In this document: piece by piece, positions 1 through 64,000 of the stretch
Numbering within the stretch: position 1 is the first letter of the stretch
How the letters are laid out: each line of letters starts with the position of its first letter
DNA from: an uncultured Bacteroides sp.
Lineage (GTDB): Bacteria; Bacteroidota; Bacteroidia; Bacteroidales; JACABE01
Assembly (NCBI GenBank): GCA_964634005.1
Contig: CAZWKQ010000012.1
Coordinates: forward strand, 13,306 to 77,305
Length of the DNA: 64,000 nt
Direction of reading: 5' to 3'
The notes under the pieces: model-generated
Databases searched by the model: none
The model's input: the letters and a program-made list of their open reading frames with translations, nothing else
What the model was told of the DNA's origin: nothing
Made by a program: the position numbers and the translations under genes

Positions 1-2157
1 AATTTTCTGTGGCTTTTTGGAAAATCGCCTAAATTGCATCAGATAAATAACCCTAAACAGAAAATAGCTTCTGAACTTTATGACTATAAAGGACGCTTGA
101 TAGGAAAATATTTTGATGAAAACCGTACACCAGTCAAATACAATGAATTATCAAATGATTTAATAAATACATTGATATATACCGAAGATTACAGGTTTTA
201 CAAGCATCACGGTATTGATTTAAAAGCAACATTCTCTATCCTATGGTATCTGGCAAAAGGTGAAAAGCGAGGAGGAAGTACAATAACCCAACAATTGGTT
301 AAAAACTTATTTAAAACAAGAGAAAATTATTCAAAAGGGTTATTAGGTCATATTCCATTTGTTAAAACAGTTGTATATAAACTAAAAGAGTGGATAACAG
401 CATTAAAAATTGAAGCCTTTTACACAAAAGAGGAAATAATAACGATGTATTTCAATACAGTTGATTTTGGAAGCAATGCTTACGGAATAAAAACAGCCTC
501 ACATACTTTTTTTAACGAAAAACCTTCCTCTTTAAATATAGAGCAATCGGCACTATTAGTGGGTATGCTTAAGGCTCCTACTTATTACAGTCCCGTTAAA
601 TATCCCGAAAGAGCATTAGAAAGAAGAAATGTTGTTTTAGGTCAATTGTTAAAATATAATTATATAAGCAAACCGGAATATGATTCGTTAAAATTACTTC
701 CTATAAAACTCGATTATAATGTTGAGTCAAATTATGACGGAGAGGCTCCATATTTTCGTGAAGCTGTGGCCAATTATTTAAAAAATTGGGTAAAAGAAAA
801 TAAACTTAATCTTTATGAGGATGGATTAAAAATTTACACAACACTTGACTTAGATATGCAGAAATATGCCGAAGAGGCAGTTAATGAGCATATGAAGCGT
901 CTTCAGAAGCGATTTTTCGAACATTGGGAGGGCGAAAATCCATGGAGAGATGAAAAGAAGCAAGAAATCAAAAATTTTATAGAAGATAAAGTAGTAAAAA
1001 CAAATTTTTATAAAAATTTGATTAAGATTTTTCCAAAAAACTATGACTCAGTTACATATTATCTGAATCAACCAAGAAGAATGAAAATTTTCACATATAA
1101 CGGAGTAAGAGACACTTTATTAAGCACAATTGATTCAATAAAATACTATAATTCGCTGTTACATGCAGGTTTTATAACTTATGAACCTGAAAGCGGTAAA
1201 ATACTAACATACGTAGGTGGTGTAAACTTTGATTTCTTCAAATTCGACCATGTAAGTCAAATGAAACGTCAGCCCGGCTCAACCTTCAAAGCATTTGTTT
1301 ATACAGCTGCATTCGAAAATGGCTGGGGGCCTTGCGATAAAATGTTTGACATTCCGGTTACATACAAATACGTTGAGAATAATATTCAAAAAACGTGGTC
1401 GCCTCAAAATGCCGATTGGGTATTTACAGGAAACAACGTAACTCTAAAACATGCATTTGCAAAATCGATTAATTCGATTGCAGTTCAATTGACAAAGCAA
1501 TTAGGATGGGAAAAAGTTATTTACTATGCTCATAAACTCGGTATTTCGACTAAGTTAGCCAATGTTCCTTCAGTTTGCTTAGGGTCAAGTGATGTTTCGC
1601 TATTTGAACTTGTAAATGCATATTGTCCATTTTTGAACGAAGGATATAAAATTGAACCTTTAATGGTTTTAAAAATAACCGATAATAAAGGGAAACAAAT
1701 CTATTCAAGCGAAATCAAAAAAGAAAGAGCAATATCTGAAGAGACAGCTTTCTTAATGAATCAAATGTTGCAGGGAGGACTGCACGAACCCGGCGGAACA
1801 ACTCAGGCTTTGTTTGAACACGACTTATTCAGATACAATACCGATTTCGGAGGCAAAACAGGCACATCTTCTAATCATTCCGACGGTTGGTTTATTGGAG
1901 TATCTCCTTCTCTAATTTCGGGAGTGTGGGTAGGTGCTGATAATAGAAGTGTACATTTCAGAACATCTGAATTGGGAGAAGGATGCAAAACCGCATTGCC
2001 AATTTACGGTATTTTTATGGAAAAATTATTGAAAGACAAAAGATTCGATTATATCAAAAAAAAGTTTCCTAAACCTAAGATAAAAATTAGCAAAAACTAT
2101 TCGTGTCATACTTATTATACAAAAAGTGATACAACAAATATTGAAACCGACGAATAG
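1..2157 (+). CDS. Class A penicillin-binding protein (transglycosylase + transpeptidase, PBP1A family), 5'-truncated by window edge
   Basis: Frame is open from base 1 (NFLWLFGKSPKLHQ...), so the true start is upstream. GT51 motifs EDYRFYKHHG, GGSTITQQLVKN and KLKE; transpeptidase motifs SxxK (GSTFK), SIN and KTG. Confidence 0.93.
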   Translation, partial: NFLWLFGKSPKLHQINNPKQKIASELYDYKGRLIGKYFDENRTPVKYNELSNDLINTLIYTEDYRFYKHHGIDLKATFSILWYLAKGEKRGGSTITQQLVKNLFKTRENYSKGLLGHIPFVKTVVYKLKEWITALKIEAFYTKEEIITMYFNTVDFGSNAYGIKTASHTFFNEKPSSLNIEQSALLVGMLKAPTYYSPVKYPERALERRNVVLGQLLKYNYISKPEYDSLKLLPIKLDYNVESNYDGEAPYFREAVANYLKNWVKENKLNLYEDGLKIYTTLDLDMQKYAEEAVNEHMKRLQKRFFEHWEGENPWRDEKKQEIKNFIEDKVVKTNFYKNLIKIFPKNYDSVTYYLNQPRRMKIFTYNGVRDTLLSTIDSIKYYNSLLHAGFITYEPESGKILTYVGGVNFDFFKFDHVSQMKRQPGSTFKAFVYTAAFENGWGPCDKMFDIPVTYKYVENNIQKTWSPQNADWVFTGNNVTLKHAFAKSINSIAVQLTKQLGWEKVIYYAHKLGISTKLANVPSVCLGSSDVSLFELVNAYCPFLNEGYKIEPLMVLKITDNKGKQIYSSEIKKERAISEETAFLMNQMLQGGLHEPGGTTQALFEHDLFRYNTDFGGKTGTSSNHSDGWFIGVSPSLISGVWVGADNRSVHFRTSELGEGCKTALPIYGIFMEKLLKDKRFDYIKKKFPKPKIKISKNYSCHTYYTKSDTTNIETDE

Positions 2158-2177
2158 TTTTAACTTTTATGATGGTT

Positions 2178-4271
2178 TTATACTTTAAGCCACTTGTCTA
2201 ACCAACGGAAAAAAGTTCTTTGCCACAGTATTCCGTTTTGAGGTTTAAGCACCCAATGATTTTCATCAGGGAAAATGAGAAGTTCGGCCGGAATTCCTCT
2301 TAACTTCGCGGCATTAAATGCTTGCATACTTTGAGAAGCTAAAATTCTATAGTCTAATTCGCCATGAATACAAAGTATTGGAGTATCCCATTTATCAACA
2401 AAACGGTGTGGAGAATTTGCATAACTCCTTTGTGCAATTTTATTGTTTTTATCCCAGTAAGGACCACCTAAATCCCAATTAACAAACCACATTTCATCTG
2501 TTTCGAGATATTGTGCTTCGAGATTAAACATACCGTCGTGGGCTATAAAAGCTTTAAAGCGTTTATTGTGATTTCCGGCTAACCAATAAACCGAAAAACC
2601 GCCATAACTGGCACCTACACATCCTAAACGAACTTTATTAACAAATGGCCACTTACAAGCTTCGTCAATAGCAGTTAAATAGTCTTTCATATTCTGACCA
2701 CCATAATCTCCGCTTATTTGCTCATTCCACTTCTGGCCAAAACCGGGTAAGCCGTGTCTGTTTGGAGCTACGACAATATATCCATTGGCAGCCATCATCT
2801 GAAAGTTCCACCTATAGCTCCAAAACTGGCTGACAGTACTTTGTGGACCACCTTCGCAATATAAAAGGGTAGGATATTTTTTAGTACTGTCGAAATCAGG
2901 AGGATATATTACCCAAACATGCATATTTTCGTTAGATGTCGTTTTCATCCATTTTTCCTCGACTTTTCCCATTTTAATTTTTGAAAGCAATTCATCATTT
3001 ACATTGCTTATTTTTTTAATACTGCCGTCTGAAGAGTTCACGGAAACAATCTCCAATGGATAAGACATTGACATTCTTGTCCCTATAAGAATATTTCCTG
3101 CTGGAATAACACTTCGGAAATCGTGAATTCCATTTGTAATTTTTCGAATTTTAGAATCATTAATATTTAATTCATAAATATCTTCTTTAGCATGAAAATC
3201 GCTTATAAAATATATTTTCGAATTATCTTCAGCCCAAGCTAATCCGGTTACATTTTGGTCAAAATCGGCGGTATAATCTGTAATTTTCTTCGATTTTGTA
3301 TCGTAAACAACTAATCTGTTTTTATCGGCCTCATAACCATCGCGTTCCATACTTTCCCACGCTATTTTTGAACCATCAGGAGAAAATACTGGAGCAATGT
3401 CGTAACCTTTCATATTCTCGCTTATATTAGTTGTTGTTTTATTATCAATATTATACAAATAAATATCAGAATTAGTTGATAATGTATATGCTACACCTTT
3501 GAGTTTTCGGCATGTATATGCTATGGTTTTGCTGTCAGGGCTCCAATTTATTTGCTCCATACCGCCAAACGGACGATTTGGTGATTCGAAAGGTTCATCT
3601 TTCATTATATCGGTCGAATTTGAAATTCCGTTTTCAGAATATTGAGCAACGAAAATATGCGGATAACTCTCAATCCATGTATCCCAATGTTTATACATAA
3701 GATCGGTAATGATTTTTCCGCTTGTTTTGTCCAAATCAGGATAATAATCCTTAACGGTACTGTCAATTTTTACTTGTTTAATAAAAAGAACATGTTTCGA
3801 ATCAGGCGAATACTTGAAACCTTCTATATCACTATCTTCTTTCGATATTTGTTTTTTATTACTTCCATCAAAATCCATTTCCCAAATCTGAGAACTTCCG
3901 CTTTCGCTCGAAAGAAAAGCAATCTTTTTACCATCGGGTTTGCAAATGATATTCGATTCATTATAAGGAGTTTTAGTAAGTTGTTGAACATTATTGCCGT
4001 CAATGTCCATACTATAAATTTCCGAATTTCCTTTATTCTCAGCAATACTGAAATACTTTACCGTATATATTATTTTCTTTTTATCGGGCGAAACAACCAC
4101 CTCACCTATTCTGCCGAACGACCATAATGCTTCAGGTGTCATTATTCCGTTTTCGACATTAACCTGAGGTTTGCCGATAATATTTTTTTCATTATTGTCC
4201 TGTTTCGATTTACAACTTATAAAAAGAATAATTGTAATTGATGAAATTAGCAAGAATAATTTTTTTTTCAT
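2178..4271 (-). CDS. S9 family serine peptidase (dipeptidyl-peptidase 5 / acylaminoacyl-peptidase-like), probable lipoprotein
   Basis: Lipobox-like LFISC; WD40/PD40 propeller repeats; nucleophile elbow GASYGG; Asp in GELDYR and His in DENHW. Confidence 0.92.
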   Translation of the reverse strand: MKKKLFLLISSITIILFISCKSKQDNNEKNIIGKPQVNVENGIMTPEALWSFGRIGEVVVSPDKKKIIYTVKYFSIAENKGNSEIYSMDIDGNNVQQLTKTPYNESNIICKPDGKKIAFLSSESGSSQIWEMDFDGSNKKQISKEDSDIEGFKYSPDSKHVLFIKQVKIDSTVKDYYPDLDKTSGKIITDLMYKHWDTWIESYPHIFVAQYSENGISNSTDIMKDEPFESPNRPFGGMEQINWSPDSKTIAYTCRKLKGVAYTLSTNSDIYLYNIDNKTTTNISENMKGYDIAPVFSPDGSKIAWESMERDGYEADKNRLVVYDTKSKKITDYTADFDQNVTGLAWAEDNSKIYFISDFHAKEDIYELNINDSKIRKITNGIHDFRSVIPAGNILIGTRMSMSYPLEIVSVNSSDGSIKKISNVNDELLSKIKMGKVEEKWMKTTSNENMHVWVIYPPDFDSTKKYPTLLYCEGGPQSTVSQFWSYRWNFQMMAANGYIVVAPNRHGLPGFGQKWNEQISGDYGGQNMKDYLTAIDEACKWPFVNKVRLGCVGASYGGFSVYWLAGNHNKRFKAFIAHDGMFNLEAQYLETDEMWFVNWDLGGPYWDKNNKIAQRSYANSPHRFVDKWDTPILCIHGELDYRILASQSMQAFNAAKLRGIPAELLIFPDENHWVLKPQNGILWQRTFFRWLDKWLKV

Positions 4272-4310
4272 ATAAATGATTTTTATAAATTTTCAATAAT
4301 TACTTAATAA

Positions 4311-5441
4311 TCAACTTTTTCTTAGTTTAATCCAAAAAGTGGTACCATCGATTTCAGAAGTATTAAAACCAACGCTTCCTTTGAGATATCTTTCGGTAAG
4401 CAGTTTAATTGAATATGTTCCTAAACCTCTGTTGCTCCCCTTAGTAGAAAAAGATCTTTGAAATACTTGCAACTGAACATCACGAGGCATAAAAGATTGG
4501 TTATGAACACTGAAAACAACATCATTATATTCAAGTCTGCAATTTAAAGTAACAATATTATTAATACTTGAAGCCTCTAAGGCATTTTTTAATAAGTTTA
4601 TCAATACTCGTTTCAATAAAAGTTCATCAGTAGTAAATTCAACATCAATAGCCTGATTTGAAATTGTAATCTTTTTATTTCTCGAAACGCTATGATTACT
4701 AAGATATTTAGAAACATCAAAAAGAATTTTTAAAGATGATATTTTCGCCATTTCGGGTTCAAGTTCGCCTTTTTCGGCAGCAGTTAATGCCCGTTGCGAC
4801 TGTATTTCCTCTAACAATTCACCGCTCAATTGGTCTAAAACAGGTATATTTTCTTTAATTTCTTTAACATCGTGAGTTTCTGCAAGCATTTCAGTAAGAC
4901 CTTTTAAACCGCCGGCAACATTTATAATATCATGAAAAAATATTTTCTCGAGCATCTGCTTTCTCTTAAAATCGCTGATATCATCAACAGTGAGGATGGT
5001 ATAAACATTTCCTTTGAAATTGAACGGAGTGCATGTTACTTGTAAATCTAAATATTCATGTTTATCATCAACAAGTGTAATTATACGACATTCTCTTGTA
5101 ACTTTTGAATTAGTTTTCTGACTTTCAATAATAGCATTAACAGCACCACAATACTTGCAATTTTCGGAAGTACCGCAACCGGCTTCCATCAAACTTGAAT
5201 GCACGCATTTTATTGCTTCTCCGGGTCGAAAACCAAGTATGCCGTCTTTATCGATTATGCTCAGGAAATTAAGCAATGTATCATTTGCAAATACTATTTG
5301 CCTTTGAGGATTGAGAATGGCAGCAATATCGGGCAGTGCATTCATAATCATTTTAACATAATCGTCCTGTTGAATTATATTATTATCATTTAATATTTGT
5401 TCTTTTGGGGCTCTTTCGGCAGGTGCATGATATGTTTCCAT
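4311..5441 (-). CDS. Cytoplasmic sensor histidine kinase with Cys-rich PAS-like input domain
   Basis: H-box FFHDIIN; N-box NLLKNALEA; G-box FSTKGSNRGLG; N-terminal PAS-like region with C79, C89, C95, C98. Confidence 0.88.
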   Translation of the reverse strand: METYHAPAERAPKEQILNDNNIIQQDDYVKMIMNALPDIAAILNPQRQIVFANDTLLNFLSIIDKDGILGFRPGEAIKCVHSSLMEAGCGTSENCKYCGAVNAIIESQKTNSKVTRECRIITLVDDKHEYLDLQVTCTPFNFKGNVYTILTVDDISDFKRKQMLEKIFFHDIINVAGGLKGLTEMLAETHDVKEIKENIPVLDQLSGELLEEIQSQRALTAAEKGELEPEMAKISSLKILFDVSKYLSNHSVSRNKKITISNQAIDVEFTTDELLLKRVLINLLKNALEASSINNIVTLNCRLEYNDVVFSVHNQSFMPRDVQLQVFQRSFSTKGSNRGLGTYSIKLLTERYLKGSVGFNTSEIDGTTFWIKLRKS

Positions 5442-5465
5442 ATATTTTTATTAAACTAATTAATA

Positions 5466-5473
5466 CAAAAATA
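5466..5473 (-). promoter_or_regulatory. Bacteroidota sigma-A -7 element (TATTTTTG) upstream of the kinase gene
   Basis: Exact match to TAnnTTTG about 25 nt upstream of the ATG. The motif is short and AT-rich, so chance matches are possible. Confidence 0.5.
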
Positions 5474-5502
5474 GTAAAATAAATTCAACTTTCACGTCAA
5501 TA

Positions 5503-6273
5503 TTAAAGTTCAATTACTTGACTGTCATACGCAAGATTAATGTAATCTGGTAATCGGGCATTAACATCTTCGTGCTTTCCGATAAAATGGCTTACATGAG
5601 TAATAAAAGCTCTTTCGGGTTTAAGTTCTTCAATAATTTCGACTGCTTCGCTCAAAGAAAAATGAGAAACATGTTTTGAATTTCTAAGTGCATTCAAAAC
5701 AATAACTTTTGAATTGGCTATTTTTTCTTTTTCTTTTTCGGAGATATAACTTGCATCGGTGATATAAGTAAAATCGCCTATTCTATAGCCGAAAATAGGA
5801 AGTTTTTCGTGAATTACTTCAATAGGTATTATTTCAATATCGTTGATGAAAAAAGGCTTGTTTTCGATATTATGAATATTTATTTGCGGAGCGCCGAAAT
5901 AGCGAGCCGATTCTTTAAAAATATAAGGAAACTCAACCTTTATTGCTTCCATTACTCTTTCGATACCATAGATATCAATTTTTTTATTAAGGACATAATT
6001 AAAAGCTCTTACATCATCAAGACCTGCAATATGGTCACGATGCTCGTGCGTAAATAATACGGCATCAAGATTAGAGATATTTTCTCTAATCATTTGTATT
6101 CTAAAATCGGGGCCACAATCTACAACCAAGGATTTATCATTTACTTGAATGTGAATAGAAGCCCTAAAGCGTTTATCTTTTTTATCATCCGAAGTACAAA
6201 CCGGACAATCGCAAGCAATAACAGGCACACCTATTGAAGTAGCAGTTCCAAGAAAGGTAACTTTTATTTTCAT
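5503..6273 (-). CDS. MBL-fold metallo-hydrolase (PhnP/YcbL-like phosphodiesterase)
   Basis: GTATSIGVP...CDCPVC N-terminus, THEHRDH metal motif, YITD, HFS, THVSH. Confidence 0.88.
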   Translation of the reverse strand: MKIKVTFLGTATSIGVPVIACDCPVCTSDDKKDKRFRASIHIQVNDKSLVVDCGPDFRIQMIRENISNLDAVLFTHEHRDHIAGLDDVRAFNYVLNKKIDIYGIERVMEAIKVEFPYIFKESARYFGAPQINIHNIENKPFFINDIEIIPIEVIHEKLPIFGYRIGDFTYITDASYISEKEKEKIANSKVIVLNALRNSKHVSHFSLSEAVEIIEELKPERAFITHVSHFIGKHEDVNARLPDYINLAYDSQVIEL

Positions 6274-6306
6274 TATATTTTTTCTAATTGCAATTTTTCC
6301 AACTAA

Positions 6307-7248
6307 TTAATAAATCAATTCATCTATTGTTTGTTTGTCGTACATAAGTTGTTTTCTCATATCATCTTTATCGTTGAAATTTTTTAATTCTCGAATCCGT
6401 TTATGAAAAAAAACAGTTGCGGTTTTACCAACCAAACATTGGTCAATATCAAATAAATGCATATCAATACATATATTAGGCTGATTAATTTGAAATTTTG
6501 AAGGAGCATGCCTAATATTTAGCATCCCCTTAAAATAGCATTCATTTGAAGTTAAACTGATGGCATAAACTCCCTCGGGAGGAATAAGTTTTATATCCTC
6601 GTCAATAAAAATGCTCATGGTAGGCAAACCAATATTTTTTAATACTTCGCTACCTTTAGTCAATTCCCCGATAATAATGTACTGATGATCGAGATAAGCA
6701 TTGGCTTTTTGAATATCGCCTTCGTGTAATGCTTTTCTTATTTTTGTAGAACTTACAGTTTCATTTTGTATGTCTTGTTCGGGAATTTCTTCCACATCAA
6801 AACCTTGAATCTTCGATAATTCATAAAGCGAGTGATAGTTACCTTCCTTATTATGGCCAAAATAATGGTTAAATCCGACAATAATTTTACGGGCATTTAC
6901 TTTTCCGAGAAGAATATTTTTGACAAAATCAATAGAAGAAGTCTGAGCAAATTCTCTTGTAAAATTAATTATTATCAAATTATCGAGACCTGCTTTACGA
7001 AGGAGTTCAATTTTTTCGCGTTGAGAATTAATAAGCAGAAGGTCTTTACCTTCGGTTTCCGGATATAGAACTCTACGCGGGTGCGGATGAAAAGTAATAA
7101 GAACCGACTCGCCCCCGATTAATTTTGCAGATTTTCGCAATCGGTTTATTATAGCTTTATGTCCTATATGAACTCCATCGAAAGAACCGGTAGTTACAAC
7201 AGCATTTTTTATATCCTTAATATCCTCGATATTTCTGAAAATTCTCAT
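6307..7248 (-). CDS. ribF: RibF-like FAD synthetase with degenerate riboflavin-kinase domain
   Basis: Adenylyltransferase motifs GSFDGVHIGH, FHPHP and VSSTKIR are intact. The C-terminal kinase motifs are altered (PTMS, NIRHAPS, IDMHLFD). Confidence 0.8.
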   Translation of the reverse strand: MRIFRNIEDIKDIKNAVVTTGSFDGVHIGHKAIINRLRKSAKLIGGESVLITFHPHPRRVLYPETEGKDLLLINSQREKIELLRKAGLDNLIIINFTREFAQTSSIDFVKNILLGKVNARKIIVGFNHYFGHNKEGNYHSLYELSKIQGFDVEEIPEQDIQNETVSSTKIRKALHEGDIQKANAYLDHQYIIIGELTKGSEVLKNIGLPTMSIFIDEDIKLIPPEGVYAISLTSNECYFKGMLNIRHAPSKFQINQPNICIDMHLFDIDQCLVGKTATVFFHKRIRELKNFNDKDDMRKQLMYDKQTIDELIY

Positions 7249-7256
7249 ATTTTTTT

Positions 7257-7910
7257 CTATGCGGTTAATTCATTTTTTTTGACAAAGTAGGCAACTTTTT
7301 CTAAAGAAGTAATCATATCGTATTCTTCGAGAAAAATATGAGAAGAAACGTTAACAGGAGATGGAGTGAAATTTAAAATCCCTTTAATTCCTGAAATAAC
7401 AAGGTTTTCGGCAACTTTAGCAGCTTCGGATGCGGGAACAGTAATAATACCTATTGTTATATTTTCTTTTTTAATTATTTCCTGAAGTTTATCGTAAGAA
7501 TAACAATGTACGCCGGCATAAACTCTGTCGACCTTTTCGGGATTTGTATCGAAAGCTGCAACAATTGACAATTTTGTTCTTTTACCTTTAAAATAACTGA
7601 TTATTGCTCTACCCAAATTACCAACACCCACAACGGCAACCTTTTGCCCGTCTTCGCTATCAATAATATCACCAATTAAATCAATTAATGCTTGAACATC
7701 ATACCCTTTTCGCAAGGTTCCCGAATATCCTATAAGCATAATATCCCTACGTACCTGAACAGGGGTTATATGAAGCAAATTGGCTATTTCGTGCGAATAA
7801 ATATGAGTCTTACCATTTGCTGCACATACCAACAAATTTCTGCGGTACTGACTAAGTCTTTCAACTGTTTTATCGGGTAATTTTTTTATTTCTTTCACTT
7901 TTGTTATCAT
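7257..7910 (-). CDS. rex: Redox-sensing transcriptional repressor Rex
   Basis: TVERLSQY, QVRRDI...GY winged helix, Rossmann VGVGNLG, GILNFTP. Confidence 0.95.
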   Translation of the reverse strand: MITKVKEIKKLPDKTVERLSQYRRNLLVCAANGKTHIYSHEIANLLHITPVQVRRDIMLIGYSGTLRKGYDVQALIDLIGDIIDSEDGQKVAVVGVGNLGRAIISYFKGKRTKLSIVAAFDTNPEKVDRVYAGVHCYSYDKLQEIIKKENITIGIITVPASEAAKVAENLVISGIKGILNFTPSPVNVSSHIFLEEYDMITSLEKVAYFVKKNELTA

Positions 7911-7923
7911 TATTTTAAAATAA

Positions 7924-9048
7924 TTAGATATTCTTTGGTAATGTAATTGTAAATACCGACCCTTTTTCAGGTGAACTCGAAACTGTTATATTTCCTTCAT
8001 AAGAATCGATAATTTTCTTAACTATAGATAATCCTAAACCACTTCCTGAAATATTTTTAGTTTTTTGATTTTTAATTCTAACAAACTCATTAAAAAGTTT
8101 CGACATATCGTCTTCAGTCATTCCAATTCCATTATCACTTACCGTAATAGTAATATTTTCTTCTTTTTCTTTGATAAAGCAATCTACTCTGCCACCTTTT
8201 TTGTTATATTTTATAGCATTAGAAATCAAATTATTAAATACAATTTCCATTTCTCTTTCATCAGCATTATAATAAATACAGTCCTTACAATTTAAATAAA
8301 CTTCAACATCATTTTGTATTGCAAAAGGATTCATGGCATCTTTCGATATTTTAGCAATTTCGCATAAATTTATCTGTTTTATCTCTCTGTTTGATACTCC
8401 TGATTCGATTTTTGTAAGGTCGAGCAAATCCATTATTAAAGAACGCATACCGTTAATTCTCTCAATAGAACGTTCGATATTATTTTTATAATCGTCAATA
8501 TTATCGCCGAGTTGTTTTTCCAACATCATTTGTAAATAGCCTTCAATAGCATTCAGCGGAGCTTTCAATTCGTGAGAAAGTACCGAAAGGAATTGAAAAC
8601 GAACTTGTTTGCCGACAGTATTCAATCTTTTGGTCATTCGGCGGAAATAAACCTGTTTGGTTATAGTTTCGATTGATGAACGAAGTTCCTGAGGTGTGAA
8701 TGGTTTGGGAATAAAGTCAAAAGCTCCGTTTTTGGTTGCTTTTACTGCAACGTCTAATGATGCATAAGAAGTAATCATTACAACAAGTATGTCGAGATGA
8801 TTTTTGCTGACATACTCCAAAACCTCCAACCCTTGTATTCCGGGCAGCTTATTATCGAGCAGCATAATATCGGGTAGACCGGTTTTGAGGTATTCTATGG
8901 CATCTTCACCGGTAGGAGCCTCAATTATTTCAAATTTACAGGCCTCATCCATAAAAGGATATGAAACAGAAAAATCACGTAATACGCGCGACACACCCGA
9001 ACGGATTCCGGGTTCGTCGTCTACAACCATTAATTTGATTATTTCCAT
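7924..9048 (-). CDS. Hybrid REC-HisKA-HATPase signalling protein
   Basis: N-terminal receiver (VVDD, LLDNKLP, KPF), then H-box SHELKAPL, NLISNAIKY and GSGLGL. Confidence 0.92.
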   Translation of the reverse strand: MEIIKLMVVDDEPGIRSGVSRVLRDFSVSYPFMDEACKFEIIEAPTGEDAIEYLKTGLPDIMLLDNKLPGIQGLEVLEYVSKNHLDILVVMITSYASLDVAVKATKNGAFDFIPKPFTPQELRSSIETITKQVYFRRMTKRLNTVGKQVRFQFLSVLSHELKAPLNAIEGYLQMMLEKQLGDNIDDYKNNIERSIERINGMRSLIMDLLDLTKIESGVSNREIKQINLCEIAKISKDAMNPFAIQNDVEVYLNCKDCIYYNADEREMEIVFNNLISNAIKYNKKGGRVDCFIKEKEENITITVSDNGIGMTEDDMSKLFNEFVRIKNQKTKNISGSGLGLSIVKKIIDSYEGNITVSSSPEKGSVFTITLPKNI

Positions 9049-9051
9049 TAC

Positions 9052-9435
9052 TTAAATCTTTAACAACTTATTTATTTCTCTTTGTAACTGATCAGAACGT
9101 ATGCCTTTATCCATGTATAAATCAGCCTTTATCCATTTACGTTCTTCTTCCGAATGAACGTCGAAACTCATGCCGGTTTCGGCTGTTACGGCTGTTGCAA
9201 TTATTATGGGTACATCAGGATACTTCCTCTTCATTTTATAACTTAAAACGAAGCCGCTATCTTCATTCTCCATCATCAAATCGAAAATTGCCAAATCGGG
9301 TTTAAACGACTCCAAAAGTTGTTCAGCTTCATATTGACCATCTGCTGTTATTACTTCGAAACCTAATTTTTCTACTTTAAGTTTCATTTGATACAAGTAA
9401 TCCATGTCATCGTCAACAATTAAAACCTTTTTCAT
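9052..9435 (-). CDS. Single-domain response regulator
   Basis: VDDD, FDLMM, TAV, DKG; no output domain. Confidence 0.9.
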   Translation of the reverse strand: MKKVLIVDDDMDYLYQMKLKVEKLGFEVITADGQYEAEQLLESFKPDLAIFDLMMENEDSGFVLSYKMKRKYPDVPIIIATAVTAETGMSFDVHSEEERKWIKADLYMDKGIRSDQLQREINKLLKI

Positions 9436-9472
9436 ATTTTTATTTTATTAAAATTTATTTTCATTCATTTTA

Positions 9473-9480
9473 CAAAGTTA
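9473..9480 (-). promoter_or_regulatory. Internal -7 promoter element (TAACTTTG) upstream of the receiver gene
   Basis: TAnnTTTG match overlapping the hydrogenase-kinase stop codon, about 37 nt upstream of the ATG at 9435. Confidence 0.45.
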
Positions 9481-11466
9481 TTCCGACTTATACCTTGGTA
9501 AAGTAATAGTAAATGTGGTTCCAGTCGGGCCTTTTTCTATATCTGTGTTAGATTTAATGTCAACTTTACCTTTATGCATTTTAATGATACCGTAAATTAT
9601 AGGTAATCCTAAGCCTGTGCCTTTTCCAATACCTTTAGTTGTGAAAAAAGGAGTAAAAATTTTCTCCATATTTTCGGGAGCAATACCTGTACCGGTATCG
9701 GAAATTGAAAATATAATATCATCATTTTTCTCGGCAATATTAATATTAATTTCTCCACCATTTTCGGGCATTGCTTCTATTGAGTTTTTAATCAGATTAG
9801 TAATTACTTGTACCATTTGGTCGTAGTCTATCATAGCCATTTTATTCTTAAGTTCCGAATTAAGATTTATGGTAACGTTTTCAGGACATACTACCGATTG
9901 AATGCTACGTTCAAACATATTTTCAATATTAATCTCAGAGTAATTAAGTTGATTTTTCCTTGCAAAATTCAAAAGGCCGGACACTATTTTTTTACATCTG
10001 TCAGTTTGTTCTACAATCAGCTCAAGGTCTTTTCTTATAGGATCATCTGGATTACATTCGTCTTTCAGAATATTGCTGTACATAGTAATAACTCCAAGAG
10101 GATTATTTAGTTCGTGAGCAATTCCGGCAGAAAGCTGTCCCATATGTGCTAATTTTTCCGATTGTTTTAAGGCTAACTGTGCAGAAGCAAGTTTTTCGTT
10201 CGATACAGCCAAATCTTTTATGTATTTATGCAATTTCTCAATTGCATAAGGGAGGCACATTTCTTCTTCGGCAAGTCCTTTTATAATGGCTATAGCATGC
10301 TCATTGCATGAATCATAACCGCAAGCACCACAGTTTAGATGATCTTTTTCACTAAATTTACCCAACGATTTCAAAACTTCTTTTACTTCTTCCCAACTTG
10401 GGTCAGGAATTCTCCTGTCGTTGGCTACAAATGTTTGTGTTAAATCTATATCGCTATATTTTTCTATTTCTTTGAGCCATTCATCATTATCAATATTTTT
10501 GAGTTTTTGCTTAACATAACTACTTACCATAGTACGTCGGGCAAATCTTTTACCATTGGGCGAAGTACCCGGCCCCATAATACATCCTTCGCAACATAAT
10601 AACTCGAGATTATTATAACGTATCAACCCATTTTCAAACTCTTTAATGGCTTCACGAAAATCGACCCTTCCATCGGCAACAATAACATTGCCCTCGTATA
10701 TGTTTTCAGTAACATCAGTAGTTTGCAATAATCCTCTAGAAATCGGGAATATTGCTCCTTTTCCGGCATGAGGCGGATCAAACTCTGACGGAGTTACGTT
10801 TTCGCGTTTTATTCCAGAAATTTTAAACATTTCTCTGAGTTCTCTGAAAGTAAGTACTTCATCTAATTCGTCCGATTCTGCCTTTTTTGCAATACAAGGA
10901 CCAATAAAAACGACTTTTATGTCATTACCATACTTTTTCTTAACAACCCTTGTCATAGCAACCATTGGAGATGCAATAGGAGCAAGATATGGAACAAGAT
11001 CGGGGCTATAATGCTCAACATAAAAAGTAATTGCAGGACAATCGGATGATATTATTCCTTCACTGCCTTTTCTTTTAAATAAATTTGAATATTTTCTTGC
11101 AACCAAATCAGCTCCGAATGAAACCTCTGACACATAATCGAAGCCTAATGCTTTAATCATTCCTACAAGCAGCTTATAATCTTTTATTTCCTCAAATTCG
11201 GCAGGAAAACTTGGAGCCAGTAAAGCTATTTTTTTTGAATCAGATTTTAAAATAGAATAAACTTCGTCAGTTGCTTTCAAAAATGTTTTAGCTTCCTGTA
11301 CACAAACCTTAACGCAATTTCCGCAACCAATACATCTTTTATCGATAACTTCGGCCTGACCATTAACAATTTTAATGGCTTTGACGGGACATTCTCTGAC
11401 ACAAGTATAACAAACCCGACATTTATCGACTATTGTAAAAACCAATTGGTGTTTATGAGCCGGCAT
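9478..11466 (-). CDS. Sensory [FeFe]-hydrogenase fused to histidine kinase (group C, kinase-linked)
   Basis: Two [4Fe-4S] ferredoxin motifs; H-cluster motifs SSDCPA, GPCIAKKAE and ELLCCEGCIMGP; extra FeS domain NCGACGYDSC...MC; HisKA AHELNNPL; HATPase FFTTKGIGKGTGLGL. Confidence 0.9.
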   Translation of the reverse strand: MPAHKHQLVFTIVDKCRVCYTCVRECPVKAIKIVNGQAEVIDKRCIGCGNCVKVCVQEAKTFLKATDEVYSILKSDSKKIALLAPSFPAEFEEIKDYKLLVGMIKALGFDYVSEVSFGADLVARKYSNLFKRKGSEGIISSDCPAITFYVEHYSPDLVPYLAPIASPMVAMTRVVKKKYGNDIKVVFIGPCIAKKAESDELDEVLTFRELREMFKISGIKRENVTPSEFDPPHAGKGAIFPISRGLLQTTDVTENIYEGNVIVADGRVDFREAIKEFENGLIRYNNLELLCCEGCIMGPGTSPNGKRFARRTMVSSYVKQKLKNIDNDEWLKEIEKYSDIDLTQTFVANDRRIPDPSWEEVKEVLKSLGKFSEKDHLNCGACGYDSCNEHAIAIIKGLAEEEMCLPYAIEKLHKYIKDLAVSNEKLASAQLALKQSEKLAHMGQLSAGIAHELNNPLGVITMYSNILKDECNPDDPIRKDLELIVEQTDRCKKIVSGLLNFARKNQLNYSEINIENMFERSIQSVVCPENVTINLNSELKNKMAMIDYDQMVQVITNLIKNSIEAMPENGGEININIAEKNDDIIFSISDTGTGIAPENMEKIFTPFFTTKGIGKGTGLGLPIIYGIIKMHKGKVDIKSNTDIEKGPTGTTFTITLPRYKSE

Positions 11467-11487
11467 ATTTATTTTCTTTTTTTGATA

Positions 11488-12249
11488 TTAATTAAAAGCT
11501 CCCTGCAGATAACTTTTTGTTTTTTCCATTTTCGGATTTTCAAAAATCTCATCGGCAGGTCCTTGTTCTACAACTTCACCCATATACATAAAAACAACAT
11601 GATCGGCAATCCTTCTTGCCTGACGGAGAATATGAGTAACTAAAACAATAGTATATTGCTGTTTCAATTCAACAAATTTCTTTTCAATAACTTCGCTCGA
11701 AATAGGATCTAAAGCTGAAGTCGGTTCGTCGGCAAGGATAATCTCGGGATCGACAGCCAAACCACGTGCAAGGCACAAACGCTGCTGCTGTCCTATTGAC
11801 AGTTTGGAAGCAGGTTCGTGAAGTCTGTCATGAACTTCATCCCAAAGACTTACAATTTTCAAATAGTTTTCAACTCTTGCACTTAAAGCTTTTTTGTTTC
11901 TTCTTCCGCTAATTTTCAATCCGTAAGCAACATTATTAAAAATATTCATCGGCAAGGGATATGGTCTTTGCGAAAGCAATCCCATCTTCTTTCTTATCTC
12001 AGTTACATCGGTTTTTGTATTTAAAATATCTTCATTGTCAATCAAAATATTTCCGCTTATTTTAGCATCGTGATACAAATCGGTCAATCGGTTAAGACAT
12101 TTTAAAAGCGTAGTTTTTCCGCAACCTGATGGACCTAATATAACTGTAAGCTTATTCTCAGGAATTTCTATATTAATATTTTTCAGAATATGTTGTTTCC
12201 CTATGAAAAAATTTAGGTTATCGATTTTTATTTTAGCGTTGCTTGTCAT
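11488..12249 (-). CDS. pstB: Phosphate ABC transporter ATP-binding protein
   Basis: Walker A GPSGCGKT, LSIGQQQRLC, ADEPTSALDP. Start reassigned to the ATG at 12249, just after the pstA stop. Confidence 0.93.
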   Translation of the reverse strand: MTSNAKIKIDNLNFFIGKQHILKNINIEIPENKLTVILGPSGCGKTTLLKCLNRLTDLYHDAKISGNILIDNEDILNTKTDVTEIRKKMGLLSQRPYPLPMNIFNNVAYGLKISGRRNKKALSARVENYLKIVSLWDEVHDRLHEPASKLSIGQQQRLCLARGLAVDPEIILADEPTSALDPISSEVIEKKFVELKQQYTIVLVTHILRQARRIADHVVFMYMGEVVEQGPADEIFENPKMEKTKSYLQGAFN

Positions 12250-12250
12250 G

Positions 12251-13099
12251 TTATTGTATTCTGTTTTTATAATATTTTTTTGATAATGCTCTTGAAAATA
12301 CACTAATAATCAGTATTATAATAGTTAAAATAGCTGCACTGGCATAAGCACGGTTTTGAACTTCAGGTACAGGCGAACTGAGTTGGAAAAAGATAGATAA
12401 AGGCAGAGTAGCAGCAGGTTCGAGCAAAGAAGTCGGAATATTATCGGTATATCCTGCAGTAAACAGCACTGATGCTGCATCTCCAATCGCACGTCCGAAT
12501 GAAAGTAATATTGCAGTTACTATTCCCGAAAACGACTGAATAAGAACTACTCTGAACGAAGTTTCTGTTTTTGTTGAACCTAACGAAAAAGCTGCTTCGA
12601 GTAAGCCAACAGGAGTTGTTTTCAGAACTTCGTCACAAGCCCTTATCATTATTGGTAAAACAAACAAAGTAACAGTGATAATACCAGCCAATAACGAAGT
12701 TTTTATTCCCAGAAAAACCATTAATCCAAAACCAAAAGCTCCATAAACTATTGAAGGAACACCCCATATTAAATCGAGTAAAAACCTGAAAAAGTTTAAA
12801 AAGCGTTTGTATTTTATTAGATAAACATTCATAAATAAGGCTACAGGAACGCCTATAACAGTAGCAAGAAAAGTCGCTCCGACTGAAAGATATAATGAAC
12901 CTATTATTGCATTGAGTACACCGCCTTGTTTACCGTAATAATAGCCACCTTGAGGCTTCTGAGTAAGCATTTCCCATGAAAGCGAACTTAATCCCTTTTT
13001 GAAAATACTATAAATGATTAAAAGCAATACAAATAGTATAATCAAATTGCTAAACAACATTAAACCCCTGAAAAAATACTCTTCAATCTTTTTTAACAT
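12251..13099 (-). CDS. pstA: Phosphate ABC transporter permease
   Basis: GVPSIVYG, EAAFSLGST, SFGRAIGD, ATLP. Confidence 0.92.
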   Translation of the reverse strand: MLKKIEEYFFRGLMLFSNLIILFVLLLIIYSIFKKGLSSLSWEMLTQKPQGGYYYGKQGGVLNAIIGSLYLSVGATFLATVIGVPVALFMNVYLIKYKRFLNFFRFLLDLIWGVPSIVYGAFGFGLMVFLGIKTSLLAGIITVTLFVLPIMIRACDEVLKTTPVGLLEAAFSLGSTKTETSFRVVLIQSFSGIVTAILLSFGRAIGDAASVLFTAGYTDNIPTSLLEPAATLPLSIFFQLSSPVPEVQNRAYASAAILTIIILIISVFSRALSKKYYKNRIQ

Positions 13100-13107
13100 C
13101 TCTAAAA

Positions 13108-14004
13108 TCAGTATTTATCGTATCTAATTATAATCATTCTCATTATAGCATTAAAAAACATAACAACTACAAACAAAATTAAAGCAGCAAACATAAGAGC
13201 AGCATCATAATGTGGAATAGATAACATTTCCCCATAGTTATTGGCAATCAAAGCAGGTAATGGATAACCACCGTCAAAAACATTTTTCGGAATTTGGACA
13301 ATATTTCCAACTACCATAAGTACTGCTATTGTCTCTCCAAATGCACGCGCGAAGCCGAAACCAATAGCAGCCATAATTCCGGGCAATGCCTTTTTAACGA
13401 GAACAAACTTAATCGTTTGCCATTTAGTTGCACCCAATGATAATGAAGCTTCTGTCAACTCTATCGGTATTGCTCTGAAAATTTCAATGAGAATATTCAG
13501 AATAAACGGTATAATCATTACCGCTAAAACCAAACCCCCTGCTAATATACTGTACCCCATGGTATTTGCTCCAAAAACAGGTGCTATAACGTTCGAGATA
13601 AATGGGACTATTACTATTACACCCCATACACCATAAACAACCGATGGAATACCGGCCAATATATCTATTACGGGATGAATTATCTTTAAATAAAACTTTT
13701 TTGAATACTGTGTTATTGAAAGAGCAGCGAAAATGCATATAGGAGCCGAAATTACCATTGCCAAAGCAGTAACCCATACCGAACCCATAATAAACGGGAA
13801 AAAGCCAAACTCTTGACTGCTCGGACGCCATACTTTTGAAAACAATAATTTCCCTAACGAATTATCTCTAAATAACATATCAGATTTATAATACAATCCG
13901 GCTCCAAGAATAAATGGCATCAACAACACCACTAATGATGCTATAACCATCCATGCAGTACTTATTCTGTTTTTAGTTTTTCTGTTATAAAATAATACTA
14001 TCAT
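13108..14004 (-). CDS. pstC: Phosphate ABC transporter permease
   Basis: LAGIPSVVYG, EASLSLGATKWQT, RAFGETIAV. Confidence 0.93.
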   Translation of the reverse strand: MIVLFYNRKTKNRISTAWMVIASLVVLLMPFILGAGLYYKSDMLFRDNSLGKLLFSKVWRPSSQEFGFFPFIMGSVWVTALAMVISAPICIFAALSITQYSKKFYLKIIHPVIDILAGIPSVVYGVWGVIVIVPFISNVIAPVFGANTMGYSILAGGLVLAVMIIPFILNILIEIFRAIPIELTEASLSLGATKWQTIKFVLVKKALPGIMAAIGFGFARAFGETIAVLMVVGNIVQIPKNVFDGGYPLPALIANNYGEMLSIPHYDAALMFAALILFVVVMFFNAIMRMIIIRYDKY

Positions 14005-14044
14005 TAATACTTATTAGCTGATAATTAGTAATTTATGTTAACAT

Positions 14045-15034
14045 TTATTTTAATTTTTCAATTTCACTTTTCACTCTTTCATCAGAAAGTTTAACATAAC
14101 CTGCCTCATTAACATATTTTTGTCCGTCAGTCAATACCCATAAAATAAAGTTTCTTACGAGCGATTTCTTTGGAGTTCCCTGAGAAACAAAATACAAAGC
14201 CCTTGAAGGCGGAGACGGATAAACTCCATCTCTGATGGCATTCATTATATCATCAAGAGTTTCATAAACCATTTCTTCTTTATCAATTTTGCCGTTTGAA
14301 TTTATATCAATCGGAACTACATCAATACCTTGATATTTCTTACGTGTATTAATGTCATAAACATAGGCAATATTGTTAAACCCTATACCATTTATATCTT
14401 TTCTTACAGCATCGGCTACACCCGGATCTCCATTTACTCCTATACCTTTAATATCTTCTTGTTTTTTATTTTTTAAAAACTTTGCCCACATTTCGGCAGC
14501 TCCGCAAGCATCAGATCTGGTATAAACATTTATTGGTGAGTTATTTGTAGTTTTATACAACCAACCCCATTTTCTGTAATTTCCTGTAATAAATATCTCA
14601 TAAAAATCATTTTGCTTTAATCCTTTTTCTTTCAAATCTTTCATTATTGGATTTTTTTCATTTACCGTAGCTAAAACAGCATCTTTTGCAACAGCAACAA
14701 ACCAAGCACCTTTTTGCTTTTCTTCATCGCTGATTTCTTTTGAAAACATCCCTAAATCGACCATTTCCGAAAGTGCATCTGTCATTCCTTTTCCGGCTCC
14801 ACCGGCAGATACATTGATTGTAACTTTAGGATGTAGTTTCTGATATTCCTCAGCCCACCTGACTGTCAATGGATAAAGAGCAAATGCTCCCGAAATACTT
14901 ATAGTACCCGATAAACTATCTTTGCCGTCAGTTGATTTATTTGAGCCATTATTGCACGAAAATAACGACATCGACAAAATCAATGTTACTAAAGTAAGCA
15001 CATTTAATGTTTGTTTGATACAATTGGTTTTCAT
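14045..15034 (-). CDS. pstS: Phosphate ABC transporter substrate-binding lipoprotein
   Basis: Lipobox LFSC; SGAFALYP, GGAGKG, YTRSDACG, YP...R.LY. Confidence 0.9.
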   Translation of the reverse strand: MKTNCIKQTLNVLTLVTLILSMSLFSCNNGSNKSTDGKDSLSGTISISGAFALYPLTVRWAEEYQKLHPKVTINVSAGGAGKGMTDALSEMVDLGMFSKEISDEEKQKGAWFVAVAKDAVLATVNEKNPIMKDLKEKGLKQNDFYEIFITGNYRKWGWLYKTTNNSPINVYTRSDACGAAEMWAKFLKNKKQEDIKGIGVNGDPGVADAVRKDINGIGFNNIAYVYDINTRKKYQGIDVVPIDINSNGKIDKEEMVYETLDDIMNAIRDGVYPSPPSRALYFVSQGTPKKSLVRNFILWVLTDGQKYVNEAGYVKLSDERVKSEIEKLK

Positions 15035-15085
15035 TTTATTTATCTTTTTATTTTTTATAATTATTTAACTTATTATTTTTCAATA

Positions 15086-16804
15086 TTATAAAACCTCTCT
15101 TCTTCTAAAATCAGTATATAACATATTTTTGTTGTTTTCTGAAATGTTGAAAAAATTTTGATAAATTTCGTTTACCAAAGGATTTTTATGAGCAAACTTT
15201 ATCGATTCTTTATCATCAACATCATAAATAGCTTTGATTCGCGATTTTACAGCTTCTTTGTTTGAAGGAATAGGTTGTCCGCCACCATTAATGCAACCAT
15301 TTTGACATGACATTACTTCTACAAAATGTATATCATTCCTGCCATTTTTAATCTCATTTATAATTTTTTCGGCATTAATAATATCGCTGACAACAGCAAC
15401 ACCTATATTATAATTTTGAGTTTTAAGAACAAACTCTTTCCTGTTTTTATTTATGGTTCTTAATTCAGTAATTTTATAATTAACCATATCAGAATTATTG
15501 ATAATATAGTAGAGCGTTCGTAAAACAGCTTCGGTGACTCCACCCGATGCAGCGTACAATTTCCCCGAAGAGCTTCGTGTTCCTAAAGCAGCATCTGATA
15601 ATTCCGATTCGATATTCATTAAATCAATTCCGTAAAGCCTTATTAATCGTGCCAACTCTCTTGTAGTAAGGACTGCATCAACATCGGTTATACCTTTATG
15701 GGTCATTTCTTCACGCTGAGCTTCAAATTTTTTAGCAATGCAAGGCATAATGGAAACATTATATATATTTTCGGGCATAAATGATTTGCTTTCGGAATAA
15801 TAGTTTTTAACAAGCATACCCATTATTTGCTGCGGTGATTTTACTTTTGACAAATTTCCGATCATTTCAGGGTGAGTTTGCTCAACATATTTAACCCAAG
15901 CAGGACAGCAACTTGTGAATAAAGGTAAGTTTTCGCCCTTATTTATTCGGTTTAACAATTCATTTGCAACTTCAATTGCGTTAATATCGGCACCTAAGCT
16001 TGCATCGAATACTTTGTGAAATCCAATTTTTCGTAATGCAGCATTGAGCATTCCGTTTATATCTTTACCTGCTTTGATTCCGAATTCTTCGGCAAGTGAT
16101 ACTGTAATAGAGGGGGAATAACTTATTACAACATGTTTATTGGGATTATTTAATGAATCTATTGTTTCAGGTAAATGATCTCTTTCGTAAAGAGCACCAG
16201 TAGGGCAAACCATAATACACTGACCGCAATTTATGCAACTCGATAGATTGATTCCTTTTTCACAAGCAGTAGTAATTTCGCAATATTTGCCTTTCTTAAT
16301 GAAATCAATAGCAGTAACTCCGACAATTTCCTCACATACCCTGACACACCTTCCGCACAAAATGCACTTTTTGGGGTCACGTATCATGCATGAGCCTGAC
16401 CTGTCGGCTTTTTGATTACCTTTTCTTCCGCTTATTCTTCTTTCAAGAACATTTAATTCAATGGCTAACTTTTGTAATTCGCAATTGCCGTTACGTTCAC
16501 AATAAAGACAATCGTCAGGATGATTTGATAACAAAAGTTCAACAATAGTTTTTCGGGCTTTAATTACTTTGGGAGAATGTGTTTTTATCCTCATCCATTC
16601 TTCTACCTGTTGAGAACAACTTGGTACAAGATTCTCATATCCTTCAACTTCTACTGCACAAATTCTACAGGCACCGGATGGAGTAAGGTCTTCCATAAAA
16701 CATAGTGTAGGAACTTTTATTCCATTCCTGTTTAAAGCCATTAAAATAGTTTCACCTTTTTTGGCTTTAATTATTTTATTATTTACTTCTATATCAAATA
16801 CCAT
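15086..16804 (-). CDS. hydA: Group A [FeFe]-hydrogenase H-cluster subunit (HydA/HndD-like), divergent
   Basis: [2Fe-2S], His-ligated [4Fe-4S] (HPDDCLYC...C) and two [4Fe-4S] F-clusters; H-cluster motifs TSCCPAW, MPCIAKKFE and EVMSCQNGCINGGGQP. Confidence 0.92.
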   Translation of the reverse strand: MVFDIEVNNKIIKAKKGETILMALNRNGIKVPTLCFMEDLTPSGACRICAVEVEGYENLVPSCSQQVEEWMRIKTHSPKVIKARKTIVELLLSNHPDDCLYCERNGNCELQKLAIELNVLERRISGRKGNQKADRSGSCMIRDPKKCILCGRCVRVCEEIVGVTAIDFIKKGKYCEITTACEKGINLSSCINCGQCIMVCPTGALYERDHLPETIDSLNNPNKHVVISYSPSITVSLAEEFGIKAGKDINGMLNAALRKIGFHKVFDASLGADINAIEVANELLNRINKGENLPLFTSCCPAWVKYVEQTHPEMIGNLSKVKSPQQIMGMLVKNYYSESKSFMPENIYNVSIMPCIAKKFEAQREEMTHKGITDVDAVLTTRELARLIRLYGIDLMNIESELSDAALGTRSSSGKLYAASGGVTEAVLRTLYYIINNSDMVNYKITELRTINKNRKEFVLKTQNYNIGVAVVSDIINAEKIINEIKNGRNDIHFVEVMSCQNGCINGGGQPIPSNKEAVKSRIKAIYDVDDKESIKFAHKNPLVNEIYQNFFNISENNKNMLYTDFRRREVL

Positions 16805-16829
16805 TTCTTAAACTTTGAAAATATATTGA

Positions 16830-18773
16830 TTATTTAATATAAATTGCACTGAATTTACATGTTTCGAAACATATACCACAACCTATACATTTGCTTTCGA
16901 CAATAAAGTGAGGATATTTAACAGTTCCAATAATAGCATTAACCGGACATTTTCGCATACAAGCATTGCAGCCGGTACATTTTTCTACATCTATATAAAA
17001 AGTTCTTAATTCTTTACAAACACCTGCCCTGCATTTTCTATCGAAGATATGTTCTTCATATTCATCTCTAAACCACTTAAGTGAACTTAAAAAAGTATTA
17101 GCTGCATTTTTTCCTAAACCGCAAAGTGATGTATCTTTAATAACATCGGCAATATTTTCGAGTTGCATTACGCCTTTAAATCTGTCTAAGGTTTGATGTG
17201 AAGTTTCATCTTTAGGAATTTTAGTAATCTTTTCGATTATCTCATACATTCGTTGAGTTCCTTCACGACAGGGAATACACTTTCCACAACTTTCGTGTTG
17301 TATGAAATTTAAGTAAAACTTAGTCAAATCAACCATACAGGTATCTTCATCCAAAACAACAATACCTCCCGAACCCATGAAAGTTCCGGCATTCTTCAAT
17401 TCATCATAATCTATCGTTAAATTAAGATTTTGTTCAGTAATAAAACTACCTGCCGGACCTCCTAACTGTATTGCTTTAAATTTCTTATTATTTTTTAGTC
17501 CCCCTCCTATATTTTCAACAATTTCTGCCAATGTCTTACCCATTTCAACTTCTATCAATCCGTGATTTGCAATTTTTCCGGAAAGAGAAAGAATTTTGGT
17601 TCCTTTGCTGTTTTGTGTACCAATATTTGTAAACCATACAGGACCATTATTAATAATATTCGGAACATTTAGCAAAGTTTCCACATTATTTACAACTGTA
17701 GGCTTACCAAACAGTCCTTTTTCAGCGGGATATGGAGGCCTTGTTCTTGGCATTCCTCTTCTGCCTTCAATACTGCTCAACATAGCTGTTTCTTCCCCAC
17801 AAACAAATGCCCCCGGAGCTTTTTTTATAATTAAATCAAGATTAAATCCGCTATCGAGAATATTTTCACCTATTAATCCCAAATTTCTCGCTTGATTAAC
17901 AGCATTTTTAAGTCTTTCATAGGCTAAAATATTGTCGGAGCGAATATAAACATAAGCTTTGCTTGCACCAATTGCATAAGAGGCAATTGCTATACCCTCG
18001 ATTAATTTATGAGGATTACTTTCAATTAATATTTTCTCCATAAAAGAACCGGGGTCACTTTCATTCGAATTACATATCAAATATCTCTGGTCGGAAGCGG
18101 TTTCGTGTGCCAATTTCCATTTTTGACCCGTCGGGAAACCTGAACCTCCCCTACCCCTTAAGCCACTTTTACTTACAATACGACATACTTCATCAGATGT
18201 ATAATGATAAATCGATTTTACATAAGCTCTGTAACCGCCATTGGCTATAAATTCTTCTATTGATTCTGGATTAATAATACCGTTCAATTCAAGTAAAATT
18301 CTTTTTTGACCGGAGAAAAAAGGTAAATTTTCAATATTATTAATATTGTCCCACTTCTGAAGTTTTTTTTGATTATATTGTCCTATAACATTATCTGAAA
18401 CAATGTTGTTATTAAAAACACCGTCTAATATATTCGTAACCGATTCCGCATCGACATTTTTGAATGATATTCTGCATAATCCCGGCATCTGAACATCCAT
18501 AACAGGCTCTAAATGGCAAGCACCTATACACCCTACACTCACAACTTCGGCATCTATTTTCTTCTCTTTAAGATAAACATTTACGGCCTCTTTCGTTTTT
18601 AAAGCTCCGGCAGCTATACCGCAAGACGAGGTGCCTATATAAATTACAGGTTTTCTTACCGTTTCACGTTTAAGTTGTTTTATCATCTCATCCGCTTCTT
18701 TGCCGGCAGATGTTGTATCGTTTTGTAACACATTTTTAGTTAAAAACTTAATAATATTCTCCATAAAAATCAT
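16830..18773 (-). CDS. hydB: NuoF-like flavin/NADH subunit (HydB/HndC)
   Basis: Thioredoxin-like [2Fe-2S] N-terminus, GLRGRGGSGFPTG, GAFVCGEETA, CGKCIPCREG, LCGLG, two C-terminal [4Fe-4S] motifs. Confidence 0.92.
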   Translation of the reverse strand: MIFMENIIKFLTKNVLQNDTTSAGKEADEMIKQLKRETVRKPVIYIGTSSCGIAAGALKTKEAVNVYLKEKKIDAEVVSVGCIGACHLEPVMDVQMPGLCRISFKNVDAESVTNILDGVFNNNIVSDNVIGQYNQKKLQKWDNINNIENLPFFSGQKRILLELNGIINPESIEEFIANGGYRAYVKSIYHYTSDEVCRIVSKSGLRGRGGSGFPTGQKWKLAHETASDQRYLICNSNESDPGSFMEKILIESNPHKLIEGIAIASYAIGASKAYVYIRSDNILAYERLKNAVNQARNLGLIGENILDSGFNLDLIIKKAPGAFVCGEETAMLSSIEGRRGMPRTRPPYPAEKGLFGKPTVVNNVETLLNVPNIINNGPVWFTNIGTQNSKGTKILSLSGKIANHGLIEVEMGKTLAEIVENIGGGLKNNKKFKAIQLGGPAGSFITEQNLNLTIDYDELKNAGTFMGSGGIVVLDEDTCMVDLTKFYLNFIQHESCGKCIPCREGTQRMYEIIEKITKIPKDETSHQTLDRFKGVMQLENIADVIKDTSLCGLGKNAANTFLSSLKWFRDEYEEHIFDRKCRAGVCKELRTFYIDVEKCTGCNACMRKCPVNAIIGTVKYPHFIVESKCIGCGICFETCKFSAIYIK

Positions 18774-18779
18774 TATAGT

Positions 18780-19238
18780 TTATTGATTCTTTAAACTATC
18801 TATCAGCTCACGAATATCTCCAATTTTAACATTAGTATATGTATGGCCGTTTACTTCAATCACAGGCGATAAGCCACACGAACCCAAGCAACTGACCTGT
18901 TCGATACTAAACTGACCATCTCTGGTTGTTTGTCCGGCACTTATTTTTAGCTCCTTTTCCAACTCTTTTAAAATTACCGACGATTCGTTTAAATGACATA
19001 CCGTTCCATTACATATTTTAATGTGAAATTTACCGTTAGGTTTAAATTTTAAATTATTATAAAACGAAGCAATTCCATATACTTTCGATGATGCCAGATT
19101 AAAATACCTGCTGATTACCGAAATAGACTCTTCGGATAAATAACCCTCTTGCTCTTGAATTTCTGTCATTAAATCGATTAATCCACTTCTATCATCAGGT
19201 TTATACTTTCTTAATATCTCTTCAAAATTTATTCCCAT
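18780..19238 (-). CDS. hydC: NuoE-like [2Fe-2S] subunit (HydC/HndA)
   Basis: KVYGIASFY, ICNGTVCH, SCLGSCGLSP. Confidence 0.92.
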   Translation of the reverse strand: MGINFEEILRKYKPDDRSGLIDLMTEIQEQEGYLSEESISVISRYFNLASSKVYGIASFYNNLKFKPNGKFHIKICNGTVCHLNESSVILKELEKELKISAGQTTRDGQFSIEQVSCLGSCGLSPVIEVNGHTYTNVKIGDIRELIDSLKNQ

Positions 19239-19266
19239 AATTCGCGGAATTATTTTAATTTGTTTA

Positions 19267-19274
19267 CAAAAATA
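19267..19274 (-). promoter_or_regulatory. -7 promoter element (TATTTTTG) of the hydCBA operon
   Basis: TAnnTTTG match 28 nt upstream of the hydC ATG. Confidence 0.55.
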
Positions 19275-19288
19275 ACAGAACTTTTCGA

Positions 19289-19337
19289 TTTAACAATAAT
19301 TATTGTTAAAAAAATAACATTGTTATTTGCTTAACAA
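19289..19337. promoter_or_regulatory. Operator region: 22-bp perfect palindrome plus two tandem Rex-like boxes
   Basis: TTTAACAATAATTATTGTTAAA (19289-19310); TTGTTAA-AAAA-ATAACAT (19303-19320); TTGTTAT-TTGC-TTAACAA (19320-19337). Rex consensus is TTGTGAA-N4-TTCACAA. Confidence 0.65.
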
Positions 19338-19390
19338 CCAAAATTTAATTTTGGCTTTTTTATAAGGAATTAATTAATAGTTGGGTCAAT

Positions 19391-22222
19391 CTAAATCAAT
19401 CTGTTACATATTTCTGAATATTCGCAATATTTGCAATTGTCTTCGTTCGAGGTTTGAGTGAAAGGCAATTTTTTATCAAAAATCTCAGAAATTAAGCTTA
19501 CAAGCAAATTTTCAAATTCTACGATATTATTATGATCGACTTCTTGTTTATTTATTTTCAGACTAATAAGTCCTTCTGAAGGCTTTATTAGTGAAATTAT
19601 TCCTGCTTCCCAATTATATTTCTTTAATTCGGGAAATTGCTTATTTAAAAGTAAATAATAAAACAACAATTGAAAAGCATACGAATACTTTTTATCTTCT
19701 GTAACTTTTTCTATATCCGACACTTGAACGTTTTCTTTATTTATACTTCCTGATTTATAATCAATTATTCTTAAAGTGCCATCAATTAAGTCAATTCTAT
19801 CAATATTACCTTTTAAATTAACCGTAATTTCTTTATTTTCAATAATTAAATTTAAATTATTTAATATTTCTTGCTCGAGAAACAATATTTTAAGAAACTT
19901 ATTCTCATTCTCCAACTTTTTTATACTAGTTTTTTCGTTGTACAATAACTTTTTAATCCATGATTTTATTAATTCGTAAATCAGAAAGTTTAAACCATAA
20001 TCTATAGTTCCACCGCTATATAACTTATCAAATGCTTTGTTTAGAGTGAGAGCCAATTTATTGCTTATTTCATCAATATCTCGGACTGAGATAGTTTTTC
20101 CAACAAACGGATAATATAACTCTTTCAAAGTATCATGAATTATATTTCCCTTGGTATTATCCATAATATTTTCTTCGATAGTATCAGGAACATCAAGATT
20201 AACAATATATTTGAAATAAAATTTCAATTTACAATTGATGTAAGTGTTGAGCAATGTTGCCGAAAAACCTTTATTAGCCAATAAAAAAATCTTTTCAATG
20301 ATTTCATCATTTTTTTCAATAATTATACCATTGATATTTTCAGATTTATAACTTGTGATATTAACTAATCTTTCTCTTATAACAATATTTGAATTTATTT
20401 TAGGCAACTCATATTTCAATTGATAAATAAATCTGCTTTTATCGCCGCCCGAAAATTCATCAGGTTCTGTATTGTACAATATCTTTATATTTCCAGCTCT
20501 TTGAATAAGACGATAAAAATGATAAGCAAAAACAGCATCTTTCTCAATAATGGCGGCAATTCCGAATTTATTTTTTATACTCAATGGGATAAGAGAGTTG
20601 TTTTTGTTCGATTTTGGGATAATACCTTCATTAACAGACAATAAAATAACATTTTTAAAATCAAGCAAACGGGTTTCAAGAACTCCCATTATTTGCAACC
20701 CACTCAAAGGTTCGCCATAAAAAGACAGAGTTTCAGTATTTGCCTGTCTTTTGAATAATTTTCTTAAAACTATTATATTAATATAACTTGCATTTAAATC
20801 AATATTATTGATTATCTGATGAAATATTTCGGAGAAACCAAATAAGAATTCATTATTTAATTCATACTTCATTAAAATCTCATTTCCTTTCAGATAATCG
20901 ATAAGGCTAAAAATAATATTTATTAATTGCTTTGTAGTATTTTGAGTATTGAATATTTCCAGTAAATTATTATCCACAAAACCATTCTCAGAAAACAAAA
21001 CCAAAATATCGTTGTAATTGTAAAAAGTTTGATTAGTATTAGAGATTTTATCAATAATATTCTGAGTATCAAATGCAATTTTAAAATAACTGTGTTTTAA
21101 TATTTTTAAAAGATCGATATAAAATATAGTTCGGAAATGATTGTTTATATTAGAAAATCGGCATTGATTTTCGTGCAAAAGAAGAATACTGTCGAAAAGA
21201 TCGAAAATAGTGGTCTGTCGTAATGGGAATCCCATTGTAACATTGAATTTTCCGATATCTGCCGGCAAAGAGTTTATAACAGGAATAAGTAAATTTTCAT
21301 CGCATAAAACAATTGCCGTTGACTCGAGATTTTTTTCTTTTTCATATATTTCATTTATAATTTCCGGCAAAACTTTTGCTTGCCCTATTTTCATTGGCAC
21401 TCCTATCAAATCGATATTTTTGGCAAGTTCAGCGAAATTGTTTTCGATAAAAAGGCTGTTATTATTTATTAAACCTTTGTTTTTGAGCTTTCTGAAAAAA
21501 AAACCGGCTTCTTGGTTCTTATTTTCGAAATAATATTTATCAATATCCCATATTATTTCTGATTTCAGGTTTTTCAAAAAGTGATTTATTATTTTTTCTT
21601 CCGAAGGTGTTAACGCATTAAATCCGAGGAAAATAAAGCGTTCTGAATTTAAACCGAGACCTATTTTTTCAATATTATCTGCTACAAATCTGTAGTTATA
21701 ACCTTGATAGGCAATCTTGAGATTTGAAATACGCTCTTTTAGTTTTAAATAATAATCTTTTAAAGATTTATAAAAACTCAAATATTCTTTCTGAAAATCA
21801 GTAAGTGGTTTACCGTCTAAATTCCATAATTCAATAGCTTTAGTTTCGGTTATAAAATCAAAAATTCCGTCAATATCTGCCAAGAAAAAGTCAATTTCAT
21901 TAAAATCGGCAATCATCAGTTCCGCTACTCCGATAAATTCATCGAAAGTTCGGTAATTTGTAGGGTTTAGCTCAATATGAATTTTATAAAGTTCATTTAT
22001 TAAAAAAATCTGATTTGCAGGTTTCCTGTCAGAAAGTTCATTCACAAAATCTTCTATAGAATAAAACTTTGGAGACCAAAACGGCTTGTTATAATGGTTT
22101 GCTAGATATTTTTTCAGATACAAGCTTCCTCTTCTGTTTGGAAGAATTATAGTTAACGAATTTGTTTCGGAACCGTAATTTTGAAAAATATAATCGGCAG
22201 TTTTTTCTAAAAAAGTGGTCAT
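19391..22222 (-). CDS. AddB/RexB-like protein with C-terminal PD-(D/E)XK nuclease domain
   Basis: LPNRR, GFNAL, LETRLLDF, CKLKFYF, GNIDRID...IIDYKSG, QL..Y, C-terminal CKYCEYSEIC. Confidence 0.85.
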   Translation of the reverse strand: MTTFLEKTADYIFQNYGSETNSLTIILPNRRGSLYLKKYLANHYNKPFWSPKFYSIEDFVNELSDRKPANQIFLINELYKIHIELNPTNYRTFDEFIGVAELMIADFNEIDFFLADIDGIFDFITETKAIELWNLDGKPLTDFQKEYLSFYKSLKDYYLKLKERISNLKIAYQGYNYRFVADNIEKIGLGLNSERFIFLGFNALTPSEEKIINHFLKNLKSEIIWDIDKYYFENKNQEAGFFFRKLKNKGLINNNSLFIENNFAELAKNIDLIGVPMKIGQAKVLPEIINEIYEKEKNLESTAIVLCDENLLIPVINSLPADIGKFNVTMGFPLRQTTIFDLFDSILLLHENQCRFSNINNHFRTIFYIDLLKILKHSYFKIAFDTQNIIDKISNTNQTFYNYNDILVLFSENGFVDNNLLEIFNTQNTTKQLINIIFSLIDYLKGNEILMKYELNNEFLFGFSEIFHQIINNIDLNASYINIIVLRKLFKRQANTETLSFYGEPLSGLQIMGVLETRLLDFKNVILLSVNEGIIPKSNKNNSLIPLSIKNKFGIAAIIEKDAVFAYHFYRLIQRAGNIKILYNTEPDEFSGGDKSRFIYQLKYELPKINSNIVIRERLVNITSYKSENINGIIIEKNDEIIEKIFLLANKGFSATLLNTYINCKLKFYFKYIVNLDVPDTIEENIMDNTKGNIIHDTLKELYYPFVGKTISVRDIDEISNKLALTLNKAFDKLYSGGTIDYGLNFLIYELIKSWIKKLLYNEKTSIKKLENENKFLKILFLEQEILNNLNLIIENKEITVNLKGNIDRIDLIDGTLRIIDYKSGSINKENVQVSDIEKVTEDKKYSYAFQLLFYYLLLNKQFPELKKYNWEAGIISLIKPSEGLISLKINKQEVDHNNIVEFENLLVSLISEIFDKKLPFTQTSNEDNCKYCEYSEICNRLI

Positions 22223-22227
22223 TTATT

Positions 22228-22959
22228 TTATTTTAACTCTTTAATATAATTCGTGGCTTCCTTCAACTTATTGATACTGCCTAAATCGAACCAATAATCC
22301 TGATCATGTATATATGCCTTGATTTTTTCTTTTTTCGACAATCGCAAATATACGTCTATAATAGAAAATTTACCAACTTCTGCAATCATGGGTAATAGTT
22401 CGGGAGAAATAACCTGAACACCACTGAATGCAAGGGGTATAAGTTCTTCTCTTTTATAATTTTCATTAACAATCACTAATTCATTAGCAGTGGTGTTTTC
22501 CCAACCCGAAAGAAATAATTCGCTGTTGAAAAGTAGCTTTCTGTTGCTTTCTCTATTCCTTACTGCCAATGTTGCCAATGCTTCGCTTTCTAAATGCTCG
22601 TTATACAGGTCTATAAGATTGATATTTGTAGCAATATCGACATTATAAGCAAAGAAAGGCTTACCATCGTTGAAAAAATGAGCAGCTTTTTTCAGTCCAC
22701 CGCCTGTATCAATTAAAAAACGGCTCTCATCGGAAAATTCAATTCTAATTCCAAAATCATTTTTCTTAAAATAATCTTTTATCAAATCGGCAAAATGATG
22801 AACATTAATAATAACTTCATTTACTCCGGCATCTATAAGCTTTTTTAAAACAACTGCGATAAATGGTTCTCCGTCTAATTCTACCAGTGCCTTAGGTTTA
22901 TCGTTTGTCAACGGTTTTAGTCTTGACCCTAAACCTGCCGCAAATATCATTGCTTTCAT
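22228..22959 (-). CDS. Nucleotidyltransferase (NTP_transferase, MurU/RmlA-like)
   Basis: AMIFAAGLGSRLKPLT..KPKAL; DTGGGL; WFDLG. Confidence 0.88.
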   Translation of the reverse strand: MKAMIFAAGLGSRLKPLTNDKPKALVELDGEPFIAVVLKKLIDAGVNEVIINVHHFADLIKDYFKKNDFGIRIEFSDESRFLIDTGGGLKKAAHFFNDGKPFFAYNVDIATNINLIDLYNEHLESEALATLAVRNRESNRKLLFNSELFLSGWENTTANELVIVNENYKREELIPLAFSGVQVISPELLPMIAEVGKFSIIDVYLRLSKKEKIKAYIHDQDYWFDLGSINKLKEATNYIKELK

Positions 22960-23007
22960 AACAAAATTTAAGTTTAAATAGTATTTTTTTCTATAATTAT
23001 TTAATTT

Positions 23008-23130
23008 CTAATTATTTGCTTTAGGCTTACATAATTTCTTAGCCTTATTTGAAGTGCTGTTACATTTTTTACAAATGTATTTATCTTCTTTTGAATTTTT
23101 ATCTGAATTACATTTTTTTTCTTTTGACAT
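23008..23130 (-). CDS. Small Cys/Lys-rich protein (40 aa), absent from the ORF track
   Basis: Translated by hand: MSKEKKCNSDKNSKEDKYICKKCNSTSNKAKKLCKPKANN*. ATG lies 2 nt after the upstream stop; contains a YxCxxC-x10-CKP pattern. Confidence 0.7.
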   Translation of the reverse strand: MSKEKKCNSDKNSKEDKYICKKCNSTSNKAKKLCKPKANN

Positions 23131-23132
23131 TG

Positions 23133-23588
23133 CTAAATGATTTTAAAATAGTCGGGAATTTCATCCAGAAAATTAAACGATAAATTATCGAAATTAATTT
23201 TGCACATATAATGATTTATCCCGTTAGTAACTAACAAATATTCTACTTTTAACGGCAAATTATATTGGGCAATTTGATCGAAAACATTATTATTCAATTC
23301 AATATGTGGGGCTTTACATTCTACAATCAATTTAGGAAGTGTATCATTTTTTCCATAAACAACAATATCTGTTCTTCTGTTCATTCCATTAACAATCAAT
23401 GACTTTTCAACTGAAAGTAGTGTTAACGGATAATTTTTAAAGTTTATCAAGTAATGAATACAATGTTGTCTTACCCACTCTTCTTCTGTGAGTAAAATAT
23501 ATTTTTTTCTGACTATGTCAAATATCTCATGTCCTCTTTTGGTTGTTTTTATATTAAACTTAAATTCAGGAAAGTTTAAATTGTGCAT
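23133..23588 (-). CDS. HsdR N-terminal-domain protein (HSDR_N_2-like, stand-alone)
   Basis: IFDIVRKKY...EEWVRQH, RTDIV, IVECKAP, Q...YN, LVTNG. Confidence 0.85.
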   Translation of the reverse strand: MHNLNFPEFKFNIKTTKRGHEIFDIVRKKYILLTEEEWVRQHCIHYLINFKNYPLTLLSVEKSLIVNGMNRRTDIVVYGKNDTLPKLIVECKAPHIELNNNVFDQIAQYNLPLKVEYLLVTNGINHYMCKINFDNLSFNFLDEIPDYFKII

Positions 23589-23667
23589 TAAAAAATTATT
23601 TTATAAAAATGTTTTACAAAGTTACCTATTTTGAAAAACCAAGCTTACTACAGATATTAATTTTTGC

Positions 23668-23675
23668 TACTTTTG
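23668..23675 (+). promoter_or_regulatory. -7 promoter element (TACTTTTG)
   Basis: TAnnTTTG match 31 nt upstream of the oxidoreductase ATG. Confidence 0.5.
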
Positions 23676-23706
23676 TGATTATTTAAAAATAGAATTAAAA
23701 ATCAAT

Positions 23707-26634
23707 ATGGAAATCATACATAATAAACTCAAAGAACTATCGAAAGAGTTTAAAGGAGAAATATATACCGATAAAATAACACAGATTCTATATTCTACAG
23801 ATGCATCAGCATACAAAGAAACTCCATTAGCCATAACACTTCCAAAAGACAAAAACGATATTAAACTTCTCATTGATTTTGCAATAAAAAATAAAACTTC
23901 GCTAATTCCAAGGACTGCGGGTACATCATTAGCAGGTCAGGTTGTAGGAAACAGCATAATTGTTGATGTCTCGAAATATTTGAACAAAATTATTGAAATA
24001 AACGAAGCAGAGAAATGGGTCAGAGTAGAGCCGGGTGTGGTTTTGGACGAACTGAATAAAATACTCGAACCTAAAGGCTTATTTTTCGGTCCCGAAACAT
24101 CAACTTCGAACAGATGTATGATAGGTGGAATGGTTGGAAATAATTCGTGCGGAGCACATTCGCTTATATACGGTAGTACACGCGAGCATACAATAGCCAT
24201 CAAAGGATTTATGAGCGACGGCTCGGAAGTTGAGTTTAAACCACTTAGTAATGAAGAGTTTAAACAAAAAATTAATGATAATAATCTCGAAGGCAAAGTA
24301 TATCGGCAAATATTCAATATTCTTTCGAACGAAGAAAACAGAAAAGAAATTGAAGAACAATTTCCCGATAAAGCAATAGAAAGAAGAAACACAGGCTATG
24401 CCATCGATTTACTTCTTCATATGCAACCTTTTAATCCTGACGGCGAAAAATTTAATTTTTGCAAATTATTGGCAGGATCAGAAGGTACATTATTTTTCTC
24501 TACCGAAATAACATTAAATCTTGTCCCTTTACCTCCCAAAAATGTTGCTCTTGTTTGTGTACATTGCCACACGCTGGAAGATGCATTGGCAGCTAATATT
24601 ATTGCATTGAAACACAAGCCTTTTTCTGTCGAGCTTATGGACGATATTATTATCAATTGTACTAAAGACAACATTGAACAATCGAAAAACCGTTTTTTTA
24701 TTCAAGGTAATCCCGGTGCAATATTGATAGTAGAATTTGCTAAAGATAAGTTCGAAGAGATTGAAGCAGCAGCAAAACTTATGGAAGCAGAAATGAGGGA
24801 GGCAGGTTACGGCTACTATTTTCCGATTATAACGGGGAAAGACACCAAAAAAGTCTGGAACTTACGAAAAGCCGGATTAGGTTTATTATCAAACATTCCG
24901 GGTGATGCAAAACCTGTCCCGGTTGTTGAAGATACTGCTGTTAATCCCCATCATTTACCCGATTATATTAAAGAGTTTAAAGAACTTTTAAACAAGCATA
25001 ACCTCAGCTGTGTTTATTATGCACATATTGCTACAGGAGAGCTTCATCTGCGACCGGTTTTAAATTTAAAAGACCCGAAAGATATCGAACTGTTCCATAC
25101 AATAGCCTATGAAACTGCATTATTAGTAAAAAAATACAAAGGTTCACTTAGCGGCGAACATGGTGACGGCAGACTCAGAGGCGAATTTATACCATTGATG
25201 ATAGGTGAAAAAAACTACAATCTTATCAAGGAAATTAAAAAAACATGGGATCCTTTAAATATTTTCAATCCCCAAAAAATTGTCGATACTCCGCCAATGA
25301 ACACTCACCTGCGTTATATTCCAAATCAAATAACAAAAGATATTGAAACAATCTTAGATTTCAGTAATGATTTGGGTATTATAAGAGCGGCCGAAAGGTG
25401 CAATGGATCGGGTGATTGCAGAAAATCTGCAATTATTGGTGGTACTATGTGCCCAAGTTATATGGCTACAAAAGATGAGAAAAATACCACAAGAGCAAGG
25501 GCAAACATTCTTAGAGAATTTTTAACTAATTCAAATAAAAAAAATCCCTTTGATCACAAAGAAATATATGAAATCCTTGATTTATGTCTTTCATGTAAAG
25601 GCTGTAAATCTGAATGCCCATCGAATGTCGATATGGCTAAACTTAAAGCTGAATTTCTTCAGCATTACTACGATGCAAACGGTGTACCATTACGTTCATT
25701 AGCAATAGCATATATTGCAAAAATAAACAGCATTGGAAGTTATTTTACGCCGATAACAAATTTCTTCTTAAAAAACTATCTTACTTCAGCATTATCGAAG
25801 AAAATTTTAGGGTTTTCCTCAAATAGAAAAATCCCATTATTGTCCGAAATAACACTTAACCGCTGGTATAAAAAACATAAAAATACTAATATCGAATATC
25901 CAAACGGTAAGGTCTATTTATTTTCAGACGAGTTTACCAATTTCAACGAGTCGGAAATTGGTATTAAAGCAATACTATTACTTGAGAAACTGGGTTACAA
26001 AGTAGTTATAACAAAACACTTGGAAAGCGGAAGAACATTTATATCAAAAGGATTACTGAGGAGTGCAAAAAAAATTGCCAATAAAAATATTGTTTACTTA
26101 AAAGACATTATTGATGAAAACTGCCCATTAATAGGGATAGAACCGTCAGCAATTCTGAGTTTCAGAGACGAGTACCCCGACCTTGCCGATAAACACCTTA
26201 AAGAAGATGCCAAAAAAATTGCATCAAACTCTTTTATGTTCGATGAATTTTTTATGCAGGAAGTTAAAAAAGGAAAAATAAAAAAATCTTCTTTTACACT
26301 TGATGCAAAAAAAATAAAACTACACGGGCATTGTCAGCAAAAAGCTATTGCTTCCACTATACCAACATTAGAAATGCTCTCGTTTCCTGAAAATTATGAA
26401 GTTAGCGAAATACCTTCGGGCTGTTGTGGCATGGCCGGCTCGTTCGGTTATGAAAAGGAGCATTACGACTTATCTATGAAAGTTGGCGAATTGGTATTGT
26501 TCCCCGAAATCAGAAAAACTGATGACGAAACTATAATCGCCGCTGTAGGCACAAGTTGTCGTTGCCAAATAAAAGACGGAACTAACCGTACAGCATTACA
26601 TCCTGTTGAAATTATTTATAATGCACTGATTTAA
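23707..26634 (+). CDS. FAD-linked / Fe-S oxidoreductase (D-lactate/glycolate dehydrogenase-like, GlcD-GlcF fusion, YdiJ-like)
   Basis: FAD_binding_4 (RTAGTSLAGQ, GSEGTL, SGEHGDG), two [4Fe-4S] motifs (CNGSGDC, CLSCKGCKSECP), CCG domains. Confidence 0.9.
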   Translation: MEIIHNKLKELSKEFKGEIYTDKITQILYSTDASAYKETPLAITLPKDKNDIKLLIDFAIKNKTSLIPRTAGTSLAGQVVGNSIIVDVSKYLNKIIEINEAEKWVRVEPGVVLDELNKILEPKGLFFGPETSTSNRCMIGGMVGNNSCGAHSLIYGSTREHTIAIKGFMSDGSEVEFKPLSNEEFKQKINDNNLEGKVYRQIFNILSNEENRKEIEEQFPDKAIERRNTGYAIDLLLHMQPFNPDGEKFNFCKLLAGSEGTLFFSTEITLNLVPLPPKNVALVCVHCHTLEDALAANIIALKHKPFSVELMDDIIINCTKDNIEQSKNRFFIQGNPGAILIVEFAKDKFEEIEAAAKLMEAEMREAGYGYYFPIITGKDTKKVWNLRKAGLGLLSNIPGDAKPVPVVEDTAVNPHHLPDYIKEFKELLNKHNLSCVYYAHIATGELHLRPVLNLKDPKDIELFHTIAYETALLVKKYKGSLSGEHGDGRLRGEFIPLMIGEKNYNLIKEIKKTWDPLNIFNPQKIVDTPPMNTHLRYIPNQITKDIETILDFSNDLGIIRAAERCNGSGDCRKSAIIGGTMCPSYMATKDEKNTTRARANILREFLTNSNKKNPFDHKEIYEILDLCLSCKGCKSECPSNVDMAKLKAEFLQHYYDANGVPLRSLAIAYIAKINSIGSYFTPITNFFLKNYLTSALSKKILGFSSNRKIPLLSEITLNRWYKKHKNTNIEYPNGKVYLFSDEFTNFNESEIGIKAILLLEKLGYKVVITKHLESGRTFISKGLLRSAKKIANKNIVYLKDIIDENCPLIGIEPSAILSFRDEYPDLADKHLKEDAKKIASNSFMFDEFFMQEVKKGKIKKSSFTLDAKKIKLHGHCQQKAIASTIPTLEMLSFPENYEVSEIPSGCCGMAGSFGYEKEHYDLSMKVGELVLFPEIRKTDDETIIAAVGTSCRCQIKDGTNRTALHPVEIIYNALI

Positions 26635-26674
26635 TTCGAAATTAAATTTTAGAGGCTTAATATATTGATAATAA

Positions 26675-26713
26675 AAATGCCCCATGATTTACTCACAGGG
26701 CATTTAACTTTTT
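26675..26713. terminator. Probable bidirectional rho-independent terminator
   Basis: AAATGCCC...GGGCATTT stem with A-tract on the left and T-tract on the right, between convergent genes. Confidence 0.65.
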
Positions 26714-27211
26714 TTATTTTTTACTTCTTAGGGAAGTATTAATTTGCTTTGACCATTTGTCAGCCAGTTGCAATTCACCAGTTAACTGAACATTATTTAA
26801 TTCGTTAAATAATTCGAATTTCGTTTCTCCTTTGTCCTTATTTTTTGGAATAAAACAAAGTTCTAACTTTTCGATAATCGAAGTACTATCTTTGTTATTT
26901 TTTACACTTCTTGCTTTTTCGGCAACCTTACAAGCTTGAATTTCATTTAAATCAACACTTTGAAAAGTTGTTTCTGACGAATTTTGTTTCAAGAAGAAAA
27001 TAAAATCTTTTTCATTATCTTTCCCTAAAACAAAATCACCGGAAAATTCGTATTGGCTTATTTTACAATTATTTTTCTCTGCATTTTCAGCCAATAAATG
27101 TAACATTTTATTGTTTTTTCTAATCTTATTGATATGCATTATTATAAATGGAGTAATACATATCAAAATAAATACTATACCTATTATGATTGTTCCTAAA
27201 TCAATTTCCAT
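26714..27211 (-). CDS. Hypothetical N-terminally anchored membrane protein
   Basis: One N-terminal TM helix (GTIIIGIVFILICITPF) and a soluble C-domain. I recall similar proteins near Bacteroidota metal-efflux loci (not verified). Confidence 0.75.
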   Translation of the reverse strand: MEIDLGTIIIGIVFILICITPFIIMHINKIRKNNKMLHLLAENAEKNNCKISQYEFSGDFVLGKDNEKDFIFFLKQNSSETTFQSVDLNEIQACKVAEKARSVKNNKDSTSIIEKLELCFIPKNKDKGETKFELFNELNNVQLTGELQLADKWSKQINTSLRSKK

Positions 27212-27312
27212 AATTCTGTTATTAAAAAATTAAAAAATAATTACCCGAGCTTCACAAAACTGTAAAGCATAAAAAATTAAACAACCTTTAAAACAAGGTT
27301 TTATAATATTTT

Positions 27313-27684
27313 TTACCAGAAATAATGGAAAGGAAAAATAATGTCGGACTTTCTATGTTTAATCAGGATATCTCCTGAAAATGAAGTGTATTGAGTAAAT
27401 TCTGTTTCAAGGAAGTTTTCAGCATATTTAAAAATAGCGTCAAACTGTAAAAACGGGATTTTAAAATTCTGAGAAAAGAAATTATTTATATTGTCAACCG
27501 AATTTTCAAACTTTGAAAAACTGCAATACAGATTAGCTGAAAACTCGACAAATACACTTTCCTGTAGTGAATCGGGAGAATTTGAAATACCAGAGAATTG
27601 GGGTACTTTATTGAAACTTGCTATTACAAAGCAATATGCAATAATTAAGAAATTAACACCAAAACTTCTAATTTTATTTTTCAC
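27313..27684 (-). CDS. Hypothetical protein ending in DIIFPFHYFW
   Basis: Signal-peptide-like N-terminus and an aromatic/His-rich C-terminus; follows cvrA after a 13-nt gap. Confidence 0.7.
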   Translation of the reverse strand: MKNKIRSFGVNFLIIAYCFVIASFNKVPQFSGISNSPDSLQESVFVEFSANLYCSFSKFENSVDNINNFFSQNFKIPFLQFDAIFKYAENFLETEFTQYTSFSGDILIKHRKSDIIFPFHYFW

Positions 27685-27697
27685 GATGCAAAATTAA

Positions 27698-29179
27698 TCA
27701 ACTTTTCTCAGATTTGGCAGATTTTATTAAGCAATTTTGAACCAATTCAAAATCACCTTCTTTATCGGCAATAACCATTAATTTATCCTTTTCCTTGATA
27801 ATAGTAGAACCACTTGGTCTTATATATTCGCCATTTCTTATTATCATAACAATAAATGCTGATTTTGGAAAATTCAAATCTACAATTCTCTTATTGACTG
27901 CTTTACAATCGGGCGAAATTTCATACTCTTTCAATAACGATTTCGGAAGGTCTAAAATTATCTTTTCAGTTTCAGAAATTGGTTTCACTTTTTCAGGCAA
28001 TGCAACATTAAACCACTTTGCAACTACTGATAATGTTGTGCCTTGAATTATAACCGAAGTAACAGAAATAAAAAAAACTATATTGAAAATCATATTTGCT
28101 TTGTCAATTCCTGCCAGTAGAGGATATGTAGCAAAAACAATAGGTACGGCACCACGCAATCCAACCCAGGAAATATAAAAACGCCTTTGAATTCGCATTT
28201 TAAAAAAGATAAGACTTAAAAAAACGCTAACAGGTCTTGCTACAAAGATTAAAAACAGAGAAATTAAAAGTCCGATTCCTATGTATGGAACAATTTGAGA
28301 TGGGAAAACCAGCAAACCCAAGGTTAGAAAGAGAACTATTTGCATTAGCCATGCCATACCATCATACATTTTAAAAATGGTTTTCTTGTGTATTAACTCC
28401 TGATTACCAAGGTAAACCGCACAAATGTATATTGCAAGAAATCCGTTACCACCAACAAAATCTGTCGCAGAAAATGTGATAAACATCAACGAAATAACTA
28501 AAACCGGATAAAGACCTTCAAAATCGAGTTTAATTTTATTGATTATAAATTTACTGAGTCTCCCGAATAAAGTACCGGCTAATCCTCCTAAAATCATTTG
28601 TTGTAAAAACAAAGGAATAATTGATAAAACGTTTTTATCTTGATTGACCACTAATGACAAAAAAGCAATCGTCAATACATAAGCCATAGGGTCGTTGCTT
28701 CCGCTTTCTAATTCTAAGGTTGGACGCAAATTCGATTTTAAAGCCAGACTTTTAGAACGCAGAATTGAAAAAACAGCCGCAGCATCGGTAGATGAAACAA
28801 TAGAACCCAACAACATACTTTCATATATCGTAAAATCAGTAGTAAACCACACAAAAGCCCCTATTGATAAAGCAGTTAACAATACACCCAAAGTTGATAA
28901 AACAAGTCCTTCTTTTAATATAGGCTTTACTGAATTCCAGTTAGTTTCAAGTCCACCCGAAAATAATATAAAATTCAGAGCTACTACTCCGATAAATTGT
29001 GCTATTTGAGGATTATCAAAATTAATTTTGCCAATACCTTCAGAACCTGCTAACATTCCTATTGCTAAAAAAAGCAACAATGTAGGAACTCCAAACCTAA
29101 AAGATGTTTTACTGACAATAATGCTGACAAAAAGTAATAAAGAGCCAACCAAAAGTATATTTTCAATGGTTATATTCAT
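27698..29179 (-). CDS. cvrA: K+/H+ antiporter (NhaP2/CvrA) with C-terminal TrkA_C (RCK_C) domain
   Basis: SSTDAAAVFS, LELESGSNDPMA, WVGLRGAVPI; C-terminal RCK_C (IRNGEYIRPSGST). Confidence 0.9.
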   Translation of the reverse strand: MNITIENILLVGSLLLFVSIIVSKTSFRFGVPTLLLFLAIGMLAGSEGIGKINFDNPQIAQFIGVVALNFILFSGGLETNWNSVKPILKEGLVLSTLGVLLTALSIGAFVWFTTDFTIYESMLLGSIVSSTDAAAVFSILRSKSLALKSNLRPTLELESGSNDPMAYVLTIAFLSLVVNQDKNVLSIIPLFLQQMILGGLAGTLFGRLSKFIINKIKLDFEGLYPVLVISLMFITFSATDFVGGNGFLAIYICAVYLGNQELIHKKTIFKMYDGMAWLMQIVLFLTLGLLVFPSQIVPYIGIGLLISLFLIFVARPVSVFLSLIFFKMRIQRRFYISWVGLRGAVPIVFATYPLLAGIDKANMIFNIVFFISVTSVIIQGTTLSVVAKWFNVALPEKVKPISETEKIILDLPKSLLKEYEISPDCKAVNKRIVDLNFPKSAFIVMIIRNGEYIRPSGSTIIKEKDKLMVIADKEGDFELVQNCLIKSAKSEKS

Positions 29180-29246
29180 TAATTAAATATTTTAATAATT
29201 TATCAAATGCCAACAATTTATAAAGCTCAGTATTACAGCAATTTAA

Positions 29247-30359
29247 TCATTCATCTATTCGAATATTGTATCCGCCCTTAGTCAATATCATTCCATCAAT
29301 TTTATTATCCAAAACTTCAAAATAATCGTTAAACTCTTTTCCGATACTTATTTGATGTTTTATAAAAAAATATTTGCCATCGGCTTGTTTATTTAACACT
29401 AATATATAATTTTTATTGCTCGATTTAATTAAGGCACTCTTTGGTAAAACATAAGTTTTGGTAGTATCGGTTATTATTTCCCCTTCAATAAAAGAATTTG
29501 CTATAGGTGCAATAGAAAGATTATTTATTGATGCATAGCATGATATTGATTTTGTTTCATTATCGACAGCTGCACCTACAGAACTCAAAGTAGCATATTG
29601 AGCTTCGTTTTTGCCTGCAAATCTGAACCTTACACTTTGTCCTTTTTTAACTTTCTCTATTTCATTGGCAAAAACTGACAATTTTATTTGAAGCAAGCTC
29701 GGATTGATAATTTCCATCAGTTCAAATTGAGAATCAACATAACTTCCGATTGTTGCCTTAGAGTTGTATATAATTCCATTTATTGGAGCTTTAATAAAAT
29801 ATGATGAATAAAATTCTCCATTTTCAATTTTTAAAGGATTTAGTCCGATTGATTCAATTTTAAGTTTTAAACCTGAATATTTTGCCATTGAAATTTTATA
29901 GTCTGTTTCAATAGCAATAAAATCTTTTTCGGAAGTAACTTTCTCATTGTAAAGTAATTTTATTCTGTTATATTCAGTTTTCAACCTTTTGTTATTTGCC
30001 GCTGCTTCTGCAAATTCTTTTTGAATTTCAATTATTTCGTTACCGCTTATCTCTATAAGTGGTTGATTTTTATTAACCGACTGACCATTAATACATTTAA
30101 TATTTTTTATAATACCGTTTAAAGGTGCATTAATTTTGGCAATTCCATCGGGCAATGGAACCAATATACCATTACACTTTACAATATCTTCAAAGACTTT
30201 GTTCTCGACTTTTCCAAGATGCATAGAATCGGTTTCGAACTGTTGTTCGGTAATTTCAATAAAATCTGATGCTTTCTCAGCTGTTTCTTGCTTATTGCCA
30301 CAGGCAAAAACTATAAAAATTGAAACGGTTATAAATAATCGATAATTAATCATTTTCAT
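29247..30359 (-). CDS. RND efflux periplasmic adaptor (CzcB/CusB-like), lipoprotein
   Basis: Lipobox VFAC; lipoyl-like/barrel-sandwich segments; G..V..GQ; LPKSALI. Confidence 0.88.
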   Translation of the reverse strand: MKMINYRLFITVSIFIVFACGNKQETAEKASDFIEITEQQFETDSMHLGKVENKVFEDIVKCNGILVPLPDGIAKINAPLNGIIKNIKCINGQSVNKNQPLIEISGNEIIEIQKEFAEAAANNKRLKTEYNRIKLLYNEKVTSEKDFIAIETDYKISMAKYSGLKLKIESIGLNPLKIENGEFYSSYFIKAPINGIIYNSKATIGSYVDSQFELMEIINPSLLQIKLSVFANEIEKVKKGQSVRFRFAGKNEAQYATLSSVGAAVDNETKSISCYASINNLSIAPIANSFIEGEIITDTTKTYVLPKSALIKSSNKNYILVLNKQADGKYFFIKHQISIGKEFNDYFEVLDNKIDGMILTKGGYNIRIDE

Positions 30360-30365
30360 ACAGTT

Positions 30366-33300
30366 CTATTTTGATAAATAATTAAGTTCAAGTGTAACAT
30401 TGTTATAATCAATAAGGTTATTTAAATAGTCAAGCCTAATTCGAAGGGCTGTTTCGATACTTGTTACAAATTTCAGATAATCAATCTCTCCATTTTCGAA
30501 ACTTAGTTTAGCAGTTCTGTAGATTTCATTGTAAAGTTTATCTCCTGTTTCGTTATAATAATTAATTAGTTCTTTAAGCTTAAAGTGAGTATTTAACAAT
30601 TCCTTTTGTTTTACTTTAAGAAGTTCTAATTCATATTCAGTAAGGTTTTTAGAAGAATTTGTCGCAAAAACAGACGCTTTAATCCTTGATTTTTGCGCAT
30701 TAAAGAAAATGGGGACAGAAATTCCCGCTTCAAATCCGTAATAATTTTTTGAATTTTGATAAGAGTTAGTTCCAATAAAGTAATTAAAAGAAATATCAGG
30801 CAATAGTTTATTCTTTTCAATATTAATTTTAGCAGCATTCAAATTTTCCTGATTTTTTAACCATAAATAGTATGGAGAAGATTCGGCAGCTTTATTGGCA
30901 AGTTGTAATATTTTAATTTCGGAAGACACAACAAAAGAACTGTCGTAACCCATTAATGCCTTAAGTTTTGTAGTAGAATTTTCAATTCTGTATTTTAATT
31001 CGCTCAACTGAATTTTTAGTTCTTGCTGTTTGGCTTTTATGTTCAGTAAATCGAGATTTGTTATATCGCCTTTGCTATTCCTGACAATAGCTCCTTTTAA
31101 AATGTTATTATAAAGACTGTCAATTTTTTCAAGAATTTTCGACTTTTCAATTAATACCTGAATTTCGATAAAATTTTGAGATACCTGTTTGATTAGACTT
31201 TCGGTTTTAATTTTCAGTTCTGTTTCAGCAATATTAAGCTCTATTCGTTTTGCTTTTAATTCGGCAGTATAAAGAGTTGGGAAATTGAAATTTTGAGTAA
31301 CACCCCAAACCTTCAATGGAAAGCCGTTCTCTGCTATATTATTTTGGTCATAACCATAAGATATAGTTGTTTTATCGAAATCGAATGCGGTTGATATAAG
31401 TGCTTTTTGCTCATCTGTTTTTAATAAATATGCTTTTATTTCTTTATTGTTTTGCAAAGCAATATTTACGGCATCATCAATTTTAAGTTCTTTATTTTGA
31501 GCAAAAACGGAAAAAGAAGAAAATATTATCAATAAAGAAACAATACATTGTTTTGATCTGATAAATCTTAAAGGGAAAAATTTTATTCCAACAACATTAT
31601 AAAATATTTCGAATAAAAGCGGGAGAGCAATCATAGTGAGCATAGTAGAAGTAACCAGACCACCGATAACAACTGTAGCCAAAGGACGTTGTACTTCAGC
31701 TCCGGCGCCGTTAGATACTGCCATTGGCAAAAATCCCATTGCTGCAGCTCCTGCTGTAAGCATAACCGGTCGAAGTCTGTCTTTTGTACCTTGAATAATT
31801 AAATCTCGCATACAATTAGTTCCATTGTGTTTTAATTCCTTTAAATGCTCAATAAGAACAATACCGTTAAGCACTGCTATACCGAATAATGCTATAAATC
31901 CAATACCTGCAGAAACACTAAAAGGCATTCCTCTCAACCATAAAAGCAAAACACCGCCAACAGTTGCTAAAGGAATTGCAGTAAAAATCATTATTGCATC
32001 TTTAAACGACCTGAATGCAAAATGCAGGAATATAAATATAAGCAGAAGCGCAACCGGTACAGCAATTAGCAATCGGTTTGTCGCTTTCTGAAGATTTTCA
32101 AATTGCCCACCGTATGCTATATAAGTACCCGGTTTTAAATTGATATTTTTGTTGATTTTTTCCTGAATATCCATTACCACTGATTGCAGGTCTCTATTTC
32201 TTACATTAACACTAACAACCACTCGCCTATGAGTATTCTCTCTCGAAATCTTAGCAGGTCCTTCGGCATATTGTATATCGGCCAGTTCGGCTAATGGAAT
32301 TTGACTTCCGTTAGGTATAGGCACTCTTAGTTGTCTGATATCCTCTATGTCAGTTCTGTTTTGGCTGTCGAAACGAACAACCAAATCGAATCGTTTTTCG
32401 CCTTCAAAAACTACTCCCGAAATTCTTCCTGCAAAAGCAGTAGATATGTAATTATTAAGAGTTTTTATGTCAACTCCGTAATATGCTATTTTATCTCGAT
32501 TATAATCAATTTTAATTTGCGGCAGCCCTGCTGTTTTTTCCATAATTATGTCGCTTGCTCCAGGAATTCCTTCAATTAAACCTTTTATTTCAATAGCTTT
32601 TTTGTTAATGTAATCCAAATCATCACCAAAAATTTTAATTGCTATATCGGAACGTACACCTGTAATTAGCTCATTAAAACGCATTTCAATAGGTTGAGTA
32701 AACTCATATTCTATACCCGGAATTGCCGAAAGTGCTTTTTTAAATTTATCGGCCAATTCTTCTTTAGTTTTAGCACTTGTCCAACTCTTACGAGGTTTAA
32801 GTTTAATTATCATATCTATCTCTTCCATCGACATTGGGTCGGTTGGAACTTCTGCTGCTCCTATTCTACTGACTACTTTATCAACTTCAGGAAAGTTATT
32901 TTTCAATATCTGTTCCATTTTGGTAGTTGTTTCAATAGTTTTCGATAATGATGTTCCTGTTTTTAAAACAGGTTGAATAACAAAATCGCCTTCATCCAAA
33001 GTAGGGACAAATTCTCCTCCTATTCGTGTGAAAAGGAAAGCAGTTAAAAGTAAAGATACTAATGCAGCTCCAAGCACAATTCTTTTATGTGAACAAGCCC
33101 AATGAATTACCGGAGAATAAGATTTATGAGCCAATCCCATTATTCGGTCTGAAATATTTTTCTTCTTTGAATTTGAAGGCTTTAGAAATAATGAAGATGC
33201 AACAGGTAGCCAAGTTAATCCCATTATCATTGCTCCAATAATTGCAAAACAAAATGATAAAGACATAGGTCTGAACATTTTCCCTTCAACACCGGTTAAT

Positions 33301-34706
33301 GAGAGAATAGGAATAAATACTATCAAAATAATAATTTGACCGAATATTGCAGACTCCATCATTTTCGAAGCTCCATCAAATGATATGGTATCCATAATTT
33401 TTCGACGTTCTTCTCCCGTGGAATTTTCAATGTCATTTTTCTTGATTGAAATTTTTAAAACGATAAATTCAACAATAATAACAGCTCCATCAATTATAAT
33501 CCCAAAGTCAAGTGCGCCTAAACTCATAAGATTGGCATCTATTCCGAAAATATACATCATCGATATTGTAAAAAGCAGTGCAAGCGGAATAATTGAAGTT
33601 ATAACAAGTGCCGAACGTATATTCCCAAGTATAAGAATTACTGTAATCATAACTATTAGAGCACCTAATAACAAATTTTCAACAACAGTAAATGTTGTTT
33701 TGGCAACAAGTTCACTTCTATCAACAATGGGATTAATATAAACACCTTCCGGAAGATTTTTCTGAATCTCGGCAACTCGTTTTTTTACTTCCGAAATAAC
33801 ATCTTTAGAATTTGCATTTTTGAGCATCATTACCTGCCCCAATATCGTTTCGCCTTTGCCGTTTGCTGTAATTGCTCCGTATCTGTTGGCATGTCCGAAT
33901 TTTACTTTTGCCAGATTTTTGATTAAAATCGGAGTGCCATTCACATTTTTAACAACAATATTTTCAATATCTTCTATCGATTTAACCTGTCCATCACCTC
34001 TTATAAAATAACTTTGATTTACTTTCTCGATGTATGAGCCTCCAGATATACTGTTATTGGCTTCCAACGCATCAAATACCTCCATCAGGGTAACGTTTAT
34101 GGCTGTCAATTGTGCGGGATTAATAGCAACTTCGTATTGTTTTAAATATCCACCCCAGCTGTTTATTTCAACTACACCATTAATTCCTGATAATCGTCTT
34201 TTAATAACCCAATCTTGAATTGTACGCAAATCGGTAGCCGAATATTTGCTTTCATAACCTTCTTTAGTATCAAGTGTGTATTGATATATTTCTCCAAGCC
34301 CTGTTGTGATTGGCCCCATTTCGGGTTCTCCAAAACCTTCCGGTATTTTGGCTGTTGCACTTTTTATTTTCTCGGCTATAAGCTGACGAGGAAGGTAAGT
34401 GCCTAATTTTTCATCAAATACAATTGTAACTAGAGAAATACCAAATTTCGAAACCGAACGAATTTCTTTAACACCTGGCAGGTTTGCCATCTCCATTTCT
34501 ACAGGGGCAGTAATGTATTGTTCTATCTCCTGAGTTGATAAGTTACTCGAAGTTGTTATTACCTGAACCTGATTATTGGTAATATCCGGTACTGCTCCTA
34601 CCGATATTTTTAATACAGCATAAAGACCAAAAGCTGCAATAGTTATTGTAAATAAAATTACTATGAGTTTATTTCTAATGCTGAAGTTTATTATTTTTTC
34701 AAGCAT
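30366..34706 (-). CDS. czcA: CusA/CzcA heavy-metal RND pump fused to a C-terminal TolC-like outer-membrane factor
   Basis: AVPDITNNQVQV, GALDFGIIIDGAVII, RLRPVMLTA, EVQRPLATVVIGG; about 400 aa OEP-like C-terminal extension. Confidence 0.93.
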   Translation of the reverse strand: MLEKIINFSIRNKLIVILFTITIAAFGLYAVLKISVGAVPDITNNQVQVITTSSNLSTQEIEQYITAPVEMEMANLPGVKEIRSVSKFGISLVTIVFDEKLGTYLPRQLIAEKIKSATAKIPEGFGEPEMGPITTGLGEIYQYTLDTKEGYESKYSATDLRTIQDWVIKRRLSGINGVVEINSWGGYLKQYEVAINPAQLTAINVTLMEVFDALEANNSISGGSYIEKVNQSYFIRGDGQVKSIEDIENIVVKNVNGTPILIKNLAKVKFGHANRYGAITANGKGETILGQVMMLKNANSKDVISEVKKRVAEIQKNLPEGVYINPIVDRSELVAKTTFTVVENLLLGALIVMITVILILGNIRSALVITSIIPLALLFTISMMYIFGIDANLMSLGALDFGIIIDGAVIIVEFIVLKISIKKNDIENSTGEERRKIMDTISFDGASKMMESAIFGQIIILIVFIPILSLTGVEGKMFRPMSLSFCFAIIGAMIMGLTWLPVASSLFLKPSNSKKKNISDRIMGLAHKSYSPVIHWACSHKRIVLGAALVSLLLTAFLFTRIGGEFVPTLDEGDFVIQPVLKTGTSLSKTIETTTKMEQILKNNFPEVDKVVSRIGAAEVPTDPMSMEEIDMIIKLKPRKSWTSAKTKEELADKFKKALSAIPGIEYEFTQPIEMRFNELITGVRSDIAIKIFGDDLDYINKKAIEIKGLIEGIPGASDIIMEKTAGLPQIKIDYNRDKIAYYGVDIKTLNNYISTAFAGRISGVVFEGEKRFDLVVRFDSQNRTDIEDIRQLRVPIPNGSQIPLAELADIQYAEGPAKISRENTHRRVVVSVNVRNRDLQSVVMDIQEKINKNINLKPGTYIAYGGQFENLQKATNRLLIAVPVALLLIFIFLHFAFRSFKDAIMIFTAIPLATVGGVLLLWLRGMPFSVSAGIGFIALFGIAVLNGIVLIEHLKELKHNGTNCMRDLIIQGTKDRLRPVMLTAGAAAMGFLPMAVSNGAGAEVQRPLATVVIGGLVTSTMLTMIALPLLFEIFYNVVGIKFFPLRFIRSKQCIVSLLIIFSSFSVFAQNKELKIDDAVNIALQNNKEIKAYLLKTDEQKALISTAFDFDKTTISYGYDQNNIAENGFPLKVWGVTQNFNFPTLYTAELKAKRIELNIAETELKIKTESLIKQVSQNFIEIQVLIEKSKILEKIDSLYNNILKGAIVRNSKGDITNLDLLNIKAKQQELKIQLSELKYRIENSTTKLKALMGYDSSFVVSSEIKILQLANKAAESSPYYLWLKNQENLNAAKINIEKNKLLPDISFNYFIGTNSYQNSKNYYGFEAGISVPIFFNAQKSRIKASVFATNSSKNLTEYELELLKVKQKELLNTHFKLKELINYYNETGDKLYNEIYRTAKLSFENGEIDYLKFVTSIETALRIRLDYLNNLIDYNNVTLELNYLSK

Positions 34707-34872
34707 AATAGTTTGTTATTTTTCAGAGTCAATATTAAAATGTAGGAATTTATCTAATTAAATTTGCTGTAAATTTAATAAACATTTAAACAATATTACA
34801 GCATTTTCTAATAAAATTTATTATTTGTATATTCAAGTATTTTTTACACTTTTTATAAAGTGAAGTGAGTAA

Positions 34873-34923
34873 TAAAAAAAAGTGGTTATAATTATTTTTT
34901 AAATCCAACAATTACAACCACTT
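34873..34923 (-). terminator. Rho-independent terminator downstream of recA
   Basis: Minus strand AAGTGGTTGTAATTGT...ATAATTATAACCACTT forms a ~16-bp stem with G-U pairs, followed by a T-run. Confidence 0.6.
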
Positions 34924-35081
34924 AGTAACAAATTATTTTAACCCAATTTAATCGTCTGAATAGCTAAGCGTTTCTTTATAAAAAACTACTGATAATTTTT
35001 CAAGTTTATCCAAACCAGAAAATCAAACCTTTTCAATATAATCAAAGATTAAAATTTTTCTGAATAATTATCATAAAAAAG

Positions 35082-36092
35082 TTAAGCAATGGCCTCTTTA
35101 ATTTTAATTTCAAGCTCTTCGGCAAGTTCGGGATTATCGATAAGCAATTGTTTTACGGCATCTCTACCCTGCCCTAATTTTGTATCGCCGTAGCTAAACC
35201 ATGAGCCGCTTTTTTTAATGAGATTTAAACTTACACCTAAGTCGATAATTTCGCCAATTTTTGAAAATCCTTCCCCATAAAGCAAATCAAACTCGGCAGT
35301 TCTGAAAGGAGGTGCAACTTTATTCTTTACAACTTTAACTTTAACTCGGTTACCGGTAACATTTTCGCCATCTTTAATCTGCGATATTTTACGAATATCC
35401 AATCGTACAGAAGCATAAAATTTCAGGGCGTTTCCACCTGTAGTGGTTTCGGGGTTTCCAAACATTACACCAATTTTTTCGCGCAACTGATTGATAAAAA
35501 TGCAACAACAATTTGTTTTGCTGATAGTTGCAGTCAATTTACGAAGAGCCTGAGACATAAGTCGGGCTTGAAGACCCATTTTCGAATCACCCATCTCTCC
35601 TTCAATTTCACTCTTAGGAGTTAATGCGGCTACCGAGTCAATAACAATTATATCAATAGCACCCGAACGAATCAAATTTTCAGCTATTTCGAGGGCTTGC
35701 TCTCCGTTATCAGGCTGCGATACCAACAGATTATCAATATCAACCCCAAGTTTTTTTGCGTAAAAACTGTCGAATGCATGTTCAGCATCTATAAAAGCAG
35801 CAATACCTCCGAGCTTTTGAGCTTCAGCAATTGCATGTATCGCTAATGTGGTTTTACCTGATGATTCAGGCCCAAAAATCTCTATTACTCTGCCTTTTGG
35901 GAGACCTCCTATACCTAAAGCAATATCCAAACTTATTGAACCTGTAGGAATTACTTCAACACTTTCTACGGGATTATCACCTAATTTCATAATTGAACCT
36001 TTACCATAGTTCTTTTCTATCTTATCTATGGTTAGTTGCAAAGCTTTCAGCTTTTCTTTTTTGTCTTGGTTTTCCATTTGTTCTTTACTCAT
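35082..36092 (-). CDS. recA: Recombinase RecA
   Basis: [41 protein letters not shown]. Confidence 0.99.
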
Positions 36093-36116
36093 TAGTTTAA
36101 TATTAATTTCCTTAAA

Positions 36117-36575
36117 TTATTTTCGTTTTATAATCTGATTTGTATGATTCTTTGTATCAACCTTTTCAATGATTTCTTCAATTTTTCCTTCTTCATCAAT
36201 TATGAATGTAGTTCTTATTATCCCGTCAAATGTTTTACCCATAAACTTTTTTTGTCCCCAAACACCATAATCCATAATAATCTTTTTTTCGACATCAGCA
36301 ATTAACGGAAATGGAAGTTGAAATTTTTCGGTAAACTTTTTATGCGATGCCTCATTATCAGCACTAATACCTATAACTTTATAACCATTTTTGAGCAAAT
36401 ATTCATAGTTATCTCTCAAATTGCATGCTTCTGCAGTACAACCGGGTGTATTATCCTTAGGGTAAAAATAAATTACAACCTTACTGCCTCTTAAACTGCT
36501 TAAATCAACAGGATTTCCAAACTGATCTACAGCATTAATTTCCGGGGCGATATCGCCTATTTTTAACTTTTTCAT
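36117..36575 (-). CDS. bcp: Peroxiredoxin Bcp/PrxQ
   Basis: YFYPKDNTPGCTAEAC. Confidence 0.95.
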   Translation of the reverse strand: MKKLKIGDIAPEINAVDQFGNPVDLSSLRGSKVVIYFYPKDNTPGCTAEACNLRDNYEYLLKNGYKVIGISADNEASHKKFTEKFQLPFPLIADVEKKIIMDYGVWGQKKFMGKTFDGIIRTTFIIDEEGKIEEIIEKVDTKNHTNQIIKRK

Positions 36576-36688
36576 TTTTTTTAATATTTAAGCTACAAAT
36601 TTAAACCAAAAAATAATAATTACGAAATAAAAACACTTTTTCAAAAAATGCTTAATTTTGTTTTTTAACTAATTTTTCTTTCTGATAT

Positions 36689-37411
36689 ATGACTAAAAAA
36701 ATTGACATTTTTGTTCCTTGTTTTATCGACCAATTTTATCCTAATACTGCGGTAAACATGGTAAAAATACTCGAAAAACTTGGTTTCGAAGTTTATTACA
36801 ACACAAATCAAACATGTTGCGGGCAGGTAGCTTTCAACTCGGGATATTGGGACGAAGCAAAAGAATTCGGGATAAAATTTCTCAAAGATTTTCCAAACGA
36901 AAGATATATAGTAGGAGGTTCTGCTTCGTGCATCGGATTTATAAGAAATCACTACGCAAAGCTGTTTCATAACACACCATATCACCTTGAATTCAAAAAA
37001 ATTCAAAAAAATATATTCGAATTTTGCGACTTTTTGGTAAATGTATTAAGAATTGTTGACGTTGGAGCTGTTTTTAACCATACCGTAACCTATCATGATT
37101 CATGCGCTGCATTGAGAGAATACGGTATAAGTCTTGAAATGCGAATTCTGCTTGAAAATGTCAAGGGATTGAAGTTGATAGAAATGAAAGAAAGTGATAT
37201 GTGTTGTGGTTTTGGTGGTACTTTTTCGGCAAATTTTGAAAGTATATCAACTGCTTTGGCAATGAGAAAGGTTGAAAATGCTCTTGAAACAGGTGCTGAA
37301 TATATAGTTTCAACTGATGCTTCTTGTTTGATGAATCTTCAGGCATTTATTGATAAAAATTCGTTGCCTATAAAATGTATTCATATAATTGATTTGCTTG
37401 CAAGTCAATAA
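36689..37411 (+). CDS. CCG-domain Fe-S protein (LutA/YkgE family)
   Basis: PCFIDQFYP, QTCCGQ, TYHDSC, CCGFGGTF, DASCLM. Confidence 0.88.
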   Translation: MTKKIDIFVPCFIDQFYPNTAVNMVKILEKLGFEVYYNTNQTCCGQVAFNSGYWDEAKEFGIKFLKDFPNERYIVGGSASCIGFIRNHYAKLFHNTPYHLEFKKIQKNIFEFCDFLVNVLRIVDVGAVFNHTVTYHDSCAALREYGISLEMRILLENVKGLKLIEMKESDMCCGFGGTFSANFESISTALAMRKVENALETGAEYIVSTDASCLMNLQAFIDKNSLPIKCIHIIDLLASQ

Positions 37412-37427
37412 AACAGCCTAACGCTAA

Positions 37428-40280
37428 ATGAAAAATAATTTATTTTTCGCAATAACTCTACTAACACTATTTTCATTTTCAAAACAACTATCTGCACAAT
37501 TCTACGAAGCAGGTCAAAACCCGCCGTCAGTTAAATGGAAAATAATTGATAATAAAAGGTTTTCAATTATTTTCCCTGATGAAATACAAGCTAATGCCAT
37601 TAAACTTGCAAACTACCTTTATAATAATATTCCTGATATTAATTCGGATTATTCAATAAATGCCAAAAAATTCCCAATAATACTTCACAATCGTACGGTT
37701 ACTGCAAATGGCTTTGTAACCTTGGCTCCCAAAAGAAGCGAGTGGTATGCTTTGCCGCCACAAGATATTTATTCGCAACCTTGGCTCGAACAAATGGCAC
37801 TTCACGAATACAGACATATTGTTCAAATAAGCCAATTTTACAGGGGATTTACAAAATATATGCAAATTCCGTTTGGTCAAATAGCTGTAGGTTCTGCTAT
37901 AGCTACATTTATTCCGAGTTGGGTAATAGAGGGCGATGCGGTAATATCAGAAACAATGTATTCAAACTCTGGCAGAGGAAGATTACCCGAATTTTCGGCT
38001 CCATTAAAAGCTCAACTTTTAGAAAAAAAAATATTCAGCTACAACAAGGCAATTTTTGGCTCCTACAAAGACTTTGTACCTGATATATACACTTTAGGTT
38101 ATTATCTAACCGGATATACCAAAATAAAATACGGAAACGAAATTTTCGATAAAGTTTTCAGCTATACAGCACGCTATCCTTATATTTTTATACCTTTTGC
38201 AACAAGTGTAAAAAAATACACGGGGAAAACCCCATTAAAACTTTATAAAGAAACTATTGGCGAAATTAACAATCAATTTTCAAAAGAAATTAATACTGAT
38301 ACTTCCGATTATAAATTATTAAATACTTCGCAATCTGTTGTTTATACTAATTATTACTCTCCAAAACCATTTAAAAATAAAACTATTGCCGTTAAATCCT
38401 CACTAAATGATATAACACGTATTGTAAGCATTGATAGTAACGGGTTTGAAAAAATTTTATTTACACCCGGTTATATGACAGATATGTCTATTTCAAATAC
38501 TAACGATAAAATATTATGGGCAGAGTATGAACCGGATATCAGATGGGGTTTACAATCTTATTCAGTTATTAAAGTTTACGATTTGAATAAAAAGAAAATT
38601 AAAAAACTAACAAATAAAACCCGTTATTTTTCTCCGGCTTATAATAAAACAGGTGATAAAATTGCTTGTATAGAGAATAATCTAAGCGGAAACACATCAC
38701 TAATTATTATTGATGCATTTACCGGCAATGCTATTAGAAAAATAAATTTCGAAAGTACTGATGTTATTGCATATCCTTCATGGAATAACGACGGAGATAA
38801 GATTATTGCCGTTATTACAACTAATTCAGGCAAATCGCTAATTGAATACAATCTGATAACAGATGAAACAAGAATATTAATTCCTTTCACTTTCAATGAT
38901 ATTAAGTATCCCAAATATTTCAAAAATTATATAATTTTTTCATCTTCCGAAAAAAACACAAACGAAATATTTGCTTTTGACACTGTAAATAATAAGTATT
39001 TTCTAATTACTTCTTCGGTATTTGGCTCATTTCAACCGCAAATTGATGACCATTCTTCGATTATGTATTATACAATATACACCTCAAATGGCTATAAAAT
39101 AGTCTATAACACTATTAAAGAAAGTGATTTTAAAGAGGTTAGCTTTCCCAAAATTATAAGCACATCAATTATTGACAGCATAGGAAAATTTAACAAGACA
39201 GATAAGGACACAGTAAAAAATGAAGTAATAGATTTTGAAGTTAAAAAATATAAGCCTATCAATCATTTGTTTAATTTTCACAGTTGGGCGCCTTTATCAA
39301 TTGATGCATATAATCAAACAATTACTTCCGGCGTTTCGGTTATGTCTCAGAATCTATTAAGTACTTTGTTTATTACTGCAGGCTATGAATATATAAGCCA
39401 AGAAAAAAAGGGGAAATATTATTTTGATTTGTCATATAAAGGCCTCTTCCCGATAATTGATATCAATGCGGAAACCAAGTCAAGAGAGGGAAATTTGTTT
39501 TCAAACGGATTATTTGTCAGAAAATTTACATATAGAGAAAATACATCAAAAATAGGTATCAGAGTTCCTTTAAGATTTGCTGCGGGAAAATACTATACAG
39601 GATTACAACCTTCATTAAAAACTCAATTAATTCAAATTGTTCACAACGAAACTACTCCCGAACAAATGACAAAAGGAATGATATCGAGTTTAGATTATAG
39701 ATTATATTTCTATCATTTATTAAGAACTTCGAAAAGAGACATTTATCCAAGATGGGGGCAAATTGTTGATATTAATTTCAGACATTCGCCCTTTGGAGAA
39801 ATCAATTTTGGCAATATCGGGTCTGTTGAAACATGGTTATATTTCCCTTCTTTTATTATAAACCACGGACTTATGCTATATGGCGGATATCAAAAAAAGA
39901 ATTACGGAGAAAACCTCTACAGATATTCTGATTTAATAAATTACCCGTTTGGAACAAGTATTGTTGAAAATGATAATTTAATCTCAATATCAGCTAATTA
40001 CACATTCCCCGTTTTATATCCCGATCTTAGTCTCGGTTCGCTTATTTATTTAAAACGAATACATTCTGTATTGTCATCATCATTATTAAAAGGTAATTAT
40101 AAAGGAAATAATATCAATTTAAGTTCTTACAGTGTTGAATTAAACACTGAATTTCATTTTTTAAGATTCTTGGCACCATTTCAGCTTGGCTACCGCTTTT
40201 CTTACATTCCTGATAAAAAAAGTTATTTCAATGAGATTCTATTTAATATAAATTTTTCGGGATTAGCTCCTAAAAATTAG
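37428..40280 (+). CDS. Outer-membrane protein: HExxH peptidase-like domain + TolB/PD40 propeller + C-terminal beta-barrel
   Basis: Signal peptide; HEYRH...EGDAV; repeats such as FSPAYN, AYPSWN, SFQPQID; amphipathic beta-strand-rich C-terminus. Confidence 0.7.
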   Translation: MKNNLFFAITLLTLFSFSKQLSAQFYEAGQNPPSVKWKIIDNKRFSIIFPDEIQANAIKLANYLYNNIPDINSDYSINAKKFPIILHNRTVTANGFVTLAPKRSEWYALPPQDIYSQPWLEQMALHEYRHIVQISQFYRGFTKYMQIPFGQIAVGSAIATFIPSWVIEGDAVISETMYSNSGRGRLPEFSAPLKAQLLEKKIFSYNKAIFGSYKDFVPDIYTLGYYLTGYTKIKYGNEIFDKVFSYTARYPYIFIPFATSVKKYTGKTPLKLYKETIGEINNQFSKEINTDTSDYKLLNTSQSVVYTNYYSPKPFKNKTIAVKSSLNDITRIVSIDSNGFEKILFTPGYMTDMSISNTNDKILWAEYEPDIRWGLQSYSVIKVYDLNKKKIKKLTNKTRYFSPAYNKTGDKIACIENNLSGNTSLIIIDAFTGNAIRKINFESTDVIAYPSWNNDGDKIIAVITTNSGKSLIEYNLITDETRILIPFTFNDIKYPKYFKNYIIFSSSEKNTNEIFAFDTVNNKYFLITSSVFGSFQPQIDDHSSIMYYTIYTSNGYKIVYNTIKESDFKEVSFPKIISTSIIDSIGKFNKTDKDTVKNEVIDFEVKKYKPINHLFNFHSWAPLSIDAYNQTITSGVSVMSQNLLSTLFITAGYEYISQEKKGKYYFDLSYKGLFPIIDINAETKSREGNLFSNGLFVRKFTYRENTSKIGIRVPLRFAAGKYYTGLQPSLKTQLIQIVHNETTPEQMTKGMISSLDYRLYFYHLLRTSKRDIYPRWGQIVDINFRHSPFGEINFGNIGSVETWLYFPSFIINHGLMLYGGYQKKNYGENLYRYSDLINYPFGTSIVENDNLISISANYTFPVLYPDLSLGSLIYLKRIHSVLSSSLLKGNYKGNNINLSSYSVELNTEFHFLRFLAPFQLGYRFSYIPDKKSYFNEILFNINFSGLAPKN

Positions 40281-41040
40281 AGTTAGAAAATAGCTTTTCC
40301 AGTTCTTTAATGGCTTCGCTGACAATAGGTAAGTTTACTTTAAAGTTTTCTTTTTCTATGGTACAAATTTTATTTTTTCTGTTTACCGATTTTAAATAGT
40401 CTAAATTTATTATATACGAACGATTAATTTTATGAAATTTTTCGGATGGTAACATTTTAAAAATCTGACCGATATTTCCCGAAAGCATCTCATTTTTATC
40501 ATTATTAAAAAAAACCGTAGTATAATTGCCTTGAGCTTCAAAATAAAATATTTCATCAATATCAACAATGATAAAGCCTGTTCTCGAATTAAACTTTAAT
40601 TTAGGTTCGTGAAGTTTTTCAATGTTTTTGCACAAAATATCAATACGATGAACAAAATTACTTTTTAGGATATTAACTTTTAATCTGTTTAAAGTGTTTT
40701 GTAATTCAACCATATCAATTGGTTTAAGCAAGTAATCGAAAGCAGCTATTTTGATAGCCTGAATTGCATACTTATCATAAGCTGTGGTGAAAACAACGTA
40801 TGGATGTGAAATTTGTAACCGTTTCATTTCAAAAATTACATCAAACCCCGATTTTACGGGCATTTGAATATCAAGAAAAATTAAATCGGGAACATGTTTT
40901 AGTATTGCTTCAATAGCTTCGTCAACATTTGTACATTGAGCTACTATTTGAATTTCAGGGTAATTGATCAGCAAATTATTCAAAATTTCTAATCCTTCAT
41001 ACTCATCATCAACAATAATTGTTTTAATTTTATCTTTCAT
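40270..41040 (-). CDS. LytTR-family response regulator
   Basis: IVDDE, FLDIQMP, TTAY, DYLLKP; C-terminal FHKINRSYIIN. Confidence 0.93.
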   Translation of the reverse strand: MKDKIKTIIVDDEYEGLEILNNLLINYPEIQIVAQCTNVDEAIEAILKHVPDLIFLDIQMPVKSGFDVIFEMKRLQISHPYVVFTTAYDKYAIQAIKIAAFDYLLKPIDMVELQNTLNRLKVNILKSNFVHRIDILCKNIEKLHEPKLKFNSRTGFIIVDIDEIFYFEAQGNYTTVFFNNDKNEMLSGNIGQIFKMLPSEKFHKINRSYIINLDYLKSVNRKNKICTIEKENFKVNLPIVSEAIKELEKLFSNSNF

Positions 41041-41044
41041 ATTT

Positions 41045-44020
41045 CTAAATTGAATATTTAAAATCTTTAGGGAAAAATATTTTTACTTTTGTTCCATTTG
41101 CATTTCCATTATCGTCATACAAATCAATTATTTCACATTTGATTTTGTTTGAATTGACACTGTTGTAAAGTTCAAAAAACTGATTCATGATACTGATACC
41201 GAGTCCGGCGCCTTTTGCCGATATTTTTGACGCTTTCTCCCTCCCAATTCCATTATCAGTTATCGATATCATGATATTATTGTTTTGATCATAATGAACT
41301 TGAATTATTAAAACCCCATTATTGTTTAAATGCATTATACCATGCTTAATCGAATTTTCGACATAGGTTTGTATAAGCATTTGAGGTATTTGAATATTCT
41401 TATCCACATCTTTATCGACTTCTATATAATATTCAAACTTATCTTTAAATCTGAATTTCTCTATTTCAAGATAATTTTCGATAAAATGTATTTCATCCTG
41501 CAGTGAGCGGGTAATATTATTGCTTGAGAGCAATACACTTCTGATTAATTGAGCAAATTTGGTAAAATAATGATAAGCGAGTTTCCTTTCTTCTCTATAG
41601 ATAAGCGAAGAAATTGCATTTATAGCATTAAAGGTAAAGTGTGGATCTATTTGACCTTTTAAAGCCTTTAACTGAAGTTCTTTTATTTTCTTTTCACTTT
41701 CATATTTTCTTTGAATTTGTTTTCTTTTATTCTTAAAAATATGATTTACAGCAATAATTATTATCGATATTATTATAATAGCAACTAATGATTTAAACCA
41801 CCAAGTTTGCCAGTAAGCAGGTTTTATGTAAAAAGCTATTTCAGTTGGTTGTTGGCTCCAAATTCCGTCTTCATTACATGCTTTAACTTTAAATAAGTAC
41901 TTTTTAGGAGGAAGATTTGTATAAACTACAAATTGCTGGTCGTTAGCTTCCGACCATGTTAAATCATAGCCTTCGAGCATATATTTAAACTTCACTTTTT
42001 GTGGAGCGGTTGTTGAAATTGCACCATAATCGATACGGATATTTTTTTGATTATACTTTAGCTTAAAATTGTCTGATACGTTATCGTATAAAGTAATTTT
42101 CTTCATTTTAGGATTAATGTAGCTTAATTCCTTAAAATAAGTTTTAGGAGGATTTTGATTAATTTTCACTATACGCGGGTCAAACTTAACAACCCTATCT
42201 GTGCCTGCAATCCAAACATAACCTTTACTATCAGTAAAAGCTCCGTTTTGCCCGCATTCCGATGCTAAAAATCCATTGTACTTATCATAAAGTTTAATAT
42301 GACAATTGCCTGTTAAGTAAAAATTATCGAGAAATAATACTCCGAGATTATTCATATTACCTATTAATAACCGATTTTTTTCAACACCTGTAATAAACCC
42401 CATAATTGATTTAAAATTCGGAATATCAATTTTTTTGAAAGTTTTATAGTTATAAAAAAACAAACCTTTTTCATTTCCTATCCAAATATTTCCTTTGTAA
42501 TCAACATACATTGTGTTTCCACCAAAATCAAAAGGAAACTCTTTAGTAGGAAAATTAATAATGCTATCGTTAACCAGTAATGATATTTTCTTAAACCCGC
42601 CCAACCAGTACCTTCCAAGCGTATCTTTTGCTATGCAGACTACTTTATGATTAGGATTTTTATTCCCAAAAGGTTTGTCGATTATTCTATAATCTTTATT
42701 ATCAAAAATTATTAACCCGACTGTAGTTCCCGACAAAACTATGTCTTTTTTTTCATCATAGTATGTGTAAAAAGGAGTATATTCTTTGAAAAATTTTGAG
42801 TTCAATTTTGAAAAGGTCTTTCCATCAAAAATACTAATACCGTAACTTCTAATGTTTACAAGTATCTTTTCGTTTTTATATTTAGTATTTCCCATATAAA
42901 ATTGTAGTTTATTTAGGGTATCAGGTATGCTTATTCTTTTAATATCTTTATTGTTATACATAGATACACCTAATGAATAAGTGAAAAAATAAATATTATT
43001 TTTTACTTCACTAATATTCCAAGTATCATAAAGAGAATTATATGTGCTAACGGGAAAATTAATAAAGTTTTTAGGGAACATCTTCTGAATTCCATTTTCT
43101 CCGAAAATCCACAAGTTATCTTCATTATCAATACTCATTTGAGCTTGAGATTTGATAGAGTTATGAAATAAATCATTATTTATGGCATAAATACATTCTT
43201 GCAGGCTAAGTATTTGATATATATCACCTTTTCTGTCAACAATAAAATTAACTAATTCATAATCATTATCTCTCGTTTTAAATTCAACTAATTTATCATT
43301 ATTAATTTTATAAAAAGTTTTTCCTGAAGATAGATAAATTTCATTATCCTTCCCCTTAATCATTTTGTTTTTATATTCATTTAAAGTGATTATTTTTTTT
43401 AAAACATCAGATTTTAAAGAATAAATTTCATTATTTAAAAGAATATAAAAACACTTGTAATTTCTGCTGTAAATTATTTCAAGACCTATATAATTTTGTT
43501 TTTGGAAGGATTTATTTTCACTTATCAATTTATTTATTTTGCTGCAAGGAAAAGTTTTGCCGTTTACATACTTTGCAAACTTCAAACTTTCGGATTCAAA
43601 GTATGGGAAAATAATATTATTATCATCGTCAAATCCGTATGAATTAGCACTTACAAGCAAATTAATATTATTTGGTAAATAATAGTTTATGAACTTATTA
43701 TTCGATAGTAGTGAAAACCCTATCCTTGTCAATATAAACAAACAATTGTTATTTACTTCAAAAATTTTTAGAATAGAATTATCAATTAAGCCCTCATTGG
43801 TAGTGTAATTTTTAAAATTTGTTCCGTCGAATCTGCTAACTCCTCCTTTTGTGCCAAGCCATATAAAACCTTTGCTGTCTTGAAACATATCTTGCACCTG
43901 CGATTGTACAAGTCCTTCTGTTGGCGTATAATTCAGACATCCTAACTCTTGTGAACACAATATTTCACTCAATAATAGAAAAAAAGTAAAAGCTATTAAT
44001 TGAATAATTCTGTTGTTCAC
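41045..44020 (-). CDS. LytS-type sensor histidine kinase with periplasmic beta-propeller and Y_Y_Y domain
   Basis: Reg_prop repeats (QDSKGFIWLGT), YTNLPP.KY.FKV, TM helix, QIDPHFTFN, ENSIKHG. Confidence 0.9.
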   Translation of the reverse strand: MNNRIIQLIAFTFFLLLSEILCSQELGCLNYTPTEGLVQSQVQDMFQDSKGFIWLGTKGGVSRFDGTNFKNYTTNEGLIDNSILKIFEVNNNCLFILTRIGFSLLSNNKFINYYLPNNINLLVSANSYGFDDDNNIIFPYFESESLKFAKYVNGKTFPCSKINKLISENKSFQKQNYIGLEIIYSRNYKCFYILLNNEIYSLKSDVLKKIITLNEYKNKMIKGKDNEIYLSSGKTFYKINNDKLVEFKTRDNDYELVNFIVDRKGDIYQILSLQECIYAINNDLFHNSIKSQAQMSIDNEDNLWIFGENGIQKMFPKNFINFPVSTYNSLYDTWNISEVKNNIYFFTYSLGVSMYNNKDIKRISIPDTLNKLQFYMGNTKYKNEKILVNIRSYGISIFDGKTFSKLNSKFFKEYTPFYTYYDEKKDIVLSGTTVGLIIFDNKDYRIIDKPFGNKNPNHKVVCIAKDTLGRYWLGGFKKISLLVNDSIINFPTKEFPFDFGGNTMYVDYKGNIWIGNEKGLFFYNYKTFKKIDIPNFKSIMGFITGVEKNRLLIGNMNNLGVLFLDNFYLTGNCHIKLYDKYNGFLASECGQNGAFTDSKGYVWIAGTDRVVKFDPRIVKINQNPPKTYFKELSYINPKMKKITLYDNVSDNFKLKYNQKNIRIDYGAISTTAPQKVKFKYMLEGYDLTWSEANDQQFVVYTNLPPKKYLFKVKACNEDGIWSQQPTEIAFYIKPAYWQTWWFKSLVAIIIISIIIIAVNHIFKNKRKQIQRKYESEKKIKELQLKALKGQIDPHFTFNAINAISSLIYREERKLAYHYFTKFAQLIRSVLLSSNNITRSLQDEIHFIENYLEIEKFRFKDKFEYYIEVDKDVDKNIQIPQMLIQTYVENSIKHGIMHLNNNGVLIIQVHYDQNNNIMISITDNGIGREKASKISAKGAGLGISIMNQFFELYNSVNSNKIKCEIIDLYDDNGNANGTKVKIFFPKDFKYSI

Positions 44021-44084
44021 AATAATTTTATTAAGAAGGATAAATCAAAAATATTGATAATATTTCAAATTTAAAGATTTAATT

Positions 44085-44441
44085 TTATTTTTTTATCTTT
44101 CTTGCATCAATTATCCATGACATAAGATAAAGCAGTGCCGGAGATGTAAGAATTAAAAAAGCTAATCCTTCGGGTATAGATTTTTCGACAAAATAATAAA
44201 GTAAATAGAAGGTAAATAAGGCAAAAATAGATATTATACTGCCCAAAAGTTCGTTTTTAAGTCCAATTAGTAAGCCTGATACAACACTTAAAGGTAGAAA
44301 AATATAAAAGATAAAATATTTAAAATTAAACTCGTAAGAATATGCTAAATGACTGATAATAAACAAAAAAATAAAAAATACAGATGCAACAGAAAAAACT
44401 CTTGCAACCCATTTCAATATTAAATTTAGTCCTATTTTCAT
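44085..44441 (-). CDS. Small integral membrane protein (about 4 TM), unknown function
   Basis: Four hydrophobic segments; TATATTTG -7 motif upstream at 44454-44461. Confidence 0.65.
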   Translation of the reverse strand: MKIGLNLILKWVARVFSVASVFFIFLFIISHLAYSYEFNFKYFIFYIFLPLSVVSGLLIGLKNELLGSIISIFALFTFYLLYYFVEKSIPEGLAFLILTSPALLYLMSWIIDARKIKK

Positions 44442-44501
44442 GTTTTTTTATTACAAATATAGTTTAAAATTTAATTAAACACTAATTTTACGGAAAAAAA
44501 T

Positions 44502-45317
44502 ATGACACTATTTCCGAACTGCAAAATAAATATTGGATTATATATAGAAAGAAAACGAGAAGACGGTTTTCACGATATTAAAACTCTTTTCTACCCAATC
44601 AATTTTAATGATACTATTGAGATTGAAAAAACCGATAAAAAGAACACATCTATAAGTATTTTCGGTATTCCTATAGAAGGTGACACTAATGACAATTTAT
44701 GCTTGAAAGCATATAATTTATTAAACAATGATTTTGATCTTCCACCGGTAAACATAATATTATTAAAAAGAATTCCTACCGGTGCAGGCTTAGGTGGCGG
44801 TTCATCCGATGCAGTACACACTCTATTACTTTTGAATGAAATGTTTGAATTGAAAATATCTAACCATCAACTATATTCTTATGCCAATAAATTGGGCAGC
44901 GATTGTGCTTTTTTTATCGAAAACAAGCCGTTGTTAGCCTCTGAAAAAGGTAGTACTTTTAATGAAATTGACTTTTCAATTAAAAATCACTATATTGTAT
45001 TAATTAAACCAAATCAAAGCATCAATACAACCAGTGCCTATAAATGGATAACACCGAGAAATAAACAAATAGACTTAGAAAGTTTGCTGCATGCACCTAT
45101 TGAAAATTGGAAAAATACCGTAATAAATGACTTTGAAGAAGAAGTTTTTAAGCGATTTCCTAATATAAAAGATTTGAAAGATAGATTGTACGATTACGGA
45201 GCAGTTTATGCATCTATGAGCGGAAGCGGCTCTGCTGTTTTCGGAATATTCAAAAAAATTCCTGAAAATATTGAACACGATGAATGCTACTTATGGCACG
45301 GAGAATGTATCTATTAA
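44502..45317 (+). CDS. ispE: 4-diphosphocytidyl-2-C-methyl-D-erythritol kinase
   Basis: KINIGL, GFHDI, IPTGAGLGGGSSDA, LGSDC, MSGSGS. Confidence 0.96.
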   Translation: MTLFPNCKINIGLYIERKREDGFHDIKTLFYPINFNDTIEIEKTDKKNTSISIFGIPIEGDTNDNLCLKAYNLLNNDFDLPPVNIILLKRIPTGAGLGGGSSDAVHTLLLLNEMFELKISNHQLYSYANKLGSDCAFFIENKPLLASEKGSTFNEIDFSIKNHYIVLIKPNQSINTTSAYKWITPRNKQIDLESLLHAPIENWKNTVINDFEEEVFKRFPNIKDLKDRLYDYGAVYASMSGSGSAVFGIFKKIPENIEHDECYLWHGECIY

Positions 45318-45330
45318 TTAATAATTAAAG

Positions 45331-47181
45331 CTAATTTTCATTTACTTTAAATATCCTAATTTTACCTTCTTCAATTGCAAAGTTACTTTTTTTAATATTC
45401 CAGATATATACAAGCAAACGTTCAGACTGTACAGGTAAATTGGTTAATAACAAAGTCGTTTTAATATGCTGATTCTTCCAATTATTTCTTAACCAATTCA
45501 AAGGAACATATTCGTAAGAAGTAGTTTTCCCCGATTTATCAAAGGTTGTAGCCACTAACCATGCTTCAAAAGGCTTAAAGTCAGTAGAAATTTTTAAATC
45601 AAATTCAACTTTTAACGGAAAACTAATCAGACTATCAATGTTATTTATTTCAATAAAATTAAAAAATTCATCATTGAAATTCCTGTTCAAAACTATATTA
45701 CCCTTAGAAAGAATCATCTCTGCATTCAGTTTGTACTTTCTTTCCAACAAATAGTATCCGGTAATTTTATCATAATCGATTATAAAATAATTAAACTTAA
45801 AAAAATCTAAATCATCGTGTTTTATTATTTGAAAATCAGGAATTAAACTCGGATAATGACTATCATAGTTTTTTGACAAATTACCATTATCAAGATAATT
45901 GTGAAAAGCTGTAACTAAAGTTCTACCAAAATGCGAACCTACAACAGGCATTACACATGATTCTGATTTTTCTTTTAATTTGTCGTAGAAGTGATAAGGG
46001 ATTCTATCTTCTTTATAAACGCTGACATGTGTCAAGTTTAGACCGTATAAAAAGTTAAAAGGAAAAATAAAAAAGATTAATGTTATAATTTTAATCGTTC
46101 TAAATTTAAAATTTTGGCTTTGTATCTCATCAATTAAGAAAATAAATGCAATTATAAATAAATAATAAAAATAAAATGCAGCTCTGTCATCAGGATAATT
46201 TACTTTAAATAAAGTATTTAACAAAACTAATCCAACAACATTACTGAATAATAAAAACCCATAGAAGAAACAGTTAGAATTTAGGATTTTAACACTCAAA
46301 TTCTTGAAAATAAATCTCGAAAATCCTACAATAAAAATTAAACTCAATATATACAAAACCAAATGATTGATTTCTTTATTAGTATTAACGAGCGATTTTA
46401 AAAGTGAAGTAACAGTAAGAGTCCAGAATCCATCCTGACTGCCATAATATAAAGCACCACCCTTTTGAAGAAGAAATGAATATTTAGTCAATATAATTAA
46501 TGGAAGTAATCCAAAAGTAATAATTATTAAAAGTTTTAAAAATAATCTTTCTCTGTTAATAATTATTTTTAAAGTGAAATAAAATAAAATACTAATAAAA
46601 ATAAGCATTAGGGATAAATTGGCACTCAAAGCAATTAATGCTGCAATTATTGAAAATAATAAATGTAGAATTTTGTTCGATTTGTTATAACTATTAGCAT
46701 ACCAGAAACTTCCGAGCAACATGGCAAATGAAATTCCGTAGCCACGACATAAAGCTAAGAATTCGACAATTGGATGTATTGTTATAAATGATAAAAATAA
46801 AATTAAAGCTAAGAATTTACTATTCAGACTCTTGGCAATTTTATAAGAAAAATAACAATAAAAAGGTATAAATATCAAGTTTGAGATACGTAAAATAAAT
46901 GGGGAATAACCAAAATAATTATAAAAAAATCGACATATAAAAGTATTGATTAAATGATTGTTAGCTGCATTAACATCTATGTTGTATTTAAAAGGAATAT
47001 ATTCTCCTGTATCAACGTAAAACCAAAAAGTCATTATCTCATCGTGCAGGAATGGAACAAAATATGCCCTTATTAATAAATATACAAAAATCAGTATTGA
47101 AGTTATAATACAGAACTTATTAAAATATTTTACAATAAATCTTTCAAAATTATCGAAAATGGCTTCAATTTTATTCAACAT
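45331..47181 (-). CDS. Polytopic membrane protein, GT-C (ArnT/PMT-like) glycosyltransferase candidate
   Basis: Acidic motif HDE after TM1, NNH, RGY motif, 10-12 TM segments, soluble C-terminal domain. Confidence 0.6.
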   Translation of the reverse strand: MLNKIEAIFDNFERFIVKYFNKFCIITSILIFVYLLIRAYFVPFLHDEIMTFWFYVDTGEYIPFKYNIDVNAANNHLINTFICRFFYNYFGYSPFILRISNLIFIPFYCYFSYKIAKSLNSKFLALILFLSFITIHPIVEFLALCRGYGISFAMLLGSFWYANSYNKSNKILHLLFSIIAALIALSANLSLMLIFISILFYFTLKIIINRERLFLKLLIIITFGLLPLIILTKYSFLLQKGGALYYGSQDGFWTLTVTSLLKSLVNTNKEINHLVLYILSLIFIVGFSRFIFKNLSVKILNSNCFFYGFLLFSNVVGLVLLNTLFKVNYPDDRAAFYFYYLFIIAFIFLIDEIQSQNFKFRTIKIITLIFFIFPFNFLYGLNLTHVSVYKEDRIPYHFYDKLKEKSESCVMPVVGSHFGRTLVTAFHNYLDNGNLSKNYDSHYPSLIPDFQIIKHDDLDFFKFNYFIIDYDKITGYYLLERKYKLNAEMILSKGNIVLNRNFNDEFFNFIEINNIDSLISFPLKVEFDLKISTDFKPFEAWLVATTFDKSGKTTSYEYVPLNWLRNNWKNQHIKTTLLLTNLPVQSERLLVYIWNIKKSNFAIEEGKIRIFKVNEN

Positions 47182-47186
47182 TCAAA

Positions 47187-47975
47187 TTAATCTTTATTAA
47201 AAGTAATTTTCTTTTTAACACTTTTAGGAATAGGCAAGTTGCTTTCTACACTAATACCAATCAACTCTCTAATAACAACCGAAGCACATAGGCATCCAAA
47301 GAGCGGCGGCATATAAGAAACAGTTCCGACAGTTGACTTTTTATTTAATTCATTTTCTACCACAATAACAGAATCGGCAGGAATTATTTCAGTAGAGAAC
47401 ACTGCTTTAAAACCGGTGTAAATTCCAAGTTTATGAAGACGTTTTCTGAGAATATCAGCAAGCGGACACATAAAAGTTTGAGCAATATCTGCTATTTGTA
47501 CTTTTGAAGGGTCCAATTTACCTCCTGATCCCATTGAACTGACTACTTTCAAATTCCTTTTGACTGAGTGATGTATAAGGTAAATTTTTGGAGAAAGAGT
47601 ATCTATGGCATCAACAACATAATCATAGGGTGCTTCTTCAATGATTTCAATCATTCTTTCATCTTTTATGTACTCGGGATATATTATTAAATCAATCTCA
47701 GGATTAATATCGAGAAGTCTTTCTTTCATAATTTCAGCCTTTTTCATCCCTTCTTTACTTTTTAAGGCCAATAGCTGCCTGTTTCTGTTAGAAGGATTTA
47801 TGACATCTCCATCAACTAAGGTTAATTTACCGATACCGGCTCTACAAAGCATTTCTGCAGCATATCCGCCTACACCGCCAAGACCGGCAACAAGCACATG
47901 CGATGATTTTAGTTTTTCAATGTTTTCTGCTCCCAACAACAATAAAGTCCTTGAATTCCATAGGTTATCATCCAT
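47187..47975 (-). CDS. tcdA: tRNA threonylcarbamoyladenosine dehydratase (ThiF family)
   Basis: SRT.LL.G, GLGGVGG, SNRNRQ, DAID, SSMGSGGKLDP. Start reassigned to the ATG at 47975. Confidence 0.9.
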   Translation of the reverse strand: MDDNLWNSRTLLLLGAENIEKLKSSHVLVAGLGGVGGYAAEMLCRAGIGKLTLVDGDVINPSNRNRQLLALKSKEGMKKAEIMKERLLDINPEIDLIIYPEYIKDERMIEIIEEAPYDYVVDAIDTLSPKIYLIHHSVKRNLKVVSSMGSGGKLDPSKVQIADIAQTFMCPLADILRKRLHKLGIYTGFKAVFSTEIIPADSVIVVENELNKKSTVGTVSYMPPLFGCLCASVVIRELIGISVESNLPIPKSVKKKITFNKD

Positions 47976-48085
47976 AGATATTATTTTCCACAAAAATATT
48001 CGATTTTAATTTATTTAATAAATAAAAATTATCGAATTTTGCTTTTTAAATTTTTAGGTATTATAAAACAACTAATAAATCTAAG

Positions 48086-49330
48086 ATGTTGGAAGTAAGC
48101 AGTAATATACCTTTTATCGTTCAGGTTTTTCTGTTATTGCTATTAGCAAGGGTTCTGGGCGAGCTTATGGAACGGTTTAACCAGCCTTCTATGATTGGAG
48201 AATTATTAGCAGGGGTCATATTAGGACCTTCATTACTGGGAGTTTCAATCGTTTCGCCATATTTAAAAGCAATATCCGATTTAGGGGTATTACTGCTTGT
48301 AATTTTAGCCGGATTAGAGATAGATATTAACGAACTCAAAAAATCAGTAAAAGGCAGAAACTTCTGGATTGCAATTCTTGGGTTCACAGTTCCTTTACTT
48401 TCAGGGCTTTTACTGGGTGTAATTTTTAAACTTAATTTTATACTGTCGGTATTTTTAGCATTATGTATTTCAATAACAGCTTTGCCTGTTAGTGTAAGAA
48501 TACTGATGGATATCGGAAAATTAAATACTGATATAGGGAGGAGAATAATTTCAACCGCTATATTTAACGATGTAGTCGCATTGTTAATTTTGGGTGTAGT
48601 GCTTGATACTAAAGAATATAGTGATAGCGTAAAAGAATTATCAATCAATATTACAATTTCGGTATTAAAAGTAGTTTTGTTTATGTTTTTTATGCTTTTT
48701 GCATACAAAATATTGGAAAAAACAAAACAAAAAATGCCGGTTTTTAATCAAAAACTCAATATGTTTCTTGACTTTCTGAAAGGTAAAGAATCGCTTTTTG
48801 CAATTGTAATGGTTTATGTACTGATTTTTTCGAGTATAGCCGAGTTAGTTGGATTGCATTTTGTAATTGGAGCATTTTTCGGTGCAATTTTATTACCAAG
48901 AGAAATGTTGGGAGTTGATAATTTCAAAAAAGTAAAACAGAGTACTTCAAGTATAACAATAGGATTTTTAGCTCCTATATTCTTTGCTTTTATGGGAGTT
49001 GAATTCAGTTTTAAGTCAATTAGTAATTATATTTTACTTTTATCAGTAATTTTAGCATCGTTTATAAGTAAAATATTAGGCGGTTATATAGGCGGACGTC
49101 TGGCTAATTTCAACAAACAGAAATCTTTGGCTATAGGAATCGGTTTAAACGCAAGAGGTATAATGGAGCTTGTTATTGCCAATATTGCTCTTCAGAACAA
49201 ATTCATTGATATATCAATGTTTTCTATTCTTGTTCTAATGGGGTTAATTACAACAATGGTAACACCGTTTTTACTTAAAACAGCTTTTAAAAAAATTGAC
49301 GCCAAGAAGTATTCAAAATTTTCAATTTAA
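48086..49330 (+). CDS. Cation:proton antiporter (CPA2 family)
   Basis: GELLAGVILGPS, SITALPV, AIFNDV, GAFFG, LNARG.MEL. Confidence 0.9.
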   Translation: MLEVSSNIPFIVQVFLLLLLARVLGELMERFNQPSMIGELLAGVILGPSLLGVSIVSPYLKAISDLGVLLLVILAGLEIDINELKKSVKGRNFWIAILGFTVPLLSGLLLGVIFKLNFILSVFLALCISITALPVSVRILMDIGKLNTDIGRRIISTAIFNDVVALLILGVVLDTKEYSDSVKELSINITISVLKVVLFMFFMLFAYKILEKTKQKMPVFNQKLNMFLDFLKGKESLFAIVMVYVLIFSSIAELVGLHFVIGAFFGAILLPREMLGVDNFKKVKQSTSSITIGFLAPIFFAFMGVEFSFKSISNYILLLSVILASFISKILGGYIGGRLANFNKQKSLAIGIGLNARGIMELVIANIALQNKFIDISMFSILVLMGLITTMVTPFLLKTAFKKIDAKKYSKFSI

Positions 49331-49391
49331 ATTTATTCTTATGTAATGCTTAAGGATTCTAAAAGTATTAAATTTGCTCAAAAATTTTAAA

Positions 49392-50042
49392 ATGGGAATA
49401 TTCAATCAACTGTTAGACTTTATAATGCATATTGATGTGCATTTAAACAACTGGGTTTCAACCTATCAAACATGGACATATTTAATTTTGTTTTTGATTA
49501 TTTTTTGTGAAACCGGCTTAGTTGTAACACCTTTTTTACCAGGTGATTCACTATTGTTTGCCGCTGGAACTATAGCAGCAATGGATGGTCAACCTTTAAA
49601 CGTTTTTTTCTTAATTCCAGTTATTTTAATTGCAGCTTTTGCCGGTGACAATACGAACTTTTTTATCGGCAATCTTATAGGTCATAAGGTTTACGAAAAA
49701 AATTACAAATTGATAAAACGCGAGTATCTCGATAAAACACATAAGTTTTATGAAAAACATGGCGGTAAAACTTTAATTATAGCTCGTTTTATGCCAATTA
49801 TAAGAACATTTGCTCCTTTTGTAGCCGGTGTTGGCGAAATGAAGTACTTGCGATTTGTTTCATTCAGTATTATTGGTAATTTACTGTGGGTTTTCCTTTT
49901 TATTCTGGCCGGATATTACTTCGGGAACATTCCTTATGTTAAAAAGAATTTCACTTTAGTAATAGTAAGCATAATAATAATTTCTCTATTACCGCCTGTT
50001 ATTGCGGCACTTAAACAAGGTTTTTCAAAAAATAAAGATTAA
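49392..50042 (+). CDS. dedA: DedA family protein
   Basis: ETGLVVTPFLPGDSLLF, ARFMPIIRTFAPFVAG. Start reassigned to the ATG at 49392. Confidence 0.93.
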   Translation: MGIFNQLLDFIMHIDVHLNNWVSTYQTWTYLILFLIIFCETGLVVTPFLPGDSLLFAAGTIAAMDGQPLNVFFLIPVILIAAFAGDNTNFFIGNLIGHKVYEKNYKLIKREYLDKTHKFYEKHGGKTLIIARFMPIIRTFAPFVAGVGEMKYLRFVSFSIIGNLLWVFLFILAGYYFGNIPYVKKNFTLVIVSIIIISLLPPVIAALKQGFSKNKD

Positions 50043-50380
50043 CCTTGTCTTATGAAATGTTTCATTTCATTTGGAATAACCAAAGATAGCTCTATATAAC
50101 CGCTATATTCACCGTTTTTATACCAAGGTGACTGATAAATGAGCTTTTTTATACCGTTTTTTTCAATAGTATAAGCATTTAATACGGGATTTTTCAACAT
50201 TTCCATTAGCAATGACTTTGCCGGTTCGGGATGGCAGTCACCAAGATTATTTCCTATAATCTTTTTTCCGCCATATTTCGAAAATGTGTCGATAGATTTA
50301 TCGTTCATATAAACTACTTTCCCTTCTTTATCGCAAACCGTAATTGCAAAAGGAAGTTCATTATGCCATTCTGTTTCCAT
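50039..50380 (-). CDS. Stand-alone PAS-domain protein
   Basis: AITVCDKEG.VVYMN, IGNNL.DCHP PAS signature; no effector domain. Confidence 0.8.
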   Translation of the reverse strand: METEWHNELPFAITVCDKEGKVVYMNDKSIDTFSKYGGKKIIGNNLGDCHPEPAKSLLMEMLKNPVLNAYTIEKNGIKKLIYQSPWYKNGEYSGYIELSLVIPNEMKHFIRQG

Positions 50381-50383
50381 AAA

Positions 50384-52444
50384 CTATTTACAAAATTTGT
50401 TAATTTCATTATTTGCTTTGATATATCCAAGTTCTAAAGCTGTATTAAAATCATTGCAAGCTGCAATTTTGTTGTTGGACTGTAAATTAGCGAAACCTCT
50501 TTTATGATATGCCTCACCGGCTTTAGGATTCAACTCTATACACTTATTGTAATCGGATATTGCTTCGTTTATTTTACTGCTGTATAGGAAAACATTGCCT
50601 CGATTGTAATAGTAATCAGCCTTTTTGTCTTCAAGTTCTATGGCTTTGTTCAAATCTGCCAATGCTCCTGAGATATCCTTTAAGAAAAATTTGGTACTGC
50701 CTCTGTTTGAGTAATAAATTGCTTTATTGGGATTGTATTTTATGGCATTATTATAATCAATTATTGCCTGCTCCAAATTTCCCATACGTGCATTTGAATT
50801 AGCTCTGTTGTAGTATGTATCTGCATCTTTGGGGTTGAATTTTAATGCTTTATTATAAAGAATCATTGCTTTTTCAATGTTATTTTTATTGAAATACACA
50901 TTTGCAATTCCTGTGTAAGCAGCACTTTGAGTTGAATCTAAATTAAGTACCTGATTATAAATATTTAACGATAATTCTTCACGTCCGGAGCTATAATAAG
51001 CATTTCCCAATTGAACTAATGCTTGAACATAATTAGGATTAATTTTTAATGACGATTGAAAATCATTTATTGCTGAATTATAATCACTTAACTCCATATA
51101 AATCAAACCTCTGCTATAATATGCTTCGGGAATAGTTTTGTTTATTTGAATACTCATATTATAATCGGAGATAGCCTTCTGAAAATTCCCGATTTTTTTA
51201 AAAGCATTTCCCCTATTGATATATGCTGTAGCATTATTAGGATTCTTTTTTATAGTATCATTCCAAAGATTAATACTGTTTGCCCATACTTCATTACGAA
51301 TTATTGTATTAAAACCCAATAAATGGAAATATATAAGTGCAAATGCCATTAGATGTCTTTTATAATTAGAATATTTCAAAAATAACTTCTCAAAGCTATA
51401 TGAAACAACTAAAAATATCCCTATTGATGCTATATAGCTGAACCTGTCAGCCATAAAAGCAATACCGACAGGGAAAAACTGAAGCATAAGAAATATGTTT
51501 ACCAAAAAGAAAAGTAACCCGAAGAAAAATGTATAATGCTTTCTTTTATAAAATATAAAAATTAAATAAAAAAACAGCACTGAAAATAAAGCTATTAGAA
51601 TTGTATATAAATTCACACTCCCACTTTTAAATGGGTAATAATAAATTGCCGATAATTTTACTGGGATAATTAATTTAAAAATATACATTGGCAACGCATA
51701 AGCCGACAACAAAAGGCGTTCGGGCAAAGTATATGATAATCCTTCGGAATAAGCAGTTTGAGATACTTTTATTGCTATTATTCCAAATATTAATGAAAGA
51801 ATAAAAAATGGTATTAAAGTCTTATAGTTTTTAATATTTTTACTAATCAGAAATTCAACTAAAACTAAAACCAATGGCAATGTAACAGCTTGAGATTTAG
51901 AAAGTAATGACAGGAGAAAGAAAAGAATTGAATAAAATAAGTATTTGTTTGTTTTAATCAATCTATACTTTATATAATGAAATATCGACAGCAGGAAGAA
52001 GAATGAATAAAGAACGTCTTTTCTTTCGGTAATCCACGCAACCGATTCAACCTGCATTGTCGAAATTCCAAACATTAATGCGGTTCCAAAAGCAATACGA
52101 ACCGACGAAAATAACGTTTTAATAATAATAAAAACGAGCAATGTATTTGCTAAATGTAGTAATAAGTTTGTAAGATGAAATATAAACGGATTCCCGCCAC
52201 CAATTTGATAATCAATTGCTAACGAAACAATACTCAAAGGAACGTATGTTCCGGTAAAACTTTGTTTAAAGATTTGAAAAAAATTATTCAAACTTAACTG
52301 ATGAATCAGCTCATTATTAGTTACATAATATGGATCATCCCAATTTGTAAAATCATTATTTAGTGTGTTAAAAAAAGCTGCAAATACTATGCTCAATAAT
52401 AAAATATGCTGGAAATACCTATAATTTTTAATTTTCTCTATCAT
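50384..52444 (-). CDS. TMTC-like membrane GT-C protein with C-terminal TPR array
   Basis: FTNWDD motif, FHLTNLLLH, ESVAWITERKD, MADRFSY, RN.VW; about 8-9 TPRs (AY.NRG). Confidence 0.82.
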   Translation of the reverse strand: MIEKIKNYRYFQHILLLSIVFAAFFNTLNNDFTNWDDPYYVTNNELIHQLSLNNFFQIFKQSFTGTYVPLSIVSLAIDYQIGGGNPFIFHLTNLLLHLANTLLVFIIIKTLFSSVRIAFGTALMFGISTMQVESVAWITERKDVLYSFFFLLSIFHYIKYRLIKTNKYLFYSILFFLLSLLSKSQAVTLPLVLVLVEFLISKNIKNYKTLIPFFILSLIFGIIAIKVSQTAYSEGLSYTLPERLLLSAYALPMYIFKLIIPVKLSAIYYYPFKSGSVNLYTILIALFSVLFFYLIFIFYKRKHYTFFFGLLFFLVNIFLMLQFFPVGIAFMADRFSYIASIGIFLVVSYSFEKLFLKYSNYKRHLMAFALIYFHLLGFNTIIRNEVWANSINLWNDTIKKNPNNATAYINRGNAFKKIGNFQKAISDYNMSIQINKTIPEAYYSRGLIYMELSDYNSAINDFQSSLKINPNYVQALVQLGNAYYSSGREELSLNIYNQVLNLDSTQSAAYTGIANVYFNKNNIEKAMILYNKALKFNPKDADTYYNRANSNARMGNLEQAIIDYNNAIKYNPNKAIYYSNRGSTKFFLKDISGALADLNKAIELEDKKADYYYNRGNVFLYSSKINEAISDYNKCIELNPKAGEAYHKRGFANLQSNNKIAACNDFNTALELGYIKANNEINKFCK

Positions 52445-55260
52445 TTTACAAGTTTAGGTTTTAAATATTTGGATGTATAAGAGTTTTTACACTCTGAAAG
52501 TTCTTCAGGTGTACCTTCAAAAACCAGATAACCTCCTTTATCTCCTCCTTCGGGGCCTAATTCAATTATCCAGTCGGCACTTTTAATAATATCAATATTA
52601 TGTTCAACAATCAAAACAGAATGTCCATTGCTAATAAGCTCATCGAAAGAGGCTTTTAGTTTGTTTATATCATGAAAATGCAAGCCTGTTGTGGGTTCAT
52701 CGAAAATAAATAATGTTGGTTTGTCTGTGTAACCTTTATTCAAAAATGTTGCTAATTTAATTCTTTGAGCTTCTCCTCCACTTAATGAGCTTGATGATTG
52801 CCCTAATTTCACATAACCCAACCCAACTTTTAAAAGAGGCATTAACTTTTGAACTATATTAGCTTCAGTTGATTTTTTTTTCGATGTTGTAAAAAAATCA
52901 ATAGCTTGCTCTACAGTCATTTCTAAAACATCATATATGTTTTTGTCATTATATTTTATATCAAGAACTTCATCTTTAAACCTTTTACCTTTACAACTTT
53001 CGCAAATTAGCTTTAAATCAGCCATAAATTGCATTTCAATTTTCACAAAGCCCTCCCCTTCGCAGTCTTCGCAACGGCCGCCCTCAATGTTAAAAGAAAA
53101 ATAGCCTTGTTTGTAACCTCTGGCTTTTGATAGAGATTGCTCGGAAAACAACAAACGTATATCATCATAAGCTTTTACATAAGTAGCAGGATTTGAACGT
53201 GTTGACTTTCCTATTGGATTTTGATCAATATATTCGACATTAACTAATTTTTTCAAATCACCACTCACTCTTAAATATTTTCCGACCTTATCGCTATAAC
53301 CTTCATAATGAGACTTTAAAGCAGGATACAGTACGTTTTTAACAAGTGATGATTTACCGGAACCACTAACACCCGACACAACATTGATTAGATTCAATGG
53401 GATTTTTACGTTGATATTTTTAAGATTATTCTCAGATACGCCTTCCAAATAAATATAATCCTTCCATTTTCTTCTACTTTCGGGAATCATAATAGCTTTC
53501 GAGCCATTAAGATAATCTGCCGTCAATGAGCCTGATTTTTGAAGTAAATTTTCATAATTTCCGTTAAAAATTACTTCCCCGCCTTTCTCGCCGGCTAATG
53601 GTCCCATATCTATAATATTGTCGGCAACTTTCATAATCTCCTCATCGTGCTCAACAACAATTACGGTATTTCCTATCGATTTTAACCTTTTTAGTACACC
53701 AATAAGACGATTTGTATCTCGCGGATGCAACCCGACACTTGGCTCGTCGAGAATATACATAGAACCTACAAGATTACTGCCCAAAGACGTTGCCAAATTA
53801 ATCCTCTGTGTTTCTCCCCCCGAAAGTGTCGATGACAAACGATTTAATGTCAGATATCCTAACCCGACATCCTCAATGGTTTGTAACCGATTTATTATTT
53901 CCGTTAGTATTCTTTTTGCTACCTTTGATTCATAATTATTGAGTTCTAATTGTCTGAAAAAATTCAAATTATCTGACACAGAAGCAAGTACAATTTCAAC
54001 AATCGACTTCCCTCCAACTTTTACATAAGATGCATCTTTTCTCAACCTGCTGCCTTTGCATTCGGGACATATAGTTTTACCCCTGTATCGCGATAGCATT
54101 ACTCGATATTGAATTTTATAAGCTTGTTCCTCAATTCTTTTAAAAAATACATTCAAACCCTCAAAATACTCATTTCCTTCCCAAAGTATTCTTTTATGTT
54201 CTTCACTCAACTCAACATAAGGTTTATGAATAGGAAAGTCAAACAAATAAGCGGTGTTTATCAATTGTGTTTTCCAAGCTTCCATTTTTTCACCTCTCCA
54301 ACATGCAACAGCATCTTCATAAATTGAAAGATACTTATTTGGAATAACCAAATCTTCGTTAATGCCTATCACAGTTCCGAAACCCTCACAGTTTTTACAA
54401 GCACCGTAAGGATTATTGAAACTAAACAAATTTGTTGAAGGTTCTTCAAAAGTTATACCGTCAAGTTCAAATCGATTTGAGAATTTTATGCTTTTTTGTG
54501 TATCATTAAATTTATAATGCACATTACAATATCCTAATCCTTCGTAAAATGCAGTCTGAACAGAATCAGCAACCCTTTCATATAATTCATTATCTTCCTT
54601 ATCTATAATTAATCTGTCAATTAAAAGTTCAATATTATCGGTCGATTTTGCTTTTTTATTAACAATATCTTCGATTAAATATATCTGATTATCAATATAG
54701 ACACGTGCGAAACCCTGTTGTTTGAATAGTTTTAATTGTTCTTCTATCGTACGATCGGTATAAATACTAATCGGTGCAGTTATAAAAACTTTTGTTTCAC
54801 TTGATAGCTCCTTAATGAAATCAACTACATCGCTTACTGTATGTCTTTTAACAATATTTCCGGATACAGGAGAATATGTTTTACCTATTCTAGCAAACAG
54901 TAACTTAAGGTATTCATAAACTTCCGTTGATGTTCCAACAGTTGAACGCGGATTACGATTATTTGTTTTTTGTTCAATTGCAATCGCAGGAGATATTCCG
55001 TTAATATAATCGACTTCAGGTTTGGCAATTCTACCTAAAAACTGGCGTGCATACGAGCTTAAACTTTCCACATATCTTCTTTGTCCTTCAGCAAAAAGAG
55101 TATCAAAGGCGAGGGAAGTTTTTCCCGAACCTGATAATCCGGTAATAACAGTAAGTTGGTTTCTTGGAATTACAACATCAATATTTTTTAAGTTATTAAC
55201 CCTCGCTCCTTTGATTATGATATCCCTAACATCCTCTTTTTTAATTTTTTCAGTAAACAT
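52441..55260 (-). CDS. uvrA: Excinuclease ABC subunit A
   Basis: GLSGSGKTSLAFDT, zinc fingers, LSGGETQRI, GVSGSGKSS, LSGGEAQRIKLA. Confidence 0.97.
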   Translation of the reverse strand: MFTEKIKKEDVRDIIIKGARVNNLKNIDVVIPRNQLTVITGLSGSGKTSLAFDTLFAEGQRRYVESLSSYARQFLGRIAKPEVDYINGISPAIAIEQKTNNRNPRSTVGTSTEVYEYLKLLFARIGKTYSPVSGNIVKRHTVSDVVDFIKELSSETKVFITAPISIYTDRTIEEQLKLFKQQGFARVYIDNQIYLIEDIVNKKAKSTDNIELLIDRLIIDKEDNELYERVADSVQTAFYEGLGYCNVHYKFNDTQKSIKFSNRFELDGITFEEPSTNLFSFNNPYGACKNCEGFGTVIGINEDLVIPNKYLSIYEDAVACWRGEKMEAWKTQLINTAYLFDFPIHKPYVELSEEHKRILWEGNEYFEGLNVFFKRIEEQAYKIQYRVMLSRYRGKTICPECKGSRLRKDASYVKVGGKSIVEIVLASVSDNLNFFRQLELNNYESKVAKRILTEIINRLQTIEDVGLGYLTLNRLSSTLSGGETQRINLATSLGSNLVGSMYILDEPSVGLHPRDTNRLIGVLKRLKSIGNTVIVVEHDEEIMKVADNIIDMGPLAGEKGGEVIFNGNYENLLQKSGSLTADYLNGSKAIMIPESRRKWKDYIYLEGVSENNLKNINVKIPLNLINVVSGVSGSGKSSLVKNVLYPALKSHYEGYSDKVGKYLRVSGDLKKLVNVEYIDQNPIGKSTRSNPATYVKAYDDIRLLFSEQSLSKARGYKQGYFSFNIEGGRCEDCEGEGFVKIEMQFMADLKLICESCKGKRFKDEVLDIKYNDKNIYDVLEMTVEQAIDFFTTSKKKSTEANIVQKLMPLLKVGLGYVKLGQSSSSLSGGEAQRIKLATFLNKGYTDKPTLFIFDEPTTGLHFHDINKLKASFDELISNGHSVLIVEHNIDIIKSADWIIELGPEGGDKGGYLVFEGTPEELSECKNSYTSKYLKPKLVK

Positions 55261-55345
55261 TTCAGAATTTTATTTTGATTTCAAAAGTAATAAATAAATG
55301 AAAACCAAAATTTCTAAAACTTAGTTATCTTTGCTTAAAAAAAAT

Positions 55346-57412
55346 ATGTTTTCAGTTAAAATCAATCATAAAGAAAGTCTTTTAGTATTTATTTTTATTA
55401 TTTTTTTTTCGTCTGTATTTTCACAACCAAAAATTGATTCGTTAAGAATAGAGCTAAATAAAAGAAAAGGCAGCGACCGTATTCCAATACTTCACTCATT
55501 AGCATTACAGTTTTCGGTAAAAAAACCCGACTCGGCAATTAATTATGCCAAAGAAGCTATTTTTTTGTCGAATCTCTATAAAAAGGAAGATTCTATTGGA
55601 GAGCTTTATCAAATACTCGGTAAAAACTATAAAGAAAAAATTGATTTTAAATCATCTTTAAATTATTACACACTTGCTTTAGAAATTTATAAAAATCAGA
55701 AAAACAAAGAGAAAAAAATATCTGAATTATATAATTCGATGGGAATTATCTACGGTAAAATTTATAATTACGAAAGAGCCTTTTATTATTTCCATCTTGC
55801 CGTAAATAACATGTTGAAAAACAATGATTTCGACAGACTTCCTCCTATATTAAACAATATTGGACTTATTTATTTGCACATAAAAGATTACGAAAAAGCC
55901 AAAGAAAATTTTCTCCGAGCATTATATATTTCAAAATCAAATAATAATTTGGCATCAAGTGTATCATCTCTATTCAATTTATCGGCTCTTTATGATAATT
56001 TGGATAATCAAAAAATATCTCTAAAATATCAATTTGAAGCATTAGAAATTTGTATAAAATTGAAAGATACTCTAAAAACTGCAATTTCAAAATTGAATAT
56101 AGGAATTTTTTATAATAAGTTATCAGAGCCAAATACAGCAATAAAATACCTGAATGAGGCTCAAGAAATATTTGAGAAAAGCTCCGATGCTTATAAATAT
56201 TACCAAACCTATACACTTCAAAATCTTGGAAGTGCCTATTTAAAGCTTAAAGAAAATGATAAAGCTTATAATTATTTAAAACAGGCATATGATATTTCTG
56301 TAAAAATAAAAGATAACGGATGTATTAGAAATTCTTTTGAAAATTTTTCAAAATTTTATGAAAAAACAGGTGATTATAAAACTGCACTCGAATATTATAA
56401 AAAATACAAAAGTATAAATGATAGTATTTTTACAAAAGAAAACAGCGATAAAATCGCAGAAATGCAAGTAAGATACGAAACCGAAGAAAAGGAAAAAGAA
56501 AATGAAATTTTAAGACAAAAAAATACTATTCAACAATTAGCCATTCAAAAGCAAATTTACTTAAGAAACACATTTATTGCCGTTTCCGGCATTGTTATAT
56601 TGCTGATTGTTTTGGTTTTGTATCGCTTTTATATAAAAAAGAAAGCTAATAAATTACTTTCAGAAAAAAATAAGATGATTACAGAACAAAAAGAAAAGCT
56701 CGAACTGGCCAATGCAACAAAAGATAAATTTTTCACTTTGCTTGCCCATGATCTAAAAACGCCATTTTATGTTATTATGAAATATGCTCATTATCTGAAA
56801 CTTGAAATAGATAAAATGTCGATTAATGAAAGAGATGCAATAATTAATGAACTTAACGATTATACCGAGCATATTTACGGCTTACTCGAAAACTTGCTTA
56901 CATGGTCGCGTTCTCAAAGAGGTATGATACATTTAAAAAAAGAAATGCTTAATGTTGCAGAAATAGTCGAAGATTCAGCAAAAACGTACAGTTACGAACA
57001 ACAGACAAAAGAAATTAAACTAACAATAGAAATACCGGAAAATTTACTTATTTACGCTGATAAATACACCATAAAAACTGTAATAGGCAATATTTACAAC
57101 AATGCAATAAAATTTACAAATATAGGTGGTGAGATAAAAATAAATGCAACGAAAAACGTTAAAAATAATGTAGAGATTTTGATTTCGGATAACGGTGTCG
57201 GAATTGATGAAGACAAAATAGAGAGTCTATTCACCATTGGTGAAAGCTATTCAACAGAGGGAACGATGAACGAAAAAGGAACCGGCTTAGGGTTGATTAT
57301 TTGTAAAGAATTTATTGATTTAAACAATGGAGATATAAGAGTTGTTAGTAAAAAAAATGAAGGAAGTACTTTTATAATCGAATTACCATCAAAAACAGAG
57401 GATGAAAACTAA
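55346..57412 (+). CDS. TPR-sensor histidine kinase
   Basis: Signal/TM, periplasmic TPRs, TM, AHDLKTPF, NAIKFT, GTGLGL. Start set at ATG 55346 because a TATCTTTG -7 motif lies at 55326-55333. Confidence 0.9.
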   Translation: MFSVKINHKESLLVFIFIIFFSSVFSQPKIDSLRIELNKRKGSDRIPILHSLALQFSVKKPDSAINYAKEAIFLSNLYKKEDSIGELYQILGKNYKEKIDFKSSLNYYTLALEIYKNQKNKEKKISELYNSMGIIYGKIYNYERAFYYFHLAVNNMLKNNDFDRLPPILNNIGLIYLHIKDYEKAKENFLRALYISKSNNNLASSVSSLFNLSALYDNLDNQKISLKYQFEALEICIKLKDTLKTAISKLNIGIFYNKLSEPNTAIKYLNEAQEIFEKSSDAYKYYQTYTLQNLGSAYLKLKENDKAYNYLKQAYDISVKIKDNGCIRNSFENFSKFYEKTGDYKTALEYYKKYKSINDSIFTKENSDKIAEMQVRYETEEKEKENEILRQKNTIQQLAIQKQIYLRNTFIAVSGIVILLIVLVLYRFYIKKKANKLLSEKNKMITEQKEKLELANATKDKFFTLLAHDLKTPFYVIMKYAHYLKLEIDKMSINERDAIINELNDYTEHIYGLLENLLTWSRSQRGMIHLKKEMLNVAEIVEDSAKTYSYEQQTKEIKLTIEIPENLLIYADKYTIKTVIGNIYNNAIKFTNIGGEIKINATKNVKNNVEILISDNGVGIDEDKIESLFTIGESYSTEGTMNEKGTGLGLIICKEFIDLNNGDIRVVSKKNEGSTFIIELPSKTEDEN

Positions 57413-57414
57413 AT

Positions 57415-57864
57415 TTATTTAAGTTTCGATCTCTCAATTTCCATTTTCGAGTCTTTTGTTTTCAAGCTTTCGCGTTTATCATAAAGCTTTTTCCCTTTGG
57501 CCAGCGAAATATCAATTTTTGCAAGACCATTATCGTTAATATACATAGCTGTAGGAATAATTGTAAATCCTTTTTCCTTGGTTTTATTCAAAAGTTTGCG
57601 AAGTTCTTTTTTTGTCAATAAGAGTTTTCTGTCTCTTTTTGGCTCATGATTCAAATAAGTTCCATAAGTATATTCAGAAATATGCATATTTCTGACAAAC
57701 AATTCATTACCGACAAAAACACAATAGGCTTCCGTAATTGATGCTTTACCTAACCTCAAAGACTTTATTTCTGTCCCTGTTAATTGAATTCCGGCAGTAA
57801 AATTTTCAATCAGAAAATATTCAAATGCAGCTTTTTTGTTTTTTATATTTACGACGTTATTCAT
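57415..57864 (-). CDS. smpB: SsrA-binding protein
   Basis: [33 protein letters not shown]. Start reassigned to the ATG at 57864. Confidence 0.96.
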
Positions 57865-57988
57865 CGATTGCAAAATTACAAAAACTTTGCTTAGCTTTTT
57901 ATTGAAATAAAGCAAAATTTTACTGTCATTTTTTTAACAAACATTTACTATTTTTGTTATTATTTTTTTAAATTAACAATCTATAAAA

Positions 57989-60181
57989 ATGGGAAATTTC
58001 AGGTTTTTATCAATCGAATTGGCAACAAACAGAAAAAACAATAATGATATATTACAAACCAAGGAAAAGATTTCGGATATATTCGGGGAACTGACATTTG
58101 ACAGAAAATCAATGCAGCAATATTTAAGCAAAATCGCTTTTCAAAAGGTACTAAATGCAGTAGAAAAAGGGGAGAAAATTGAAAGAGAAATTGCTGACGA
58201 AATTGCTTCGGGGATGAAATCATGGGCATTATCAATGGGAGCGACCCATTATACACATTGGTTTCAACCACTTACCGGTTATTCGGCCGAAAAACACGAT
58301 TCGTTTTTTACATTAGACAAACAAAACAGAGCAATAGAATACTTTGACGGAAGCAGTTTAGTACAACAAGAACCTGATGCATCAAGTTTCCCGAGTGGCG
58401 GAATAAGAAGTACATTTGAAGCACGCGGGTACACGGCATGGGACCCAACTTCTCCGGCATTTATCATAGATAATACTCTTTGTATTCCGACAATTTTTGT
58501 CTCATATACAGGCGAAGCATTGGATTACAAAGCTCCTTTACTTAAAACACTGCATTTTTTAGATAAAACGGCAACCGAAGTAGTTAAGATATTCTCACCG
58601 GAAGTTAACAGCGTTAAAGCCACTCTCGGAATTGAGCAAGAATATTTTCTTATTGATGAAGCTTTATTCTTTGCAAGACCCGATATTGTACTTACAGGCA
58701 GAACACTATTCGGACATTCGGCAGCAAAAGACCAACAATTAGAAGATAATTATTTCGGAAGTATTCCCGAAAGAATTATGAAATTTATGAAAGATATAGA
58801 GTATCAAGCATATAGATTGGGTATTCCGCTTCGTACACGACATAATGAAGTTGCTCCAAACCAATTTGAATGCGCTCCGCTTTTCGAAGATGTTAATCTT
58901 GCAGTTGACCATAATATTCTCCTTATGGATATTATGCAAAAAACAGCAAGACGACACCACTTCAGAATTCTGTTTCATGAAAAACCTTTCGCGGGAATAA
59001 ACGGTTCAGGGAAACATAACAATTTCTCTTTAATGACAGACACAGGAGATAATTTGCTCTCTCCGGGGAAAAATCCCATTTCAAACTTAAAATTCCTTAC
59101 TTTTTTATTAAACATAATTAAAGCGGTAAACGATTATCCCGATTTACTTAGAGCTTCGATTGCAACTGCAAGCAACGACCTTAGACTTGGAGGAAACGAG
59201 GCACCTCCGGCAATAATGTCGGTTTTCCTCGGCGAACATATTACCAATATTCTTAATTCTATTAAAAACAGAAACTACAACGATAATTCAGAAAATATAA
59301 ATAAAAGACAAGAAACAATTGATATTGCACGAGTACCTGAAATTTTACTTGATAATACCGATAGAAACAGAACCTCTCCATTTGCATTTACCGGCAATAA
59401 ATTCGAATTCCGTGCTGTAGGCTCTATGAGTAACTCCGCTGCTCCTATGATTGCATTATTGACTATTATCGGAAATCAGTTGAAAATATTTTTAGAAACA
59501 TATAATTCAAAACTAAATAACGGACAATCGAAAGAGGAAGCATTATACGACATTCTTAAAAATTATGTCATTGAAACCGAAAAAATAAGATTCGACGGGA
59601 ACAACTACAGTCAGTTCTGGATAGAAGAAGCCGAAAAAAGAGGTTTAAGAAATATTAAATCTACTCCCGAAGCTCTCGACTATTTTATTGACCCCGAAAT
59701 AGTTAAAATATTCGAAAATTCAGGTGTATTATCCTATAGAGAACTTCATGCCCGGATGGAAATTAAGTTTGAAAATTACATTAAAAAAATTCAAATCGAA
59801 TCCCGTACTTTGGGCGATCTGGCTATTAACCATATAATTCCTGTTGCAATCAGCTATCAGAATGTTCTTATTGAAAATGTAAAAGGATTGAAAAAAATAT
59901 TCGACATAGATGAATTTCATAAAAAGTCATCTCTTCAGATGAAAAATATTAGTGAAATTTCTGAGCATATCAATAATATAATTAGTTTGGTTGATAAAAT
60001 GACCGAACAACGAAGGGCTTCAAATAAAATTGAAAACTCAAGAGAAAAAGCAATTGCTTACTTAAAAAATGTACTCCCATTTATGGAAGAAATCAGAAAG
60101 AATACTGATGCACTTGAATTGATGATTGATGATGAATTATGGACTTTACCAAAATATAGAGAATTATTATTCATTAATTAA
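57989..60181 (+). CDS. glnA: Glutamine synthetase type III
   Basis: THYTHWFQP, EPDASSFPSGG, RHNEVAPNQFE, NGSGKHNN, DRNRTSPFAFTGNKFEFR. Confidence 0.97.
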   Translation: MGNFRFLSIELATNRKNNNDILQTKEKISDIFGELTFDRKSMQQYLSKIAFQKVLNAVEKGEKIEREIADEIASGMKSWALSMGATHYTHWFQPLTGYSAEKHDSFFTLDKQNRAIEYFDGSSLVQQEPDASSFPSGGIRSTFEARGYTAWDPTSPAFIIDNTLCIPTIFVSYTGEALDYKAPLLKTLHFLDKTATEVVKIFSPEVNSVKATLGIEQEYFLIDEALFFARPDIVLTGRTLFGHSAAKDQQLEDNYFGSIPERIMKFMKDIEYQAYRLGIPLRTRHNEVAPNQFECAPLFEDVNLAVDHNILLMDIMQKTARRHHFRILFHEKPFAGINGSGKHNNFSLMTDTGDNLLSPGKNPISNLKFLTFLLNIIKAVNDYPDLLRASIATASNDLRLGGNEAPPAIMSVFLGEHITNILNSIKNRNYNDNSENINKRQETIDIARVPEILLDNTDRNRTSPFAFTGNKFEFRAVGSMSNSAAPMIALLTIIGNQLKIFLETYNSKLNNGQSKEEALYDILKNYVIETEKIRFDGNNYSQFWIEEAEKRGLRNIKSTPEALDYFIDPEIVKIFENSGVLSYRELHARMEIKFENYIKKIQIESRTLGDLAINHIIPVAISYQNVLIENVKGLKKIFDIDEFHKKSSLQMKNISEISEHINNIISLVDKMTEQRRASNKIENSREKAIAYLKNVLPFMEEIRKNTDALELMIDDELWTLPKYRELLFIN

Positions 60182-60212
60182 TTTTTTATTTCGTTTCTAA
60201 TGCTATTTTTTT

Positions 60213-60220
60213 TATTTTTG
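60213..60220 (+). promoter_or_regulatory. -7 promoter element (TATTTTTG) of the chemosensory operon
   Basis: TAnnTTTG match 14 nt upstream of the STAS gene ATG. Confidence 0.5.
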
Positions 60221-60234
60221 AGAAAAAATCAAAA

Positions 60235-60570
60235 ATGAAGAAAAATAACATATCTATTCTTCCCATTGACGATGATAATAAACGTAAGGTTCAGATTATT
60301 ATTGAAAATGACGCCAATATCATAACTGAAGATTATTTTTATAATACTTTCAATGAAATTTTCGATAATTTTGATTATTTTTATATTAAATTAGTCAATA
60401 TCGAAACTTTCGATCTGTCTTTTCTTCAATTGCTGATTTCTATAAAAAAAACTATAAGTAAAACTAATAAATCAGTCGAATTTGAATTGAATTTACCTGA
60501 TAACATAAAAACAGTTTTAAGTAACTCGGGAGTAGATATTAATAGTTTGTTTGAAATAAAAAATAATTAG
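60235..60570 (+). CDS. STAS-domain protein (chemosensory-associated)
   Basis: ETFDLSFLQLLISIKK resembles the STAS 'DxSGlQLL' motif; sits before cheY-cheA. Confidence 0.75.
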   Translation: MKKNNISILPIDDDNKRKVQIIIENDANIITEDYFYNTFNEIFDNFDYFYIKLVNIETFDLSFLQLLISIKKTISKTNKSVEFELNLPDNIKTVLSNSGVDINSLFEIKNN

Positions 60571-60580
60571 ATTTCCATAT

Positions 60581-60943
60581 ATGAAAACAATTTTATTTGT
60601 TGACGACCACGCAAGTATCAGAGAATTAGTCAAAGATGTACTAACGCAAAAAGGATTTGATGTTTTATTAAGTAATGACGGAGAAGACGCAATAAAACTT
60701 TTCGACGGACGCAATATCGATCTTTTAATCACCGACTTACATATGGAAAAAATGAATGGTATTGAACTTACAAAAGAAATCAGGAAAAATTCTGACTATA
60801 AACATATACCAATAGTAGTATTAACCACAGAATCTCAAGTTGAAAAGAAAATTGAGGCTAAGAATGCAGGTGCTACAGGCTGGATAGTAAAACCTTTTGA
60901 TGCCGAAAATTTATTGAAGGTTGTAAACAAATTAATTCGTTAG
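60581..60943 (+). CDS. cheY: Chemotaxis response regulator CheY
   Basis: VDD, ITDLHM, LTTES, GATGWIVKPF. Confidence 0.9.
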   Translation: MKTILFVDDHASIRELVKDVLTQKGFDVLLSNDGEDAIKLFDGRNIDLLITDLHMEKMNGIELTKEIRKNSDYKHIPIVVLTTESQVEKKIEAKNAGATGWIVKPFDAENLLKVVNKLIR

Positions 60944-60950
60944 AAGAATA

Positions 60951-61313
60951 ATGAAAACGATACTAATTGTCAATGACTCTGATATTATCAATAAAATAAT
61001 ATCAAGATCGCTGGAGAAAGAAGGTTTTAAAACAGTAGTAGCCATAAACGGGAAAGAAGCACTTGAATTGTTAGATAAATTTGAATTTCATATAGTTATA
61101 ACCGATGTAAATATGCCTGAAATGGATGGAATTGAGCTTACCAAAAAAATCAGAGAACATAAAAACTATAAATTTATACCGGTAATATTCTTATCGGGTT
61201 CGGAAGAACCCGAAATGCTCAAAAGAGCAAAAGAAGCAGGTTCTTCGGCATGGCTTACACTGCCATTCAATGTTAAAACAGTAGTTGCAACCATTAATAA
61301 ATTTTTGAGATAA
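60951..61313 (+). CDS. Second, atypical CheY-like receiver
   Basis: VND, ITDVNMP, LSG, WLTLPF (conserved Lys replaced by Leu). Confidence 0.85.
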   Translation: MKTILIVNDSDIINKIISRSLEKEGFKTVVAINGKEALELLDKFEFHIVITDVNMPEMDGIELTKKIREHKNYKFIPVIFLSGSEEPEMLKRAKEAGSSAWLTLPFNVKTVVATINKFLR

Positions 61314-63346
61314 TGGAAAACTACACCGAGAAGTTCAAAGAGGAAGCCATAGATTTTATCAACGAGCTTGAAGAAGCTCTTTTAGTTCTTGAGTTTAATC
61401 CCGAAAACAAAGAACAAATTGCTTTAATTTTCAGGGTTATGCACTCTTTGAAAGGTGCCGGTGCTATGTTTGGTTACGATAAAATAAGCGACTTTACTCA
61501 TAATCTCGAAACATTATACGATTTTATTAAAACAGATAGACTTCCTATAACAAAAAATATATTCGATTTAACACTTCAATCAGTTGATATTCTTCACGCA
61601 CTTCTTGAAAATCAAGAGCTTGATAACCCTGTATTAATCAACCTTTACAACAAAATCACAAAAGAAATTGAAGAAATTATTGCATCAGTTGACAATAATT
61701 GGAATAATAGAACTAAGATCCAACAAATTAATTTCAATAAAACAGAATTAGAACATTATTCTACATACTTCATTACTTTTATACCCGATAAAAACATCCT
61801 GAAAAATGGCACTAACCCCCTTTATCTCATTGATGAGCTATCGAGCATGGGTAAAACTGCCATTTTTATTCATTATGAAAATATTCCCGACTTGAAAATG
61901 TACGAACCATCTTCATGTTATGTATGGTGGGAATTACTTTTAGCTACAAATCAAAGCGCCGAAGATGTCAGAAATGTTTTCATTTTTGTTGAAGATGATT
62001 GCCGACTCGAAATAAATGTCATCTCAGACACAAATCTATTGGATGATTCAGAATTTGTCAGTTCATTTAAAAATCAAAAAAAAGAAGTAAAAATTACTGA
62101 TATTGAACAAATTAAAACATATATTGAAAACTATCACAACGAAAAAGAAGAAAAAAACAAAAAGCTTAATCAAAAATTAATAAAAGATACCGGAATAAAC
62201 AGCATAAGAGTTTCTACACATAAATTGGATGAAATGCTGAAAATTGTTTCCGAATTGATAACAGTACAGTCAAAACTGACTACTTTCTCGGATAACCTTA
62301 AAAACTCAGAACTTTCTGCAATTTCTGAAAGTGTAACAAAAATTACAAAACAACTAAGAGATAATGCTTATAAAATATCACTTATACCGGTAAATACCCT
62401 AACCATTCGTTTCCAACGACTTGTTAGGGACTTATCCGTCGAACTCGGCAAAGAAGCTGTTTTTGAATCAATCGGAGGTGAAACAGAACTGGATAAAAAA
62501 ATTGTCGAACTAATCACCGACCCCATACTACATATTATCCGCAATTCACTCGATCATGGAATTGAAAGTAAAGAAGAACGAATAAAAAAAGGTAAATCAC
62601 CACGCGGAAAAATAAGACTGAAAGCTTATTACAACGGAGCAAACGTAATTATTCAAATAAAAGATGATGGCAAAGGTATTGATACCGAATTTATAAGAAA
62701 GAAAGCAATAGAAAAAGGTTTTGTAAAACCTGAAGTTATTTTAGGGAAAAGAGATATTTTAAATTTTCTTTTTTTACCGGGCTTTTCAACCGCTGATAAA
62801 GTAACCGAAGTATCAGGAAGAGGTGTTGGTATGGATGTGGTTAGGAAAAATATTAATGAAATAAGAGGTGAAATTGAAATTGATTCTGTAGTTGATAAAG
62901 GAACTACCATAACATTAAAACTACCTTTAACACTTTCTATAGTCGATGGATTATTAGTATTAGTCGATAAAACAACTTTTCTTGTACCACTTACTGCAAT
63001 ACATAAAATTTATGCCATCAAACATCAATTAATTGAAAATAATTATTACCAACTTCTTGTTCTTGACGGAAATCAGATTCCTTATATTTATCTCAGAAAC
63101 AATTTTGGAATGGATAGTACTGAAAAAAACGATACTGAATTTGTTCTTGTAATTCAATACGAAAATCGAAAAGTAGGTCTAATCGTTGATAAAGTTTTAG
63201 GTGAATTTCAGGCGGTTGTAAAACCTTTGGGTAAGCTGTTCAATTTTCAGGAAAGCATATCAGGAGCAACTATTTTAGGCGATGGAAATCTCGCTTTGGT
63301 AATTGATACCAATAAAACAATACAGAAATTTTCAAGTGTTATTTAA
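61313..63346 (+). CDS. cheA: Chemotaxis histidine kinase CheA
   Basis: HPT FRVMHSLKG, P2-like region, IRVS..KLD dimerisation, HIIRNSLDHG, SGRGVGMDVV, C-terminal CheW domain. Confidence 0.96.
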   Translation: MENYTEKFKEEAIDFINELEEALLVLEFNPENKEQIALIFRVMHSLKGAGAMFGYDKISDFTHNLETLYDFIKTDRLPITKNIFDLTLQSVDILHALLENQELDNPVLINLYNKITKEIEEIIASVDNNWNNRTKIQQINFNKTELEHYSTYFITFIPDKNILKNGTNPLYLIDELSSMGKTAIFIHYENIPDLKMYEPSSCYVWWELLLATNQSAEDVRNVFIFVEDDCRLEINVISDTNLLDDSEFVSSFKNQKKEVKITDIEQIKTYIENYHNEKEEKNKKLNQKLIKDTGINSIRVSTHKLDEMLKIVSELITVQSKLTTFSDNLKNSELSAISESVTKITKQLRDNAYKISLIPVNTLTIRFQRLVRDLSVELGKEAVFESIGGETELDKKIVELITDPILHIIRNSLDHGIESKEERIKKGKSPRGKIRLKAYYNGANVIIQIKDDGKGIDTEFIRKKAIEKGFVKPEVILGKRDILNFLFLPGFSTADKVTEVSGRGVGMDVVRKNINEIRGEIEIDSVVDKGTTITLKLPLTLSIVDGLLVLVDKTTFLVPLTAIHKIYAIKHQLIENNYYQLLVLDGNQIPYIYLRNNFGMDSTEKNDTEFVLVIQYENRKVGLIVDKVLGEFQAVVKPLGKLFNFQESISGATILGDGNLALVIDTNKTIQKFSSVI

Positions 63347-63358
63347 ATAAAAAACGAA

Positions 63359-63856
63359 ATGAGCGAAGAAAATTTGATAAACGGAAGTTATTTATCATTC
63401 AGAATAGGGAGCACTTTCTTTTGTGTTAATATCGAAAAAGTACTGAACGTAATTGAGTTAATGAATATAACAAAAGTCCCACATTCACCCGAATATATGT
63501 TGGGAGTTTTAAATCTTAGAGGTGAAGTACTACCGGTAGTTGATTCAAGAATAAAATTCGGCTTTCCGGTTACCGAAAACACAATGAAAACTTGTATAAT
63601 TGTTCTTGATATATTATTGCAAAACGAAAAAATTCATATCGGAATGCTTGTAGATGAAGTTTTTGAAGTATTTGAGAAAAATGACGAAGAAATTTTACCT
63701 CCCCCTGCCTTAGGAAATAAATTCAAATCCGAATTTATAAAAGGAGTTTTCAAATCGAATGAGCAATTTGTTATGTTTATTGATATCGACAAAGTATTCT
63801 CTTCGGATGAATTAGTTACAGTAAATGATTTAGGAAAAGATGTTATGAATAATTAA
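63359..63856 (+). CDS. cheW: Chemotaxis coupling protein CheW
   Basis: ITKVPHSP.YMLGVLNLRG, GMLVDEV. Confidence 0.95.
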   Translation: MSEENLINGSYLSFRIGSTFFCVNIEKVLNVIELMNITKVPHSPEYMLGVLNLRGEVLPVVDSRIKFGFPVTENTMKTCIIVLDILLQNEKIHIGMLVDEVFEVFEKNDEEILPPPALGNKFKSEFIKGVFKSNEQFVMFIDIDKVFSSDELVTVNDLGKDVMNN

Positions 63857-63866
63857 AATTATCCTT

Positions 63867-64000
63867 ATGAAATTCAACGATATTCGCATTTCAACAAAAT
63901 TGGTAATCGGTTTTTCAACAATAATGTTGACAGCAGGGCTGTTCTCATTTTATTGCTGGACGCAAATTAAAAATCTTCATAAATTATCAAAAGCTAATGA
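63867..64000 (+). CDS. N-terminus of a probable methyl-accepting chemotaxis protein (truncated by window)
   Basis: MKFNDIRISTKLVIGFSTIMLTAGLFSFYCWTQIKNL..., the 'I..KL..GF' + TM1 pattern typical of MCPs, directly after cheW. No stop codon before the window end. Confidence 0.7.
   Translation, partial: MKFNDIRISTKLVIGFSTIMLTAGLFSFYCWTQIKNLHKLSKAN

Follow-up and report, generated by a model that had tools for sequence, protein, structure and literature searches.

Within the 64,000-nucleotide stretch of DNA analysed here (the window), 14 minus-strand genes span positions 4311-19238, with spacings that range from a 2-nt overlap to 61 bp, in agreement with the earlier note, which had described 14 consecutive genes with gaps of about 60 bp at most. 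The ORF listing and Pfam/NCBIfam scans confirmed the gene order given there (Table 1). The core of the region, 5503-19337 on the minus strand, most likely encodes a trimeric NADH/ferredoxin-type [FeFe] hydrogenase, HydCBA, together with a dedicated H2-sensing module and rex, as judged from domain content and motifs. The proposal of a Rex-headed cluster, in which such a hydrogenase accompanies a putative H2-sensing H-cluster protein feeding a phosphorelay, is supported.

Table 1. Genes and control elements of the cluster, from the hydC operator to the PAS-like kinase gene.
Feature	Position	Strand	Length	Basis or detail
Rex-type box A, TTGTTAAGCAAATAACAA	19320-19337	-		1 mismatch to TTGTTAAN4TTAACAA
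Rex-type box B	19303-19320	-		2 mismatches to TTGTTAAN4TTAACAA; abuts box A
Perfect palindrome, TTAACAATAATTATTGTTAA	19290-19309	-	20 nt	
Promoter/operator region of hydC	19267-19337	-		Rex-type boxes, palindrome, -7 box
Bacteroidetes-type -7 box, TATTTTTG	19267-19274	-		36 nt ahead of hydC ATG
hydC, NuoE-like thioredoxin-fold [2Fe-2S] subunit	18780-19238	-	152 aa	PF01257, E = 5e-46
hydB, NuoF-like FMN/NADH subunit	16830-18773	-	647 aa	Pfam/NCBIfam scans
hydA, [FeFe]-hydrogenase catalytic subunit, trimeric A3/'A6' type	15086-16804	-	572 aa	PF02906, E = 6e-85
pstS	14045-15034	-		129, well under NCBIfam cutoff of 206.6
pstC	13108-14004	-		above its NCBIfam cutoff
pstA	12251-13099	-		above its NCBIfam cutoff
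pstB	11488-12252	-		331.6, slightly under NCBIfam cutoff of 343.2
Group C1-type sensory [FeFe] hydrogenase fused to histidine kinase	9478-11466	-	662 aa	Pfam/NCBIfam scans
Single-domain response regulator (REC)	9052-9435	-	127 aa	PF00072
Receiver-kinase hybrid (REC-HK)	7924-9048	-	374 aa	Pfam/NCBIfam scans
rex, NADH/NAD+-sensing repressor	7257-7910	-	217 aa	NF003995, 198.8 bits (cutoff 126)
RibF-like FAD synthetase	6307-7248	-	313 aa	under all equivalog cutoffs
MBL-fold metallohydrolase (PRK02113/PhnP-like)	5503-6273	-	256 aa	
PAS-like sensor kinase	4311-5441	-	376 aa	Cys cluster C79, C89, C95, C98

A gene-neighbourhood survey of 86 related loci, a check that the earlier note had proposed, revealed that synteny of the core is conserved across phyla. 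The conserved core consists of hydC-hydB-hydA, the sensor-histidine kinase (of HydDB group C1 type), the single REC and the REC-HK, and it is collinear in 48 of the 52 Bacteroidota loci and in 11 loci of other phyla (Hydrogenedentota, Planctomycetota, Myxococcota, Acidobacteriota, Melainabacteria, Verrucomicrobiota, Actinomycetota and Spirochaetota). In 37 Bacteroidota loci (type II loci), rex is located together with the RibF-like gene downstream of REC-HK, and in 11 non-Bacteroidota loci it lies upstream of hydC; both positions are accompanied by an operator at the expected place. Rex-less loci encode a NarL-type pair.

The Rex-like boxes previously noticed at the head of the cluster were confirmed as tandem putative operators of the Rex type at 19303-19337. 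Box A is the sole match with 1 mismatch to the TTGTTAAN4TTAACAA consensus in the whole 64 kb, and the operator/promoter block is kept in L083, L085, L001 and L003 (five genomes with the window) between flanks that diverge. Of 59 loci, 28 have a Rex box with at most 2 mismatches ahead of hydC, and almost all of these 28 are type II; the background is 1.5% of random 260-nt windows. TTGTTAA-type boxes ahead of hydC occur only in loci with rex in the cluster; in the other phyla, the element TGTGA-N6-TCACA lies upstream of rex.

HydB carries a Cys-bearing domain at its N-terminus and two [4Fe-4S] clusters at its C-terminus, and matches bifurcating-type HydB/NfnB structures with E = 2e-188 to 4e-181, the latter for 7q4v_B. 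HydC, whose NuoE-family NCBIfam matches are slightly under cutoff, contains the Cx4C...Cx3C motif as read from its sequence, and both subunits retain all cluster ligands and the NADH-site motif. HydA (687 bits for NF040763 against a cutoff of 765) matches T. kivui HydA1 (8a6t) with E = 2e-153 and retains the four H-cluster cysteines as well as C299, E282, S319, R286, M353 and K358. The non-canonical residues reported earlier in HydA, HydB and RibF proved to be V279 where the proton-pathway glutamate E279 is expected (common to L083 and L003), the HydB loop C-N-S-N-E-S-D-P-G in place of the conserved C-N-A-D-E-G-D-P-G, and the loss of the riboflavin-kinase motifs, each a feature of the whole clade. 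Rex-linked loci keep E279 in 5, C299 in 10 (Ala in 16), M353 in 10 (Thr in 19) and K358 in 10 of 36 cases, and 12 of 33 keep the Asp in the NADE loop of HydB. In all other loci, each of the four HydA residues is canonical in 31-32 of 32 cases, and the HydB Asp in 27 of 28. Pairwise identity of HydA, HydB and HydC was 47, 53 and 43% in Rex-linked loci at a sensor divergence of 58%, compared to 68, 70 and 67% in Rex-less Bacteroidota loci at a sensor divergence of 59%, showing that, by this measure, HydABC diverges faster when rex is present. In Rex-linked clusters, the proton path of HydA and the flavin loop of HydB appear to have drifted at residues that are normally invariant, and the window looks like a mild case of this clade drift (E279V; NADE to NSNE).

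Such relaxation could mean that HydABC descends from a bifurcating enzyme but has become a slow, sensor-like or otherwise re-purposed complex, which works with the C1 sensor and Rex and is not mainly metabolic. V279 predicts poor proton transfer, an uneasy fit with a purely metabolic hydrogenase. E279A/Q variants have less than 1% activity (C299D is 30-80% active; PMC6226526), and the putative sensors TmHydS and TamHydS are characterised by C299A and M353S/T (PMC8163306). However, the HydA of the window is the least changed of its class, given the six residues and the ligands that it keeps; E278, adjoining V279, might substitute; HydB and HydC preserve their cluster ligands and NADH-site motif; and HydG and HydF are often encoded adjacent to such clusters, as an active enzyme would have. 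We regard a mainly non-metabolic HydABC as unlikely. In searches of the 64-kb window itself, neither HydG nor HydF had a homologue and the large ORFs gave no radical-SAM match, which bears out the earlier remark that maturases are missing from it.

The sensor is composed, in this order, of two [4Fe-4S] clusters, an H-domain, a Cx2Cx4Cx16C motif (C379-C404), a helical linker, HisKA (H451) and HATPase_c. Its H-domain motifs are SSDCP, GPCIAKKAE and ELLCCEGCIMGPG, and its pocket differs from that of catalytic enzymes by D for C299, G for M353 and L for M497. The SSDCP, GPC and Cx2Cx4Cx16C motifs are conserved across orthologues, and the Asp at 299 in approximately 47 of 55. In the AlphaFold model (mean pLDDT 75) the H-domain and the ATPase domain are confident, and the best Foldseek matches were to [FeFe] hydrogenases (E = 6e-22) and to the kinase core of ZraS. 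At least 592 stretches related to the sensor occur in the species-representative genome collection. The small REC, collinear with the sensor in 59 loci, has the acidic pocket D8-D10, the acceptor D52, T81 and K109, and the REC-HK, collinear with the sensor across phyla, consists of an N-terminal NtrC-like REC (D65), HisKA (H159) and HATPase_c; inspection of the sequences thus found all phosphotransfer residues of the relay. No DNA-binding response regulator is part of the trio of sensor, REC and REC-HK in any surveyed locus of any phylum. This absence, the small receiver without an output domain and the fact that transcription is already under Rex, or the NarL-type pair in Rex-less loci, would suit a non-transcriptional module in which the phosphorylated REC acts CheY-like on a protein such as HydABC, with the receiver-kinase as a sink or amplifier. 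We find this doubtful, since orphan regulators may be encoded elsewhere in the genome, and the kinase core of the REC-HK is complete, pointing to another substrate further down the relay.

A phosphate-type ABC transporter, pstSCAB (11488-15034), with neither phoU nor PhoB, is encoded between hydA and the gene for the sensor. It was found only in the window, L083/84, L085/86, L001 and L003. Of the 37 type II loci surveyed, 35 lack it, as do all type I loci and all loci outside the Bacteroidota; it appears to have been inserted recently, in this clade alone, and would now be transcribed together with the surrounding genes. The RibF-like gene follows rex in 32 of the 33 type II loci not cut off there. 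Its FMN-adenylyltransferase motifs are intact, but those of the riboflavin kinase are degenerate (GxGRG is missing, PTAN reads PTMS, and D occupies the E268 position), a decay seen in 31 of 31 cluster-linked copies and in 16 of 134 family representatives, mostly the nearest matches, the majority of the remainder keeping PTAN. Most likely it is a 'type II' FAD synthetase without kinase activity, which in these Bacteroidota is habitually linked to rex. FADS-type II or plant-like FAD synthetases conserve the N-terminal FMN adenylyltransferase module and lack PTAN in the C-terminal one (Yruela et al. 2010, PMC2972280); the RibF of the window likewise has HxGH and SSTxIR motifs and no PTAN, but is full length where theirs have shortened C-terminal modules, and the constant placement of its gene behind rex in a hydrogenase cluster goes unmentioned in that report. 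Because a FADS-type II protein coexists with a separate riboflavin kinase in the Bacteroidales genome of Alistipes putredinis (PMC2972280), the RibF-like protein may simply be the cell's FAD synthetase. The MBL gene is a frequent but inconstant follower of ribF (9 of 37 type II loci counted, plus L083-L086). The PAS kinase gene, with its own TATTTTTG -7 box at 5466-5473, occurs only in the window and in L083/84, the 90%-identical relative, and both it and dpp5 appear to be neighbours outside the conserved unit.

These observations bear on the earlier view that all 14 genes form a single module integrating H2, NADH, flavin and phosphate via a three-kinase relay. The tight spacing on one strand is in its favour, as is the absence of intergenic terminator-like sites: a scan found 11 sites against 8.9 ± 3.1 expected, and every minus-strand one falls within a gene, so the statement that there is no obvious internal terminator stands. 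The pst genes have also stayed put in at least 5 genomes with 72-91% sensor identity. Nevertheless, the restricted PAS kinase with its own promoter-like box argues against one module with three kinases, pstSCAB encodes transport rather than sensing and is confined to a small clade, and RibF fits a biosynthetic enzyme of published type; neither phosphate nor flavin is supported as a sensed input, and we judge the 14-gene module to be improbable. Moreover, the same-strand run exceeds 14 genes (dpp5 follows 39 bp on, and 3 more minus-strand genes lie upstream beyond a 152-bp gap), so that strand and spacing are insufficient to delimit a unit. From spacing and synteny we infer that 13 genes are co-transcribed; internal promoters are possible, given a TAnnTTTG box that overlaps the stop codon of the sensor gene upstream of REC. 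A chance run with independent functions and promoters is highly improbable: same-strand genes do continue on either side and the sigma-70 promoter scan was uninformative (89 sites against 82 expected), but the core is collinear in at least 8 phyla and Rex boxes co-occur with rex, and for the core genes synteny contradicts it.

The earlier note knew of no characterised system with this composition. This is true, but the C1 class, its A3 adjacency and the Rex-plus-HydS idea had been published (PMC5037454, PMC11406978, PMC7768429, PMC10084766). HydDB group C1 comprises histidine kinase-linked putative sensors (Sondergaard et al. 2016, PMC5037454), and adjacency to a group A3 hydrogenase has been described in Hydrogenedentota (PMC11406978) and Petrimonas mucosa (PMC7768429). 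The window appears to conform, with a kinase-linked H-domain of sensor-type pocket beside an A3 hydrogenase, but its kinase follows the C-terminal Fe-S motif directly within the same polypeptide, no PAS domain is present, and modules of this type always come with two further receiver proteins. Like TmHydS (group C) and TamHydS (group D), the sensor has two [4Fe-4S] clusters, an H-domain and Cx2Cx4Cx16C (PMC8163306, PMC10055695), M353 and M497 replaced, the group A proton pathway lost and a trimeric hydrogenase adjacent. Those proteins have Ala at 299 (TmHydS: PMC6226526) and either a PAS domain with phosphatase or no fused output, whereas the window sensor has Asp and a fused HisKA/HATPase; in CpI, Asp at position 299 sustains proton transfer. 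The hydrogenase shares subunits and cofactor motifs with the bifurcating HydABC of T. kivui, A. woodii and T. maritima (8a6t, 7q4v/8a5e, 7p5h), but differs by V279 for E279 in HydA, N-S-N-E-S for N-A-D-E-G in HydB and the relaxed conservation of these sites in its clade.

Rex regulons include hydrogenase genes in T. saccharolyticum (hfsABCD, ech, hydG; PMC5886521) and C. bescii (PMC6391272), TTGTTAA-type boxes precede hydrogenase genes (PMC5886521), and a model proposed for R. albus and S. fructosivorans has Rex and HydS regulate bifurcating hydrogenases (PMC10084766). The putative TTGTTAA-N4-TTAACAA-type operator of the window resembles the former, and combined control of a bifurcating hydrogenase by NADH and H2, as in the latter model, is predicted for it. 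A literature search found no relevant description of a Bacteroidota Rex regulon; unlike in the regulons named above, rex lies inside the hydrogenase cluster, is probably autoregulated and belongs to a Bacteroidota host. In the [NiFe] HoxBC-HoxJ-HoxA system (HydDB group 2b; Table 1 of PMC5037454), a slow hydrogenase senses H2 and drives a histidine kinase controlling hydrogenase expression; sensor and kinase are separate subunits, and the DNA-binding HoxA is encoded alongside. The logic is the same in the cluster described here, but metal centre and proteins are unrelated and no HoxA-type regulator is encoded.

In the working that we propose for the NADH- and H2-regulated hydrogenase, Rex dimers would occupy the tandem operators overlapping the hydC promoter at low NADH/NAD+ and be released as NADH rises, allowing transcription of the operon, rex included; since rex is within its own transcribed operon, this would amount to negative autoregulation. 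H2 binding at the H-cluster of the sensor would send electrons to the C-terminal Cx2Cx4Cx16C cluster, which, via the short helical linker to the DHp helix, would alter H451 autophosphorylation. Phosphate would then pass to the small receiver (at D52), the receiver-kinase (at D65) or both, with the final output, not locally encoded, exerted by an orphan regulator or by a protein-protein effect of the small receiver. Together, these results suggest that the locus is quite probably a hydrogenase operon regulated by NADH and H2, a Bacteroidota form of a cluster that many phyla share, whose gene combination is known in outline and which in the window carries unusual active-site changes.

An ORF list, Pfam and NCBIfam scans, and a terminator scan confirmed the minus-strand gene order, tight spacing, and lack of an obvious internal terminator that the earlier note had claimed for the hydrogenase cluster. 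Neighbouring genes overlap by 2 nt at the closest and lie 61 bp apart at most, and terminator-like sites occur in the window at chance frequency, with no minus-strand site between genes. The start of pstB, at the pstA/pstB junction, is likely the ATG at 12252, which fits the 253-aa PstB of relatives. The minus-strand run extends both ways, into dpp5 39 bp downstream and into AddB-like, MurU-like, and HSDR_N genes upstream; the unit is thus not definable from strand and spacing alone.

Features of the hydrogenase cluster, its upstream region, and other parts of the window
Feature	Position	Strand	Description and evidence
hydC	18780-19238	-	NuoE-like [2Fe-2S]; PF01257 (Pfam/NCBIfam scans)
hydB	16830-18773	-	NuoF-like with extra Fe-S domains; PF01512, PF10589, 2x Fer4
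hydA	15086-16804	-	Fe_hyd_lg_C and small-subunit domain; best NCBIfam model 'NADH-dependent [FeFe] hydrogenase, group A6' (687 bits, cutoff 765)
pstS, pstC, pstA, pstB	11488-15034	-	NCBIfam
Sensor-kinase	9478-11466	-	662 aa; 4Fe-4S dicluster, H-domain, PF04060 Fe-S motif, HisKA, HATPase_c
REC	9052-9435	-	127 aa; receiver
REC-HK	7924-9048	-	Receiver-HisKA-HATPase hybrid
rex	7257-7910	-	NF003995 (198.8 bits, cutoff 126); PF06971 (winged-helix N-domain), PF02629 (Rossmann NADH domain)
RibF-like gene	6307-7248	-	313 aa; Pfam/NCBIfam
MBL-fold hydrolase	5503-6273	-	Pfam/NCBIfam
PAS-like kinase	4311-5441	-	Pfam/NCBIfam
Rex-type box	19320-19337		TTGTTAAGCAAATAACAA; 1 mismatch
Second Rex-type box	19303-19320		2 mismatches
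Palindrome	19290-19309		TTAACAATAATTATTGTTAA; perfect, 20 nt
GlcD-like fusion	23707-26634	+	975 aa; FAD-linked oxidase and 4Fe-4S dicluster domain
RND pump fusion	30366-34706	-	1446 aa; AcrB-type (PF00873, 5-1035), OEP outer-membrane-factor repeats from 1077
CCG-domain protein	36689-37411
ORF	37428-40280	+	950 aa
ORF	45331-47181	-	616 aa
CheA-like kinase with flanking ORFs	60581-63856	+	Two 120-aa ORFs before the kinase, one 165-aa ORF after it
CheA-like kinase	61313-63346	+	Hpt, dimerisation, HATPase, and CheW domains

Homologues of the sensor-kinase, an H-cluster protein fused to a histidine kinase, are very abundant: a one-genome-per-species pattern scan returned at least 592 related stretches. 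The best 80 of these were surveyed, together with 6 extra loci added through exact-protein look-ups. Genes were typed by BLASTP best match of the window proteins against all ORFs of these loci. Since loci were picked by sensor similarity, all frequencies apply to this set (the best 80 of at least 592). Many of the loci come from MAG contigs, some loci are truncated, and type labels rest on 10-kb flanks. The genes hydB, hydA, sensor-kinase, REC (a single-domain receiver), and REC-HK (a receiver-kinase hybrid) lie on one strand in 48 of the 52 Bacteroidota loci surveyed, and also in 11 loci from Hydrogenedentota, Thermoguttaceae, Myxococcota, Holophagaceae, Melainabacteria, Verrucomicrobiota, Actinomycetota, and Spirochaetia. 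The conserved core consists of six genes, hydC, hydB, hydA, sensor-kinase, REC, and REC-HK. The neighbourhood survey proposed in the earlier note found synteny of this core in Bacteroidota and beyond, but not of a single 14-gene unit, pstSCAB and the PAS kinase being confined to the window and close relatives.

The position of rex divides the loci further. It follows REC-HK in 37 Bacteroidota loci (type II), with the RibF-like gene directly after it in 32 of the 33 that are not cut off there, and is absent from 11 full-length Bacteroidota loci (type I), most of which (7 to 8 of 11) carry a NarL-type regulator and a HisKA_3 kinase upstream in its place. Another 11 loci, of other phyla, have rex upstream of hydC. 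About a quarter of type II loci have the MBL gene after ribF, and among surveyed loci the PAS kinase is shared by the window and its 90% relative (L083/84) alone. The pstSCAB genes of a putative phosphate transporter, which outside the window were seen in none but its nearest relatives (L083/84, L085/86, L001, and L003; 72-91% sensor identity), scored above the NCBIfam cutoff for PstC (255.5) and PstA (211) and below it for PstB (331.6 vs 343.2) and PstS (129 vs 206.6), and no phoU accompanies them. Inserted between hydA and the sensor gene, they would be under the same control as the cluster, and any physiological weight given to this is speculation. Phosphate status had been suggested as an integrated input; we rejected this reading of pstSCAB, since no more than one small clade carries the genes. 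A single MAG (Bacteroidales bacterium fen_982) holds two Rex-linked clusters on different contigs (L018 and L020), reflecting either duplication or strain mixing in the bin.

The Rex operator was tested as an 18-bp inverted repeat, TTGT(G/T)AA-N4-TT(C/A)ACAA. Upstream of hydC, two Rex-type boxes abut, and a perfect palindrome there has the same Rex half-sites in an inverted ('inside-out') arrangement; this palindrome overlaps the likely -33 region, and its downstream half-site is only partly kept in relatives. A Bacteroidetes-type -7 box, TATTTTTG, lies 36 nt 5' of the hydC ATG, where single matches are weak evidence given a TAnnTTTG background of about 0.9 per kb per strand. A sigma-70 promoter scan of the window was uninformative for Bacteroidota sequence (89 sites vs 82 expected). 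Allowing 3 mismatches, the classical TTGTGAA-N4-TTCACAA gave chance-level matches, and only the TTGTTAA variant was informative here; TTGTTAA-N4-TTAACAA Rex sites precede hfsABCD, ech, and hydG in Thermoanaerobacterium (PMC5886521). In 28 of 59 loci, almost exactly those of type II, the 250 nt upstream of hydC hold a box with at most 2 mismatches; the rate is 1.5% for 260-nt windows drawn at random from these loci. The best boxes of type I loci, at 4-6 mismatches, are background. In most of the 11 rex-upstream loci, a TGTGA-N6-TCACA-type palindrome precedes rex by 23-81 nt, the consensus being matched at 2-3 mismatches in 7 of them. A five-genome alignment upstream of hydC shows the box block kept while the flanks diverge, with the -7 box common to the three closest genomes. 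The conserved block is good comparative evidence for a predicted functional Rex operator, and the Rex-like boxes that the earlier note had placed at the cluster head are indeed present, conserved, and co-occur with rex across loci. With rex inside the operon in the Bacteroidota form and the operator upstream of hydC, the arrangement points to autoregulation.

The hydrogenase itself departs from canonical enzymes at specific residues (HydA numbering follows that of CpI up to about residue 361, and sensor pocket positions are cited in CpI numbering). HydA contains TSCCP, MPCIAKKFE, and EVMSCQNGCINGGGQP, with the cluster cysteines C300, C355, C500, and C504, and is canonical at C299, C300, E282, R286, M353, C355, K358, E361, the S319-equivalent serine, M497, and both distal cysteines. 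Residue 279 is Val, not Glu; HMMER and MAFFT agree on this, with no gap nearby, and V279 is not a sequencing error, as it is also found in the relatives L083 and L003. In the proton pathway C299-E279-S319-E282(-R286) only E279 is replaced, the other four residues being kept. E279 has been described as strictly conserved, and E279A/Q variants have less than 1% activity (PMC6226526). HydB contains GRGGSGFPTG, GAFVCGEETA, and ESCGKCIPCREG, and its NADE loop reads NSNE (C-N-S-N-E-S-D-P-G vs C-N-A-D-E-G-D-P-G in bifurcating enzymes). Save for E279 and the NADE loop, HydCBA has the motifs and domains of a trimeric A3-type [FeFe] hydrogenase, with electron-bifurcating H2/NADH/ferredoxin activity putative.

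These changes are not private to the window. E279 is kept in 5 of 36 type II HydA proteins and in 32 of 32 from all other loci, while C299 (Ala in 16), M353 (Thr in 19), and K358 (Met in 14) are each kept in 10/36 type II and 31/32 other proteins; the Asp of the HydB NADE loop is kept in 12/33 type II copies (Lys in 13) and 27/28 others. At equal sensor divergence (58-59%), the pairwise identity of HydA, HydB, and HydC is 47, 53, and 43% in type II vs 68, 70, and 67% in type I, and the cluster-ligating cysteines are invariant throughout. Judged from these alignments, the residue changes are a clade-wide property of Rex-linked Bacteroidota HydA and HydB, of which the window, with a single proton-path substitution, is a mild representative. 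The earlier note had pointed to non-canonical residues in HydA, HydB, and RibF; such residues were recovered in all three (V279; NSNE; the lost PTAN and E268), as traits of the clade. TSCSP was seen in HydA of many non-Bacteroidota clusters (L043-L061, L080) and in A. woodii HydA1 (PDB 7q4v_A), placing Ser at the position of the CpI [4Fe-4S] ligand C300, against the textbook ligand set; 'canonical' is hence less rigid than the textbook motif. We consider it improbable that type II HydABC, with its lost proton pathway, altered [2Fe]-site contacts, and rebuilt flavin loop, has left the fast-turnover regime and, having arisen from bifurcating hydrogenases, forms a functional class that is new. 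If so, it may act alongside the C1 kinase as an H2 sensor poised by NADH/ferredoxin, or be an enzyme with a different flavin, one supplied by the co-encoded FMN adenylyltransferase.

The RibF-like protein carries the FMNAT motifs GSFDGVHIGH, TFHPHP, GFNH, and VSSTKIR, which are conserved in 31/31 cluster-linked copies. The RFK motifs GxGRG, PTAN, and E268 (CaFADS position) have no consensus among the same 31 copies, and the RFK region of the window protein, GSEVLKNIGLPTMS, includes GLPTMS and has D at the E268 position. Because these motifs are absent and its scores fall below every NCBIfam equivalog cutoff, the protein is not filed as bifunctional RibF. Within the wider family, G-x-GR-x-x-G-(F/Y)-PTAN is found in 118 of 134 representatives, and those shown also keep the Glu; PTAN is missing in the other 16, mostly those nearest to the window protein (roughly at least 49% identity) and a few of lower identity. 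A conserved FMNAT module without PTAN resembles FADS type II (Yruela et al., PMC2972280), but that type has a shortened C-terminal module, whereas the window protein is full length (313 aa, PF01687 at 186-310). Alistipes putredinis, also of the Bacteroidales, has a FADS-type II protein and a separate riboflavin kinase (PMC2972280). With this precedent in the order, the gene may simply encode the FAD synthetase that these organisms ordinarily use, and we dropped the suggestion of a regulatory duplicate as the default reading.

The sensor H-domain keeps four cysteines (C143, C191, C292, and C295) and has a pocket of SSDCP (D142, position 299), GPC (G189, position 353), and ELLCC (L290, position 497), while the group A glutamates are missing. 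Asp at 299 is found in about 47 of 55 sensor orthologues. A Fer4 dicluster occupies residues 13-58, and a Cx2Cx4Cx16C motif (C379/C382/C387/C404), the same as in the C-terminal part of group C and D sensors (PMC8163306), lies within a PF04060 match at 377-406. No PAS domain follows this motif; helices at 405-441 run into the DHp helix with H451, and HisKA (442-505) and HATPase_c (547-658) belong to the same ORF as the H-domain. The AlphaFold model (mean pLDDT 75) is confident for the H-domain and ATPase domain and of low confidence in the linker/DHp region, as expected of a monomer model. Foldseek matched it to [FeFe] hydrogenases (E = 6e-22) and to the ZraS kinase core, and no group C or D sensor structure was among the PDB search matches. 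The sensor-type pocket, Fe-S motifs, and linked histidine kinase fit the group C1 pattern, with H2 sensing putative. TmHydS has Ala at 299 in contrast to the Asp of the window sensor; as the CpI C299D variant keeps 30-80% activity (PMC6226526), C1 sensors may retain a working proton relay.

Residues for phosphotransfer are present in the sensor (H451, AHELNNP), REC-HK (H159, SHELKAP; D65), and REC (D52), and the acidic pocket, Thr, and Lys of the receivers can be read from the sequences. We propose that Rex would repress the hydC promoter at low NADH/NAD+, rex probably being part of the same transcript. H2 would reduce the sensor H-cluster, and the C-terminal cluster next to it would, through its redox state, gate autophosphorylation of H451, from which the phosphoryl group may pass to D52 of REC and/or D65 of the NtrC-like receiver in REC-HK. 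In none of the phyla surveyed is the trio of sensor-kinase, REC, and REC-HK joined by a DNA-binding regulator, and the output would therefore run through an orphan regulator or through direct contact of the small receiver with another protein. The PAS-like kinase has a C79-x9-C89-x5-C95-x2-C98 cluster in its sensor domain and an H-box, FFHDIINVAGG, matched by no HisKA Pfam model; it could be a metal or Fe-S redox sensor.

A search within the window for hydE, hydF, hydG, a PP2C partner of a second H-domain gene, and a monofunctional riboflavin kinase found none, in line with the reported lack of maturases there. HydG (TIGR03955, 487 bits) lies just 3' of the cluster in 30 surveyed loci, HydF just downstream in 9, and a TM1266/CPF_0552-like protein likewise in 10; none of the three is within the window. 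A 174-aa protein of L066 (16790-17314), built with two CPF_0552/TM1266-like ('iron-only hydrogenase system regulator') repeats, recurs in 9 other type II loci, about 6.6 kb 3' of the sensor gene; the window lacks it. A second, divergently transcribed sensory hydrogenase occurs upstream of hydC in L002 (3358-5244), in L085 (1-490), and in 24/37 type II loci, though not in the window. It is of the phosphatase-linked kind: its motif is TANCP, and it is accompanied by an 83-86-aa [2Fe-2S] thioredoxin-like partner and a neighbouring SpoIIE/PP2C phosphatase.

Elsewhere in the window, the RND pump ORF unusually joins an inner-membrane pump to a TolC-like domain, and the CheA-like kinase and its flanking ORFs look like a chemotaxis-type signalling module in Bacteroidota sequence. 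The GlcD-like fusion and the CCG-domain protein are possible lactate/glycolate-type oxidoreductase components. The 950-aa and 616-aa ORFs have no Pfam match at E <= 1e-5.

The earlier note knew of no characterised system with this composition, which holds for the papers searched, though several of its elements have been described. The class 'group C1, histidine kinase-linked (putative)' was defined in HydDB (PMC5037454), adjacency of C1 to A3 hydrogenases has been reported in Hydrogenedentota (21/53 genes, PMC11406978) and Petrimonas (PMC7768429), and for R. albus and S. fructosivorans a model has been put forward in which Rex and a HydS jointly control bifurcating hydrogenases (PMC10084766). 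In the literature searched we found no description of the constant trio, the two alternative rex positions, each with a matching operator, the pairing of rex with a RibF that is kinase-dead by motif, the pst insertion, the systematic proton-path and flavin-loop loss in Rex-linked Bacteroidota HydA and HydB, or Asp at 299 as a C1 hallmark. The same search found no biochemical study of a C1 enzyme and none of a Bacteroidota Rex regulon.

H2 sensing by [FeFe]-type proteins has, to our knowledge, only been inferred so far, and we know of no group C enzyme for which a signalling output has been demonstrated. With sensor and kinase in one polypeptide, H2-dependent autophosphorylation offers a direct read-out, and both candidate phospho-acceptors are encoded beside the sensor gene, making this a tractable test case. 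The loci also supply natural 'mutants' for models of proton transfer and flavin/Fe-S bifurcation: sensors with Asp at 299; HydA with 279 changed to Val, Leu, or Ile, 299 to Ala, 353 to Thr, and 358 to Met on an otherwise bifurcating-type scaffold; and HydB with Lys or Asn in the NADE loop. In ecological terms, abundant anaerobic Bacteroidota may couple H2 production to redox state and H2 partial pressure.

Follow-up and report, generated by a model that had tools for sequence, protein, structure and literature searches.

Background

In Cupriavidus necator, the [NiFe] regulatory hydrogenase HoxBC acts together with the kinase HoxJ and the regulator HoxA. Here, as in HupUV/HupT, hydrogenase genes are regulated by a histidine kinase that is itself under the control of a slow hydrogenase able to bind H2. 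A preliminary description of the locus studied here knew of no H2-dependent kinase control among kinase-linked group C [FeFe]-hydrogenases, which is right; for a different enzyme class, the [NiFe] regulatory hydrogenase with HoxJ, such control has been described. In outline, HoxBC/HoxJ resembles our system in being a hydrogenase-controlled histidine kinase, but it has an unrelated metal site and an unrelated fold, its sensor and its kinase form two proteins with a PAS-like joint, and its hosts are aerobic H2 oxidisers.

For the [FeFe]-hydrogenases, our full-text literature search found no paper on autophosphorylation of an H-cluster hydrogenase, in agreement with the earlier statement that kinase-linked group C enzymes are predicted sensors only, and no group C or D enzyme, the kinase-fused ones included, is known to have had its H2 sensing tested by biochemistry or genetics. 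The two enzymes studied so far, TmHydS from Thermotoga maritima (group C, M2f) and TamHydS from Thermoanaerobacter mathranii (group D, M2e), have no measurable output. A kinase-fused member offers a direct readout, the autophosphorylation of a histidine (His451 in the protein described below), with its partners encoded alongside. Gly at the position of CpI Met353 and the loss of Cys299 are hallmarks of these low-activity putative sensors (PMC10055695, PMC8163306). Another member of the Bacteroidales, Petrimonas mucosa, also has an H-cluster domain attached to a histidine kinase, ING2E5A_0849 (Group C1, next to hndABCD), which is a predicted H2 sensor (PMC7768429). Both this gene and ours lie beside a multimeric NADH-linked group A hydrogenase (PMC7768429), and no difference in kind is known between them; we infer their orthology from description and context. 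Finally, of the residues substituted for Cys299, Asp alone leaves group A enzymes active, with a shifted bias (PMC3485046, PMC6226526, PMC9563086).

A sensory-type [FeFe]-hydrogenase core is fused to a histidine kinase

The window is the whole 64,000-nucleotide stretch of DNA that was analysed. On its minus strand, we found an open reading frame of 662 aa with an ATG start, named hydS/HK hereafter, whose parts run from a 2x[4Fe-4S] domain and an H-cluster domain through a C-terminal Cx2Cx4Cx16C cluster and a leucine-heptad helix to a HisKA/HATPase kinase. The features are as follows, in window coordinates.

9478..11466, minus strand: hydS/HK, sensory-type [FeFe]-hydrogenase core and histidine kinase (ORF, Pfam, homologues)
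11293..11430, minus strand: N-terminal ferredoxin-like domain with two [4Fe-4S] motifs, Cys16/19/22/26 and Cys45/48/51/55 (Pfam Fer4 families, motif positions)
10570..11232, minus strand: H-cluster domain, aa 79-299 (Fe_hyd_lg_C, alignments, model)
11035-11049, minus strand: motif 1, SSDCP, aa 140-144 (alignments)
11041..11043, minus strand: codon GAT of Asp142, at the CpI Cys299 position (alignments)
10882..10902, minus strand: motif 2, GPCIAKK, aa 189-195 (alignments)
10582..10605, minus strand: motif 3, ELLCCEGC, aa 288-295, with an extra Cys291 (alignments)
10249..10338, minus strand: C-terminal [4Fe-4S] motif Cx2Cx4Cx16C, Cys379/382/387/404 (PF04060, motif)
10144..10254, minus strand: linker helix, aa 405-441, joining Cys404 to the kinase dimerisation helix (heptad count, model)
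9952..10143, minus strand: HisKA (DHp) domain (Pfam, motif)
10114-10116, minus strand: phospho-accepting His451 in AHELNNPL (motif)
9493..9828, minus strand: HATPase_c catalytic domain with N, G1, F and G2 boxes (Pfam, motifs)

Pfam placed a Fer4 dicluster at residues 13-58, Fe_hyd_lg_C at 79-299 (E 2e-47), the FeS family PF04060 at 377-406 (E 5e-9), HisKA at 442-505 (E 8e-15) and HATPase_c at 547-658 (E 4e-25), and matched no PAS family at E <= 0.01. A hidden PAS domain was ruled out by Pfam together with the AlphaFold2 model, in which residues 300-377 form helices only, with no PAS sheet. In the same model, the H-cluster domain has a pLDDT above 90 and is matched by Foldseek to CbA5H, DdH and CpI; the PDB contains no sensory [FeFe]-hydrogenase, and the structures matched are catalytic enzymes and ZraS. 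Directly after Cys404 comes a leucine heptad (Leu405, 412, 419, 426 and 433). Residues 405-470 are helical, with 405-439 modelled as a single helix running into the His451 helix (at low pLDDT as a monomer), and the kinase helix hairpin comprises 442-470 and 476-504. The earlier account of an H-cluster domain fused to a kinase with an FeS domain, a coiled coil and no PAS was thus confirmed by Pfam, the model and the heptad. The kinase part shows the features of the HisKA family, that is the H-box His, the N, G1, F and G2 boxes (NLIKNS; DTGTG for G1; FTPFF; GKGTGLGL for G2) and the dimerisation hairpin, and its ATP-binding domain is complete. Its closest PDB matches are ZraS (E 2e-31) and KinB, and the label NtrB-type holds in the sense that AtoS and ZraS are the closest matches.

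Cluster ligands are kept and the active-site pocket is non-canonical

Residue equivalences were taken from two independent alignments, one made by MAFFT with the window's own HydA and one by HMMER with the CpI and TmHydA chains. They agree that Asp142, Cys143, Gly189 and Cys191 correspond to CpI Cys299, Cys300, Met353 and Cys355, and that Leu290, Cys292 and Cys295 correspond to Met497, Cys499 and Cys503, the Cys292-Cys295 loop being one residue shorter than that between Cys499 and Cys503 of CpI. The motifs SSDCPA, GPCIAKK and ELLCCEGC, with Asp for Cys299 and Gly for Met353, had been read correctly beforehand; the window's own HydA carries the canonical TSCCP, MPCIAKK and EVMSCQNGC in the MAFFT alignment. 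All four H-cluster ligands (Cys143, Cys191, Cys292 and Cys295) align to those of CpI and are invariant. The residues that hold the CN ligands are aligned as well, Lys194 with CpI Lys358, Ala84-Pro85-Ser86 with Ala230-Pro231-Ser232 and Pro167 with Pro324, and Lys194, Pro85/Ser86 and Pro167 are invariant. In 61 sequences with identity down to 62%, the 16 cluster cysteines (including the eight of the N-terminal clusters), Lys194, Pro85/Ser86, Asp142, His451 and the kinase boxes show no variation, which indicates purifying selection on both the hydrogenase and the kinase halves. Judged from the alignments, hydS/HK keeps every residue predicted to be needed for the two N-terminal [4Fe-4S] clusters, the H-cluster and the C-terminal [4Fe-4S] cluster.

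The surroundings of the diiron site are different. The group A proton pathway is replaced (E279 by K125/Y126, S319 by A162 and E282 by N128/L129, with a basic residue at Arg286), and the protein scores below the NCBIfam group A cut-off (109 vs 406 bits). With Cys299, Met353 and Met497 replaced and the pathway gone, hydS/HK is, on these aligned positions, not a group A enzyme.

Of the two putative sensors, TmHydS likewise has two N-terminal [4Fe-4S] clusters, Gly at Met353 and the C-terminal Cx2Cx4Cx16C motif, and is encoded with a bifurcating HydABC, but it lacks a kinase and ends with a PAS domain. TmHydS carries Ala131 and Ser267 where hydS/HK has Asp142 and Leu290 (PMC10055695), so that the Ala previously given for TmHydS at this position is correct. 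The hallmark of M2f, a PAS domain after the C-terminal cluster, is absent from hydS/HK (Pfam at E <= 0.01; helical model). TamHydS is similar in lacking a PAS domain, in its three-domain cluster core and in Leu at Met497; the core numbering is near-identical, Cys379 being the first cysteine of the C-terminal cluster in both. TamHydS ends after that cluster and its kinase-like ATPase is a separate gene, whereas hydS/HK continues there with a kinase of 250 residues (PMC8163306, PMC10407848, PMC11803613). At the pocket, TamHydS has Ala137 and, as is the hallmark of group D, Ser at Met353, against Asp142 and Gly189 in hydS/HK (PMC8163306). With a kinase after the cluster and Gly189 instead of Ser/Thr at Met353 (criterion of PMC8163306), the predicted protein lacks both of these group D features. 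A Glu252-Glu289 proton route with Ser249 and Asp265 was proposed for TamHydS (PMC8163306, PMC10407848, PMC11803613), and Glu288 of hydS/HK is probably the counterpart of Glu289. The C-terminal Cx2Cx4Cx16C motif, common to TmHydS and TamHydS (PMC8163306, PMC13104023), was found in 137 of the 150 cluster representatives examined below.

The architecture belongs to a named class and Asp142 to one of its branches

We found 120 full-length homologues with the same architecture at 63-91% identity, and relatives of hydS/HK in at least 587 species genomes. Among the 150 nearest clusters at 50% identity, the same input core is fused to a kinase in 43, to PAS in about 29 and to a sigma-54 activator in 15; one core joined to three signalling outputs is the pattern expected of a sensor module. 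About 37 of the 43 kinase fusions have no PAS match. The PAS-less fusion is therefore no rarity but the usual form of Group C1 in a widespread family. The architecture is not new and matches HydDB [FeFe] Group C1 (histidine-kinase-linked), a class assigned here by architecture and description: the H-cluster domain and HisKA/HATPase_c in one polypeptide, the non-canonical pocket and the C-terminal Cx2Cx4Cx16C are all present. hydS/HK is a typical member of this large, already named class, and the gene itself is not unusual. The Bacteroidota branch to which it belongs is common in anaerobic digesters and sludge, habitats in which fermentation and syntrophy can proceed or not depending on the partial pressure of H2.

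What is specific to hydS/HK is Asp at the Cys299 position. Asp142 was found in 120 of the 120 closest homologues and in 82 of the 86 loci examined, while kinase-fused clusters outside this branch have Pro, Thr, Ala or Ser there and never Asp. By these counts, the residue appears not to vary within the Bacteroidota branch and to be all but absent outside it, and Asp at this position in kinase-fused enzymes has no mention in the literature searched. The best-scoring CpI chain in the PDB by HMMER is the engineered C299D variant 6GLZ. No clear co-varying partner of Asp142 emerged: Met103, Arg244, Met297 and Lys321 are typical of the clade, yet occur in about 14% of the non-Asp clusters.

Like CpI C299D (6GLZ), CaI C298D and CrHydA1 C169D, hydS/HK would place a carboxylate beside the bridgehead amine. 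These variants are catalysts with the full Glu-Ser-Glu-Arg relay and both Met residues, whereas hydS/HK has neither this relay nor the two Met residues. Because K/Y, A and N/L stand in the place of E279, S319 and E282, Asp142 is not expected to restore the group A proton pathway and, with the rest of that pathway absent, its more probable role is to adjust the affinity for H2 or the persistence of a reduced state, rather than to sustain fast turnover.

hydS/HK lies between a bifurcating-type hydrogenase and receiver genes

The gene order here is hydC-hydB-hydA-(pstSCAB)-hydS/HK-REC-REC/HK-rex, with the following neighbours of hydS/HK.

19303..19337, strand not assigned: two adjacent Rex-box-like palindromes, TTGTTAA-N4-TTAACAA, with 2 and 1 mismatches, upstream of hydC (motif search)
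15086..19238, minus strand: hydC (18780-19238), hydB (16830-18773) and hydA (15086-16804) (Pfam, gene tables, NCBIfam)
11488..15034, minus strand: pstS-pstC-pstA-pstB-like ABC transporter, between hydA and hydS/HK (NCBIfam)
9052..9435, minus strand: single-domain receiver of 127 aa with Asp8-10 and Asp52, the candidate phosphoryl acceptor (Response_reg)
7924..9048, minus strand: receiver-kinase hybrid with REC Asp65, HisKA His159 and HATPase_c (Pfam)
7257..7910, minus strand: Rex, NADH/NAD+-sensing repressor (NCBIfam Rex models above cut-off)

About 80 species, with Planctomycetota at 51-53% identity among them, share the order hydC-hydB-hydA-hydS/HK-REC-REC/HK; the stop of hydA and the start of hydS overlap in locus L005. 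The products of hydC, hydB and hydA are of the NuoE, NuoF and HydA types and make up a trimeric group A hydrogenase of the bifurcating type, which is the likely regulated target; its HydA scores 687 bits against NCBIfam FeFe_hydrog_A6, for which the cut-off is 765. Where a locus extends far enough, the receiver almost always follows hydS/HK directly (it is absent in L076), and the receiver-kinase hybrid, which has no input domain beyond REC, almost always comes next. Rather than the one-protein transducer proposed previously, hydS/HK would then open a relay of several proteins. The locus encodes no DNA-binding response regulator.

Of the 62 loci with enough sequence for a judgement, 44 have a rex gene. 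The Clostridium-type box TTGTTAA-N4-TTAACAA is enriched about 90-fold upstream of hydC across loci, and such sites co-occur with rex (35/44 loci vs 0/18). The Firmicutes-type box TTGTGAA-N6-TTCACAA was also tried and was not enriched (6 observed vs 11 expected).

Metatranscriptomes contain transcripts that span the REC/HK-REC-hydS junctions and the one between hydS and pstB. Four metatranscriptomes cover the sensor part and almost none of hydCBA, a coverage that comes from assembled low-depth contigs (runs X26-X29 being from a related strain at 95-99%) and shows presence only, for which reason differential expression of hydCBA and the sensor genes was rejected as a reading. The pattern is compatible with regulation and is no proof of it.

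A model for H2-dependent signalling and its alternatives

Taken as a whole, the data make it reasonably probable that hydS/HK is a kinase that responds to H2 and sets off a phosphorelay of three proteins by which the bifurcating hydrogenase is tuned. It would be a soluble sensor histidine kinase with a complete sensory-type [FeFe]-hydrogenase as input module. H2 would bind the diiron site and be split, Asp142, beside the bridgehead amine, would take or hold a proton, and the electrons would reduce the H-cluster and the N-terminal clusters. The H domain and the C-terminal cluster domain would then undergo a change linked to redox state or protonation, which would pass along the coiled coil and switch the dimeric kinase between autophosphorylation and phosphatase mode. 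A simple redox relay through the C-terminal cluster is doubtful, because that of TamHydS is not reduced under 1 atm H2 (PMC13104023). The phosphoryl group would go to Asp52 of the co-encoded single receiver and/or to the receiver-kinase hybrid (Asp65, then His159). The relay, with Rex at the boxes before hydC, may in this way match HydABC expression or activity to H2 pressure and NADH/NAD+.

A stronger version is that this Bacteroidota branch has a distinct sensing chemistry, in which Asp142 would serve as a proton latch: no other group at the diiron site would be protonatable, and no relay would lead to solvent. After H2 splitting, Asp142 or the amine would keep the proton, and the clusters the electrons. 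We consider this doubtful. If true, it would be the first natural [FeFe] enzyme with a carboxylate at the Cys299 site and the cleanest one-polypeptide system for measuring the coupling of H2 to phosphorylation. Asp142 variants would be informative on how the pocket sets H2 affinity.

Alternatively, hydS/HK may sense the redox pool and not H2, its FeS clusters reporting the state of ferredoxin or NAD(P)H while the H domain is a scaffold without a diiron site or its H2 chemistry is irrelevant. Three accessory [4Fe-4S] clusters, of which the N-terminal two commonly serve for docking and electron transfer, a locus that already handles redox signals via Rex, and the C-terminal cluster of TamHydS left unreduced by H2 are all in line with this. 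A mere scaffold would nevertheless not need the invariant H-cluster cysteines with Lys194, Pro85/Ser86 and Pro167, TmHydS and TamHydS bind the diiron cofactor with the same core and react with H2 (PMC10055695, PMC8163306), and the sensor would be redundant with the NADH input from Rex. We regard this alternative as unlikely. Still less plausible, and indeed very unlikely, is a working hydrogenase that carries a kinase, in which Asp142 would restore proton delivery as in C299D, H2 turnover would be useful and the kinase would report flux and not H2 concentration. The activity of the Asp variants of CaI, CpI and CrHydA1 (PMC3485046, PMC6226526, PMC9563086) speaks for it, as does the possible exchange of electrons between the N-terminal clusters and ferredoxin; against it, the other pathway residues are missing, Gly and Leu at Met353 and Met497 are as in the slow TmHydS/TamHydS (PMC8163306), and a canonical catalytic HydA is already encoded in the same gene cluster. 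A phosphate-related, PhoR-like role, suggested by pstB ending 21 nt before the hydS/HK ORF, by cDNA contigs across this junction and by PhoR among the weaker kinase-domain matches, was rejected as hardly credible, since the pst cassette is found in 5 of 86 loci only (L001-L004 and L007) and hydS/HK elsewhere directly follows hydA, the PhoR match covers the generic kinase core only (103 bits vs a cut-off of 334), and no PhoB-type regulator is adjacent.

Other observations at the locus

The pst insertion is lineage-specific and probably lies outside the sensor system. Scans for internal sigma-70 promoters and terminators, which are ill-suited to Bacteroidota, stayed at background level. As for maturases, no HydG-like ORF occurs in the window, and a HydG-type radical-SAM gene (Radical_SAM and BATS, 475 aa) adjoins the cluster in L005 and L006.

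Domain organization of HydS/HK

The hydS/HK gene (9478-11466, minus strand) is a single ORF encoding a protein of 662 aa, in which a sensory-type [FeFe]-hydrogenase core is fused to a histidine kinase.

Domains (Pfam) and cluster motifs of HydS/HK
aa 13-58: 4Fe-4S dicluster domain
Cys16/19/22/26 and Cys45/48/51/55: N-terminal cluster motifs
aa 79-299: H-cluster domain Fe_hyd_lg_C (E 2e-47)
Cys143/191/292/295: H-cluster motif
aa 377-406: small FeS domain PF04060
Cys379/382/387/404: C-terminal cluster motif, spacing Cx2Cx4Cx16C
aa 442-505: HisKA
aa 547-658: HATPase_c

No PAS family of Pfam was matched at E <= 0.01. The four cluster motifs account for 16 of the 20 Cys of the protein; in the kinase, AHELNNPL contains His451, and the N, G1, F, and G2 boxes are all complete. 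By their motifs, the cluster-binding core and the kinase are thus both complete. A pure redox sensor is a less likely reading of this protein.

An AlphaFold2 model was built from a 61-sequence family alignment (mean pLDDT 79.8, H domain > 90). In this model, a helix (405-439) begins right after Cys404 and leads to the DHp helix (442-470) bearing His451, as supported by the exact heptad spacing of Leu405, 412, 419, 426, and 433 in the sequence. The linker had a low pLDDT, an expected effect of modelling a dimeric coiled coil in monomeric form. Sequence and model thus show a rigid-looking coiled coil that joins the final cluster ligand to the helix with the phospho-accepting His. A Foldseek search against a PDB library containing no sensory [FeFe]-hydrogenase structure retrieved CbA5H, DdH, CpI, and HydABC HydA subunits for the front half and ZraS for the back half.

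Asp142 occupies the position of the proton-transfer Cys

HydS/HK was aligned by MAFFT with the catalytic HydA of the window and, independently, by HMMER with the PDB chains of CpI, a group A enzyme, and TmHydA. Both placed Asp142 at CpI Cys299, Cys143 at Cys300, Cys191 at Cys355, Cys292 at Cys499, and Cys295 at Cys503 with a loop shorter by one residue; Gly189 corresponds to Met353, Leu290 to Met497, and Lys194 to Lys358. The top-scoring CpI chain in HMMER was 6GLZ, the engineered C299D variant. Every element of the preliminary description, including an H-cluster domain fused to a kinase, no PAS, and Asp at the Cys299 position, was therefore confirmed.

The group A proton pathway was otherwise not retained in either alignment: Glu279 is replaced by Lys125 or Tyr126 and Glu282 by Asn128 or Leu129 according to the alignment, Ser319 by Ala162, and only basic character is kept at Arg286. 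Asp142 is thus solitary and not the head of a rebuilt relay. Asp is the sole Cys substitute that preserves group A activity, with a bias moved toward H2 evolution (PMC3485046, PMC6226526, PMC9563086). That HydS/HK is a functional hydrogenase which happens to bear a kinase is nevertheless less likely: the pocket with Gly189 and Leu290 resembles that of TmHydS and TamHydS, the slow putative sensory enzymes of Thermotoga maritima and Thermoanaerobacter mathranii (PMC8163306). Since there is no onward relay and the pocket is of this type, a role of Asp142 in tuning or proton holding is more plausible than one as a catalytic shortcut.

Asp142 was invariant across the 61-sequence alignment, S-S/T-D-C-P was found in 120/120 close homologues among the matches listed, and 82 of the 86 related loci examined had Asp; in the others, the position was Asn (a single genome of Lentimicrobiaceae) or Thr, Ser, and Thr (three of Planctomycetota). 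Among 144 representative clusters keeping the neighbouring Cys, the position was Ala in 47, Pro in 24, Thr in 19, Ser in 18, Cys in 14, Asn in 6, His in 4, and Asp in 3, all three being fragments from the family of HydS/HK itself. These frequencies are in line with those published for the sensory sequences in HydDB (Cys 17%, Ala 43%, Pro 10%, Ser 10%, 'etc.'; PMC10055695). Asp was absent from the 43 kinase-fused representatives outside this family, in which the position was Pro in 15, Thr in 9, Ala in 8, Ser in 4, and other residues in the rest. By this distribution, Asp is derived and has become fixed in the Bacteroidota branch, and no mention of it was found in the papers searched. Only the clade-typical Met103, Arg244, Met297, and Lys321 co-varied with Asp142, and they are also present in about 14% of non-Asp clusters.

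HydS/HK belongs to a large class

A word-indexed search (8000 candidates scored) listed 120 homologues of 656-678 aa with 63-91% identity and the same domain make-up; named sources were Bacteroidota, Bacteroidales or Tenuifilaceae. Scanning one genome per species, relatives were found in at least 587 genomes, the best 80 being nearly all Bacteroidota (including Lentimicrobiaceae, Rikenellaceae, and Draconibacterium) with a few Planctomycetota at 51-53% identity. The exact gene is present in digester, sludge, and biogas metagenomes.

We then searched 50%-identity representatives exhaustively with residues 1-420, and 987 clusters passed E <= 1e-30. Among the best 150, a kinase was fused in 43, only about 6 of which matched PAS, and a sigma-54 AAA+ activator with HTH_8 was found in 15; PAS was matched in about 29 of the 75 non-kinase representatives scanned, as in TmHydS. 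Direct fusion without PAS is thus the commonest kinase form, and, given the spread of the core over kinase, PAS, and sigma-54 fusions, Fer4, H domain, and FeS domain form a portable input module. The kinase-fused architecture corresponds to HydDB [FeFe] Group C1, 'histidine kinase-linked', of the literature; reported examples are from Petrimonas mucosa, a Bacteroidales isolate in which the gene neighbours hndABCD (PMC7768429), and from Hydrogenedentota (PMC11406978). HydS/HK is a typical member of this large, named but experimentally untouched class.

The representative proteins P0143, P0156, P0167, P0176, P0177, P0182, P0187, P0196, P0208, P0211, P0214, P0215, P0226, P0227, and P0240 have a sigma-54 AAA+ activator with a Fis-type HTH fused directly to the sensory core. 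Such a fusion, not found described in the papers searched, would seem to be a one-component enhancer-binding protein that depends on H2.

Gene neighbourhood and proposed signalling

From the hyd cluster through ribF, all genes are on the minus strand of the window with gaps of 3-61 nt.

Genes around hydS/HK
18780-19238, minus: hydC
16830-18773, minus: hydB
15086-16804, minus: hydA, canonical TSCCP
11488-15034, minus: pstS, pstC, pstA, pstB, between hydA and hydS/HK
9052-9435, minus: receiver (REC), 127 aa
7924-9048, minus: receiver-kinase hybrid (REC/HK)
7257-7910, minus: rex
after rex, minus: ribF

The order hydC-hydB-hydA-hydS/HK-REC-REC/HK was conserved in essentially all loci, including Planctomycetota, and rex-ribF came next in most; in L005, the hydS start is overlapped by the hydA stop. 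The partners and the likely target operon are thus conserved. The pst cassette, which encodes a pstS-pstC-pstA-pstB-like ABC transporter, is an insertion and probably outside the sensor system because, among the 86 loci compared, it is confined to the near relatives L001-L004 and L007. PstC and PstA were above their NCBIfam cut-offs, PstB slightly under its own, and PstS well below (129 vs 207 bits). A phosphate kinase is a less likely identity for HydS/HK.

In the proposed mechanism, the diiron site would bind and cleave H2, the redox or protonation state that results would be passed on to the kinase, the phosphoryl group would reach the single receiver, the receiver-kinase hybrid, or both, and this phosphorelay would tune the bifurcating hydrogenase. 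The earlier proposal of an H2-to-phosphorylation transducer is partly supported. The weak point of the mechanism is the coupling step: since H2 does not reduce the C-terminal cluster of TamHydS (PMC13104023), a conformational route is no less likely than a redox one. Two features are new: Asp is fixed at the proton-relay position in the Bacteroidota branch, and in essentially all loci this branch is paired with two further relay proteins, usually with Rex also. HydS/HK is a good experimental way into an open question rather than a surprise.

Putative Rex sites and transcription

The Clostridium-type Rex operator TTGTTAA-N4-TTAACAA is matched at two adjacent sites (19303-19320 and 19320-19337) just upstream of the hydC start and of TATTTTTG (19267-19274), which we take to be a Bacteroidetes-type -7 element. 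Across 70 other loci, the 260 nt preceding hydC had Rex-like sites at a density of 2.8 per kb vs 0.03 per kb elsewhere, about 90-fold, and these sites were found in 35/44 rex-encoding loci vs 0/18 without rex (Fisher p = 2.5e-9). These results make it very probable that Rex also controls the hyd cluster.

The cDNA library X13 covered the entire cluster, coverage falling just upstream of hydC. In four metatranscriptomes (X26-X29; 95-99% related strain), contigs bridged REC/HK-REC-hydS (8472-9779) and hydS-pstB (11002-12230). What these contigs establish is limited to transcription of the sensor genes, jointly with neighbouring genes. Over 2000-19600, X26-X29 covered pst, hydS, REC, REC-HK, rex, and a peptidase gene and left hydCBA nearly uncovered; as these are assembled contigs of low depth, separate expression is no more than hinted at.

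Additional putative sensors and regulators

In about 40 loci, minus-strand 'HydS_HK' matches upstream of hydC revealed a second HydS-like gene, which is divergent and absent from the window, so that the hydrogenase operon is flanked there by two different putative H2 sensors. In L006 (2157-5244), it accompanies a SpoIIE/PP2C phosphatase gene and a small 2Fe-2S thioredoxin-like gene. Loci lacking rex encode just upstream of hydC a LuxR/NarL-type response regulator (3312-3956 in L025) and a receiver-like protein of 172 aa (4142-4660 in L025); the former may provide the relay with a DNA-binding output in those genomes.

Some relatives carry a catalytic-type HydA with Ser at Cys299 (TSSCP), and two Planctomycetota have TSCSP (L076, about 1204-1593; L082, about 2101-2490; hydA of L084 and L085), which is unexpected in group A enzymes. 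At the end of the gene string of the window, a PAS-type histidine kinase (4311-5441) has a Cys-rich stretch, CVHSSLMEAGCGTSENCKYCG, in its PAS region and may be a further metal- or redox-sensing input. A LytTR/BtsR-type response regulator (40270-41040) and two tandem single-domain receivers (60581-60943 and 60951-61313) have no positional link to the hyd cluster.

What the first reader, a model, noticed from the sequence alone, without database searches (positions are those of the whole stretch)
15086..16804. HydA lacks the proton-relay Glu279 (Val instead): possibly a low-activity or sensing HydABC
Seen: the protein aligns residue-for-residue with Clostridium pasteurianum CpI numbering. E282, R286, C299, S319, M353, K358 and all H-cluster Cys motifs are kept, but GADINAIEVANEL has Val279 (GTT, nt 15970-15968). 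Also F417Y, G418A, A230S and a shortened C-terminus lacking the usual HxLLHT. Established: E279 is a highly conserved proton-transfer residue in group A enzymes, and substitutions strongly reduce activity. Inference: a non-catalytic or slow H2-binding subunit, or one half of a complex with a canonical paralogue.
Basis: partly seen in the sequence, partly recalled or inferred. Interest (0 to 1): 0.75.

Follow-up and report, generated by a model that had tools for sequence, protein, structure and literature searches.

The report
Hydrogenase clade lacking the proton-relay glutamate
This gene for the hydrogen-converting subunit of a three-part hydrogenase really lacks a glutamate considered essential for feeding protons to the active site, and so do about a hundred related enzymes from Bacteroidota, which makes the group a natural test of how these enzymes move protons.

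Summary
ORF 15086..16804 (-) is a 572-aa group A [FeFe]-hydrogenase HydA. It follows hydC and hydB on the same strand. In an ungapped alignment to CpI, Val (GTT, 15970-15968) sits at position 279. It is not a sequencing error: near-identical proteins on at least 17 contigs and 34 relatives (74-89% identity, codons GTT/GTA/GTC) all carry Val.

The change is clade-wide. Among 186 relatives, 78 fully canonical ones keep T275, E278, E279, E282, R286, C299, S319, H565 and H569 invariant. In 99 Bacteroidota sequences E279 is V, Q, L, M, I, T, A or S, and H565 is almost always gone. Within the Val279 lineage the H-cluster residues, C299 and E278 stay invariant, while E282, S319, S320, H565 and H569 are among the most variable sites. 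The classical proton pathway has therefore been abandoned, not damaged.

The "shortened C-terminus" is wrong. The tail is present but reads K559/Y563 in place of H565/H569.

A dedicated histidine-kinase-linked sensory hydrogenase lies in the same cluster, which argues against HydA being the sensor. My best reading is a working but probably slow HydABC with a non-canonical proton route. Activity is untested. I class it as a new variant of a known kind.

The parts
18780..19238 (-). hydC: NuoE-like thioredoxin-fold [2Fe-2S] subunit (152 aa)
   Evidence: Pfam 2Fe-2S_thioredx, E 5e-46. NCBIfam NuoE family.
16830..18773 (-). hydB: NuoF-like FMN/NAD(H) subunit with an N-terminal extension and C-terminal 2x[4Fe-4S] (647 aa)
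   Evidence: Pfam Complex1_51K, NADH_4Fe-4S and 2x Fer4. Full-length matches to NfnB/BfuB, A. woodii HydB, T. kivui HydB and T. maritima HydB, E 1e-163 to 2e-188.
15086..16804 (-). hydA: H-cluster subunit, M3 architecture, 572 aa
   Evidence: TIGR02512 scores 430.8, above its cut-off of 405.95. The AF2 model has pLDDT 83.9 and TM 0.91 to T. kivui HydA 8a6t_A.
15968..15970 (-). Codon GTT = Val at CpI position 279, in place of the central proton-relay Glu
   Evidence: Invariant Val in 34 relatives, with synonymous codons GTT/GTA/GTC.
15971..15973 (-). Codon GAA = Glu278, retained. In CpI it anchors H569.
   Evidence: E278 is present in 95 of 99 E279-less relatives. Its role is taken from preprint 10.64898/2026.09.22.753672.
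15980..15982 (-). Codon AAC = Asn275. It replaces Thr275, which is invariant in canonical relatives, and lies one helix turn before 279 on the same face.
   Evidence: Residues 269-289 form one helix in the model.
15908..15910 (-). Codon TGC = Cys299, the proton relay next to the adt amine, retained
   Evidence: Invariant in the Val279 lineage, 34/34.
15845..15850 (-). Ser319 kept; Lys at position 320 (Ser/Thr in canonical enzymes)
15551..15556 (-). Tyr417-Ala418 (Phe-Gly in CpI and in canonical relatives)
16115..16117 (-). Ser230 (Ala in CpI and in all canonical relatives)
15116..15130 (-). K559-N-M-L-Y563, which replaces the H565-x-x-x-H569 proton-entry motif of CpI
   Evidence: The function of the motif is taken from the preprint.
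11488..15034 (-). pstS/pstC/pstA/pstB-like ABC transporter cassette between hydA and the sensor gene
   Evidence: Present only in the Val279 lineage and its E279 sister P0042.
9478..11466 (-). Histidine-kinase-linked sensory [FeFe]-hydrogenase-like protein (662 aa)
   Evidence: Pfam Fer4, Fe_hyd_lg_C, FeS, HisKA and HATPase_c. CpI-equivalent residues are E279Y, E282L, C299D, S319A, M353G and M497L. It lies downstream of hydA in most of the 80 related loci.
6307..9435 (-). Response regulator (9052..9435), response-regulator/histidine-kinase hybrid (7924..9048), Rex-like redox repressor (7257..7910) and RibF (6307..7248): the conserved tail of the cluster
   Evidence: Conserved order in related loci.

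Best explanation
hydA encodes the H2-activating subunit of an NADH/ferredoxin-linked, bifurcating-type HydABC complex. It belongs to a Bacteroidota lineage that has given up the classical proton pathway of group A [FeFe]-hydrogenases (C299 - water - E279 - S319 - E282 - S320/H569/H565 - solvent).

Shown here:
- The H-cluster pocket, C299, the accessory Fe-S ligands, and HydB and HydC are intact and under purifying selection.
- Val279 is fixed in this lineage.
- The outer pathway residues are free to vary.

Inferred:
- The enzyme still turns over H2. Protons leave C299 by another route, most simply a water chain in a remodelled cavity lined by N275, S297, S298 and S319.
- Maximal rates are probably far below those of CpI-type enzymes.
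- A slow proton step may be tolerable because turnover of a confurcating HydABC may be limited by the flavin and electron-gating steps (my own reasoning; no rates were retrieved or measured here).
- Expression is plausibly controlled by the adjacent H2-sensor kinase and Rex.
- F417Y may in addition slow gas access.
For: HydABC identity.

Clade-wide loss:
- 99 of 186 relatives lack E279 (V37, Q25, L19, M9, I4, T3, A1, S1). H565 is absent from 97% of them. The 78 fully canonical relatives keep every pathway residue.
- Parsimony on the NJ tree gives about 6 E/non-E changes and 19 residue changes at position 279.

Within the Val279 lineage (n=34, mean identity 81%):
- V279, N275, E278, R286, C299, C300, P231, Q325, M353, C355, K358, E361, M497, C499 and C503 are invariant.
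- E282 (E19/Q14/D1), S319 (S27/A7), S320, H565 and H569 fall in the 72nd-96th entropy percentile.

Only nine polar residues that are at least 94% conserved in canonical relatives are lost in the Val279 lineage. Most lie at or beside pathway positions: 275, 279, 297, 321, 558, 559 and 566.

Selection:
- For the same HydB divergence, HydA is as conserved as in canonical enzymes or more so (0.76 against 0.71 in the 0.7-0.8 HydB identity bin).
- The Val codon varies synonymously.

A dedicated sensor lies in the same cluster.

Expected cost of the change: engineered E279A/Q keep less than 1% activity, S319A 6%, and E282Q is largely inactive (PMC6226526).
Against: No activity data exist for any member of the clade.

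No replacement acidic or histidine residue near the H-cluster could be identified from sequence. The structure tool gives no coordinates, so the alternative route is conjecture.

C299 could be kept only to tune the adt amine.

The pattern of a hydrophobic residue at 279 plus Tyr417 resembles sensory enzymes: TamHydS has F119 at position 279 and TmHydS has Y223 at position 417.

The NJ tree has very short deep branches, so the count of independent losses is approximate.
Confidence: 0.5

Rival explanations
1. A sensor-like or regulatory complex. With the relay cut after C299, the H-cluster binds and splits H2 but barely turns over. HydABC then reports H2 or redox state instead of making or consuming H2.
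For: CpI E279A/Q keep less than 1% activity, and pathway variants trap Hhyd under H2. The outer pathway has drifted as in sensors. F417Y is found in the sensory TmHydS as Y223. The B. thetaiotaomicron group A3 HydA alone gave 0.22% of CrHydA1 activity and is barely transcribed, but its residue 279 is unknown.
Against: A separate histidine-kinase-linked sensor with typical sensory substitutions (C299D, M353G, M497L, no relay residues) lies in the same cluster. Relatives that keep E279 have the same sensor. HydA has no output domain. It keeps C299, M353, M497 and K358. HydB and HydC, with their full cofactor sets, are retained and co-evolve with HydA.
Confidence: 0.17
2. Division of labour with a canonical paralogue. 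The organism makes or consumes bulk H2 with another, canonical [FeFe]-hydrogenase. The Val279 HydABC fills a specialised low-flux role, for example at high H2 or with a catalytic bias.
For: Two Gln279-type relatives (L048, L052) have a fully canonical HydA (TIMEEGTEL, TSCCP, HHLLHT) with a HydC-like gene 8 kb upstream.
Against: There is no second catalytic hydrogenase and no HydEFG in the 64-kb window, nor within 10 kb of the twelve Val279 loci. Whole genomes could not be searched.
Confidence: 0.2
3. A register artefact. Glu278, which is invariant, does the job of Glu279, so the pathway is intact.
For: E278 is present in 95 of 99 E279-less sequences.
Against: The alignment is ungapped between the conserved GAD (272-274) and TSCC (297-300) motifs. 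Residues 269-289 form one continuous helix (pLDDT 93-96), so 278 points about 100 degrees away from the 275/279/282/286 face. Canonical enzymes have both glutamates. In CpI, E278 has its own role, an H-bond to H569 and the P559-G560 backbone. The outer pathway would not drift if the relay were still in use.
Confidence: 0.05
4. A sequencing or assembly error, or a decaying pseudogene.
For: None found.
Against: Searches show independent contigs and synonymous codon variation. GTT is two changes from either Glu codon. The reading frame is intact, with all Fe-S and H-cluster ligands present. HydA is the most conserved of the three subunits within the lineage.
Confidence: 0.01

Closest known systems
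Electron-bifurcating HydABC of Thermoanaerobacter kivui, Acetobacterium woodii and Thermotoga maritima (PDB 8a6t, 7q4v, 7p5h)
   Same: The hydC-hydB-hydA gene set is the same. HydA has the same domain order and fold (E 1.9e-153 and TM 0.91 to 8a6t_A). HydB is full length, with its extra Fe-S domains.
   Different: All three solved enzymes read EE at 278-279 and have E282. This protein has V279, N275, S230, Y417, A418, K320, K559 and Y563. It scores 686.8 on NCBIfam NF040763, below the cut-off of 765.
Engineered CpI variants E279A (5la3) and E279Q (6gm0)
   Same: A non-protonatable residue at position 279 in an otherwise catalytic group A scaffold.
   Different: Those are single changes in an optimised enzyme and leave less than 1% activity. 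Here the change is natural, fixed, and accompanied by changes at 275, 297, 321 and 230 and in the C-terminal tail, with the outer pathway no longer constrained.
Sensory [FeFe]-hydrogenases (TmHydS, group C; TamHydS, group D)
   Same: A hydrophobic residue at position 279 (F119 in TamHydS) and Tyr at position 417 (Y223 in TmHydS).
   Different: Sensors also replace C299 (Ala), M353, M497 and S319, and carry or neighbour signalling domains. This HydA keeps C299, S319, M353 and M497 and has no signalling domain. The real sensor of this locus is the neighbouring 662-aa protein.
Group B enzymes (CpIII, ToHydA), which lack the S320-H569-E278 'SHE' entry motif
   Same: They lack the His-based proton entry point, and reported activities are 2-10% of CpI (preprint 10.64898/2026.09.22.753672).
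   Different: Group B keeps the inner relay, including E279. This protein is group A by sequence and architecture, and it lacks the inner Glu.

Membership tests
Group A [FeFe]-hydrogenase catalytic subunit (M3 type) | H-cluster motifs TSCCP, MPCxxKxxE and ExMxCxxGCxxGGGQP, with all four Cys ligands | tested here: met
   The motifs read FTSCCPAW, MPCIAKKFE and EVMSCQNGCINGGGQP.
Group A [FeFe]-hydrogenase catalytic subunit (M3 type) | N-terminal [2Fe-2S], His-ligated [4Fe-4S] and 2x[4Fe-4S] domains | tested here: met
   Pfam Fer2_4, NADH-G_4Fe-4S_3 and Fer4. The Cys/His pattern is visible in the translation and invariant in the alignment.
Group A [FeFe]-hydrogenase catalytic subunit (M3 type) | Curated family model TIGR02512 above its cut-off | tested here: met
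   430.8 bits against a cut-off of 405.95.
Group A [FeFe]-hydrogenase catalytic subunit (M3 type) | Conserved proton pathway C299-E279-S319-E282-R286 | tested here: not met
   E279 is Val; the other four residues are present.
Group A [FeFe]-hydrogenase catalytic subunit (M3 type) | Proton entry motif S320/H569/E278 plus H565 | tested here: not met
   K320, Y563 and K559; only E278 is kept.
Group A [FeFe]-hydrogenase catalytic subunit (M3 type) | H2 evolution and oxidation activity | not testable with these tools
   Needs expression, maturation and assay.
Electron-bifurcating HydABC (group A3 / Bfu type) | Adjacent co-oriented NuoE-like HydC and NuoF-like HydB with extra Fe-S domains | tested here: met
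   hydC 18780..19238 and hydB 16830..18773, with gaps of 6 and 25 nt.
Electron-bifurcating HydABC (group A3 / Bfu type) | NCBIfam NF040763 (NADH-dependent [FeFe] hydrogenase, group A6) above its cut-off | tested here: not met
   686.8 bits against a cut-off of 765. It is the best-scoring model but falls below threshold.
Electron-bifurcating HydABC (group A3 / Bfu type) | Coupled NADH + ferredoxin dependent H2 turnover | not testable with these tools
   Biochemical assay needed.
Sensory [FeFe]-hydrogenase (groups C/D, HydS) | Fused or dedicated signalling domain (PAS, histidine kinase, phosphatase) | tested here: not met
   No such domain in HydA. The neighbouring 662-aa protein has HisKA and HATPase_c.
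Sensory [FeFe]-hydrogenase (groups C/D, HydS) | C299 replaced, and M353/M497 replaced | tested here: not met
   C299, M353 and M497 (query M498) are kept and invariant in the lineage.
Sensory [FeFe]-hydrogenase (groups C/D, HydS) | Group A proton-pathway residues replaced by non-protonatable ones | tested here: inconclusive
   In this protein only E279, S320, H565 and H569 are replaced. E282, S319 and R286 are kept, but E282 and S319 vary among close relatives.

The most novel reading that the evidence does not exclude
A whole lineage of group A, bifurcating-type [FeFe]-hydrogenases works without the Glu279 relay. Either it has evolved a different proton route to Cys299, or it shows that a HydABC complex does not need fast proton delivery. 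This would contradict the working rule that the pathway is conserved throughout groups A and B. It would also mean that many 'group A3' genes counted in environmental surveys are kinetically unlike the model enzymes.
Probability: 0.35. Interest if true: 0.8.

Novelty: new variant of a known kind. Interest (0 to 1): 0.6.

Why it matters
The Glu279 relay is the best-established outer-sphere requirement for fast catalysis in [FeFe]-hydrogenases. Recent literature states that the pathway is very conserved in groups A and B.

A natural radiation that keeps the catalytic pocket and Cys299 but has discarded Glu279 and the His entry point offers ready-made material for several questions:
- How do protons reach the H-cluster otherwise?
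- How much proton-transfer speed does a bifurcating complex need?
- Do Tyr417 and Ser230 alter gas access or cofactor tuning?

There is also a practical point. Metagenomic surveys score such genes as H2-producing 'group A3' enzymes. If the clade is slow or biased, those inferences for Bacteroidota in sediments and digesters need qualifying.

Tried and rejected
1. Sequencing error or pseudogene: rejected.

2. Register shift that lets E278 replace E279: rejected on the ungapped alignment and the helix geometry.

3. Search for a compensating acidic or histidine residue, gained and fixed in the Val279 lineage. Only N275 and S230 lie in segments known to be near the H-cluster. No carboxylate candidate emerged. 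This is inconclusive, because no model coordinates are available.

4. HydA-specific acceleration as a sign of relaxed selection: not seen. HydA tracks HydB divergence. Only a five-point deficit appears between the two clades.

5. Sensor linkage as a predictor of E279 loss: rejected. Canonical and E279-less HydAs share the same sensor cluster.

6. Promoter and terminator scan of 6000-20000: counts are at shuffle level (67 against 64.6; 10 against 7.1). It is uninformative, and the promoter consensus is not suited to Bacteroidota.

7. Two attempts to retrieve relatives of the canonical paralogue failed on time-out. The aim was to find the B. thetaiotaomicron A3 HydA and read its residue 279. The published low activity of that enzyme therefore cannot be tied to E279 status.

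8. The literature searches found no paper describing a natural group A clade without E279. The library is incomplete, so this is absence of evidence only.

9. The alternative pathway proposed for TamHydS (E252-E289-S249-D265) was not mapped onto this protein by alignment.
Full report
**Observation**

The ORF at 15086..16804 on the minus strand encodes 572 residues. It has the full M3 architecture of a group A [FeFe]-hydrogenase: Fer2_4, the His-ligated NADH-G 4Fe-4S domain, two ferredoxin-type clusters, Fe_hyd_lg_C and the small-subunit-like tail. Its best solved relatives are the HydA subunits of the bifurcating HydABC complexes of T. kivui (E 1.9e-153), A. woodii and T. maritima, followed by CpI.

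Between G272 and W303 the alignment to CpI has no gaps, and the numbering coincides. The query reads A-I-E-V-A-N-E-L where CpI reads I-M-E-E-A-T-E-L. The codon at 15970-15968 is GTT. Either Glu codon would need two substitutions to give GTT.

- E278, E282, R286, C299, C300, S319, M353, K358 and the three H-cluster motifs are present.
- A230S, F417Y and G418A are confirmed.
The tail and its Pfam domain are present. The H565-x-x-x-H569 motif reads K559-N-M-L-Y563, and S320 is Lys.

**Not an error**

- The identical protein is called on three contigs.
- The four members of its 90% cluster differ at 1-9 other positions, occur on at least 17 contigs, and all read IEVANEL.
- Thirty-four relatives at 74-89% identity have Val at this position, encoded by GTT, GTA or GTC.

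**Context**

hydA is the third gene of a tight hydC-hydB-hydA unit.

- HydC is a NuoE-like [2Fe-2S] protein.
- HydB is a full-length NuoF-like subunit. It aligns end to end with the B subunits of solved bifurcating enzymes.
- An AlphaFold2 model of HydA (pLDDT 83.9) superposes on T. kivui HydA with TM 0.91 and on CpI with TM 0.89.

Downstream on the same strand lie, in order:

- a pstSCAB-like cassette;
- a 662-aa protein that joins an [FeFe]-hydrogenase domain to HisKA and HATPase_c;
- a response regulator;
- a response-regulator/kinase hybrid;
- a Rex-like repressor;
- RibF.

At the CpI-equivalent positions the 662-aa protein has Y279, L282, D299, A319, G353 and L497, the pattern of a sensory hydrogenase.

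In 80 related loci from species-representative genomes, the order hydC-hydB-hydA-sensor kinase-RR-RR/HK, often followed by Rex and RibF, recurs in most loci where the contig extends far enough. It is found in Bacteroidales, Lentimicrobiaceae, Planctomycetota, Hydrogenedentota and Latescibacteria. The pst cassette is present only in the Val279 lineage and its closest Glu279 relative. The rest of the 64-kb window holds no other catalytic hydrogenase and no maturase genes.

**The clade**

I aligned 186 non-identical relatives, taken from the top database hits and the genome loci.

- The 78 fully canonical sequences come from several phyla. In them T275, E278, E279, E282, R286, C299, S319, H565, H569, A230 and F417 are all invariant.
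- In 99 sequences position 279 is V (37), Q (25), L (19), M (9), I (4), T (3), A or S. All that carry a name are Bacteroidota.
- In this second group H565 is almost always absent (3% keep it), T275 is almost always replaced, and A230 is usually Ser.

On a neighbour-joining tree the E279-less sequences fall in one half of 106 tips. Seven of those tips keep E279. Parsimony gives about six E/non-E changes and 19 residue changes at this site. The deep branches are short, so these counts are approximate.

Related sub-lineages go further:

- E279L with C299D;
- Q278 with V/I279 and C299D;
- M279 with C299S and M353A.

Among 141 representatives clustered at 50% identity, 38 lack E279. Most of those also lack C299, M353 or K358. 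The combination seen here, a complete catalytic pocket without E279, is therefore the unusual one.

**What selection says**

Inside the Val279 lineage mean identity is 81% and median site entropy is 0.19.

- V279, N275, E278, R286, C299 and every H-cluster ligand and second-sphere residue are invariant.
- E282 (E19/Q14/D1), S319 (S27/A7), S320, H565 and H569 lie in the 72nd to 96th percentile of variability.

In the whole protein only nine polar residues that are at least 94% conserved in canonical relatives are lost in this lineage. Most sit at or beside pathway positions: 275, 279, 297, 321, 558, 559 and 566.

HydA is not decaying. For a given HydB divergence it is as conserved as in canonical enzymes or more so. 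Within the lineage it is the most conserved of the three subunits.

The simplest reading is that the classical pathway beyond C299 is no longer used, while the H-cluster, C299 and the electron-transfer partners are still needed.

**Mechanism**

From the literature:

- In CpI, E279A and E279Q leave less than 1% activity, E279D 10-30% and S319A 6%. E282Q is largely inactive. C299D stays active (PMC6226526).
- A September 2026 preprint adds S320, H569 and E278 as a proton entry motif, with H565 at the solvent interface.
- F417Y in the Chlamydomonas enzyme slows CO and O2 inhibition (review PMC11023054). The same Tyr occurs naturally in the sensory TmHydS, where Y223F did not lower activity.

My inference is that this HydABC still converts H2. 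It exchanges protons from C299 by a different and probably slower route. I suggest this could be tolerable because turnover of a confurcating complex may be limited by the flavin and electron-gating steps; I did not retrieve or measure any rates to support that. The route itself is not identified. N275 is fixed and lies one turn before 279 on the same helix face (helix 269-289). It is the only obvious new polar group in that cavity. I put this explanation at 0.5.

**Rivals**

- A sensor-like, nearly non-catalytic complex (0.17) fits the mutant data and the Tyr417 resemblance. It is weakened by the dedicated sensor in the same cluster, by the same sensor being present with canonical HydAs, by the lack of an output domain, and by retention of C299, M353 and M497.
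- A specialised partner of a canonical paralogue (0.2) is supported for two Gln279-type relatives, which carry a fully canonical HydA 8 kb upstream. It is untested for the Val279 lineage.
- A register shift to E278 (0.05) is contradicted by the data above.
- A sequencing error (0.01) is likewise contradicted by the data above.

**Comparison and novelty**

By sequence, architecture, fold and gene context this is a group A, bifurcating-type HydA. It passes TIGR02512 but falls below the cut-off of the NCBIfam 'group A6' model. It fails the pathway criterion that the field treats as conserved in groups A and B. It is not a group C/D sensor.

The literature searches I could run found no description of a natural group A clade without E279.

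One published data point may be relevant. The B. thetaiotaomicron group A3 HydA gave 0.22% of CrHydA1 activity and about 4 TPM. I could not obtain its sequence, and searches failed, so no link to E279 can be claimed.

I class the finding as a new variant of a known kind, with interest 0.6.

Noticed in passing
window 9478..11466 (-): A 662-aa [FeFe]-hydrogenase-like histidine kinase: 2x Fer4, Fe_hyd_lg_C, PF04060 FeS, HisKA and HATPase_c. At CpI positions it has Y279, L282, D299, A319, G353 and L497. It lies downstream of hydA in most of the 80 related loci, across several phyla.
   Followed up: partly
window 11488..15034 (-): A pstS/C/A/B-like ABC transporter cassette is inserted between hydA and the sensor kinase gene. 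It occurs only in the Val279 lineage and its Glu279 sister (L082). The PstS-like protein scores below the NCBIfam cut-off (129 against 206.6), so the substrate is uncertain.
   Followed up: partly
window 6307..7910 (-): A Rex-like redox-sensing repressor and RibF (FAD synthetase) close the cluster. They keep this place in many related loci, which suggests joint NADH/H2 control and a link to flavin supply.
   Followed up: no
L005 5518-6819, L009 3239-4582, L011 5529-6872, L015 5639-7045 (minus strand): Many relatives carry a second 621-aa HydS-like protein upstream of hydC on the opposite strand. It has no kinase domain, has I or C at position 299, G353 and A358, and has a long C-terminal region. 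The window has a 943-aa PD-(D/E)XK protein (19391..22222) at that place instead.
   Followed up: partly
L048 713-2434 and L052 106-1854: A fully canonical HydA paralogue (about 590 aa, 41% identical, with EE, TSCCP and HHLLHT) and a HydC-like gene lie 8 kb upstream of a Gln279-type HydA in the same cluster.
   Followed up: partly
related proteins P0059, P0097, P0098, P0120; L035, L036, L046; L041, L044, L063: Natural HydAs combine E279L with C299D, or Q278 and V/I279 with C299D, or M279 with C299S and M353A. These are further steps away from the canonical active-site surroundings within intact hydCBA clusters.
   Followed up: no
canonical relatives in the alignment: Sixteen of 78 canonical relatives read TSCSP (Ser at the position of the cluster ligand C300), as does A. 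woodii HydA1.
   Followed up: no
window 30366..34706 (-): A single 1446-aa ORF joins an AcrB-type RND pump (ACR_tran, residues 5-1035) to an outer-membrane-factor OEP domain (1077-1253). These are usually separate proteins.
   Followed up: no
protein P0121 (representative library): A 4122-aa protein with seven separate HydA-like stretches was the top-scoring representative. It may be a concatenated or multi-domain prediction.
   Followed up: no
protein P0122: The closest 50%-identity representative (51% identical, 573 aa, same architecture) has I279, T282, K286, A299, S353 and M358. It is an M3-type protein with a sensor-like or degenerate pocket.
   Followed up: no
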